A stretch of 32,000 nucleotides of DNA from NCBI GenBank assembly GCA_022646745.1, contig CP060262.1, forward strand, positions 510,001-542,000. Direction: 5' to 3'. Source of the DNA: Planctomycetales bacterium. Lineage in GTDB: Bacteria; 4484-113; JAFGCY01. Of the stretch, positions 1 through 32,000 are shown piece after piece (position 1 is the first letter of the stretch; every line of letters begins with the position of its first letter). The notes under the pieces were generated by a model. It ran no database searches, had not been told where the DNA came from, and saw only the letters and a list, made by a program, of their open reading frames with translations. Position numbers and translations under genes: made by a program.

Positions 1-692
1 AAGTGGACTGCCAATGGCGTGAGGTCAGCAAGGTTCACCTGGCTGTTCTGGTCGTAGTCACCGGGCAGCTGGTAAGGGATCATCAGGGAATAGTTCATTC
101 CCGGCTCATCGGTGCTGACAAGCTCGAAGGACTGCGCCGGCGGCGCTACGCTGACAAGCCTTGCCTGCGGCTGGCTGTTGTCAGCCGGATCAAATGCATG
201 CCTGGCGAAGCTGATCTCAGCCAGCACACCGCTGCCACTGAAGCCAGCCTGCGCCAGCGGGTCCACCAGCACGCGGCCATAGTGCAATTCACCGGGCTGT
301 GCAAGCAGGGGGAGCTCCAGTGCTTCACCGGGCAGGACCGCGGATGCATCAGCGCGTACCGGGCTGAAGCTGCGGGAATCATATTCGAGCGAGAAGTACA
401 TCGCCCGCAACGATTCCACGTTGTCAGCGGTAATGCGCAGGGTGCTGCCCTCCTCCGTATCCGAAAGATCCAGCTGCAGGCCTTCAATCGTGGCATCCCC
501 CAGCCTGCTGCCATCATTGAGGTAAAGGGCGAAGCGGTCCAGCACTGCATCCGGCACGGCAGGCTCGGCGAGCGGCAAATCCTGCTTGCCGGCCCCCGTC
601 AGGCCCATGCTGTCGCGGCCTCCGCCGCAGGATGCAAGCAGCACTGCGCTGCAGATGATGCCGGTGATGATCGGTGTCAGTCTCAGGTTCAT
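1..692 (-). CDS. Lipoprotein with cohesin-like module followed by a dockerin-like segment. The C-terminus runs off the left edge. Not listed in the supplied ORF track.
   Basis: Hand translation of the minus strand from ATG at 692-690 gives MNLRLTPIITGIICSAVLLASCGGGRDS..., a signal peptide with lipobox L-A-S-C, and stays open to position 1. Downstream motifs are LRAMYFSLEYDSRSFSPV...GSGVLAEISFAR (cohesin-like pattern) and PGDYDQNSQVNLADLTPLA (dockerin/EF-hand-like). The listed + ORF 3..713 is the exact mirror frame and has Arg/Ala/Gly-rich antisense-type composition. Confidence 0.55.
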   Translation of the reverse strand, partial: MNLRLTPIITGIICSAVLLASCGGGRDSMGLTGAGKQDLPLAEPAVPDAVLDRFALYLNDGSRLGDATIEGLQLDLSDTEEGSTLRITADNVESLRAMYFSLEYDSRSFSPVRADASAVLPGEALELPLLAQPGELHYGRVLVDPLAQAGFSGSGVLAEISFARHAFDPADNSQPQARLVSVAPPAQSFELVSTDEPGMNYSLMIPYQLPGDYDQNSQVNLADLTPLAVH

Positions 693-953
693 ATGGCCCC
701 TGCCGGTAGTTGATAACAAGAGATTATAAGGTAGTTAAACACTGTCCGCCGGGGCTCCCCAGTGTTCAGTCCGTGTTTCGTGAAACAGAGCACAAAGTGT
801 TATGCCCAGCGTTGTTCAGTGGCCAAGCAGCTTCATCACCAGCCAGTAGATCCCCAGACCGAGGAGCAGCCAGCAGGACGGTCACATATGGCTGAGAAAG
901 TTCTTCATATGCTTAGTGATACCTCGCAGGGCCACATTTCTGGTTGTCCAGCG

Positions 954-1868
954 CTAGTCATCCGCTTCAGCCAGCCGCGCGACGAAGATGTCATAGGTTT
1001 TCTCTTCATCAGGCAGCTCAGTGCCCAGCTTCTTGGAGCTCCAGGCGAGGTTCAGCCTGCCCTGTGCATCCCGGAACGGGAAGGGATGCTTGTCGTTGTA
1101 CTTCCCGTTGGTCAGCTTCAGGCGCTCACCTGAAGGCAGGTGCATCAGCTCAATGTGGCGGATGCGGCTTTCGTTGTCACGGTGGTGGAAGCTGATCACT
1201 TCATCGTCAATGTAGAACGGGTGCTTGTCCTGGTGCCGGTCATCCGTCAGCTGGCGGATCTCGCCGCTTTCGATGCCGATCTCATAAAGGTTGACAACCG
1301 GGGTATCCGCCCCGCCGATGCCCTCATAGACGTGGAACACCAGCCGCTTGCCATCCGGGCTGAACACTGGGTGGCAGTTGTTGCGGCCTGCAGGCCCGTC
1401 CGTCAGCTTGCGCCGTTCACCACTGGCAATGTCCATGATCCACAGCTGGTACGTCTCAGGAGTACCCTCGTCAGAGAAGTAGGCCAGCCGGGATGCATCG
1501 GCATCAAAGCAGGGATGCTTGTAATTGAACTTCTGATCCTCAAGCAGCGCTTCATGCACCAGCTCCTGCAGGATATCGCTTTTCACGATCCGCCATGGTG
1601 AGGCACTGCTGTCCTGCTGGCGCCAGGCGATGTGCCGGCCATCAGGATGCCAGGCGGCCTGGGTGTTGTTGCCGTCGCCGCGGCTCAGGCGGCGGATGAA
1701 GTGCCCATCGATGGAGAGCAGGATCATCGAAATATGGCCGTAGTCACCGCTGTAGCAGGCCAGCATTGTGCCGTCCGGTGAAACGGCGGGATGTTCATGG
1801 TCAGTCAGGCCGCCGGTCAGGCGTTGCGGCTCACCGAGCCTGAGGGTCTTGAAATGCTTGAGATCCAC
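954..1868 (-). CDS. TolB-like / PD40 (WD40-like) beta-propeller repeat protein, no signal peptide
   Basis: 304-aa ORF with repeated PD40-type blades (VSPDGTMLACYSG, WHPDGRHIAWRQ, FDADASRLAYFSD, FSPDGKRLVFHVY). GTG start at 1868 is the first start after an in-frame TAG. AAGGAG overlaps it, so the exact start is uncertain. Confidence 0.75.
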   Translation of the reverse strand: MDLKHFKTLRLGEPQRLTGGLTDHEHPAVSPDGTMLACYSGDYGHISMILLSIDGHFIRRLSRGDGNNTQAAWHPDGRHIAWRQQDSSASPWRIVKSDILQELVHEALLEDQKFNYKHPCFDADASRLAYFSDEGTPETYQLWIMDIASGERRKLTDGPAGRNNCHPVFSPDGKRLVFHVYEGIGGADTPVVNLYEIGIESGEIRQLTDDRHQDKHPFYIDDEVISFHHRDNESRIRHIELMHLPSGERLKLTNGKYNDKHPFPFRDAQGRLNLAWSSKKLGTELPDEEKTYDIFVARLAEADD

Positions 1869-1992
1869 TCCTTGATTCTATCCAAGGAGCAAGGTCAAAT
1901 TTGCATCCACGCCGGACACTGCCAGCCGATTTTCCCGCATAATAGGAGTCAGGCCGGGCCCATTGCCGGCTGAGATAATGGATGTCAGCGCG

Positions 1993-2001
1993 TGGTAGCA
2001 T
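1993..2001 (+). promoter_or_regulatory. Candidate extended -10 element for clpP (TGGTAGCAT)
   Basis: cgTGGTAGCAT lies 22 nt upstream of the clpP ATG and resembles the GTGGTAnnAT(T) elements upstream of nadA and paralogs D/E/F. An alternative is TGaGATAAT at 1971-1979. Confidence 0.3.
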
Positions 2002-2023
2002 ACCGGCGCGGAGGATCACGACA

Positions 2024-2635
2024 ATGGCATATGTACCGGTAGTAATTGAGCAGTCCAACTTCGGCGAGCGCGCCTATGACATCTACAGCCGCCTGCTGAA
2101 GGACCGCATCATCTTCATCGGGGCACCGATCGGCGACCAGCTGGCCAATGCCGTGATCGCTCAGCTGCTCTTCCTGGAGAAGGAGGACAGCACTAAGGAC
2201 ATCGACATCTACATCAACAGCCCGGGCGGCAGCGTGATTGACGGCCTGGCGATCTACGACACGATGCAGCTGATCAAGCCGAACGTGTCCACCATCTGCG
2301 TCGGCCTGGCTGCCTCAATGGGTGCGGTACTGCTGGCCGGCGGGGCCAAGGGCAAGCGCTACAGCCTGCCCAACAGCAAGGTGATGATCCACCAGCCCTG
2401 GGGCGGTTTCCAGGGGCAGGCCTCCGACATCGCGATCCACGCCAGGCAGATGCAGGACACCAAGCGCCGCCTTAACGAGATCCTCGCCAAGCACAGCGGC
2501 CAGGACATCAGCAAGGTTGAGCAGGACACCGACCGCGACCACTTCATGAGCCCGCAGGAAGCCAAGGACTATGGCCTGATTGACATGATTATTGAGTCGG
2601 ATGGCGCCAGTTCTTCACCTTCCGATAAGGCATAA
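2024..2635 (+). CDS. clpP: ATP-dependent Clp protease proteolytic subunit ClpP
   Basis: [33 protein letters not shown]...INSPGGSV...[11 protein letters not shown]...VMIHQPWGG...DRDHFM. ClpP family blocks with the Ser (GLAASMG), His (MIHQP) and Asp (DRD) triad contexts. Start refined from track start 1982 to ATG 2024, which has GGAGGA 8 nt upstream. Confidence 0.95.
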
Positions 2636-2830
2636 CCCACAATCCCTTCGACAACTTGTGGATAACTGGTTAGAGTTCCTGATTTACCTTAACGCGCGTA
2701 TAGGCACGCGATTAAATTTGAAATTTAAGTATTGTTAACGTGGATTTGACCATACTGGTTCTGTTAGACTGTTATGGTCTTGACATACGGTTTCGTATGT
2801 TCCTTTGATTTTGGACTGTTGGTAGTTGAA

Positions 2831-3187
2831 ATGAATAATCCGAGGCAGTGTTCCAGCTGCAAAAAGGTACTTCCTCTTGGTGCACAAGGCGACAAGTGTT
2901 CGCTATGTGCCATTGGACTGAGGCCCGCCAGCGAGTCAGGCGTTTCCCGTGAGTCCGGCCGCGACCCCCGCAAGGTACAGAGTCGCGTCCTCTCCGGCAA
3001 GGCCTGCCCGCACTGCGAAGCTGAGCTGACCCTGCTCGATGTGAGCATGGGCAACTGCAGCATCTGCAATGGCTTCTTCAGCAGTGAAGGACTTAGGGAT
3101 TACCACGGAGAACGCGAGGCTGTCCAGGATATGGCGGGTGCCAACAAGCATTCCCGTATCTGGCCGGACGACGCTCCAATCTGGTAA
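2831..3187 (+). CDS. Small double zinc-ribbon protein (four CxxC pairs); hypothetical
   Basis: CSSC...CSLC and CPHC...CSIC motifs are spaced like two zinc ribbons. Start is ambiguous (ATG 2774 or ATG 2831) and neither has a clear SD. AT-rich promoter-like DNA lies upstream (2700-2830). Confidence 0.45.
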   Translation: MNNPRQCSSCKKVLPLGAQGDKCSLCAIGLRPASESGVSRESGRDPRKVQSRVLSGKACPHCEAELTLLDVSMGNCSICNGFFSSEGLRDYHGEREAVQDMAGANKHSRIWPDDAPIW

Positions 3188-3311
3188 GCATGCTGGTCTG
3201 ACAAACTGGTTTTCACTTGTGGCATGACCATTCATGGGTTTGTGTGCAGATGATGTCGCACCCGTGGATTTCGGTTCATTAACTTGCCCTGCCCTGCCAA
3301 TCCTTGAAATG

Positions 3312-3360
3312 AAAAACGGTTCCTCCCAGTACTTATCCGGGGAAGAACCGTTGTTGTTTT
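3312..3360. terminator. Bidirectional rho-independent terminator between the zinc-ribbon ORF and nadA
   Basis: Imperfect GC-rich hairpin AACGGTTCCTCCC (3315-3327) / GGGGAAGAACCGTT (3339-3352). It is flanked by an A-run on the left (a U-tract for the minus-strand nadA transcript) and TGTTGTTTTCTT on the right. Confidence 0.6.
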
Positions 3361-3401
3361 CTTGGTAGGTATCCGGCAGCTGCCCAGTTTGCCGGCAGGG
3401 C

Positions 3402-4451
3402 TTACTTCACCCGCTCGGCGCGGCCGACCTGCAGCATGCGGTCCAGCGAGCGGCGGGCCCCGTTGATCACCTGGCGGTCAAGTTCGATCACCTGGCTGCT
3501 GTCGGGATTCTTCATCGCGGTCAGCACATTACGCAGCTCGATCTTCTTCATGAAGGGGCAGAGCACACAGGTCCCGATGAAGTCGCGGTCCGGGAACTGC
3601 ACTTTCAGCTTGTCCGTCATGCCGCATTCCGTCACCAGCATGAAGGTCTTTGCTTCCTCATGCTCGGCGATGTAGCGCTCCATGCCACTGGTGCTCCCGG
3701 CCATGTCAGCCTGGGCCACCACTTCCGGCACGCATTCGGTGTGCGCCAGCACCTTCGCATCCGGGTACTGGCCGCGGAAGGCCTCAAGCTCAGCTGAGCC
3801 GAAGTTTTCGTGAACAACACAGGTGCCGTTCCAGGCAATGATTTCCTTATCCGTGTGGGGACGCAGGTTCTGCGCCATCAGGGTATCGGGCAGGAAGATC
3901 ACCCGGTCCCCTTCCATGTCATTCACGACGGCGAGGGCATTGGCGCTGGTGCAGCAGGCATCGCATTCGGCCTTGACCTCGGCATAGGTGTTGACATAGC
4001 AGACCACGGGCACGCCGGGGTACTGGCGCTTGAGCTCGCGCACGTCCTCAGCGGTGATGCTGGCGGCCAGCGAGCAGCCGGCGCGGTCATCCGGCAGCAG
4101 TACGGTCTTCTCGGGGGAGAGGATCTTCGCGGTTTCCGCCATGAACTTCACGCCGCAGAAGACCACGACATCGGCATCAGTGGTGGCAGCCACCTGCGAC
4201 AGGCCGAGGCTGTCGCCGACATGGTCGGCGATGCCGTAAATGATGTCCGGCGTCTGGTAACTGTGCGCCAGGATCACTGCATTCATTTCACGCTTGAGCT
4301 TGTTGATCTCCCAGGTCAGCGGAGCGATCAGCGAGCATTCCACCGGCGACCAGCCGATAATACTCAGCTGGCTATGAAGGCGGGCCGCCTCATCCGCGAT
4401 CTGCGTCTCCGTGTAAGGCAAGCTGGTCCACTTTAGTGTCTCTACGGACAT
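3402..4451 (-). CDS. nadA: Quinolinate synthase NadA ([4Fe-4S] enzyme of de novo NAD synthesis)
   Basis: 349 aa with NadA-type blocks: ILAHSYQ, FCGVKFMAETAKIL, AGCSLA, VCYVNTYAEVKA, CCTSANA, FLPD, GTCVVHE, AHTECVPEV, GSTSGM, VTECGM, CVLCPFMK. SD AAAGGTGA lies 5 nt upstream of ATG 4451. Confidence 0.93.
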   Translation of the reverse strand: MSVETLKWTSLPYTETQIADEAARLHSQLSIIGWSPVECSLIAPLTWEINKLKREMNAVILAHSYQTPDIIYGIADHVGDSLGLSQVAATTDADVVVFCGVKFMAETAKILSPEKTVLLPDDRAGCSLAASITAEDVRELKRQYPGVPVVCYVNTYAEVKAECDACCTSANALAVVNDMEGDRVIFLPDTLMAQNLRPHTDKEIIAWNGTCVVHENFGSAELEAFRGQYPDAKVLAHTECVPEVVAQADMAGSTSGMERYIAEHEEAKTFMLVTECGMTDKLKVQFPDRDFIGTCVLCPFMKKIELRNVLTAMKNPDSSQVIELDRQVINGARRSLDRMLQVGRAERVK

Positions 4452-4472
4452 CGAATCACCTTTCTAGCTGTT

Positions 4473-4517
4473 AATTAGTGTATGTTTTACACTAATTCCA
4501 GTTTTATTGTACCACAA
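4473..4517 (-). promoter_or_regulatory. nadA promoter (extended -10 TGgTACAAT) plus a 10-bp perfect inverted-repeat candidate operator
   Basis: The minus strand reads TTGTGGTACAAT (4517-4506). Downstream of it lies AATTAGTGTA (4473-4482) - 5 nt - TACACTAATT (4488-4497), between the -10 and the start codon. Confidence 0.5.
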
Positions 4518-4719
4518 TCCCCTTGGAATTCGTTTATTTCTTCACGAATGAAACATCCCCTCTCCATGCCTCAGCCCCTTGATATCCGCTGAAATTCAGG
4601 TTTACTTTATGTAAGGACTGATACTGCGAATGATGATGGGAACCGGCTGAAACCCCACTCATGGCCCTGTATGGATGCGGGCCGGCGAAGGTCATTCCAT
4701 GTTCTGCAAGGAGTGATTC

Positions 4720-5199
4720 ATGTTTACAGGAAAGGACCCCAGGTCCGTAAATCATTTCAGGGGTTCGCATGCCCAGCTCCATGAGCTGGAGCGCGAACAG
4801 CGCACAACCACCATGCTGATCAGGTATGCACTGGTGCTGACGTGCTTCGTGATCCTGGCTGTGCTGATCAGCGGCCAGGCATATCCGAAGGACCGCGCGA
4901 TGCGGATCCAGGCGAACCGTTTCGAACGGGCGATCCAGCAGTACTACGCAGAGGAAATGGACTACCCGGACCAGCTGGCGGATGTCTCCCAGTACATCCT
5001 GCTTGATGGCCAGTGGCCAAAGGATCCGTATGCCGGCCGCAACATCGTGGAATGTGGCAGCGAGCAGTTCAATGCCGCCTACACCGTGGGGATGCTGCAC
5101 TATGAACGGCTGGATTCCGGCGACAGCACAGGCTACAAGCTACTGGTGTTCGGTCGCAAGGGCGTGCTGGACACACGCTGGGGTGGCCAGACCCGATAG
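4720..5199 (+). CDS. Membrane-anchored protein with GspG/pseudopilin-like ectodomain, lacking a canonical prepilin motif
   Basis: Strong SD (AAGGAG, 6 nt spacing) before ATG 4720. A 31-aa polar N-terminus is followed by the TM helix MLIRYALVLTCFVILAVLISG. The ectodomain pattern AIQQYYAEEMDYPDQLADV...PKDPYAGR...GYKLLVFGRKG resembles T2SS GspG, but there is no G-F-T-L-x-E cleavage/methylation motif. Confidence 0.55.
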   Translation: MFTGKDPRSVNHFRGSHAQLHELEREQRTTTMLIRYALVLTCFVILAVLISGQAYPKDRAMRIQANRFERAIQQYYAEEMDYPDQLADVSQYILLDGQWPKDPYAGRNIVECGSEQFNAAYTVGMLHYERLDSGDSTGYKLLVFGRKGVLDTRWGGQTR

Positions 5200-5239
5200 A
5201 AACAATTCCCTGTCCGCTCGGAGCGGTTCACGCAGAAAC

Positions 5240-5270
5240 AAAAAAAGGCCCCGCCAAAGCGGGGCCTTCT
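5240..5270. terminator. Bidirectional rho-independent terminator between convergent genes
   Basis: AAAAAAA-GGCCCCGC(5247-5254)-CAAA-GCGGGGCC(5259-5266)-TTCT. Perfect 8-bp GC stem with a tetraloop, an A-run upstream and a T-rich tail downstream. It sits between the 4720-5199(+) stop and the 5292-6623(-) stop. Confidence 0.85.
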
Positions 5271-5291
5271 GTTATCTGAATGAGGTCGTTC

Positions 5292-6623
5292 TTAACCCTT
5301 GCCGGGAACGACGTCGGTCTCCTTGTCCTTCTGCGGAGGCTCGTACTTCGTCGGCGGGTTGTTGTTGGCCGGGGTCTCAGGCACGTTCGGCGGAGCCGGA
5401 CGGCTGAAGTCCCAGTCCACCAGCTCACGCTGGCTGCAGTTGCCATCGCAGGTCGGCAGGCCGCAGGGGCAGCAGCTCATGTCCATCGGCAGGTTGCTGG
5501 CGGGCCAGACGTTACCCCAGGCAGTCGGATCCATGCTGGCGAGGATGTTGCGCTTGAGGCGGGCATCCACCTTGGCATGGGCGTACCATGTCGGGTCGGA
5601 GAGCACCAGCGAGATGTCGAAGGCCTCACCGTAGTGGCACATCTCACGCAGGAAGTTGATCTCGCAGTCATTGAAACGCCAGGCAAACTTCCAGCGGTAG
5701 GCGCGGGCCACGTGATCGTAGGTGATGTCCTCGATCACGACCTTGCGCGGGTAGTAGACGTAGTTCTCGTTGAGGTCGAGGCTGAAGCCGTGGTACTTGT
5801 AGTCCTGGCAGTAGAGGGCCTCGTCGCCCTTGCCTACCTTCTTCTCACGGCAGACGTTGCACTCCTTCTCCTTGCAGGTGGCAGTGCACTTGGCGCAACC
5901 ACCATCGCAGTTCTCGTCACCGCAGGCGCGGTAGTGCAGCTCGGGACCACAGACGAACTTGCCACGGCGCTGGTAGTTGTAGAGGAACTCGTGCACGTTG
6001 TTGTCCACGATGCTCTGCGCCTTGGGCAGGCCGAACTCAAGGTAGAACTTGTCCTTGAAGTTGGCCAGGTAACGCTCGAAGTAGCGGTTCGGGCCGAGGT
6101 CAGTGATGTCGTGCTTGTCCTCGTCCACGGAGAACCACACCCAGCTGATGGCCTCGCCGCTCTGCGGGGTGACCTCAGCGTAGTAGTCGATCATCTGCTG
6201 CACCACGTCCGGATCGCAGACGTAGTAAGCATCGATCAGGGTCTGGATGTGATCGCGCACCATGTCACGCGTGAAGAAGAACGCGCTGACGGTGTACTTG
6301 TTGCAATCGTCATGCCAGACAACCCTGCTGTTATCGGGATAGGTCATGCGCTCCCAGTTGAACTCCTTCTGCACACGTCCGGGGACGGGCAGGCGGAAGT
6401 CCTCCAGCGTCAGCGGGCTGAAACCAACCTCATCGACGCCGCGGTGGTGGAACGCATGGAACTGGGGGTCGATAGCAATGTCCTCAGTCTTGCTGTCAAG
6501 ACTGCGGTACATCGGCCCCTCGTAGAGCGGAAGGCCAGTGACCTCGCTCTTTGCGCCGTCGGACGCGAAAGCCGTGCCCAACGCCAGAATAGTCATCATC
6601 AACCCTGTAACTAGAAAGCGCAT
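5292..6623 (-). CDS. Secreted cysteine-rich protein (18 Cys), hypothetical
   Basis: Signal peptide MRFLVTGLMMTILALGTAFA|SDG. SD GAGG lies 7 nt upstream of ATG 6623. Cys cluster CGDENCDGGCAKCTATCKEKECNVC (nt 5850-5924) and second cluster CCPCGLPTCDGNC (nt 5436-5474). Pro-rich C-terminal tail. The + ORF 5280..6614 is its mirror-frame artefact. Confidence 0.85.
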   Translation of the reverse strand: MRFLVTGLMMTILALGTAFASDGAKSEVTGLPLYEGPMYRSLDSKTEDIAIDPQFHAFHHRGVDEVGFSPLTLEDFRLPVPGRVQKEFNWERMTYPDNSRVVWHDDCNKYTVSAFFFTRDMVRDHIQTLIDAYYVCDPDVVQQMIDYYAEVTPQSGEAISWVWFSVDEDKHDITDLGPNRYFERYLANFKDKFYLEFGLPKAQSIVDNNVHEFLYNYQRRGKFVCGPELHYRACGDENCDGGCAKCTATCKEKECNVCREKKVGKGDEALYCQDYKYHGFSLDLNENYVYYPRKVVIEDITYDHVARAYRWKFAWRFNDCEINFLREMCHYGEAFDISLVLSDPTWYAHAKVDARLKRNILASMDPTAWGNVWPASNLPMDMSCCPCGLPTCDGNCSQRELVDWDFSRPAPPNVPETPANNNPPTKYEPPQKDKETDVVPGKG

Positions 6624-6957
6624 ATCATCGCCTCATCTCAGATTTACGCTGCGGACAAGCACCCATATTATCAGCTCGCCCCGTCCAAAGCAAGCGCCCC
6701 CCACCTTTCGGTGGATGCGAACCGGCACAGCGCAAGGCTCCGGTCCGGGCGGATTGCTTCGAGAAAGTATATATTAGTATGTCCGTCCTGAACAGCCCTG
6801 AAATTGGAATTTGAGCGGGATTCTGAAATCCTGGCCCATAATATCTGCTTTTCCACTATACGCAAGTTTATCAAAATCCGGTTAATGGATTGTTGATATC
6901 TTGCTCCGTGTAAATCGGGCGGCTGCCCGGACTGGCACCCATGCACTGGCTGACCAG

Positions 6958-8733
6958 CTAGGGGTAGCGTTGTTCCCGGATGATGATGCTTGCCGGGTAG
7001 AAGCCACCGTTGAGCGGAATGGCGCGGATGCGAAGGAGCTTGGTCTCCCCCGGCCGGAGCGGAATGTCCTTCAGCAACTGCTCCTCGCCCGAGGCCACCA
7101 GTGAAGTGCCGACATATTCATCATCTATGAAGAACTGCCCCTTGACCTCGCCCGCGCTGGCCCGCAGCACGACAAACACCAGGGCCGGATAGTTGTGCAG
7201 GTTCTTCAGCTCGACGTTGTAGCTGTGTGTCATGCCATAGCAGCCCTGCAGCACAGAGCTGTCACTGAGGCTCGCGGGCAGCTGACTGCCGAGGCGCATG
7301 TAAAGCCAGTTGTCCCCGGTGTTGTACTTGATGTCCGCGTTAACGAAGGGCTCGCCGAAGACGCAGTAGCTGGCCTCCCCCTTGCTCTCCAGCGCCCAGG
7401 GCGGGACCGGGCTGCCGTGGTTCACGCTCATCACCTCAAGCCGCAGCTCTCCGCCACCCAGGCTTGAGAGGGTCATGTAGCCACTGGCGGTCATGCCATG
7501 CCGCATCCGCTGGTTCACGATGAAGGCCTGGCCACCGGCCGGGATCTCCAGCACATAGCCATTGCCGGCATTCAGGTTCGTCCAGTAGTTCTCGGCGGAA
7601 CGGTAACCAACATAAAAGGTATTCACATCCGGCTCAGCCAGCCCGGGAATCACGTGCACGCTGGCTGCACTGCCGCCGGTATTGAGCAGACGGCAGACGA
7701 GGTCGAGGTCTGAGCCGCTCTGGTTCTGGTGATGGAACACCAGCCGGCCGGCCTGCTGGCCATTGAGCTTCGAGAAGTACAGCAGCTGGGCGCGGCTGAC
7801 ACGCTCCGGGCGGTTGGAGAACCAGGTGAGGTTCTCGCGCGGCAGGTGCAGGCGGCGGTTCTCCACGGTCAGCTGCTCACTGCCCTTGGATCCACCACCG
7901 CCTCCGGGCTGGCTGGAAATCCAGTCCAGCTTGAGCTGCTTCTCGCGACCAGGGGCCACGCGCAGGCCGTCAGTGTTCCAGAGGATGCGACTGTCGGGCG
8001 TCAACTGGTGCCGGTTGCGGATCAGGTTGTCAATGCCTTCGCGGATCACGGGCAGGGCGGCGCTGTCACCAGTGACCACCACACGGTCCGCTGCTCCCTG
8101 GTGGCCACTTGCCACACTGCCTGGCGCTGGCGGATCGAACACGCGATGTCCACCGGACTTTATCAGCCCGGCATTGTCGCTGGCACCCTCTGCGCGGCTG
8201 CCCTGCGGCCGTGCGGCAATTCCCCCACCTGCCGGCCCTTCCGTGGCGGGCATCACGGGGGTGCTGTTGGATTGGCTGGATTGCCCTGACTGCGGCTGCA
8301 CGGCTGGCGCGCTGACTCCCAGTGCGAGGTTGATGTTGTTCATCCAGCTCAGGCAGAGCTCTTCCGGATCCGCTCCCCAGGCCTTGCCTTCCATGTCGGT
8401 TGCCAGCAGCAGCAGCTCGCCATCCAGCATCAGTTTCCACTGGCGCTCAGCCGACTCGTCCTCCTCGATATTGAGCGAGGTTCGACCATGGCGGTATGCC
8501 GAACTCAACTGCACGCTGGCCAGGGACAGGTTGCGCAGCGGGGTGCGGTTGCGCTGGTTCTTGGTCAGGCGCACCACGGTCTCGCCATTTACGACGAGAG
8601 CAATGGCGGGCTTACCATTGGGGGTGGCGGAGGGACGAGTCTCGATGCGGATGCTGTCCTGGGCCGCCAGCGGTGCACTGAGCAGGGCGCAGAGCGCGGG
8701 CAGCAACAGCATGGACAAAAGGACTCGGGGCAT
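6958..8733 (-). CDS. Secreted protein, 591 aa, hypothetical (N-terminal domain, Gly/Ser/Gln/Pro linker, large C-terminal beta-rich region)
   Basis: Signal peptide MPRVLLSMLLLPALCALLSAPLAA|QD. Low-complexity linker around QPQSGQSSQSNSTPVMPATEGPAGGG. No family recognised by eye. Same strand as paralog A and immediately downstream of it. Confidence 0.85.
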   Translation of the reverse strand: MPRVLLSMLLLPALCALLSAPLAAQDSIRIETRPSATPNGKPAIALVVNGETVVRLTKNQRNRTPLRNLSLASVQLSSAYRHGRTSLNIEEDESAERQWKLMLDGELLLLATDMEGKAWGADPEELCLSWMNNINLALGVSAPAVQPQSGQSSQSNSTPVMPATEGPAGGGIAARPQGSRAEGASDNAGLIKSGGHRVFDPPAPGSVASGHQGAADRVVVTGDSAALPVIREGIDNLIRNRHQLTPDSRILWNTDGLRVAPGREKQLKLDWISSQPGGGGGSKGSEQLTVENRRLHLPRENLTWFSNRPERVSRAQLLYFSKLNGQQAGRLVFHHQNQSGSDLDLVCRLLNTGGSAASVHVIPGLAEPDVNTFYVGYRSAENYWTNLNAGNGYVLEIPAGGQAFIVNQRMRHGMTASGYMTLSSLGGGELRLEVMSVNHGSPVPPWALESKGEASYCVFGEPFVNADIKYNTGDNWLYMRLGSQLPASLSDSSVLQGCYGMTHSYNVELKNLHNYPALVFVVLRASAGEVKGQFFIDDEYVGTSLVASGEEQLLKDIPLRPGETKLLRIRAIPLNGGFYPASIIIREQRYP

Positions 8734-8743
8734 CTGAAGCGCG

Positions 8744-8749
8744 ATTATA
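8744..8749 (-). promoter_or_regulatory. Perfect TATAAT -10 only 10 nt upstream of the 591-aa gene ATG (possible leaderless mRNA)
   Basis: The minus strand reads ..GGATTGCTATAATCGCGCTTCAGATG. No SD lies between the -10 and ATG 8733. The context gcTATAATcg matches the paralog-A promoter. The -35 region is poor. Confidence 0.35.
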
Positions 8750-8822
8750 GCAATCCGGCACCAGCTGATCTCAGGACCGCCGGTATCAGGATGCAGCGCT
8801 GGCTAGCGGTGTTCATGTCTGC

Positions 8823-11800
8823 TCAGATTGTGCGGACATACTTCACATCCCCACTGATGAGGTCCAGCCAGAAGATGTACCAGCGACCGTCCGGCCCGGT
8901 TGCCAGTTCGGCCCGGCTCCAGCGCTGGTCTTCACCGCCAAGCGGCAGGGGCAGCTGCTCCCACTCGCCGAAGTTGCTCCATTCGAACCAGTTGCGTGCT
9001 TCCGAGTTTGCCGCGGTCAATGAAACGTTGGTCTGGCTGTTTGCCTGCATGTCGCTGACAGTGATGTGCGGGTCGCTTGTAAAGGAGAGTTCCTCCCAGC
9101 CTGGAAGGTACTCAGCCGAGATATCCTTCGAATCCACAAACTCAATGCGCTGCGGCCGTCTTTCAAAGCCGTAATGGACATGCCAGCAGAAGCGAGCGGG
9201 AGATGAATCATTGGTCGTGAAGGCTGCCCCGTCCATACCGCGCGTGGCAAATTCATAACTGCGATCAAAGTCGGTCTGGGTCTGCCAGAGCTGGTATTTC
9301 TGATTGCTGCCCGCCACAAAGATCACATATGTAGAGTAGCTGTTCGCCACGCCGCCTGCCCGCATGAGCACCGCCTGTCCATTGCCATAAATTGCATAAC
9401 CGTCCCAGACCGGCCCGTTGCCAAACAGAAAATCAACAGGGGGAAGGCCATACTGGCTGTAGCGGTACTTCCCTGCTGATAAATTTGAAACATCAAATCC
9501 CAGATATTCGTTTGAATACTGGCAAAACTGCGGCCAGCAGTCGTCGTTTATCGGCGAAGAATATGTTGAGGACCATGCGCCTCCGATCCATTGCCAGACT
9601 TCCGTGCTGTTTCCATCACGGGCACACAGCCTGAAATCCCCGTTATTCAGCACCCCGAGCTGTGCATGGCTGAATCCGTCTAGCGCATCATCCGCGGAAT
9701 AGTCGGTTCCATTCGTGCTCAGGTAATGCTGCACTGCGGAATTCCCTTGCGAAACGATGTGCATCTGGGACGAGTCCGCCAGTGCATGCAGCTGGCTGCC
9801 TTCAAAGCTGGTGGACTCGAAAACAAACACTGGGTCAGGCGGGGCACTGTCTCCCGCGGCATAAAGCCTGACAGCCCCGCTTGCCCCTTGCTCATAGATC
9901 CTGAATTGGCCATTTGGCAATCGGCAGGTCGCGAGGTCCACCCCGCCCTTTGCTTCCTGCAATTCATGCAGGATTCCCCAGCCGGATTCACTGCGTTGCC
10001 AGACGCGCGTACGCCCCTCCGTGTGGTCTGTGATGATTGCATAGACCTCACCTCCAGACGCAAGCAGCCGCGCCTCGGGATAGTCCGAATTCTGCGGATC
10101 AAGTACGGATGGAAAGCTCCAGTTCAGGTCCTCATCCAGCATCTCCGTGTAGAGCTGGTCAATTCCGTCAAAGAAGAGCACGGCGGGCCGGCCGGTCTGT
10201 GGAACTTCACACAATTCGTAGTACTGTGGCGGGACCGGTGCAATCTGATGCGAAGTTGCATTCAACTCCCTGTCCATGCTGATCATCGTCAGGTTCGGGG
10301 CAAGGATGACAATGTCAACCTGGTCGCTAACCGGATTGTAGACTGCCCGGATCGGGCTGGTTGCCGACAGTCCTGTTGCCAATTCCTTGCTTTGGTAATT
10401 CCTCCTGGACTGAGCGACAAGCGTGTAGTTCGGTGCCGTACCGGAAAAGTAGAACACCCAGAGTTCATCTGCCCCGTCGCTTGCGAGCGCAAGGCGATTA
10501 TCAAGGCAGGACTGCTCAATGGAGTCAAACAGTTCCATTGTGGCTCCGTTCCAGGAGTAGATCTTGAAGTAACTATCACCAGAGACGGCGAACACGCTCT
10601 GGGAGTGAAAGTCAGTGAGGCGCGACATGCGGAAGTCGCCAGTGAACGGCAGGGGCAGGAACTTCCAGCTATCCGAACCGTCCGGGGCCGTGCTGACCGC
10701 CGTAATGCCTGGCACAAGCAGGTCCCGGCAGATCAGGGTGCTGCCACCGGCAGGGTAACAGGACGCATCATATCCATCTGCACGTGCAAACTCCGGCGTA
10801 GCTTCAATCGCAGTGCCGGCTTCGCCTTCCCACTGGGGATAGACCTTCAGGTAACGCCTTGCCTGCTGGGTCCGCATGTTGCTCGTGATCCGGAAATCGA
10901 TCCTGTAGCAGCCAGGCTGCAAGGTGAAGGTCTGGACTGCCGCAGCGGACTTGCTCACCGGCATGCCGTAGCCGAAGTTGATTTCATATTCGTCTATAGG
11001 GGTACCGTCAGGGTCAAAACTGCCTGACATGTCGATCTCCACTTCGGCTGGTCCAAGCAGGGGACCGACTGGCATCCGGATGACCGGCACGGGCGTCGCA
11101 TCGCCATTAAACGTGTAGTACCGCCGTTCGACACCGTAGCTGAAGTTGCCATTCCGGTCGAAGCTGTTTACCCGGTACATGTAGATCTCGCCGGGCTCTG
11201 AATCGAGATCCACGAAGTAATTGACGTTAATCGGTTCGGGCATCAGCGCCAGCCAGTCACCGCCCTGCCAGTTGCGCCGTTCCACAACATAGCCGGCGAA
11301 ATCCGGCCGCCAGGCATCAGGGCTCGGGTCCCATGAGATCCTCACGTGGTCTCCCGCAGTGCTTTGCCTGTACATGGAAAGTGCTGCGGGAGCCCTGCCG
11401 CCGGAGTCCACGCCGAGCTGCAGTGAAGTCAGCGTGAAGGAACTGCCTGGGCTGGAAATGACAGCAATATAAATCCTGCCGAAGCGGGATATGTTGTCAG
11501 ACTGGCTGGGATGCAGCGCGGCGGGGTCAAACTCCGCCTCGCCGTCGCCTGACAGCGCTTCACTGAAATGCCAGCGCCCGTCCACGTAGTCCGTCCAGCC
11601 GAGGTGGTAGGTGCCGCTGAGCGACTCGACAGTGCTGCGTAGGGAGGTCGGCGCATTGTCCCCGTCCCAGCCGCTGACTGCCCAGAGTTTCCAGCAGGCC
11701 TGCTCGCCACCAAACTTCAGATCAGCGCCGTTGGGAACCACGCCACTTTCATCGTTGGCAAGACCGGGACCGGTCAGCTCGATGGAGTGCCAGCCGGGTC

Positions 11801-11984
11801 CGGCTATGCTGCCGGCCTTGAGGCCGTCCAGCCCTGCTGCCACCGGCAGGCCGCCCGCAGTGAACTGTGTAGCTGCGGACTGCGAAAGCTCCAAGGACCT
11901 TGAAGTGCCGTTTGCGGCACAACCGACAAGCAGCACTGCAGTTATGGCAATGAAGCACAGGCGACGAAGAGCAAGCATGGGCAT
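8823..11984 (-). CDS. Paralog A: large lipoprotein (N-module, FN3-like, PKD-like, Asp-box propeller-like region, conserved C-terminal signature)
   Basis: Start refined to ATG 11984 (GGTGGAGG 6 nt upstream), giving MPMLALRRLCFIAITAVLLVGC (lipobox L-V-G-C). Family motifs: IAGPGWHS, WDGDNAPTSLR, DGRWHF, DFAGYVVERR...YMYRVNSFDRNGN, GPLLGPAEVEIDMSGSFDPDGTPIDEY, LQPGCY, LKVYPQW, FEWSNFGEWEQLPLP...GPDGRWYIFWLD. 1,053 aa. Confidence 0.9.
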   Translation of the reverse strand: MPMLALRRLCFIAITAVLLVGCAANGTSRSLELSQSAATQFTAGGLPVAAGLDGLKAGSIAGPGWHSIELTGPGLANDESGVVPNGADLKFGGEQACWKLWAVSGWDGDNAPTSLRSTVESLSGTYHLGWTDYVDGRWHFSEALSGDGEAEFDPAALHPSQSDNISRFGRIYIAVISSPGSSFTLTSLQLGVDSGGRAPAALSMYRQSTAGDHVRISWDPSPDAWRPDFAGYVVERRNWQGGDWLALMPEPINVNYFVDLDSEPGEIYMYRVNSFDRNGNFSYGVERRYYTFNGDATPVPVIRMPVGPLLGPAEVEIDMSGSFDPDGTPIDEYEINFGYGMPVSKSAAAVQTFTLQPGCYRIDFRITSNMRTQQARRYLKVYPQWEGEAGTAIEATPEFARADGYDASCYPAGGSTLICRDLLVPGITAVSTAPDGSDSWKFLPLPFTGDFRMSRLTDFHSQSVFAVSGDSYFKIYSWNGATMELFDSIEQSCLDNRLALASDGADELWVFYFSGTAPNYTLVAQSRRNYQSKELATGLSATSPIRAVYNPVSDQVDIVILAPNLTMISMDRELNATSHQIAPVPPQYYELCEVPQTGRPAVLFFDGIDQLYTEMLDEDLNWSFPSVLDPQNSDYPEARLLASGGEVYAIITDHTEGRTRVWQRSESGWGILHELQEAKGGVDLATCRLPNGQFRIYEQGASGAVRLYAAGDSAPPDPVFVFESTSFEGSQLHALADSSQMHIVSQGNSAVQHYLSTNGTDYSADDALDGFSHAQLGVLNNGDFRLCARDGNSTEVWQWIGGAWSSTYSSPINDDCWPQFCQYSNEYLGFDVSNLSAGKYRYSQYGLPPVDFLFGNGPVWDGYAIYGNGQAVLMRAGGVANSYSTYVIFVAGSNQKYQLWQTQTDFDRSYEFATRGMDGAAFTTNDSSPARFCWHVHYGFERRPQRIEFVDSKDISAEYLPGWEELSFTSDPHITVSDMQANSQTNVSLTAANSEARNWFEWSNFGEWEQLPLPLGGEDQRWSRAELATGPDGRWYIFWLDLISGDVKYVRTI

Positions 11985-12044
11985 GCGATACCTCCACCCG
12001 GATCTGTTCCGGCACAGACATACCAAGCCCGGGGCCGTCCCGCC

Positions 12045-12074
12045 TGGACTGCTGTTGCTTGTCAGACGATTATA
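12045..12074 (-). promoter_or_regulatory. Paralog-A promoter: TATAAT (-10) plus conserved leader box CAACAGCAGTCCA
   Basis: The minus strand reads CGCTATAATCGTCTGACAAGCAACAGCAGTCCA. The TATAAT is at 12074-12069 and the box at 12057-12045. The same 13-mer recurs upstream of paralog B at the same distance from a TATATT. Confidence 0.45.
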
Positions 12075-12170
12075 GCGGTTATCCGTGACCGGAAGTCAGC
12101 TGCAGGAATACAGGCTTACGTCCGGAAGCATGCCAACAGCAGGCAGGCAGGCAACAGTTCAGGCTTGTCC

Positions 12171-15100
12171 CTACAGCGTGCTGAGCACCTTCACTTCATC
12201 CGTCGCCAGGTCGCGATAGAACAGGTGCCAGCGTCCATCCGGCCCGGTGGCCAGCTGGCCCTGGGAGTAGTGGCGGCCGGCCGGCAGGGAGAGAGTCTCC
12301 CAGTCACCGAAGTTGCTCCACTCCAGCAGGTGTTCCGGCCCACTGTTGTCAGATACGAAGGCCACGCTGCACAGCCCGTTGCTGCTCATCGAGCTGACCG
12401 TGCGCCGCAGCTCGCCGGCCTGGAAAAGCGGGTTGCTGAATGGCAGGGTCTCCCAGCTGAGGTTGCCGAACAGGGAATAGCTCACGCGAATCGGGGTGAT
12501 TTCCGGGCCATAGGCCACATGCCAGCAAGGGACGGGAATCGCAAAGGGCTGGGAGACCATGATCGAACCGTCGATCACACGGCTGGCCACGAAATAGTCT
12601 TCGGCAAATGCCATGACCGGATCGCAGACATATTCGATCTCCGGATTACCCTGCTTGATGACACCTAGCTTTGAGTCCTTGATGCCGGTTCCGCCAAATG
12701 CCACCAGGCTGACGGCATCACTTGAATGGATCACCGGCTGGCCGTCCCAGACCGGCAGTCCATCCAGCTGGATGTCGGACTGAGGGTCGCCGGACATCTT
12801 TGTGCGCATGTAGGGTGGCACATTCGTGCGGTCGTCAACGGAGAAGTAGTACGACAGCTCACCTGACAGCAGCGGGCGTACGTCATTCGATGAATCAAGC
12901 GTATGCTCGGCCACGAAGGCATTGCCATCCCAGCGGACCAGCTGCGCGAACCCGGGGGTGTAATAACCCATGAACATGTTGCCAAGTATGTCACTGCAGA
13001 GACGCGGGAAAGAACCGTTGGGAACCACGGGGTCCTCGGTCCAGTTGACGGCATCGCTGCTGTGGAAGTGGTAGATCTTGCCCGCCCGCACCTGCACCAT
13101 GTGCAGCTCATTCGTGGATGAGGAAGCCATCATGTGCAGGCCGTTTCCAACCACGCCGGGCACCACATCCACTTCGCTTTCGCTGTCCGTCGAGGTGATG
13201 TCATCGATCCGCAGATCCCAGCTCGCCAGGTTCATGAAACGGCGGAAGCGGCTATCACCGGGGATGCGCAGCAGTTCCTGCGGCCCGTAGCACTGCGGGA
13301 AGTCAGCCGTGTTGACGACCGTCCAGAGGCCCGCATCATTGCGGTACAGCCTCGCTACACCATTCGTACTGTCCACCAGCTGGGCATACTGCGTGCCATC
13401 CACGCAGAGCAGGTCGCCACCGCCGAACTGCTGGTTGACAGCGTCCACGGTCTGCGGGGCGGACCAGCTGAGCAGGTCCTCGTTGAGCGCGCTGTAGAAG
13501 TGCTGCGTCCCCTGGAACATCAAAACGCAGGGCCGGCCGGTGGCCGGGTCCTGCTCAATGTTCACGGTATTGGTCGCTGCCGCACTGATGACCGCCGTGT
13601 CCATCGAGCCATCCGCATGGCGGCGGATCCAGCTCGCATTGTTGCCTCCATAGATTATGTCCAGCGAATCGCTGACGGGGTCATACTGCATGTCAACGTA
13701 GCCCAGCGTGGGCAGCCCGGCCATGATTACCTGGCTTCCGCCGGGCTGCAGGTCCGTCAGCATCAGGCTGTAATCCAGGCCGTTATTGAACATGTAGGCG
13801 TAGTAGATCTCGTCTGCGGCGTTCGCCGCAATGGCGAAGCGATCCGTGTTCGAGAGGGTATAGGCGTAGTCAAGGTAACCCAGTTTGCTGCCATCCCAGT
13901 AGAAGGCTGTTTCTCGGGTGGGCTGGTACACGCTGAACAGCCAGCCCTGGCTCGTGCGAGCCGGTTCGCTCAGCAGGCCGTTGCCCGTTCCCAGCAGCGG
14001 CAGGTAGTCCCAGCTGCTGCTGCCATCGAGGTGCTGGGTGAGGGCGGTGATGCCGGGCTGCATGATGTCGTAGAACACGAGCGTGCTGCTGCCATCCGGA
14101 TTGTCCACTGCCTTCATGGAGGCCGCGCGCGGGATCGCGTTCGGGCCGCTGACAACGGTGGTGGGATCTGCCTGCCACTGCGGGTAGACCTTCAGGTAGG
14201 CATCCGTCGTGCCGGTCTTGCCATTGCTGAGGCCGGCAATCGTGATGTAGTAGCAACCAGGCTGCAGGGTCACAGTATTCACCGGATCCGGCGAGACAAG
14301 GTATGGCGTGTTGGCCCCGAAGGATATGGAATAGGCCGTGATATCCGTTCCATCAGGGTCATAGCTGTCGCTGAGGTCAATCGTTATCTGGGCCGGCCCA
14401 TGCAGTGGCCCCGTCGGCATTTTCGCAATCATCACAGGCGGTGCATCAAAGGCGGCATCGGCGAACAGGTTCTTGCTCTGCCCGTAGCTTACGTTGCCGG
14501 CTGTGTCCCAGCTGCCGATGCGGTAACGCATGATCTGTCCCGGCGGAATGTCCAGGTCGGTGAAGTGGTTGTCGCGCAGCAGCACAGGGTTCAGCGGCAG
14601 CCAGGCTCCACCTGACTGGGGCTGGCGCTCGATGCTGTACCCGAGGAAGTCCGCGTCATTGAATGACCCGCTGTGCTGCCAGCTGAACATGATGTTGGTT
14701 GCCGAGCTGCCGTCAAAGATCTGGCCGACCGGCAGTGGCCCGTCGCTGCCACCATAGGCCCCGACTTCCATTGCATCCAGGTGCAGGCTGCCACCGGGAG
14801 GCACGACCAGCGCGATGTAGTGCAGTCCCAGTGGGGACGTATATCGCTTTGGGCTGGCAAATGGATCTTCCGGGTCGTACTGCTGCTCTGTGTCGCCATT
14901 GAAGGGACCGAACATCTTCCAGCGGCCGCTGAAGAAATCGGAACAAGCCAGGTAGTACTCCCCGCTGACCGAACTGACCAGGCAGTTGAGTCCGGTCGGG
15001 GCCGAATCGCCCGGCCAGGGTCCGACCGCCCAGATCTTCCAGGCAGCCTGCACGCCCGCATCAAACTGCCAGCCGCCGCCATCCATCACGGCCTGGCTCG

Positions 15101-15368
15101 CCTGCTGGGAGAAGTCCGGCTGGTCCAGTGCAAGTTCATACCATCCCGGAGCTGCCAGCGATGTCGCATGCTGGATACCGAGCGCCTGGGGGACGGCCTC
15201 TCCGAGGCTGCCCATGGAAGGCAGCATCCCCGCATCGACTGATTCCGGCATGGAGTCATCAACACCGGTCGAGGCAGGTCGGGATGAGCAGCCTGACGCA
15301 AGCAATGCTGCAGCAATGAGCAAGGACAGGGCACAGCTGATGCTGGCCCGGATTCGGACTGCAATCAC
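12171..15368 (-). CDS. Paralog B: large lipoprotein of the same family
   Basis: Start refined to GTG 15368 (GGTGGGAG 7 nt upstream; track start TTG 15374 abuts the SD). Signal peptide MIAVRIRASISCALSLLIAAALLASGC. Motifs: AAPGWYEL, WPGDSAPTGLN, SGRWKMFGPF, DFLGYSIERQ...RYRIGSWDTAGN, GPLHGPAQITIDLSDSYDPDGTDITAY, LQPGCY, LKVYPQW, LEWSNFGDWETLSLP...GPDGRWHLFYRD. 1,065 aa. Confidence 0.9.
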   Translation of the reverse strand: MIAVRIRASISCALSLLIAAALLASGCSSRPASTGVDDSMPESVDAGMLPSMGSLGEAVPQALGIQHATSLAAPGWYELALDQPDFSQQASQAVMDGGGWQFDAGVQAAWKIWAVGPWPGDSAPTGLNCLVSSVSGEYYLACSDFFSGRWKMFGPFNGDTEQQYDPEDPFASPKRYTSPLGLHYIALVVPPGGSLHLDAMEVGAYGGSDGPLPVGQIFDGSSATNIMFSWQHSGSFNDADFLGYSIERQPQSGGAWLPLNPVLLRDNHFTDLDIPPGQIMRYRIGSWDTAGNVSYGQSKNLFADAAFDAPPVMIAKMPTGPLHGPAQITIDLSDSYDPDGTDITAYSISFGANTPYLVSPDPVNTVTLQPGCYYITIAGLSNGKTGTTDAYLKVYPQWQADPTTVVSGPNAIPRAASMKAVDNPDGSSTLVFYDIMQPGITALTQHLDGSSSWDYLPLLGTGNGLLSEPARTSQGWLFSVYQPTRETAFYWDGSKLGYLDYAYTLSNTDRFAIAANAADEIYYAYMFNNGLDYSLMLTDLQPGGSQVIMAGLPTLGYVDMQYDPVSDSLDIIYGGNNASWIRRHADGSMDTAVISAAATNTVNIEQDPATGRPCVLMFQGTQHFYSALNEDLLSWSAPQTVDAVNQQFGGGDLLCVDGTQYAQLVDSTNGVARLYRNDAGLWTVVNTADFPQCYGPQELLRIPGDSRFRRFMNLASWDLRIDDITSTDSESEVDVVPGVVGNGLHMMASSSTNELHMVQVRAGKIYHFHSSDAVNWTEDPVVPNGSFPRLCSDILGNMFMGYYTPGFAQLVRWDGNAFVAEHTLDSSNDVRPLLSGELSYYFSVDDRTNVPPYMRTKMSGDPQSDIQLDGLPVWDGQPVIHSSDAVSLVAFGGTGIKDSKLGVIKQGNPEIEYVCDPVMAFAEDYFVASRVIDGSIMVSQPFAIPVPCWHVAYGPEITPIRVSYSLFGNLSWETLPFSNPLFQAGELRRTVSSMSSNGLCSVAFVSDNSGPEHLLEWSNFGDWETLSLPAGRHYSQGQLATGPDGRWHLFYRDLATDEVKVLSTL

Positions 15369-15425
15369 AAGCAAACTCCCACCGACGCTAACCGGATTTC
15401 ACAGAGCCAACCCGTGGCAGTCAGT

Positions 15426-15456
15426 TGGACTGCTGTTGTTTGGCTAGAGAAATATA
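15426..15456 (-). promoter_or_regulatory. Paralog-B promoter: TATATT (-10) plus conserved leader box CAACAGCAGTCCA
   Basis: The minus strand reads GGCTATATTTCTCTAGCCAAACAACAGCAGTCCA. The -10 is at 15456-15451 and the box at 15438-15426. A short CCCC-GCGCA-GGGG hairpin lies immediately upstream. Confidence 0.4.
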
Positions 15457-15496
15457 GCCCCTGCGCGGGGATTGCCGCCGGATTTCCGCACAGCCC

Positions 15497-18400
15497 TCAG
15501 GGGGTACTGACAACCATGATGTCGTCCGTGAGGAGGTCGTGGTAGACGATGTGCCAGCGACCATCCTCCCCGACCATCAGTTCCGGCTTGCTCATGAAGC
15601 GGATGCCCGGCAGTGACAATGCCTGCCAGTCGCCGAAGTTACTCCATTCGAAGTACTGGCGGTCGCCCACGCTGTCGGAGACCAGGCCGACCGCGGTGTA
15701 GCCACGGGCCTGGGCCGCACTGGCAGTTCTTTCAAGGAAAGCAGGCTCATAGAACGGGCCGGATTCCATCCGGAAACTGAGGCTTTCCGCGGTCCCATTG
15801 CCCATGTAGTCAAAATCAACCCGCCTGGCATTGCCAAGCCCATCATAGGCCTGCCAGAAGACTGGCCTGAGTGAGCTCCGGCTGTAGTCAAAGAATGCTG
15901 CACCATCAGCCCAGCGCCCCTCAGTCACCATGTTCCGCTCAACTACAAACCCGGCAGAGACCGAATCCGGTGCTTCGTCGGCTTCATAATCAACCAGGCC
16001 GAAGTATGCTTCGTTGGGCTTGTCGCCACTGTAGTAGCCCAGCACCACCGGCTCATCACCCGGCATCATCACTGCGGCACCTGTCCACAGGGTGCCATGG
16101 CTCCAGGGAACATCGTTGGCATTCAGTCCAGTGACTGCGTAGAGCTGGTCCACGCCGGGCTTGTCATAGAGCAGGATCCGCACGCCCTGTTCCGACACCA
16201 CGGGAATGGTATCCGGCTCTATCGGCAGGAAGCCGGTCTGTGAGAAGCCGGCACCCTCTGTCCAGAAGTTGTAGTTGACCTCGTCATTCTCCACCTGTGC
16301 CAGCATCAGGCTGCCAGCCTCATCCGCGCCGAGCTGCAGGGCATCCGCGTCTCCGAGGTCCGGCATCTCATTCCAGCTGGAGCCGTCATCGCTGCGATAG
16401 TGCCGGAGCTTGCCCTGTACGACCTGGGCCACATGCAGTCCGTCATAGCCTGCAGCCGCGCTCAGGAATCGTCCCTGTGAATCCTGCCCCGGTTCAGCGA
16501 GCAGGGATTCGAACGGTCCACTGCCAGTGCGGCGGTAGGCATGCTTCATGCCATCGGAGGCAAGGTCGAGGATGCCGAGGCTGCCCAGCTCATTGTTGGC
16601 AATCAGTGCATTATTGGAGGCGTTGGCATGCGGCAGCTCACCGATGCTGTCGAAGCCGCCACTGCCGCCGCTGTACATGTGGAGGGTGTCCGCCACGCTG
16701 TCCAGCATGCTGACAACGGCTCCACCATCGAGGAACTCCAGTTCGTGCTGGGAACCGGCGGAGAGTGAACTGTCCACTGAAACCGGAATGGTCCAGTCGG
16801 TATCGCCCTCCATCAGTTCCCTGTACAGGATCTCAACGCCGTCCTTGTAGCAGAGCGCGGGACGGCCGTTGGCGGGATTCAGCGCAATGTCCTGGTGCAG
16901 CACCCAGCTGTCATTCAGCTCCGCCCCGCCAGTGATCATGTTGTCCTTCACACGGGCCCAGTTGAGCTTGTCAGTGGAAAAGATGCAGTCCACACTGTCG
17001 CTAGCCGGGTTGTAGAGGCAGGACAGCACTCGTCCGACGGCAATGTCGTTGACAAGGTTGATGCTGAGGCCGGAGAACAGTTCATGCAGGGTGATGGCAT
17101 GGTTGGTCGCGCCCTCCGTGTAATGCAGCAGCCAGAGCCTGCCCTGGCCATCAGAAGCCAGAGAGCTGTAACTGGAGTCGGTCTCCACAGCCAGGTAGTC
17201 AGTGTATTCCAGCGAGTCGCCATCCCATTCAAGCAGGTGCACGTAGCCACCGAACACTACCGGTGCCACAGGACGGCCATTGTGGATCACGAGGTTGCCA
17301 AGCAGGCCGTAGACCGTTCCGTAGACCGGCAGGAAATCACGCAGGATGCTGCCATCCGGACGGATGCAGATCGCACCGATGCCCGGTACAGTAGTTTCGG
17401 CATAGATGTACAGCTCGCTGCCGTCCGCCGGATCCACGATCCCGCGCGCGTCATAGGAATAGGTCCCGTCGTCTGCACCACTGTCTATCACCACCGGGTC
17501 AAGCCACTGGGGGTGGACACGCAGGTAGCCAAGGGCATAACCGTATTCACCGCCGGCGGCGATCCTGCCGAGCACGCGGTAGCAGCCCGGCTGCACTGTC
17601 AGTTCCAGCACCGCACTGGCGGAATCTATCTTTTCTCCGTCATCTCCGACCTGGAACTGGTAACCGGCGATGATGTCATCGTCGGGGTCGTAGCTGCCGC
17701 TCATGTCGAAGCGGACCGTGGTCGGGCCGTAGAGCGACTGCTGGCTGATTTCCAGCACACCTACGGGAGGCGATCCACCACTGCGGTAGCCGAACTCCCG
17801 CACCGGGCTGTAGGCCATATTGCCTGAGGTATCCACGCTGGCAACGCGGTAGCGGCGGTCGATGCCCTCCACCGCCTCGGTATCCACCCAGGATGTTGCC
17901 TTAACAGGTTGGTCCGTCAGTCTGGAAAATGAAGAACTGCCGATCGGCGCGAACTCCACGAGGTAGCCGGCGAAGTCAGCTTCAATGTGGCTGCGGCTGT
18001 TCGTCCAGGAGAATGCCACCTGGCTGGAGTTGCTGTGGTCGTAGAGATCGTCAACGCGTAATGGGGCGTCATCACCGCCATCGACACCGAGTTCCAGCGC
18101 AAGCAATTCGACCGCGCTGCCCGGCGGGGCTACCATCACGGCGAAATGCCTGTCGAACGTGGACACGCGGGAATCCGGGTCACCATCGTACTCCAGCGTG
18201 GCATCTCCATCCTGCAGTTCACTGAACTGCCAGTGGCCGGATGCGTAGTCAACCCAGCCAAGCACATACGGACCGCTGCCCTCCGTCACGTCGGCGCGCA
18301 GGGAGGTCGGCCGCATGTCATCGGTGAAGCCATCCACCGGCCAGATCCGCCAGGCGCTGTCCGCCTCGTCGAAGAACAGTCCCTCGGCGCCTTCGCTGAC

Positions 18401-18643
18401 GGCATGCTGCAGGAAGGCAGCGCTGTCAGGAGCCGCTGGCAGGCTGTGCCAGCCCGGTCCGGCGACGCTGGCACCGCGATCCAGCCCGGCCAGCAGTTCA
18501 GGCGATGGCAGGCTTGCCGAGTAGGAGGATGCAGGGGCTGCTGCGGGTTCAACATAAGTTGAGGATCTGCCGCAGGCAGCCAGCAACAGGCCGGCTGAAA
18601 TGAGTATCAGTGATGTCGTGGTCCGCATGATTGCTGCGAGCAT
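15497..18643 (-). CDS. Paralog C: large lipoprotein of the same family
   Basis: Likely start ATG 18643 (MLAAIMRTTTSLILISAGLLLAAC, lipobox L-A-A-C) or ATG 18628. Track start 18676 lies inside a hairpin. Motifs: VAGPGWHS, FTDDMRPTSLR, SGHWQF, DFAGYLVEF...RYRVASVDTSGN, GPTTVRFDMSGSYDPDDDIIAGY, VQPGCY, LRVHPQW, Asp-box SDDGSSW, FEWSNFGDWQALSLP...GEDGRWHIVYHD. Confidence 0.85.
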   Translation of the reverse strand: MLAAIMRTTTSLILISAGLLLAACGRSSTYVEPAAAPASSYSASLPSPELLAGLDRGASVAGPGWHSLPAAPDSAAFLQHAVSEGAEGLFFDEADSAWRIWPVDGFTDDMRPTSLRADVTEGSGPYVLGWVDYASGHWQFSELQDGDATLEYDGDPDSRVSTFDRHFAVMVAPPGSAVELLALELGVDGGDDAPLRVDDLYDHSNSSQVAFSWTNSRSHIEADFAGYLVEFAPIGSSSFSRLTDQPVKATSWVDTEAVEGIDRRYRVASVDTSGNMAYSPVREFGYRSGGSPPVGVLEISQQSLYGPTTVRFDMSGSYDPDDDIIAGYQFQVGDDGEKIDSASAVLELTVQPGCYRVLGRIAAGGEYGYALGYLRVHPQWLDPVVIDSGADDGTYSYDARGIVDPADGSELYIYAETTVPGIGAICIRPDGSILRDFLPVYGTVYGLLGNLVIHNGRPVAPVVFGGYVHLLEWDGDSLEYTDYLAVETDSSYSSLASDGQGRLWLLHYTEGATNHAITLHELFSGLSINLVNDIAVGRVLSCLYNPASDSVDCIFSTDKLNWARVKDNMITGGAELNDSWVLHQDIALNPANGRPALCYKDGVEILYRELMEGDTDWTIPVSVDSSLSAGSQHELEFLDGGAVVSMLDSVADTLHMYSGGSGGFDSIGELPHANASNNALIANNELGSLGILDLASDGMKHAYRRTGSGPFESLLAEPGQDSQGRFLSAAAGYDGLHVAQVVQGKLRHYRSDDGSSWNEMPDLGDADALQLGADEAGSLMLAQVENDEVNYNFWTEGAGFSQTGFLPIEPDTIPVVSEQGVRILLYDKPGVDQLYAVTGLNANDVPWSHGTLWTGAAVMMPGDEPVVLGYYSGDKPNEAYFGLVDYEADEAPDSVSAGFVVERNMVTEGRWADGAAFFDYSRSSLRPVFWQAYDGLGNARRVDFDYMGNGTAESLSFRMESGPFYEPAFLERTASAAQARGYTAVGLVSDSVGDRQYFEWSNFGDWQALSLPGIRFMSKPELMVGEDGRWHIVYHDLLTDDIMVVSTP

Positions 18644-18645
18644 AA

Positions 18646-18680
18646 CCCGGTGCAGGCCTTTTATGCAAACCTGCACCGGG
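18646..18680 (-). promoter_or_regulatory. 11-bp GC-rich hairpin filling the D-C junction (no U-tract)
   Basis: The minus strand reads TGA(D stop)-CGGTCAAAT-CCCGGTGCAGG-TTTGCATAAAAGG-CCTGCACCGGG-TT-ATG(C). Perfect 11-bp stem (18646-18656 / 18670-18680) with a 13-nt loop. No SD precedes either candidate C start. Confidence 0.6.
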
Positions 18681-18689
18681 ATTTGACCG

Positions 18690-21600
18690 TCAGCTCACAG
18701 TGGAGATGATGCGGATGTCGTCGTTCCAGTAGTCGTAGTAGATGATGTGCCAGCGGCCGTCCGGTCCGACCACGAGTTCGTGGCGCGAGGAGTGCCCTTC
18801 CAACCCGGCGGGCAGGGGCAGTGCTTCGAAGTCACCGAAGTTGTCCCACTCAAAGAAGAACACATGTCCTTCCAGGCTGCTGCCGATGCCGACGGCGGAA
18901 TCCCCCCAGGCGGTCGTCGCACTGACCGTGCGGCGGTGATTGGTCGGATCAATCTCCGGGGATACCACCGCGAAGCTGTCATATGTCCACTCCTCCTGGT
19001 CATTGCGGTAGACCCGGACCAGTCCCGCATCAGGACCGTAGGTGGTGTAGAACACCTCGCGGGAACTGTGGTACTGGTTACGGTAGAACGCCCCTTCGTA
19101 GTGGCGTCCGAGTGTCCAGGGGTCGTCGAAGAATTCGAAGGATGGTTCAAACAGGTACTGCAGGTTTCCTGACAGATCGAGGATGCCGACATTGCCGCTG
19201 TTGAAATTGAATCCGTCATAGCGGACCAGCATGCGTGCGGCATTCGTGTTCTCGCCGGCCATCGCCCCTTCCCAGATGTCAGTCGTGTCCGGGTTGAAGA
19301 TGATCACGGGGTCGAGATCTCGCTTGAAGTGGAACTCATCCGGCACTGCATCACCATCAAAGTTGCCGAATACGAGCGCATTGCCCTGGCCGTAGATCAG
19401 GGGCTGTGAATTGTTGCTGATCGGGTTGTCCTCCACGTCGATCCAGGCCGGGTCGACCCAGTGGCGCAGGTAGACATTGCCGCCGTTGATCAGTGAGGCA
19501 TAGACCTCGCCATTCTGGTCAGTCACGATGTGGCCACCGGTGCCCAGTCCGGCGTCAGTGGTCTCGGTCCAGGCCACCCCGTCGGGGCTGGTGAGGTGCA
19601 GGTAGTTCGACAGCGGCTTGTGCAGCAGGTGCAGGCCGGCCGGACTTGATGTGGCACTCATCTCCCTGCCAACGCCGGAATAGCCATCGATGTATGCGAG
19701 CTCGGTTTCCGTGCCGTCCTCCTGCATCTGCGTGATGCGGGTGCCGAAGTCCAGACCGATGTCCAGCACCTGGAAGCCGGGCACATCCGGGATGTAGCTC
19801 AGGGCGCAGAAGAACCCGCCGTCAGCATAGTCGGCATCGTTGATCACGTCCCAGTTAGCGCCGTTCCTGCGGTACAGGCTGGATCCTCCCGGGTTGTCAC
19901 CGAAGAAGCAGTAGGCGGTGCCGTTACGGTAGACGAGCTTGGCCTGGATCCAGTCGGGGTCGAGCGGGTCGACCTTCTCCGGGGCGGTCCAGGTGGCATC
20001 GTCGTCATTCAGCTCGCTGTAGAGGATAGACACACCGTCGGACAGCAGCAGTGCCGGCCGGCCGGTGGCGGGATCCACCTCGATGTCAACGAAGTTGCTG
20101 TCGCTGGCATTGATGCTGAAGTTTCCCATCGGACCGATCACGGGTGACCAGCGCAGCCACTCGGTGCTGCCGCTGCCTGAATAGATGAGGTCTATCGCCT
20201 CGGCATCCGGGTTCCAGGCGGCATCGAGGAAATTGCCATTCAGCAGCCCTGGCACCAGCACGATGCTCTGCAGAGTGTTGAAGTCGACGATCTTGATGTC
20301 GTAGCCGACATTGATCTGCTGGTAGATGCCCCAGCGCCCGTTCCCGCCGTCAGTGACAACGGCGGTGAACGCGGTATCCGTGCTGGCCCCGAATCCGATG
20401 TAGGGGGTGACCTGGTTGTCCTGCCAGGTGCAGGAAATCACCTGGTCCGCATTGGCCAGCATGAAGATCCACTTGTCCCCGACCATCTTCGGCTCACTGC
20501 ACAACAGCTGGCCATCCTCAAAGATGTGCACCCAGTCATTGCGATCCACGTTGCCATCGGCATCAACCGTCAGGCTGACTACCGAGGGCACTGCGGCATC
20601 CGACATCAGGAACACTGACTTTTCGGACACCGGGTCATAGAATGCGCGCGGGGCGAAGTTGCGGTAGACAAGCACGGTGCCCTCATCAACCAGCTGGCTG
20701 CTGTCCTCCCAGGCCGGATAGACCTTCAGCATCATGTGCTTGGTGTCAGACTGCCCGCCGGCGGTCACGCGGCAGCGCAGGGAATAACAGCCGGGCTGCA
20801 GGGTTTCCGTGAATTCCGGGACCAGCTGCGAGACCTCCCCCAGCCCGAGGCCGAAGTCCACGAAGTACTCAGTGAAGGCATCGCCATCGTTGTCAAATGA
20901 ACGTGACAGGTCAATCGTCACCTTCGCCGGGCCGGTCAGAGGCCCGTTTGGCATGTCGACGACGCAGACCGGCTCCGAGGTTCCTCCTGCAATGCGCTGC
21001 GCGGGGTAGCTGAAGGATGGCGCGGTGTTCCCGGCAGTGTCCCAAACGGTCACGCGATAGACCCAGGTCGTGTTGAGCGGCGCATCCTCGTCATTGTAGA
21101 AGTTGTCAAAGATGTGTTCCGGGGTCAGCAGGACATAGTCACTGATCGGGAAGGTGGTGCGTTCCACCGTGTAGCCGGCGAAGTCCGGGTCGAGGTAGCT
21201 TTCGCTGTGGTCCCAGCTGATCGTGATGCGGTCCTCGTTGCTCTTGTTGCGGAAGTCGTTCAGGGGCTTTGGTCCGTTGCTGCCGCCATGCACGCCGACC
21301 TGCAGCATGTCCAGCTGCAGGGAACTGCCATCCGGCACGATCATAGCCACGAAGTGGTTGTGGTACTTAGAGTTGAGGATGTCCGCCCCGGTCAGCTCGC
21401 TGACCTCCGGGTACTCATATGTCGTGCTTTCCGAGAACGGCCCGGCCACCTGCCAGCGACCGTCGATGTAGTTCGTGTGCGCGAGGTAGTACTCACCGTT
21501 GACGCCGCTCACGTCCGTCCGCAGGCTGGTGGCAAAGGCATCACCATCAAAGCCGTGGACGCCCCAGACGCAGTAGGCCGCCTGGCCGCTGCCTTCGAGA

Positions 21601-21881
21601 TCGAGTGATGCTCCGTCCTGGCTGGCACCATCCTCCATGCCGGGCCAGCTGCGGTTGAACAGGTCCAGCGTGTACCAGCCGGGGCCGGCAATGCTCAGGC
21701 TGCGGGAGCTGTCCAGCTGCTCCAGTTCATCCAGCGAGGGCAGGCCATCCGCAGCGGGAATGGGCATATTGCCGGAACCGGCGGGCTGCGGTTCCAGGTC
21801 ATTCAGAGAAGAGGACCCACCGCATGCGGCAAACACGAGCACACCGCACAGGAGCGTGCACAGCAACACGTAATGCTTCAT
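18690..21881 (-). CDS. Paralog D: large lipoprotein of the same family (D/E/F subfamily)
   Basis: Start refined to ATG 21881 (TCAAGGTGGATGTA-ATG), giving MKHYVLLCTLLCGVLVFAAC. Approximate module positions: N-module nt 21273-21695, FN3-like 21012-21260, PKD-like 20712-20972. Asp-box TSPDGVAW at nt 19569-19592. C-terminus FFEWDNFGDFEALPLP...GPDGRWHIIYYD...ISTVS. 1,063 aa. Confidence 0.9.
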   Translation of the reverse strand: MKHYVLLCTLLCGVLVFAACGGSSSLNDLEPQPAGSGNMPIPAADGLPSLDELEQLDSSRSLSIAGPGWYTLDLFNRSWPGMEDGASQDGASLDLEGSGQAAYCVWGVHGFDGDAFATSLRTDVSGVNGEYYLAHTNYIDGRWQVAGPFSESTTYEYPEVSELTGADILNSKYHNHFVAMIVPDGSSLQLDMLQVGVHGGSNGPKPLNDFRNKSNEDRITISWDHSESYLDPDFAGYTVERTTFPISDYVLLTPEHIFDNFYNDEDAPLNTTWVYRVTVWDTAGNTAPSFSYPAQRIAGGTSEPVCVVDMPNGPLTGPAKVTIDLSRSFDNDGDAFTEYFVDFGLGLGEVSQLVPEFTETLQPGCYSLRCRVTAGGQSDTKHMMLKVYPAWEDSSQLVDEGTVLVYRNFAPRAFYDPVSEKSVFLMSDAAVPSVVSLTVDADGNVDRNDWVHIFEDGQLLCSEPKMVGDKWIFMLANADQVISCTWQDNQVTPYIGFGASTDTAFTAVVTDGGNGRWGIYQQINVGYDIKIVDFNTLQSIVLVPGLLNGNFLDAAWNPDAEAIDLIYSGSGSTEWLRWSPVIGPMGNFSINASDSNFVDIEVDPATGRPALLLSDGVSILYSELNDDDATWTAPEKVDPLDPDWIQAKLVYRNGTAYCFFGDNPGGSSLYRRNGANWDVINDADYADGGFFCALSYIPDVPGFQVLDIGLDFGTRITQMQEDGTETELAYIDGYSGVGREMSATSSPAGLHLLHKPLSNYLHLTSPDGVAWTETTDAGLGTGGHIVTDQNGEVYASLINGGNVYLRHWVDPAWIDVEDNPISNNSQPLIYGQGNALVFGNFDGDAVPDEFHFKRDLDPVIIFNPDTTDIWEGAMAGENTNAARMLVRYDGFNFNSGNVGILDLSGNLQYLFEPSFEFFDDPWTLGRHYEGAFYRNQYHSSREVFYTTYGPDAGLVRVYRNDQEEWTYDSFAVVSPEIDPTNHRRTVSATTAWGDSAVGIGSSLEGHVFFFEWDNFGDFEALPLPAGLEGHSSRHELVVGPDGRWHIIYYDYWNDDIRIISTVS

Positions 21882-22022
21882 TACATCCACCTTGACAGTA
21901 ACTGAAGGCCGCGCAGCAGGCTGGCGCAAACCAGCTGTCATACCCGGCATGCAGATGGCCTCAAACACCGCCTGCACCGAACAATCGGTCCAGTTCTGCC
22001 TGTCAGCTTGTTTACTGCGCGA

Positions 22023-22034
22023 AATGTACCACAG
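22023..22034 (-). promoter_or_regulatory. Paralog-D promoter-like element CTGTGGTACATT (extended -10)
   Basis: Lies 142 nt upstream of ATG 21881 and 24 nt downstream of the E stop. It matches CTGTGGTAAATT upstream of E and F. Confidence 0.4.
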
Positions 22035-22057
22035 GTCAGAAGGAGCCTGCGAGCCCC

Positions 22058-25000
22058 CTACTCAACCGTGCTGATGATCCGCAGGTCGTCGTTGACGAAA
22101 TCGCGGTAGATGATGTGCCAGCGGCCGTCCGGTCCGACCACAAGTTCGTGCAGGCTGCCGTTGTCCATACCGGACGGTACAGGCAGCTCCTCCCAGTTGC
22201 CGAAGTCTGACCACTCGAAGAAGCCGACATCGCCCATCACTCCCGATCCGATGCCGACTGCCGTGTTGCCCCATGCGGTCATGGCGCTGACACAGTTGCG
22301 GCTCTCGTACAGCAGCTCAGGCTGGAAGATGATGCCGTACTCATGGACATCCCATTCGCCAAACAGGTTTCGATCCATGCGGGCATAGGTGTTGTTCGGT
22401 CCGTAGGAGAAGTAAAACACCTCCCTTGTGCTTGCGAAGGCATTGCGGAAGTTGGCACCTTCATAGCTACGACCAAACGTCCATTCGTCGTCAAACCTGT
22501 TGAAGCCGGGCTCGAAGATCTTGTCAATCACACCGGTGGAAGTGCTGAGGATCCCCACGTCCGCATCCGTGATGTCAGAGGCCCCGAACAGGACCATGAT
22601 CCTGTAGTTTGAGCCGTTGGAACCGGCGAACGCGCCGCCCAGGACGTCATTGTCGTTGGGGAACGTGGTCTGGGTGGGCGTGAGGTTGACCTTGTAGTTG
22701 AATTCCGCCGGAACCGCCAGATTGTCAAAGTTGCCAAACAACATCACGCCACCCTGGCCATAGACCAACGGGGCCGTGTTGGGGCTGATTGAATGATTGT
22801 CCTCCGGCACCCAGGCCGGGTCGACCCAGTGGTTCAGTTTGGATACACCGAGGTTGGCAATCCCCGTGTAGATCTCGCCGTTCTCGTCCACCACGATCTT
22901 GCCGCCGAAGCCCACACCGGCATCTGAGGTTTCAGTCCAGGTGTCGCCGTCCGGGCTGGTCCAGTGGATGTAGTTGAACAAGGGCTTGTGGATCAGGTGG
23001 ATCTCCGAGTTGGAGCTTATCGCGCTCAGTTCCAGTCCGTTCCTGTCCCAGCCCTTGCTGATGTACAGCTGCTGCTCGCTGTCGTCCTCCTGCATCTGGG
23101 TGATGCGGGTGGCATAGTCTGACGCGGTGTCCATCACCATGAAGCCCGGCAGGTCCGGGTTGTAGGCCATGCTGATGAAGTACCCTCCGCCGGGATAGTC
23201 GGCGGTGTTGATAACATCCCAGTTGGCGCCGTTGCGGCGGTAGAGCTTGGCGTCTCCGGGGTTGTCGCCGACAAAGCAGTAGGAGTTGCCATTGCGGTAC
23301 AGCAGCTTGGTGTACGGCCAGTCGGGATCGATCGGATCCACGGGCAAGGGTGCGGTCCAGGTTGCATCATCCGGGTTGAGGTCGGCGAAGCGGACATTCG
23401 GGCCATCCGAGAACAGTGCCGTCGGCCGGCCCGTGGCGGGATCCTGCTCGACGTCTATGAATTCGCTGTCGGCACCGCTGAGCACGAAGTTGCCGATCGG
23501 ACCGATCACAGGTGACCAGCGCAACCATTCCGTCTTGGTGTTTCCGCTGTAGAGCAGGTCAATCGCCTCGGCATCCTCGTTCCACTCTGCGTCTATCTCA
23601 CCTGCAGACACCAGTCCGGTGACCAGCAGCGTGCTGCCCGGGTTGTTGATGCTCAGGATCTTGATCTCATAGGGGGCGATACCGTCGTAGTACAGGATCC
23701 AGGCAGTTCCGTTGCCATCTGTGACCATGCATGCAAAGCCTGCATCAACACCAAGGTTGGCAAGGAAGTTGGTGTCAATCACGTTATCCTGCCAGCCGCA
23801 GACGATCAGGTTGTCTGAATCGGCAATCGTGAACAGCCACTGCCCGTCCACGAACACGGGTTCACAGATGGCCACGACTGGGCCGTCAAGGATCTGTGGT
23901 GAGTCATGGCGATCCACGTTGCCATCCTTGTCCACCGTCATGCTGACAAGCGAGGGCGTGGCTGCATCGGCGAAGAGGAAAACCACCTTCTCAGACGCCT
24001 CGTCGTAGAATGACCGCGGCAGCCAGTAGCGAGGCGCAAGCGGCGTGCCTTCGGTGACAAGCTGGCTTGACTCCTCCCACTGCGGATAGATCTTGAGCAT
24101 GCGCAGCGTGCTTCCTGTGAACCCTCCGGCCTTAGCGGCGAAGCTGATCATGTAGCAGCCGGGCTGCAGGGTGGTTGTCAGCACCGGGTCGGGCTGGCTG
24201 ACCTCACCGAGGCCGGAACCGAAGTCGAAGTAGTAGTCGGTGATGACGTCGCCGTCATTGTCATACGAACCTGACAGGTCGAATGTCACCTCAACCGGCC
24301 CGTACAGTGGCCCCTTCGGCATATCCACCACGCAGGTCGGCAGGGCCATGTCCCCCACGTTGCGGATTGCGACAATCGTCATTGACACCGCATTGTTCCC
24401 GGCGGTGTCCCAGCAGCGCACACGGTACATGAATGGCTCATTGACGCCCGGTTCCGGATCCTCGAACACGGAATCAAATGTATTTTCCTCACTGATGGTG
24501 ACAAACTCACCGATCGGGAAGGGAGCACGCTCAACCGAATAGCCTGCGAAGTCCGGTTCATTGAAGCTCGGGCTGTGCAACCACTGGATTGAGATGATTG
24601 ACTCATTGCTGTTTTCAGCAATCGCCACCACGGGGAACGGACCTTCGTTACCACCATCGACGCCGAGCTGCAGCATGTTGAGCCTGAGGCTGCTGCCATC
24701 CGGGACCAGGATCGCCACATAGTGATTGTGGCGGGCGGAGGCGAGGATTTCCGGATCGGAATACTGGCTGACCTCGGGGTACTCATAGGTCACGCTGTCC
24801 GTGAACGGACCGGCGGTCATCCAGCGGCCGTCGATGTAGTTGGTGTACATCATGTAGTACTCGCCGACAACATCGATCACATCGCTGCGCAGGCTCGTCG
24901 GGTAGCAGTCCCCATCGAAGCCGTGCACGCCGAACACGCTGTAGCCGTTGCCGCCGGCTCCGGCAATGTCAATCGCCGGCAGGTCATCAGTGACACCCTG

Positions 25001-25240
25001 CTCATTGCCGCCGAAGTTGCGATACTGCAGGTTTATCGAGTACCAGCCGGGTCCGGCGACGCTCAGGTCACGCCCTGTATCAATCTGCAGTGCTGCAGGG
25101 TCCGGCAGGGTGGCTTCAATGCCTGCTGCCTGATCCGTTCCCGCCGGAGTATCAATCGACTGCGGCACGGAGGAGCCCCCACATGCAGCAAGCATGAGCA
25201 TGCCGGCCAGCAGCACGCAAAGCAACAGGTTCTGCTTCAT
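22058..25240 (-). CDS. Paralog E: large lipoprotein of the same family (D/E/F subfamily)
   Basis: Start refined to ATG 25240 (TCAAGGTGGATCTA-ATG), giving MKQNLLLCVLLAGMLMLAAC. Full set of family motifs. Asp-box TSPDGDTW. C-terminus FFEWSDFGNWEELPVP...GPDGRWHIIYRDFVNDDLRIISTVE. 1,060 aa, the same length as F. Confidence 0.9.
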   Translation of the reverse strand: MKQNLLLCVLLAGMLMLAACGGSSVPQSIDTPAGTDQAAGIEATLPDPAALQIDTGRDLSVAGPGWYSINLQYRNFGGNEQGVTDDLPAIDIAGAGGNGYSVFGVHGFDGDCYPTSLRSDVIDVVGEYYMMYTNYIDGRWMTAGPFTDSVTYEYPEVSQYSDPEILASARHNHYVAILVPDGSSLRLNMLQLGVDGGNEGPFPVVAIAENSNESIISIQWLHSPSFNEPDFAGYSVERAPFPIGEFVTISEENTFDSVFEDPEPGVNEPFMYRVRCWDTAGNNAVSMTIVAIRNVGDMALPTCVVDMPKGPLYGPVEVTFDLSGSYDNDGDVITDYYFDFGSGLGEVSQPDPVLTTTLQPGCYMISFAAKAGGFTGSTLRMLKIYPQWEESSQLVTEGTPLAPRYWLPRSFYDEASEKVVFLFADAATPSLVSMTVDKDGNVDRHDSPQILDGPVVAICEPVFVDGQWLFTIADSDNLIVCGWQDNVIDTNFLANLGVDAGFACMVTDGNGTAWILYYDGIAPYEIKILSINNPGSTLLVTGLVSAGEIDAEWNEDAEAIDLLYSGNTKTEWLRWSPVIGPIGNFVLSGADSEFIDVEQDPATGRPTALFSDGPNVRFADLNPDDATWTAPLPVDPIDPDWPYTKLLYRNGNSYCFVGDNPGDAKLYRRNGANWDVINTADYPGGGYFISMAYNPDLPGFMVMDTASDYATRITQMQEDDSEQQLYISKGWDRNGLELSAISSNSEIHLIHKPLFNYIHWTSPDGDTWTETSDAGVGFGGKIVVDENGEIYTGIANLGVSKLNHWVDPAWVPEDNHSISPNTAPLVYGQGGVMLFGNFDNLAVPAEFNYKVNLTPTQTTFPNDNDVLGGAFAGSNGSNYRIMVLFGASDITDADVGILSTSTGVIDKIFEPGFNRFDDEWTFGRSYEGANFRNAFASTREVFYFSYGPNNTYARMDRNLFGEWDVHEYGIIFQPELLYESRNCVSAMTAWGNTAVGIGSGVMGDVGFFEWSDFGNWEELPVPSGMDNGSLHELVVGPDGRWHIIYRDFVNDDLRIISTVE

Positions 25241-25375
25241 TAGATCCACCTTGATACTAAGTGGAGGCTGCGCCAGTGCGCGAACCTATGGACATACCTT
25301 GCGTGCAGTCCCAGTCCATTCCCTGCGCTGCTGCACTTGCCTTGACTAGCCGAAACCGGCCCAAAACCAGCTCGA

Positions 25376-25387
25376 AATTTACCACAG
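25376..25387 (-). promoter_or_regulatory. Paralog-E promoter-like element CTGTGGTAAATT (extended -10)
   Basis: Lies 136 nt upstream of ATG 25240 and 24 nt downstream of the F stop. Confidence 0.4.
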
Positions 25388-25410
25388 ATCAATGTGGTTT
25401 CACGCGCTAA

Positions 25411-28400
25411 CTATTCCACTGTGCTGATGATGCGCAGGTCATCGTTTACATAGTCGCGGTAGATGATGTGCCAGCGACCGTCGGGGCCGATAACCAGCTC
25501 ATGCAGTGAATCATCGTGCATGCCCTGCGGCAGGGGCAGCTGCTCCCAGTCACCGAAGTTGGACCACTCGAAGAACTCAATGCCCTTCAGCATGCGCGCT
25601 CCGATGGCAACGGATGTGCCACCCCAGGCAGTCGTGGCACTGAGGCTGCGCTTGTTCAGGGCAACCTCGATTTCGCTGGTCGGGAAACCGAAGTTGTCCA
25701 CATCCCACTCGCTGAATGGGTTGCGCAGGATGCGAGCGAAGCCCGCATTCGGTCCGTAGGCAATGTAGAACACCTCTCGCGGGCCAGTGAATCGGTTGTA
25801 ATAGACGGCACCTTCTATGTGCCTTCCGCGCGTCCAGTCATCGTCATAGGCTGCAAAGCTGGGGTCACAGATGTAATCAAGTTCACCGACCTTGTTCATC
25901 ACACCGAGATCACAGTTGTTGGGGTCCGGCGATCCATACAGCACCAGCAGTTTTGCGTTGGCCACATCGATACCGGCAAATGCACCATCGGCGATCTCCG
26001 TGGTCGGTGTATTGAACACAACGGGCACCGCCAGGTTCTCCTTCCAGTGGAATTCATCCGGCACCATGTTGCCATCAAATGTGCCAAACATCAGGGCATT
26101 GTTCTGGCCATAGATGATCGGCACCGTATCTGCGCTGATCGGAGTGTTCTCCACGACAATCCAGGCCGGGTCAACCCAGTGGCGCAGGAAGGCGGTTGCT
26201 CCGTCCTTGAGGCTGGAGTAGATCTCGCCGTTCACGTTGGCAACAATCTTGCCGCCTTCACCGATGCCCGCATCCGATGTCTCGGTCCAGGTGTCGCCGT
26301 CCGGGCTGGTCCAGTGGATGTAGCGGTCAACCGGCTTGTGCATCAGGTGAATTTCCGTGCTTGAGCTGGCTGCGCTGAGTTCCAGCCCGTAGCGGGACCA
26401 GCCGTCACTGGCCCACAGTTCCTGTTCGTCACCGTTCTCCTGCATCAGGGTCAGGCGGGTCCTGTAGTCCAGCGCGGAGTCCAGCACGTAGAATCCGGGC
26501 ACGGTGGGATTGAATGCCATGCTGTTGTAGTAGCCGCCGTCAGCGAAGTCGGCGTCATTAATCACGTCCCAGTTGGCACCATTCCTGCGATATAGCGTGG
26601 AACCACCAGGGTTCTGCCCCAGGTAGCAGTAAGCGTTGCCATCTCGATACAGCAGCTTGGAAAATGTCCAGTCCGGGTCAATCGGATCGACCGGCAGCGG
26701 GGCAGTCCAGGTCATGTTGTCAGGATTCAGTTCGCTGAAACGGATGTTCGGTCCATCAGTGATCAGCGCGGTCGGGCGGCCCGTATCCGGATTATTCTCC
26801 ACATCAACAAAGCCGCTGTCGGCAGCGCTGATGCTGAAACTGCCCATCGGGCCGATCACCGGCGACCAGCGCATCCACTCCGTGCTGCCGTTGCCACTGT
26901 AGACAAGGTCGATGGCTTCCTCTGCCTCATTCCACTCGGCATCGAAGAAGGTTCCCGCCAGCGCATTCGGTACAAGTGTGACTTCTGAAAGTGTATCCAG
27001 GTTGATGATCTTCAGGTCGTAACCGACATTGATCTCCTGGTAAAGCAGCCACACGCTGCCCTGGCCATCAGTCACCATGCTGGTATAGGCCGTGTCCGTG
27101 TTGTTGGTGACAAGGTAGTTGGGGACGATTTCGTTGTCATGCCAGGAGCAGATCATGAATCCGAAGCCATAGGCTGCACCGAACTGCCATGTTCCGTCCA
27201 CATAGACCGGTTCACTCATCAGAACCAGCGGCTCAGGGAACAGGTGCGGGACATCCTTGCGGTCCACGTTTCCGTCCTTGTCAACGGTGATGCTGACCAG
27301 GGAAGGTGTTGACACATCTGAGAACAGGAACACGACCTTCTCTGAATCCGGGTCATAGAACGAACGGGACAGTGAATAGCGCAAGAAAATCGGGGTTCCG
27401 TCGTCAATCAGCTGGCTGTCGGTTTCCCATTCGGGATAGACCTTCAGCATGCGGATGCGTGAATCGGTGTCTCCTCCGATCTTGACGGTGAAGCGCATAA
27501 GGTAGCAACCGGGCTGCAGGGTAACAGTCAGCACAGGGTTAGCCTGGTTGACCTCGCCGAGACCCGGTCCGAAGTTGAAGTAGTAGTCATTGATCGGATC
27601 ACCATCGTTGTCAAACGAGCCCGACATGTCGAAAGTGACCTCAACCGGACCGACCAGCGGCCCCCGCGGCATGTCCACCACACAGACCAGTCCGTCGGAG
27701 ATACCCATGGCCCGCCAGGCGGGGATTGCCATGGAGAGTGCGCTGTTGCCTGATGTATCCCAGGTCCGCACACGGTACATGTAAGTCTTGCCATCTTCGG
27801 CTGAAATATCGTTGTAGTGCGATTCGAAGGTGTTCTCAGTACTGATCGTGCTGAACTCACCAACCGGAAAGTCGGAACGCTCGACCGAGTATCCGGCGAA
27901 GTCAGGGTCGTTGTAGTCCGGGCTGTGGTACCAGACGATTGTGACAACGTCCTCATTGCTCTTGTGGCTCACTGCGAGCACGGGGAATGGTCCCTCGCTG
28001 CCGCCATCCACGCCCAGCTGCAGCATGTCCAGCTGCAGGCTGCTGCCATCCGGCACGAGGATGGCGACGAAGTGGTTCGTATACTTCGAAGCGAGGATCT
28101 CCGGACCGGAGTATTCGGAAACTTCCGGGTACTCATAGGTCACGCTTTCGCTGAAGGGACCCGCTGTCATCCAGCGGCCGTCAACATAATTCGTGTGCAG
28201 CAGGTAATACTCGCCGACGACATCGCTTACATCTGCACGGATGCCCGTGGGATAGCTGTCGCCGTCAAAGCCCTGTGCCCCGAAGATGCAGTAGCCGCTG
28301 CTGCCACTACCGGCGATGTCAATTGCCGGCAGGTCCTCGCTGACTCCCTGCTCCGCCCCACCGAAGTTGCGGTACTGCAGATCGAATGTGTACCAGCCCG

Positions 28401-28593
28401 GCCCGGCGATGCTCAGATCACGCTCGGTATCCGTCTCCAGTGCAGCGGAATCGGGTAGCGCATCTGTCAGTTGAGGTACGCCCATGTTTTGCGAATCAGG
28501 CAGTCCCCCAGTTCCGGAATTCCCTGCGGAACCGCCGCAGGAAATGAGAGCAGCAATCAGTAGAACGGACAGACAGGTCAACAGTCTATGCAT
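25411..28593 (-). CDS. Paralog F: large lipoprotein of the same family (D/E/F subfamily)
   Basis: Start refined to ATG 28593 (TCAAGGTGTACATA-ATG), giving MHRLLTCLSVLLIAALISC (lipobox L-I-S-C). The 60 extra residues in the track ORF are not signal-peptide-like and would span the promoter-like element. Asp-box TSPDGDTW. C-terminus FFEWSNFGDWEQLPLP...GPDGRWHIIYRDYVNDDLRIISTVE. 1,060 aa. Confidence 0.9.
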   Translation of the reverse strand: MHRLLTCLSVLLIAALISCGGSAGNSGTGGLPDSQNMGVPQLTDALPDSAALETDTERDLSIAGPGWYTFDLQYRNFGGAEQGVSEDLPAIDIAGSGSSGYCIFGAQGFDGDSYPTGIRADVSDVVGEYYLLHTNYVDGRWMTAGPFSESVTYEYPEVSEYSGPEILASKYTNHFVAILVPDGSSLQLDMLQLGVDGGSEGPFPVLAVSHKSNEDVVTIVWYHSPDYNDPDFAGYSVERSDFPVGEFSTISTENTFESHYNDISAEDGKTYMYRVRTWDTSGNSALSMAIPAWRAMGISDGLVCVVDMPRGPLVGPVEVTFDMSGSFDNDGDPINDYYFNFGPGLGEVNQANPVLTVTLQPGCYLMRFTVKIGGDTDSRIRMLKVYPEWETDSQLIDDGTPIFLRYSLSRSFYDPDSEKVVFLFSDVSTPSLVSITVDKDGNVDRKDVPHLFPEPLVLMSEPVYVDGTWQFGAAYGFGFMICSWHDNEIVPNYLVTNNTDTAYTSMVTDGQGSVWLLYQEINVGYDLKIINLDTLSEVTLVPNALAGTFFDAEWNEAEEAIDLVYSGNGSTEWMRWSPVIGPMGSFSISAADSGFVDVENNPDTGRPTALITDGPNIRFSELNPDNMTWTAPLPVDPIDPDWTFSKLLYRDGNAYCYLGQNPGGSTLYRRNGANWDVINDADFADGGYYNSMAFNPTVPGFYVLDSALDYRTRLTLMQENGDEQELWASDGWSRYGLELSAASSSTEIHLMHKPVDRYIHWTSPDGDTWTETSDAGIGEGGKIVANVNGEIYSSLKDGATAFLRHWVDPAWIVVENTPISADTVPIIYGQNNALMFGTFDGNMVPDEFHWKENLAVPVVFNTPTTEIADGAFAGIDVANAKLLVLYGSPDPNNCDLGVMNKVGELDYICDPSFAAYDDDWTRGRHIEGAVYYNRFTGPREVFYIAYGPNAGFARILRNPFSEWDVDNFGFPTSEIEVALNKRSLSATTAWGGTSVAIGARMLKGIEFFEWSNFGDWEQLPLPQGMHDDSLHELVIGPDGRWHIIYRDYVNDDLRIISTVE

Positions 28594-28729
28594 TATGTAC
28601 ACCTTGAAGGACGCGGATACGCAATCCGGTGTGAACCGCTGCGACCCGTCATGATTGAAATTGCAATCCCTGCCGGACACCAGCAGAAGGATGCTTGACC
28701 ACACCCACCGGGGTATTTGTGGTGGCCTG

Positions 28730-28741
28730 AATTTACCACAG
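28730..28741 (-). promoter_or_regulatory. Paralog-F promoter-like element CTGTGGTAAATT (extended -10)
   Basis: Lies 137 nt upstream of ATG 28593, directly downstream of a terminator with a U6 tract. Confidence 0.4.
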
Positions 28742-28771
28742 GAAGTAAAAACCCGGTTAAACGCTTCATGC

Positions 28772-28810
28772 AAAAAAGCCGGCCCCTGCGCGCAATGCAG
28801 CAGGAACCGG
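28772..28810 (-). terminator. Rho-independent terminator (minus strand) between G and F
   Basis: Minus-strand RNA: CCGGUUCCUGC-(10-nt loop)-GCAGGGGCCGG followed by CUUUUUUG. Two positions are G-U pairs on the minus-strand RNA but C-A mismatches on the plus strand, which supports a minus-strand function. Confidence 0.7.
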
Positions 28811-28824
28811 CCGCTCTACGGGTA
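28803..28824. repeat. Direct repeat copy 1 (GGAACCGGCcGCTCTACGGGTA)
   Basis: 21/22 identical to 28996-29017. Overlaps one arm of the 28779-28810 terminator hairpin. Confidence 0.8.
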
Positions 28825-28889
28825 ATTGATAAGCTGCCTGAGGGCCGTATTCTACCTGCTGCGCTCATATTCGTAACTTGATTCACAGT

Positions 28890-28936
28890 TAAAGAAACAA
28901 TGAAACTCCGGCAAGCGCCGAAAGCGGATGCCGGAG
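28890..28936 (-). terminator. Second terminator-like hairpin (minus strand) downstream of G
   Basis: CTCCGGCA (28906-28913) pairs with TGCCGGAG (28929-28936), with an inner CGC/GCG extension. On the minus strand it is followed by TTTCATTGTTTCTTTA. Confidence 0.5.
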
Positions 28937-28995
28937 TATACGGAAAGATGAATGAAGACCCGGTGGAAACCGGTTCCGGCCATGGAATCATGCCC

Positions 28996-29017
28996 GGAAC
29001 CGGCAGCTCTACGGGTA
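28996..29017. repeat. Direct repeat copy 2 (GGAACCGGCaGCTCTACGGGTA)
   Basis: 21/22 identical to 28803-28824. Overlaps one arm of the hairpin CCGGTTCCGG (28970-28979) / CCGGAACCGG (28994-29003). Confidence 0.8.
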
Positions 29018-29026
29018 TATGGACAA

Positions 29027-32000
29027 CTAGGCTGCGCCGGGCACGGTGCTGCGGATCATCAGGTCATCCGTCTGCGTGTCCCGGTAGATGATGTGCCAGC
29101 GGCCAAACTGGTCCGCCACCACTTCGTACAGGTGGCCATGCTCGATGTCGGGGAACTCCAGCGGCAGGAAGCCTGACTGGGTGCTCATCTCGAACAGTTC
29201 CACTTCTCCCTGCAGGGTCGAGATCAGGGCAACACCACTGAACATCGGGGTGTTGTCAGCACTGACGATGCGACGTGTCTCACCCTGGTTGCGATCAGTC
29301 AGTCCAACGGGGATTGTCTCAGCATGGAAGCTTGTGCCGGATCGTGTGATCCTCAGCGGGTGGCCATCAGTTCCGGAAGCGGCATAGAAGATGCCACCAC
29401 TGGACGGCATGCCCGGGTAGTAGCCATAGGCTGAGTCGATGGTGCGGCCAATGATGAGCGGATCGGCGTAGGGCATGTTGCCCCATTCGGCGATGAAGTG
29501 CACATCATTGCGAAGCCGGTTGAGGAAGCCGATGGAACCGTTATATCCTGCGGTGCCGCCGTAGATCACCACTCCATCGAAGTTCGTACTGGAGTAGCCA
29601 TCGATCGCACCGTCACGGATCGGCCCGTTGACGTAGGTCTTGTTGAAGGTGTTGCCATCAATCTGGTAGACAACGCCACCATTGCCAAGCTGGTCAGACT
29701 GGTTGAGCATGAACAGGCTGTCGTTGCTGCCACCGACGATCGGCTGTGAGCCATCATTGGCAACCCATGCATTGAGGTCGATGAAGGCACCGCCGCTCCA
29801 CTGCTTCTGCAGGAAGGCGGCGTTGTGCCGGTAGGTCAGGTACGGGCCGCCCTGCTTGTCAGTGCTGAGGCGGATGCCGGTCGGCTCGTTGCCGATCCCG
29901 TCCTCGTAGAGGCTCCATGAATCGCCATAGACGCTGCCGTAGACTGCCATGCCAAGGCCCTGGCGGGTTGCAAGGTAGATGCCGTCCTCGTTGTCCTCGA
30001 CCGTCAGTCCAAGCCCGAGGAAGTCCGTGCCCTCAATCAGGGCCAGTTCCTGCTGCCCGAGCTGGTCACCAAGACGTGAGACGTGCATGCTGTATGCAGT
30101 GCGGTCCATGATGATGGTCTGGCCGTCACCGGGAAGGCGCAGGGCACTGACCTCATAGCCGCCGTCGGTCCAGCCGACCTCCTGGCCGGCGGTCCAGCCG
30201 TTGCCGGTGTCGTAGTAGATCCGCGATTTGTTGCCAGGTGCCCCGGCGAAGATGTAGCTTCCTTCCGCATCGATCACAAGGTCAACGGCAGTGGTCAGCT
30301 GTCCGTTCGGGCCGGTCTGGTTGAAACCGCTCCAGACCAGTGACAGTGCATCACGGTTCGCGTGGAATATGCCGAGGATGTAGCCGATCGCGAGTTCCAT
30401 GCGCTGTGTGTACTCGTTGTACTCAAGATCCAGGGACTCCACGTCCGCGGTGAGGATGTCAACCTTTGTTGATGCACCACCGTCCGGATCCACAACCGCC
30501 CACATGAGCTGGCCATTGTGCGTGTAGACAAGCTCGTACATGCCGCTTTGCGGATTGTATTCAGCATCAAGCAGTCCGGGGTTGATGACAGCTTCATGGA
30601 TCGTGGAGTAATTGAAGCCACCGGCCTGGTAGCCGATGATGTCGTTTCCAAATCCCTGCTGCTGGAATGACCAGAGGTTCCCGTTGCCATCGGTGGCGAG
30701 GTCGGACTGCACATCCCCATTGCTGCCGCTGGAGAAGTAGGTGGCCATCCGGAAACCGTTCGCATCCAGCTCGAGTCCGGTCCGCTGGTTGCCCCAGCGG
30801 GCCTGCAGCAGCAGCTTGCCGTTGAATTCCACCGGCTCACTGATGAAGCGGTACTCACTCGTATCGTTGACAACGGTCTGCCCGTAGAACGGCCAGCTGC
30901 CGAATTCATCCAGGCCCTGCTCCGTCACGTGGCTCGCGATCAGCGCACTGCGCATGCCGTCAAAGTAGAGGGCCACGGGCTCACCCGTCTGCGGGTCGCT
31001 TGCCAGTCGCGGCGTGAAGGCCCGGCGACGCAGGTGGTTGCTCTCAAGGAGCACCCGTGACTCTTCCTCCCAGGTCGGCAGGATCGTCATCGGGAACCAG
31101 CTGTAGGAAGTCTTGTTGTTGCTTACACGGACATCAACCCGGTAGCCGCCGGTCGGCAGCTCGATGCTGAATCGCGGGTCATCCTGGCTGATCTTGATGT
31201 AGTTGGTGCCAACGCTGACCTCATACTGCTCGATCGGGTCTCCGTCGGGGTCATAGGAGCCTGACAGGTCAATCTGCACCGTCGCGGGAAAGGTCAGCGG
31301 GCCGGGGGTATGGCTGACCACGACCACGGGGGGGTTGTCAGCATTCGGGTTCGTGTAGTCCACCACGACGGAACCGGGAGTCTGGCGTCCGGCCGTGTCA
31401 CAGGCGTACACGATGTAGCGGTAGAACTGTCCATCCTCGGCGGTGTCGTCTACGTACTGATTCTCGAGGAATGGCTCACTGTTGAGGAACACGTAGTTGT
31501 CACCGATGTAGTCGGAACGGGCAACGCGGTAGCCTGCGAAGTCCAGGTCCGCATAGCTCGGGCTCTGCCACCAGCTGAGGAAGATGTCCTTGCCGCTGTA
31601 GTCCGGCGACATCGTGACCGGAAAGGGAGCGTCACCGTCATCTCCGGCAATCCTGAATGAACAGGCCTCCACCGTCAGGCTGCCCTCCGGCAGGATCACG
31701 GCGAAGTAGTGCTTGCCAGCCGCGGAAACCCCGGCAAGGGACTCGGGGTAGATGACCTCCTGGCCACCGATGAAGGGACCGAATGTGGTCCAGCGGCCGC
31801 TGCCGAAGTCACTGGCAGCGATGTAGTATTCAGTTGCATCATCCTGCATGTCGAGCTGCACTGCGTCAACGTAGAGGCCAGCCTTGATCTCACTGACGCC
31901 CCAGGCGAACCAGGCGGGACCGTCAGCGGCCTCCAGCAGCAGGCCATCGTTGCCGGGCGTGGCGGAGCTGGAAATGTCCACCAGTCCCATGCCGGTGACC
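29027..32000 (-). CDS. Paralog G: most divergent family member; the N-terminus (signal peptide) lies beyond the right edge
   Basis: The frame stays open through position 32000 (..VTG before the track Met at 31990). Compared with A-F, about 60-90 N-terminal residues are missing. Motifs: DFGSGRWTTFGPF, DFAGYRVARS...FYRYIVYACDTAGR, GPLTFPATVQIDLSGSYDPDGDPIEQY, ILPTWEEE, and C-terminus LFEMS...FGRWHIIYRDTQTDDLMIRSTVPGAA. Confidence 0.85.
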   Translation of the reverse strand, partial: VTGMGLVDISSSATPGNDGLLLEAADGPAWFAWGVSEIKAGLYVDAVQLDMQDDATEYYIAASDFGSGRWTTFGPFIGGQEVIYPESLAGVSAAGKHYFAVILPEGSLTVEACSFRIAGDDGDAPFPVTMSPDYSGKDIFLSWWQSPSYADLDFAGYRVARSDYIGDNYVFLNSEPFLENQYVDDTAEDGQFYRYIVYACDTAGRQTPGSVVVDYTNPNADNPPVVVVSHTPGPLTFPATVQIDLSGSYDPDGDPIEQYEVSVGTNYIKISQDDPRFSIELPTGGYRVDVRVSNNKTSYSWFPMTILPTWEEESRVLLESNHLRRRAFTPRLASDPQTGEPVALYFDGMRSALIASHVTEQGLDEFGSWPFYGQTVVNDTSEYRFISEPVEFNGKLLLQARWGNQRTGLELDANGFRMATYFSSGSNGDVQSDLATDGNGNLWSFQQQGFGNDIIGYQAGGFNYSTIHEAVINPGLLDAEYNPQSGMYELVYTHNGQLMWAVVDPDGGASTKVDILTADVESLDLEYNEYTQRMELAIGYILGIFHANRDALSLVWSGFNQTGPNGQLTTAVDLVIDAEGSYIFAGAPGNKSRIYYDTGNGWTAGQEVGWTDGGYEVSALRLPGDGQTIIMDRTAYSMHVSRLGDQLGQQELALIEGTDFLGLGLTVEDNEDGIYLATRQGLGMAVYGSVYGDSWSLYEDGIGNEPTGIRLSTDKQGGPYLTYRHNAAFLQKQWSGGAFIDLNAWVANDGSQPIVGGSNDSLFMLNQSDQLGNGGVVYQIDGNTFNKTYVNGPIRDGAIDGYSSTNFDGVVIYGGTAGYNGSIGFLNRLRNDVHFIAEWGNMPYADPLIIGRTIDSAYGYYPGMPSSGGIFYAASGTDGHPLRITRSGTSFHAETIPVGLTDRNQGETRRIVSADNTPMFSGVALISTLQGEVELFEMSTQSGFLPLEFPDIEHGHLYEVVADQFGRWHIIYRDTQTDDLMIRSTVPGAA

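Follow-up and report, generated by a model that had tools for sequence, protein, structure and literature searches.

A tandem array of divergent paralogous genes encoding predicted cell-envelope lipoproteins of an undescribed family

The seven-gene array and its surroundings

The stretch of DNA that we analyzed (32,000 nucleotides, here called the window) contains seven consecutive long open reading frames (ORFs) on the minus strand, designated A to G, which together span positions 8823-32000. Six of them are complete and intact, and G is open at the window end. An initial annotation, made from the sequence alone, had described seven consecutive homologous ORFs, and the ORF listing placed them exactly where it had said. 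The genes and the elements around them are as follows.

5292..6623, minus strand: secreted protein of 443 aa, rich in Cys; in synteny with the end of the array, with 94% amino acid identity in two other genomes
6958..8733, minus strand: secreted protein of 591 aa directly downstream of A; two other genomes have it in synteny at the array end, with 80% amino acid identity
8823..11984, minus strand: copy A, subfamily A (ORF 8823-12026); likely start ATG 11984, MPMLALRR...LLVGC, with the ORF open up to TTG 12026
12171..15374, minus strand: copy B, subfamily B (ORF and gene identical); TTG start leading into the signal peptide ...LLASGC
15497..18643, minus strand: copy C, subfamily C (ORF 15497-18676); start MLAAIMR..., lipobox LLAAC
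18690..21881, minus strand: copy D, subfamily D/E/F (ORF 18690-21977); start MKHYV..., lipobox VFAAC; P0012
22023..22034, minus strand: promoter-like element CTGTGGTACATT, extended -10 type, preceding the D start codon by about 140 nt
22058..25240, minus strand: copy E, subfamily D/E/F (ORF 22058-25249); start MKQNLL..., lipobox LAAC; P0011; the copy modeled with AlphaFold2
25376..25387, minus strand: promoter-like element CTGTGGTAAATT, upstream of E
25411..28593, minus strand: copy F, subfamily D/E/F (ORF 25411-28773); start MHRLL..., lipobox LISC
28594..29026, minus strand: G-F intergenic region, strongly structured (fold z-score -5.5)
28730..28741, minus strand: promoter-like element CTGTGGTAAATT, upstream of F
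29027..32000, minus strand: copy G, subfamily G, open to the window end, with the N-terminal ~73 residues beyond the edge

In an all-versus-all BLASTP comparison, the pairs among A to G showed 23-58% amino acid identity (E 1e-39 to 0). Homology along the whole length had been claimed for these proteins, with similarity confined to the FN3 and PKD modules named as the result that would overturn it; every pair aligned over approximately the full length, and thus the similarity extends beyond these two modules. Copies D, E, and F constitute a more closely related subgroup (52-58% amino acid and ~66-69% nucleotide identity). Pairs outside this subgroup had only short nucleotide matches (46-127 nt, 69-89% identity), almost all of which lay at the 3' ends. 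The copies are old paralogs spread over five of ~30 subfamilies, in agreement with the earlier view that they are well diverged and not recent duplicates, and no stop or frameshift occurs in the six complete copies, which had likewise been described as intact. Orthologs in other genomes differed in their closeness: copy A had no close ortholog in syntenic arrays (best, 29%), copy B had one with 49% identity (P0002, 1066 aa, lipobox retained), and copy C was 93% identical at the amino acid level to its ortholog in a sister genome versus ~50% to those of AC1.30 and HKST-UBA03. The public gene call for copy B (P0001, 1026 aa) places the start downstream, and the signal peptide is thereby lost. 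The ortholog of copy G (P0185) is 98% identical, and its N terminus begins MQRIYCAALALSVLVLTIASCGG.

All six complete copies carry a lipobox (LVGC, ASGC, LAAC, FAAC, LAAC, and LISC), the same six tetrapeptides that the initial annotation had quoted, and by pattern each has a signal peptide ending in the [LVI][ASTVI][GAS]C motif of bacterial lipoproteins. Of 86 family members, 88% retain the lipobox cysteine, and the exceptions observed are gene calls without the N terminus. Among the 76 full-length relatives listed, 52 fitted a permissive lipobox pattern, and most of the others still have an h-region followed by Cys-Gly-Gly, an arrangement found in nearly all members with a complete N terminus. 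Family members are predicted lipid-anchored proteins of the cell envelope, ~1,060 residues in length.

Generic promoter and terminator scans gave counts at the level of the shuffled expectation; only inspection of the intergenic regions revealed the informative promoter-like motif. This motif has three matches in the window, compared with 0.14 expected, each of them upstream of D, E, or F, and in related loci it likewise precedes genes of the D/E/F type. By these matches, each of at least D, E, and F has its own promoter-like element. Copy A probably has one as well. A terminator-like GC-rich hairpin followed by a U6 run lies just upstream of the F promoter-like element, and the G-F intergenic region contains a 21-nt direct repeat in two copies (28803-28823 and 28996-29016). 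No RNA genes were returned when the window was scanned for tRNAs and against Rfam.

The 591-aa and 443-aa secreted proteins are putative members of the same system. The flanks give no functional clue. Here they consist of secreted proteins without assigned function, NadA, and ClpP, and elsewhere of an aldo-keto reductase, PQQ-like propeller lipoproteins, and peptidases. Among the peptidases are an HExxH protein that lies upstream of the array in the sister genome and a Peptidase_S9 protein in two related loci (L011 and L052). When the flanking ORFs of about 40 loci were clustered, the result was mostly antisense shadow ORFs, and the only recurrent neighbors were the PQQ-like propeller lipoproteins and the aldo-keto reductase, at the ancestral locus. 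No ligand, partner, transporter, or enzyme partner emerged from the flanks of the window and the related loci; the SusC/SusD or TonB-dependent transporter genes that mark a Sus-like polysaccharide utilization locus were also absent there. The PQQ-like neighbors looked by eye as if they carried dockerin repeats, but Pfam Dockerin_1 reached only an E value of 0.14 in one protein, so a cohesin-dockerin pairing with the N-terminal module (N-module) of the family is unsupported, and no cohesin was found among the fold matches of that module.

Domain architecture and distribution of the family

We obtained a confident AlphaFold2 model of copy E (pLDDT 87.9, pTM 0.82), an analysis that the initial annotation had proposed together with a Foldseek search. 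The model, profile matches to FN3 and Ig/PKD-like domains, and a propeller repeat of ~47 aa bore out the domain order that had been claimed and added detail to its N-terminal part. From the N terminus, the proteins comprise a signal peptide with the lipobox cysteine, a disordered tether of ~40 aa, a jelly roll as the N-module, an FN3 domain, a PKD-like domain, a "YPQW" hinge, a propeller region of ~670 aa, and a conserved C-terminal signature. The segments of copy E are as follows.

25181-25240, minus strand: signal peptide (AlphaFold2 and sequence)
25061-25180, minus strand: disordered tether (AlphaFold2 model)
24650-25060, minus strand: jelly-roll N-module (AlphaFold2 model)
24347-24649, minus strand: FN3 (model and profile)
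24080-24346, minus strand: PKD-like domain (model and profile)
22061-24079, minus strand: propeller region of ~14 blades (model and repeat analysis)

With the full model, Foldseek against PDB and BFVD returned only generic tandem-propeller or FN3 matches, with TM scores of at most 0.33. The FN3 domain (PF00041) combines a profile match with a beta-sandwich in the model: the family profile matched titin FN3 among PDB sequences at 1e-21 over positions 200-298, and thousands of FN3-repeat proteins matched the same segment, with single sequences remaining below the Pfam threshold. In the PKD-like module (PF00801/PF18911), 11 of 37 members matched PKD and 8 of 37 matched PKD_4, all below threshold (best E, 5e-4); the family profile matched the Ig-like module of endoglucanase 2c26 in this segment at 1.8e-3, and the module contains the motif "DxSxSxDxDG...Y.F.FG" and forms a beta-sandwich at residues 299-387 of the model. 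The N-module, when modeled alone (pLDDT 87.7), matched carbohydrate-binding modules (CBMs) of families 11, 6, 29, and 16 and lectin-like domains of phage tailspikes in Foldseek, with E values from 6e-4 to 8e-3, TM scores of 0.36-0.50, and 9-17% identity. At the sequence level, neither the profile comparison with PDB nor Pfam gave any match to CBM families, and the modeled likeness to CBMs is weak and generic.

Self-comparison of the propeller region yielded repeat offsets of 47, 94, 141, and 188 aa with a probability of ~95%, and ~14 blades of ~47 aa are consistent with two tandem propellers in the model. A propeller-only profile found no match among PDB sequences, and the region does not fall within the BNR/Asp-box families (BNR in 2 of 37 members, best E 0.05; BNR_2 in 1 of 37; all subthreshold) or Reg_prop (1 of 37, subthreshold). 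The conserved residues in the propellers are mainly G, W, and P, and a loose [DN]G-x(1-4)-[WYF] pattern occurs 9-14 times per copy, a recurrence which suggests that the conserved Asp/Asn residues form structural turns in each blade. Six polar residues (D425, R954, E1017, D1038, R1040, and H1042) are 85-93% conserved and could constitute an active site. Between subfamilies, identity was 31% in the N-module, 30% in FN3, 41% in PKD, and 44% in the C-terminal 60 aa, compared with ~21% in the propellers. The divergence is thus concentrated in the propeller "head," a distribution which would fit a diversified binding repertoire.

The family is undescribed and built from familiar parts. Scans of the copies with Pfam, NCBIfam, and PADLOC gave nothing at threshold, and a whole-protein profile found only FN3 and PKD relatives among PDB sequences, which agrees with the earlier remark that the N-module and the C-terminal signature were not recognized as a named family. 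The profile search that had been proposed for determining the taxonomic range placed family members in candidate phylum UBP7 and in unclassified metagenome-assembled genomes (MAGs), with about 65-70 clusters at 50% identity among 1.84 billion proteins and a constant member length of ~1,050-1,120 aa. Thus, the family is sizeable, absent from Pfam and NCBIfam, and constant in architecture, with a confident structural model. UBP7 is a lineage without a cultured member, the papers found on it in our searches were MAG catalogues that describe no biology, and the source organism is an uncultured wastewater bacterium. A phage origin of the family was rejected because no relatives were found on viral contigs. 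Additionally, PADLOC models assigned no anti-phage defense family to the five copies and two downstream genes that were scanned.

Diversification and possible function of the array

The array appears to be larger than the window, as the initial annotation had suspected from the open end of G. This is indirect evidence, as the extension was read from the G ortholog in the sister genome and not from the source genome: three further copies lie upstream of G there, so that the full array probably comprises ten or more copies. Arrays of at least 10 copies occur in other relatives, and copy numbers among relatives range from 1 to 11 or more. At least 10 copies of a 3.2-kb gene correspond to roughly 1% of a ~4-Mb genome, and the family appears to be the major expanded exported-protein family of UBP7, whose ligand is probably central to the life of these bacteria in saline activated sludge and sediments.

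In the comparison with the sister genome, which has an additional inserted copy, one copy was found to be split. The dS values of the five ortholog pairs were uneven (G, 0.07; F, 0.42; E, 0.75; D, 0.20; C, 0.24), and within genes dS jumped from 0.01 to 0.76. The dN/dS ratios of the same pairs were 0.06-0.23, in line with the earlier proposal that the copies are independently maintained under selection, and no 150-codon window exceeded 0.42; hence, there is no signature of positive selection at 150-codon resolution. The array was 100% identical between two MAGs of one population. The uneven dS, the extra copy, and the low dN/dS indicate that the copies are recombination mosaics under purifying selection. 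The array offers a clean natural example of a multigene locus diversified by recombination and gene turnover, with purifying selection maintained on every copy.

We favor, with a probability of roughly 0.45, the explanation that A to G belong to a phylum-restricted family of lipid-anchored cell-envelope proteins which act as noncatalytic binding modules. The stalk and the C-terminal blades would provide common anchoring, folding, or partner contacts, and the divergent propeller surfaces would confer different ligand specificities, so that one cell might carry roughly ten different "heads." These heads could serve to capture polymers or particles or to mediate adhesion in activated-sludge flocs. 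Between strains, homologous recombination together with the gain or loss of whole genes would reshuffle the array, with purifying selection acting on each copy. The initial annotation had suggested a ligand-binding or antigenic repertoire; the conserved stalk and variable head fit a binding repertoire, but programmed antigenic variation finds no support. That alternative, with only a single copy expressed at any time as in Mycoplasma Vlp/Vsa or Borrelia vls, would account for tandem paralogous lipoprotein genes and for the evident recombination between strains. However, we found neither homopolymer runs nor other simple-sequence tracts, promoters were not flanked by inverted repeats, the window encodes no recombinase, and there were no promoterless or silent cassettes (D, E, F, and probably A having promoter-like elements of their own) and no near-identical segments that could act as conversion donors. 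Thus, phase variation is largely refuted, and we consider it highly improbable.

The remaining explanations differ in what the heads would do. Secreted glycanases typically combine CBM-like, FN3, and PKD modules, and A to G could be extracytoplasmic enzymes (polysaccharide hydrolases, lyases, or peptidases) with a catalytic double propeller as in GH74 and with paralogs differing in substrate. These accessory modules, the ~14 blades (which would match the GH74 layout if they form two tandem propellers), the six conserved polar residues, and the peptidases that adjoin some arrays all point in this direction. However, no glycosidase, lyase, or peptidase family matched at threshold, BNR, BNR_2, and Reg_prop were limited to subthreshold matches in 1-2 of 37 members, and GH74 structures were absent from the top 50 Foldseek matches. 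In addition, the domain that would be catalytic shows the lowest conservation within the protein, and the recurring [DN]G-x(1-4)-[WYF] pattern hints at turns in each blade rather than active-site residues, so that we regard enzymatic function as rather unlikely. Somewhat less probable still is that antagonists drive the diversity, with the proteins as exposed phage receptors or decoys against phages or grazers in a "flexible island" under negative frequency-dependent selection. Strain-level mosaicism, with replacement by a 75%-identical allele, a whole-gene indel, and a split copy in close relatives, and the concentration of divergence in the distal head would be expected in that case, but the identity of the array within one population, the dN/dS values well below 1 throughout, and the lack of homologs on viral contigs and of PADLOC family matches do not favor it. 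This explanation addresses why the genes vary and not what they do, and it is therefore compatible with a binding repertoire. Least probable of these three are periplasm-facing lipoproteins that serve as envelope scaffolds or assembly factors like the propeller lipoprotein BamB. The Gly at +2 of the lipobox, the propeller fold, and the BamB/PQQ_2-type propeller lipoproteins adjoining the ancestral locus agree with such a role, whereas housekeeping assembly factors do not usually come as at least 10 strongly diverged paralogs that turn over between strains, modules of the CBM-like, FN3, and PKD types are characteristic of proteins outside the cell, and the copy number differs widely between relatives.

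A more far-reaching form of the binding-repertoire explanation is doubtful, although we rate it above any of these alternatives. It would make the array a phylum-specific surface recognition system with a fixed lipid-anchored stalk, interchangeable double-propeller heads, at least 10 specificities per cell, and exchange of cassettes by recombination. If true, this would be a bacterial "receptor repertoire" recognizing diverse partners, prey, or particulate substrates, and it would represent both a new protein family and a new way for the cell surface to diversify without specialized switching machinery. The array overturns no concept and opens no long-standing question, and it supplies natural double-propeller scaffolds with divergent surfaces.

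Comparison with known systems

GH74 xyloglucanases have two tandem seven-bladed propellers, often with CBMs, and A to G resemble them in a region of ~670-750 aa with about 14 blades and in accessory modules of the carbohydrate-binding type. In contrast to GH74, BNR/Asp-box matches were subthreshold in 2 of 37 members, no PDB sequence match and no GH74 structure among the top 50 Foldseek matches was obtained, and no invariant catalytic acid pair was identified in the A-G family. The top Foldseek matches were the ROS1/Sevenless ectodomains, DDB1, Elp2, and UTP proteins (E 1e-10 to 1e-14), which share the FN3-plus-propeller layout or tandem propellers. These are eukaryotic receptors or intracellular scaffolds, and with TM scores of only 0.15-0.33 and ~10% identity the match to the model is a generic fold similarity and not arguable homology.

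Mycoplasma Vlp/Vsa and Borrelia Vsp/Vlp likewise are products of tandem lipoprotein paralogs that are highly divergent and recombine between strains. However, the A-G proteins are 3-5 times larger and globular, lack repeats, invertases, and silent cassettes, and are under purifying selection, several have promoter-like elements of their own, and the organism is free-living in activated sludge. In Bacteroides, the periplasmic sensors of hybrid two-component systems bind oligosaccharides with two seven-bladed Reg_prop propellers and a Y_Y_Y Ig-like domain. A double propeller with an Ig-like domain is common to both families, and glycan recognition belongs to the sensors; the A-G proteins differ in their single subthreshold Reg_prop match (1 of 37), a reversed domain order, the lack of transmembrane, kinase, and regulator parts, and the lipid anchor.

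SusE/F-type surface glycan-binding proteins (SGBPs) are surface lipoproteins of Bacteroidota nutrient-capture systems. BtuG is a beta-propeller surface lipoprotein which captures vitamin B12 with a single 7-bladed propeller (PMC6143338). A to G have no sequence similarity to either, no SusC/D or TonB-dependent transporter is adjacent in the loci examined, and compared with BtuG the head has ~14 blades, the phylum is UBP7, and surface export is putative. Noncatalytic capture is a property of BtuG and the SGBPs and is only proposed for A to G, which share with them a CBM-like or propeller head. The likeness also includes an N-terminal lipid anchor with a flexible tether, an Ig/FN3-like stalk, and the diversification of paralogs.

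Array genes and their family

Seven long minus-strand open reading frames, A to G, were found at 8823-32000, where the initial annotation had placed seven head-to-tail lipoprotein genes, and the seventh was open to the window end. All-vs-all BLASTP aligned every pair along essentially its full length, with 23 to 58% identity (E values from 1e-39 to 0). D, E, and F formed a closer subgroup, with 52 to 58% amino acid and 66 to 69% nucleotide identity, and nucleotide matches in all other pairs were short (46 to 127 nt, 69 to 89% identity) and nearly all 3' terminal. The multiple alignment of A to G had conserved columns all along, including the approximately 670-aa C-terminal region. Thus, the similarity extends beyond generic FN3 and PKD modules, to which the initial annotation had allowed that it might be restricted. 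The GC content of the array was uniform with that of its flanks. Once start codons were refined, each complete copy carried the lipobox previously attributed to it, together with a basic n-region and a hydrophobic h-region, and the earlier description was accurate overall and its finding real. Public gene calls for B (P0001), A (P0043), and an F ortholog (P0013) use downstream starts that lack the signal peptide, so that the lipoprotein nature of several members is hidden in database records; the longest-ORF starts of A and F overshoot in the opposite direction.

Regions of start-codon discrepancy (public gene calls or longest-ORF starts)
11985-12026, start-codon discrepancy
15252-15374, start-codon discrepancy
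28594-28773, start-codon discrepancy

When 5.8 billion proteins were searched through a word index, B had only 10 relatives, and a 16-sequence profile had only 27 full-length ones. Their recorded names are "hypothetical," "fibronectin type III domain-containing," or "PKD domain-containing," and no record lists a Pfam domain for them. With 1.84 billion cluster representatives searched exhaustively by HMM, about 65 to 70 clusters, all of 1,000 to 1,130 aa, matched from end to end, and all remaining hits covered the FN3 segment only. Among GTDB species genomes, five MAGs held seven family loci; the titles of two of these MAGs name UBP7, that of one "Planctomycetales," and those of the other two only "bacterium." JGI metagenomes contributed 31 loci, and the viral contigs searched contributed none. 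At 35% identity there were approximately 30 subfamilies, five of which are represented in the window (A; B; C; D/E/F; G). These results show a new, undescribed family of lipobox proteins. A saline activated-sludge plant in Hong Kong is the origin of the HKST MAGs, and three UBP7 MAGs were reported from it (PMC8495973); the assemblies JAGRNR and JAGRNT, sister assemblies of JAGRNS, are titled "UBP7 HKST-UBA01" and "UBP7 HKST-UBA03."

A conserved stalk and a variable head

Copy E was modeled with AlphaFold2 from a 37-sequence alignment (mean pLDDT of 87.9, pTM of 0.82).

Domains in the AlphaFold2 model of E (residues)
2-17, signal-peptide helix
18-60, disordered tether
61-197, N-module, all-beta
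198-298, FN3
299-387, PKD/Ig-like sandwich
393-1058, propeller region, 54 strands

HHalign self-comparison of the propeller region gave repeat offsets of 47, 94, 141, and 188 residues (probability of approximately 95%), which indicates about 14 four-stranded blades; we read these as two putative tandem propellers. Against the PDB, the family profile matched titin FN3 (1e-21) and the Ig-like module of an endoglucanase (2c26, 2e-3) and nothing else, and a propeller-only profile had zero matches. Pfam hits on the 37 aligned members were all subthreshold (PKD, 11; PKD_4, 8; fn3, 2; BNR, 2; BNR_2, 1; Reg_prop, 1), and NCBIfam and PADLOC scans gave no match. With the whole E model, Foldseek retrieved the ROS1/Sevenless ectodomains (FN3 plus propellers) and the tandem-propeller scaffolds DDB1, Elp2, and UTP proteins at E values of 1e-10 to 1e-14, yet with TM scores of only 0.15 to 0.33 and approximately 10% identity; this resemblance is generic fold similarity, and matches in BFVD were just as generic. 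The N-module modeled alone (pLDDT of 87.7) resembled CBM11, CBM6, CBM29, CBM16, phage tailspike lectin-like domains, and Cry-toxin domain III (E values of approximately 1e-3, TM scores of 0.36 to 0.50), weakly suggesting a jelly roll of the carbohydrate-binding type. Overall, the predicted architecture of jelly roll, FN3, PKD-like domain, and approximately 14-blade propeller is a confident one.

Identity between subfamilies was 31% in the N-module, 30% in FN3, 41% in PKD, and 44% in the C-terminal 60 residues, against 20 to 21% in the two propeller halves. The stalk is thus conserved and the head variable, as would be anticipated if a scaffold were kept while its binding surfaces diversified. 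Among 86 aligned members, 71 columns were at least 85% conserved; those in the propeller region are chiefly G, W, and P, together with D425, R954, E1017, D1038, R1040, and H1042. The last blades may hold a conserved active or partner site. The loose, permissive pattern [DN]G-x(1-4)-[WYF] occurred 9 to 14 times per copy, a hint from sequence that the conserved Asp/Asn may form per-blade structural turns.

Turnover, neighborhood, and putative expression signals of the arrays

Orthologous arrays were found in the MAGs AC1.30 (six copies in the 23 kb fetched) and HKST-UBA03 (at least 10 consecutive copies, from two loci overlapping on one contig). Both end with the two genes downstream of A, whose products had no Pfam, NCBIfam, PADLOC, or PDB sequence match.

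Window genes outside the array
954-1868, minus strand, 304-aa protein without the TolB N-terminal domain
5292-6623, minus strand, 443-aa Cys-rich secreted protein (94% aa identity in both other arrays)
6958-8733, minus strand, 591-aa secreted protein directly downstream of A (80% aa identity in both)

The 304-aa protein matched the TolB beta-propeller part only (1e-21, far below the equivalog cutoff) and probably represents an independent propeller protein of the WD40-like/TolB-like type. Between the window and these two genomes, divergence was far greater for array members than for the two downstream genes: the best amino acid identity was 83% for G, 67 to 76% for E, approximately 50% for C and B, and 29% for A, which had no ortholog. 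A closer relative, the sister genome (ENA contig k141_331530, 328 kb), was compared by Nei-Gojobori estimates for five ortholog pairs.

Array order in the sister genome (aa identity to the window copy; dS; dN/dS)
1, HExxH metallopeptidase-like gene
2, u1
3, u2, in two parts, 852 aa and 184 aa
4, u3
5, G (98%; 0.07; 0.16)
6, F (95%; 0.42; 0.06)
7, E (75%; 0.75; 0.23)
8, extra 1,065-aa copy, approximately 32% identical to every window copy
9, D (96%; 0.20; 0.10)
10, C (93%; 0.24; 0.13), then further copies

The ten-fold dS difference between adjacent genes indicates different histories, that is, recombination tracts beyond mere fast protein evolution. Within genes, dS jumped from 0.01 to 0.76, and the highest dN/dS in any 150-codon window was 0.42, in the first propeller of E. 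The low dN/dS indicates that every copy is functional. These results show that recombination and gene turnover reshuffle the large tandem arrays, which stay under purifying selection. Since three copies lie upstream of G in the sister genome, the window array very likely continues past position 32000, as had been suspected.

The u2 parts (L015:3226-6390, plus strand) matched HMM positions 11-841 and 904-1072, and the split was identical in independent assemblies (ENA and Logan). This copy either is decaying or carries an assembly frameshift. The HExxH gene preceding the sister array on its strand (L054:3983-6379, plus strand) encodes a 798-aa secreted protein with a gluzincin-like HEVAH...E motif, a TPR-like tail, and no Pfam hit on record; the equivalent region of the genome studied here falls beyond the window. 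The window was 99.2% identical over 23 kb to the MAG contig JAGRNS010000003.1 and 100% identical at 5700-25251, array included; all 182 differences fell in 2179-5700, on the nadA side (approximately 5% divergence), and this sharp break is a strain-level recombination boundary or else a join in a chimeric MAG.

A second locus in the genome of the window holds two more copies, P0028 (H7A35_01470) and a neighboring gene of 1,086 aa; on either side lie PQQ_2-type propeller lipoproteins, an aldo-keto reductase, and a Band_7 protein. This synteny recurs in distant relatives (L009 and L052), and distant relatives have a single copy in many cases and two to four tandem copies in some. The second locus is probably ancestral and the large array a lineage-specific expansion.

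Paralogous lipoproteins (two to three) flanking the second, probably ancestral locus
L009:1536-4409, minus strand
L050:2040-4886, minus strand
L052:1-5496, minus strand

These are PQQ_2/BamB-like propellers with a common N-terminal region of approximately 300 aa, in which D-x-N/D-G repeats resemble dockerins by eye; the best Pfam Dockerin_1 E value was only 0.14, in one protein.

Generic promoter and terminator scans of the window gave chance-level results. Reading the intergenic regions revealed a common element, CTGTGGTA(A/C)ATT, with the form of an extended -10 box, 130 to 150 nt ahead of the start codons of D, E, and F (three matches versus 0.14 expected, none elsewhere in the window). In related loci, it also precedes genes of the D/E/F type. 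A TATAAT precedes A. The unusually long G-F spacer (433 nt) was strongly structured (z = -5.5), with a GC hairpin and then a U6 run ahead of the F element. These signals suggest that several copies would be transcribed separately. This spacer also holds two copies of a direct repeat of 21 nt, ACCCGTAGAGC(G/T)GCCGGTTCC (28803-28823 and 28996-29016, minus strand); each copy opens a GC-rich hairpin, and the repeat may be what is left of a duplicated 3' end or terminator after loss of a gene copy.

Proposed function and known systems

The family probably has a central part in the biology of an uncultured phylum, and the array dynamics are notable; as a counterweight, it is built of familiar domains, and we infer its function. 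We tentatively favor, at a probability of about 0.45, that its members are noncatalytic binding modules that would give one cell many specificities. The earlier proposal of a surface ligand-binding or antigenic repertoire was reasonable and partly supported: the family is indeed unnamed, its copies are under purifying selection, and the diversification of the head fits a binding repertoire; the antigenic side found no support insofar as it implies programmed variation. The window contained no simple sequence repeats, promoter-flanking inverted repeats, recombinase genes, or near-identical tracts, which makes programmed phase or antigenic variation highly improbable.

Substrate-diversified enzymes with a catalytic double propeller are unlikely. 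Surface structures diversified mainly by phages or grazers would be compatible with noncatalytic binding modules but are a rather unlikely account, and periplasmic envelope scaffolds are quite improbable.

In mode of working, the nearest known systems are the binding lipoproteins on the surface of Bacteroidota (SGBPs; BtuG, PMC6143338); however, their defining gene context is absent here, with no adjacent SusC/D or TonB-dependent partner. The tandem seven-bladed layout would be common to GH74 and this family if the 14 blades are two propellers, whereas sequence comparisons gave no GH74 match. Variable lipoprotein gene families are alike in genomic organization but have a switching machinery that is absent here. 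We file the array as a multigene family of exported modular binding proteins, resting on an undescribed family.

Follow-up and report, generated by a model that had tools for sequence, protein, structure and literature searches.

Among described proteins, the nearest counterparts of the feature reported here are beta-propellers in which strands from opposite ends of the chain meet in one blade. Essentially all Asp-box propellers, the BNR/sialidase-type group, are clamped in this 1+3 manner (PMC2716378). In the double propeller Utp4, the protein's N-terminal strand completes blade 14 of the C-terminal propeller, a conserved and functionally important blade which itself binds a partner (PMC5456268). 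Utp4, Elp2 and Gemin5, all of them eukaryotic WD40 proteins, share a layout of 7+7 blades. Two further groups are relevant: the BNR_4-like propellers (PF15892), which carry a common motif in every blade and end in ...DLKYAE, and the seven-bladed PLL/PHL lectins of Photorhabdus. A conserved C-terminus on an exported protein also brings to mind the sorting signals of the PEP-CTERM, LPXTG and T9SS CTD types. As detailed below, the C-terminal signature that we describe is probably a known kind of feature, a velcro-closing blade, and is ordinary except for the fact that its conservation exceeds that of the other blades.

The window, by which we mean the whole 32,000-nucleotide stretch analyzed (positions 510001-542000 of a 4.11-Mb single-contig genome), contains seven genes, A to G, which lie in tandem on the minus strand and have approximately 990-1120 codons each. 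The products of all seven open reading frames (7/7) have a C-terminal block in common. In paralog E translation places this block at 22061-22225 on the minus strand, where it comprises the 55 C-terminal residues of the protein, GFFEWSDFGNWEELPVP...GPDGRWHIIYRDFVNDDLRIISTVE, followed by the stop codon (Table 1). An earlier reading of the window, made from the sequence only, had proposed that this signature closes every paralog. This was borne out for the seven copies in the window and for six more in the genome: a search of all six-frame ORFs with a signature profile identified 13 copies, made up of the seven window copies, one more that belongs to the same array and lies directly upstream of them, and five elsewhere, and every one of them (13/13) forms the very end of an open frame of 1050-1140 residues. 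All 13 frames have both a signal peptide and the lipobox L-A-[AG]-C at their start, and the paralogs are therefore predicted to be exported lipoproteins. Searches of the paralogs against Pfam and NCBIfam returned only sub-threshold PKD matches and no C-terminal domain.

Table 1. Positions of the signature copies in the window and of the domains and blades of paralog E (numbering is that of the window; residue numbers are those of paralog E).
Feature	Position	Strand	Details
Signature, paralog A	8826..8990	minus	Last 55 codons
Signature, paralog B	12174..12338	minus	
Signature, paralog C	15500..15664	minus	
Signature, paralog D	18693..18857	minus	
Signature, paralog E	22061..22225	minus	Residues 1009-1063; blade 13 strands C and D, blade 14 strands A, B and C (predicted blades); from translation and DSSP
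Signature, paralog F	25414..25578	minus	
Signature, paralog G	29030..29206	minus	Most divergent copy; 4-residue tail beyond STV
Gene E	22058..25249	minus	1063-aa lipoprotein, lipobox Cys23
PKD-propeller junction	24041..24097	minus	Residues 385-403; invariant P389 and W391, spare strand 396-399
Propeller 1, blades 1-7 (predicted)	23045..24040	minus	Residues 404-735; variable part of the family; from structural alignment
Propeller 2, blades 8-14 (predicted)	22061..23044	minus	Residues 736-1063; from structural alignment and strand count
Blade 13 (predicted)	22169..22309	minus	Residues 981-1027; 2.39 bits, 8 positions at >=85%
Blade 14, closing blade of propeller 2 (predicted)	22061..22168	minus	Residues 1028-1063; three own strands; 2.49 bits

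The details of the signature given in the sequence-only reading were largely accurate. Its count of 44 of 54 positions shared between E and F agrees with our recount from the alignment, which gives 10 differences in 54 positions. The residues that it listed as invariant (E, G-R-W, D, and T) are all correct, but the list omitted the L and P of LP.P; in the alignment of the seven window copies the residues invariant in 7/7 are the E of FEW/FEM, the L and P of LP.P, G-R-W, D, and T. Among the 13 genomic paralogs the invariant residues are P, G, W, and D.

We modelled paralog E with AlphaFold2 from a 25-sequence alignment, and obtained a model with a mean pLDDT of 86.4 and a pTM of 0.81. Based on the model and profile matches, the lipobox cysteine is followed by a disordered linker, an N-module with a beta-sandwich fold (residues 67-198), an FN3 domain (199-296), a PKD domain (297-384) and an all-beta region (396-1063). 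The family profile matches titin-type FN3 and ColH-type PKD domains, and these are the only structures it matches; by sequence, no PDB relative is detectable for the canonical repeat protein, P0065. DSSP gives 55 strands after the PKD domain of E, which we assign to 13 complete four-stranded blades, a last blade of three strands and a spare strand at residues 396-399, and the model, together with structural alignment, supports an arrangement of the all-beta region as 14 blades in two 7-bladed propellers. The signature contributes strands 1008-1015, 1018-1021, 1031-1038, 1044-1050, and 1055-1061 (DSSP), all predicted with a pLDDT of ~89-94. The first two (FEWS.. and WE.LPLP) are the outer pair in blade 13 of the model, and the other three (HELVVG, RWHIIYRD and DLRIIST) form the inner three strands of blade 14. 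In the AlphaFold2 model the segment completes the propeller and is not a separate unit, which was one of the outcomes that the sequence-only reading had put to structure prediction.

Nothing of the chain of E remains beyond the third strand of blade 14. By strand count, a single strand is unused by any other blade, namely the spare strand 396-399 downstream of the invariant P389-x-W391, and it probably supplies the fourth strand of blade 14 in a 1+3 "velcro" closure, so that at the level of the model the last blade has three C-terminal strands and one N-terminal strand. An in-silico deletion gave a result of the same kind. When E without residues 1029-1063 was predicted from the same alignment rows as the full-length model, the bridge at W391 and strand 396-399 were lost, the pLDDT of residues 391-400 dropped from 92 to 78, the largest shift in the protein, and the outer strand of blade 8, the presumed ring neighbor of blade 14, was partly lost. 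Of the other 10-residue blocks, only 741-750 (93 to 88), 911-920 (89 to 80) and the new C-terminal end shifted by more than 3 units. A 1+3 closure predicts a pattern of this kind. From the strand counting, the alignment ranges and the deletion we infer that strand 396-399 would pair directly with strand 1055-1061.

The proposal in the sequence-only reading that the signature is the closing blade of a propeller, a molecular velcro, is supported by the confidently predicted final strands, the homology to a blade repeat described below, the strand count and the deletion. It requires one correction, as the modelled partner of the closing blade is the strand before blade 1 and not blade 1 itself. 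We consider it likely that a double beta-propeller of 14 blades has the signature as its C-terminal end and that its blade 14 is velcro-closed by strand 396-399. In the mechanism that we favor, the strand after P-x-W at the PKD-propeller junction would complete blade 14 as its missing outer strand, and the 1+3 closure would both lock propeller 2 and tie it to the N-terminal stalk formed by the N-module, FN3 and PKD.

Comparisons with the described propellers show resemblance in some respects and marked differences in others. The likeness to the Asp-box propellers with 1+3 closure includes an Asp-box (S-x-D-x-G-x-T-W), present once per protein; E has it as TSPDGDTW (residues ~764-771) in blade 8, where it separates the strands assigned as third and fourth. 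Unlike in those propellers, the closing strand of E is predicted to precede the whole first propeller, so that the closure would span two propellers and join segments ~630 residues apart. Among the double propellers, Elp2 and Gemin5 align with residues 391-1063 of E over ~600 residues (Z 23-26), and the blade layout of E is the same as in these proteins and Utp4. However, the identity of the three WD40 proteins to E is 7-8%, without a detectable sequence relationship, and the family described here differs from them in consisting of bacterial lipoproteins, in which an Asp-box-type repeat is combined with FN3 and PKD domains at the N-terminus. For propeller 1 (residues 409-733) the best structural match is to the PLL/PHL lectins (Z 28.6, rmsd 2.7 over 306 residues). 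With an identity to E of 7-10%, this is a fold-level match and it concerns propeller 1, not the part containing the signature.

To place the signature among other proteins, its 59-position profile was searched against 1.84 billion representative proteins. There were 673 matches at E-values up to 1e-3; we re-scored the best 150 of these together with the homologs found earlier. Ninety-eight of the proteins examined match the whole profile, each of them once and at 0-5 residues from its C-terminus. The full-length proteins of this class have 1006-1132 residues. All but one of the shorter ones are collinear with the end of the family profile and are accordingly regarded as truncated gene calls, while the exception, a protein of 846 residues, can be aligned over the full length of that profile and thus belongs to the family as a shorter member. 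A second class of 63 proteins has 3-13 matching stretches in tandem, which are 47-52 residues apart and cover only profile positions ~14-56. The library E-values of these diverse tandem-repeat proteins reach down to 1e-20; several of them match Pfam BNR_4 and some have an N-terminal Big_5 domain.

A profile built from 190 of the foreign repeats scored 49.9 bits on residues 1018-1057 of E and <7 bits on every other blade of E, figures to be read with the fact that the repeats were gathered with the signature profile as seed, which introduces some bias toward the signature. Homology to the BNR_4-like repeat was consequently found for the last repeat unit only, in contrast to the BNR_4-like proteins with their motif in every blade, and Pfam searches of the seven paralogs returned no BNR match even at E-values up to 1. 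Thirteen of the foreign propeller proteins end within approximately six residues of the equivalent ...DLKYA strand, indicating that the closing register is shared; E ends in the same register as the BNR_4-like proteins. Profiles of either half of the signature matched no other blade in the family proteins (all <4 bits), and the other blades are therefore not linkable to the signature by sequence. Judged from these profile scores, the 41-residue core of the signature is a near-canonical copy of an ancestral blade repeat of ~50 aa, the one repeat unit of the protein still near the ancestral consensus, whereas blades 1-12 have diverged beyond recognition. With the closing repeat unit near the ancestral consensus and the other 13 blades adrift, the family offers a clean natural case of uneven divergence inside a propeller, modestly informative for propeller evolution and for the choice of construct boundaries.

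The same searches bear on the second proposal of the sequence-only reading, that the signature is a shared tag for sorting or anchoring. A portable C-terminal tag for sorting, anchoring or secretion, read by dedicated machinery, would be expected to be strictly C-terminal and to occur on exported proteins, and the signature has both properties, given its position in all 98 whole-profile matches and the predicted export of its carriers as lipoproteins. These are also the only properties that it shares with the PEP-CTERM, LPXTG and T9SS CTD signals. However, the full signature was found on one architecture only: the 13 genomic copies, which are all on paralogs of ~1050-1140 aa, and all library matches examined (the best 150 of 673 and the earlier homologs) are collinear members or fragments of a single family, and no protein of different architecture carries it in the genome, its relatives or these library matches. 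No sorting-domain model of NCBIfam or Pfam matches the last 100 residues or the whole protein, in accordance with the earlier failure to recognize a T9SS CTD. The absence of a hydrophobic helix and a basic tail had likewise been noted correctly, there being no hydrophobic run in the sequence. Nor does the signature form a separate domain; in the model it is integral to a confidently folded blade, and the N-terminal lipobox is already available for anchoring. Its variable distance from the carboxy-terminus speaks against recognition of the chain end. Recognition of the ...STV end by a PDZ-type domain or a tail-specific protease was rejected on similar grounds, as this distance varies between 0 and 5 residues and the copies do not share their last residues. 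We regard a sorting tag as very improbable. If the conserved tail is a structural clasp and not a new sorting signal, there is no cognate sorting machinery to seek.

The degree of conservation of the signature was assessed in a family alignment of 74 sequences, composed of the 13 paralogs of the genome and proteins from public genomes and metagenomes. Of the 1009 windows of 55 residues in this alignment, the one at the C-terminus comes first, with 2.57 bits versus 2.42 for the next, and exceeds the other windows of the propeller by 7.3 SD. The earlier statement that the C-terminus is the best conserved part of the family holds for this larger alignment; among the seven window copies it ties with the PKD core (mean pairwise identity 0.49 for the last 55 columns and 0.50 for the PKD core), while the rest of the C-terminal 650 residues reaches a pairwise identity of at most 0.35. 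The extent of the conserved block had been underestimated, since the block starts at approximately residue 984 (RRTVSA.TAWG.TAVG), ~25 residues upstream of the proposed start, and spans all of blades 13 and 14 of the model. Per blade, conservation is 1.24-1.74 bits for blades 1-12 and 2.39 and 2.49 bits for blades 13 and 14, respectively, with 2.27 bits for the junction. The sequence-only reading had reasoned that a simple last blade would be conserved no more than the others; blades 13 and 14 clearly exceed blades 1-12, and a role beyond ring closure is for this reason conceivable.

Conservation concentrated at the 3' ends of neighboring genes might also arise at the level of the DNA, if gene conversion homogenized these ends. 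There are two observations in its favor, a 45-nt patch in which D and E are identical at 44/45 positions, and a fraction of conserved residues encoded by the same codon that is slightly higher in the tail than elsewhere in the propeller (59 versus 49%). These are outweighed by the codons of the conserved residues in the tail, ~41% of which still differ, by a nucleotide identity of the tail between paralogs of only 0.49-0.77, and by the fact that the segment is best conserved across 74 members which include proteins from public genomes and metagenomes, where conversion between these neighbors cannot act. With only 59% of conserved residues sharing a codon, the conservation is due to selection on the protein and not to homogenization of the DNA. 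The codon-level divergence and cross-genome conservation thus largely refute gene conversion as the cause, and of the explanations considered we rate it the least credible.

Ring closure accounts for the position and register of the signature and for part of its conservation, but it does not fully account for the higher conservation of blades 13-14 relative to blades 1-12. Our preferred reading is that a structural hub at the meeting point of stalk and propeller would underlie the conserved frame, and that the strong conservation may be due to closure and this hub role together. Alternatively, blades 13-14 and the junction may, besides closing the ring, act as a conserved surface that binds a protein or a ligand moiety common to the paralogs, in which case the conservation beyond closure would be explained and the variable blades 1-12 would provide paralog-specific recognition. 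Consistent with such a surface, blades 13-14 and the junction lie ~0.7-1.2 bits per position above any of blades 1-12, and the N-terminal modules are similarly conserved, giving a pattern of constant frame and variable center; the partner-binding blade 14 of Utp4, also velcro-closed (PMC5456268), is a precedent. The conserved residues, however, match the consensus of the ancestral structural repeat, which points to a structural cause, and no candidate partner emerged, the secreted protein encoded downstream not being found in any of the fetched loci. We consider a binding surface unlikely, although it is the foremost alternative to closure and a hub role.

The secreted protein in question (591 aa, 6958-8733, downstream of A) was considered as a partner and rejected because it is single-copy and was not found in the fetched loci, among them loci with family members from other genomes. 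It has no match in Pfam or NCBIfam.

An extension of the binding-surface explanation would have the family built in a receptor-like manner, with a constant frame (N-module, FN3, PKD, junction and blades 13-14) that docks to a shared partner or to surface-display machinery via the velcro-closed terminal blades, and with blades 1-12 diversifying for ligands. If this were true, the signature would be an interaction module as well as a clasp, and a genome could hold up to 13 paralogs for different ligands. We think that this, too, is rather doubtful, and prefer the explanation by closure and a structural hub.

These analyses define the architecture of a large lipoprotein family for which there is no Pfam or NCBIfam model covering the family as such. 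A genome can have up to 13 copies, and within its small candidate phylum the family occurs in a single family-level lineage: the signature is present in seven of the 22 representative genomes of the phylum, all seven of them in that lineage. Each of the seven has 1-13 matches, and the frames that carry them nearly all measure 1040-1230 residues. Related loci also occur in uncultured MAGs labelled "bacterium" or "Planctomycetales bacterium."

The signature profile search of the source genome's ORFs identified 13 paralogs of the lipoprotein family that ends in the conserved C-terminal signature, eight of them in one array and five dispersed, of which two are in tandem. Among the 22 representative genomes of the phylum, a same-genus genome also has 13 copies, the copy number in the rest of that family-level lineage is between zero and six, and none were found in other lineages.

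Within the signature, paralogs D and E are identical at 44 of 45 nt over a patch coding for HELVVGPDGRWHIIY, which includes 12 consecutive identical codons. This patch may be a short gene-conversion tract; however, it is not clearly exceptional, since E and F share an equally long run of identical codons elsewhere (alignment columns 854–865).

The closest structural matches of propeller 1 of E were the Photorhabdus PLL/PHL and Burkholderia BP39L lectins (Z ~28), which are seven-bladed and sugar-binding. This likeness hints at possible glycan binding by the variable blades.

Additional proteins of ~950 aa in the source genome have PKD domains followed by tandem blade repeats of ~50 aa, and in the two at locus L006 these repeats show a weak match to the signature's second half. 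ORFs with similar multiple repeats, also weakly matching, lie near 3.49–3.50, 0.21, and 1.04 Mb.

Directly downstream of paralog A, a gene that is single-copy in the genome encodes a protein of 591 aa that carries a signal peptide. This protein has no Pfam or NCBIfam match, and no copy was found in any fetched locus, including the surroundings of family members in other genomes. Neither of two nearly coextensive ORFs predicted on opposite strands (444 and 443 aa) has a Pfam match. The flanking genes in window 954–4451 are ordinary ones, encoding a PD40-repeat protein, ClpP and NadA.

Coordinates of the features discussed (L001–L006, further loci of the same genome, numbered locally)
Feature	Position	Strand
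Eight-paralog array	window 8823-31999 and genome 542432-545608 (L001:432-3569)	
Dispersed paralogs	L002:2304-5528; L003:2941-9541; L004:2616-5837; L005:2742-6158	
D/E 45-nt patch	window 18738-18782 (D), 22106-22150 (E)	
Propeller 1 of E, residues 409-733 (structural alignment of model)	window 23045-24040	-
PKD and blade-repeat protein	L006:1990-4860 (genome 1589989-1592859)	+
PKD and blade-repeat protein	L006:9292-12123 (genome 1597291-1600122)	+
591-aa protein	window 6958-8733	-
444- and 443-aa ORFs	window 5280-6623	opposite
PD40-repeat protein	window 954-1868	-
ClpP	window 1982-2635	+
Quinolinate synthase NadA	window 3402-4451	-
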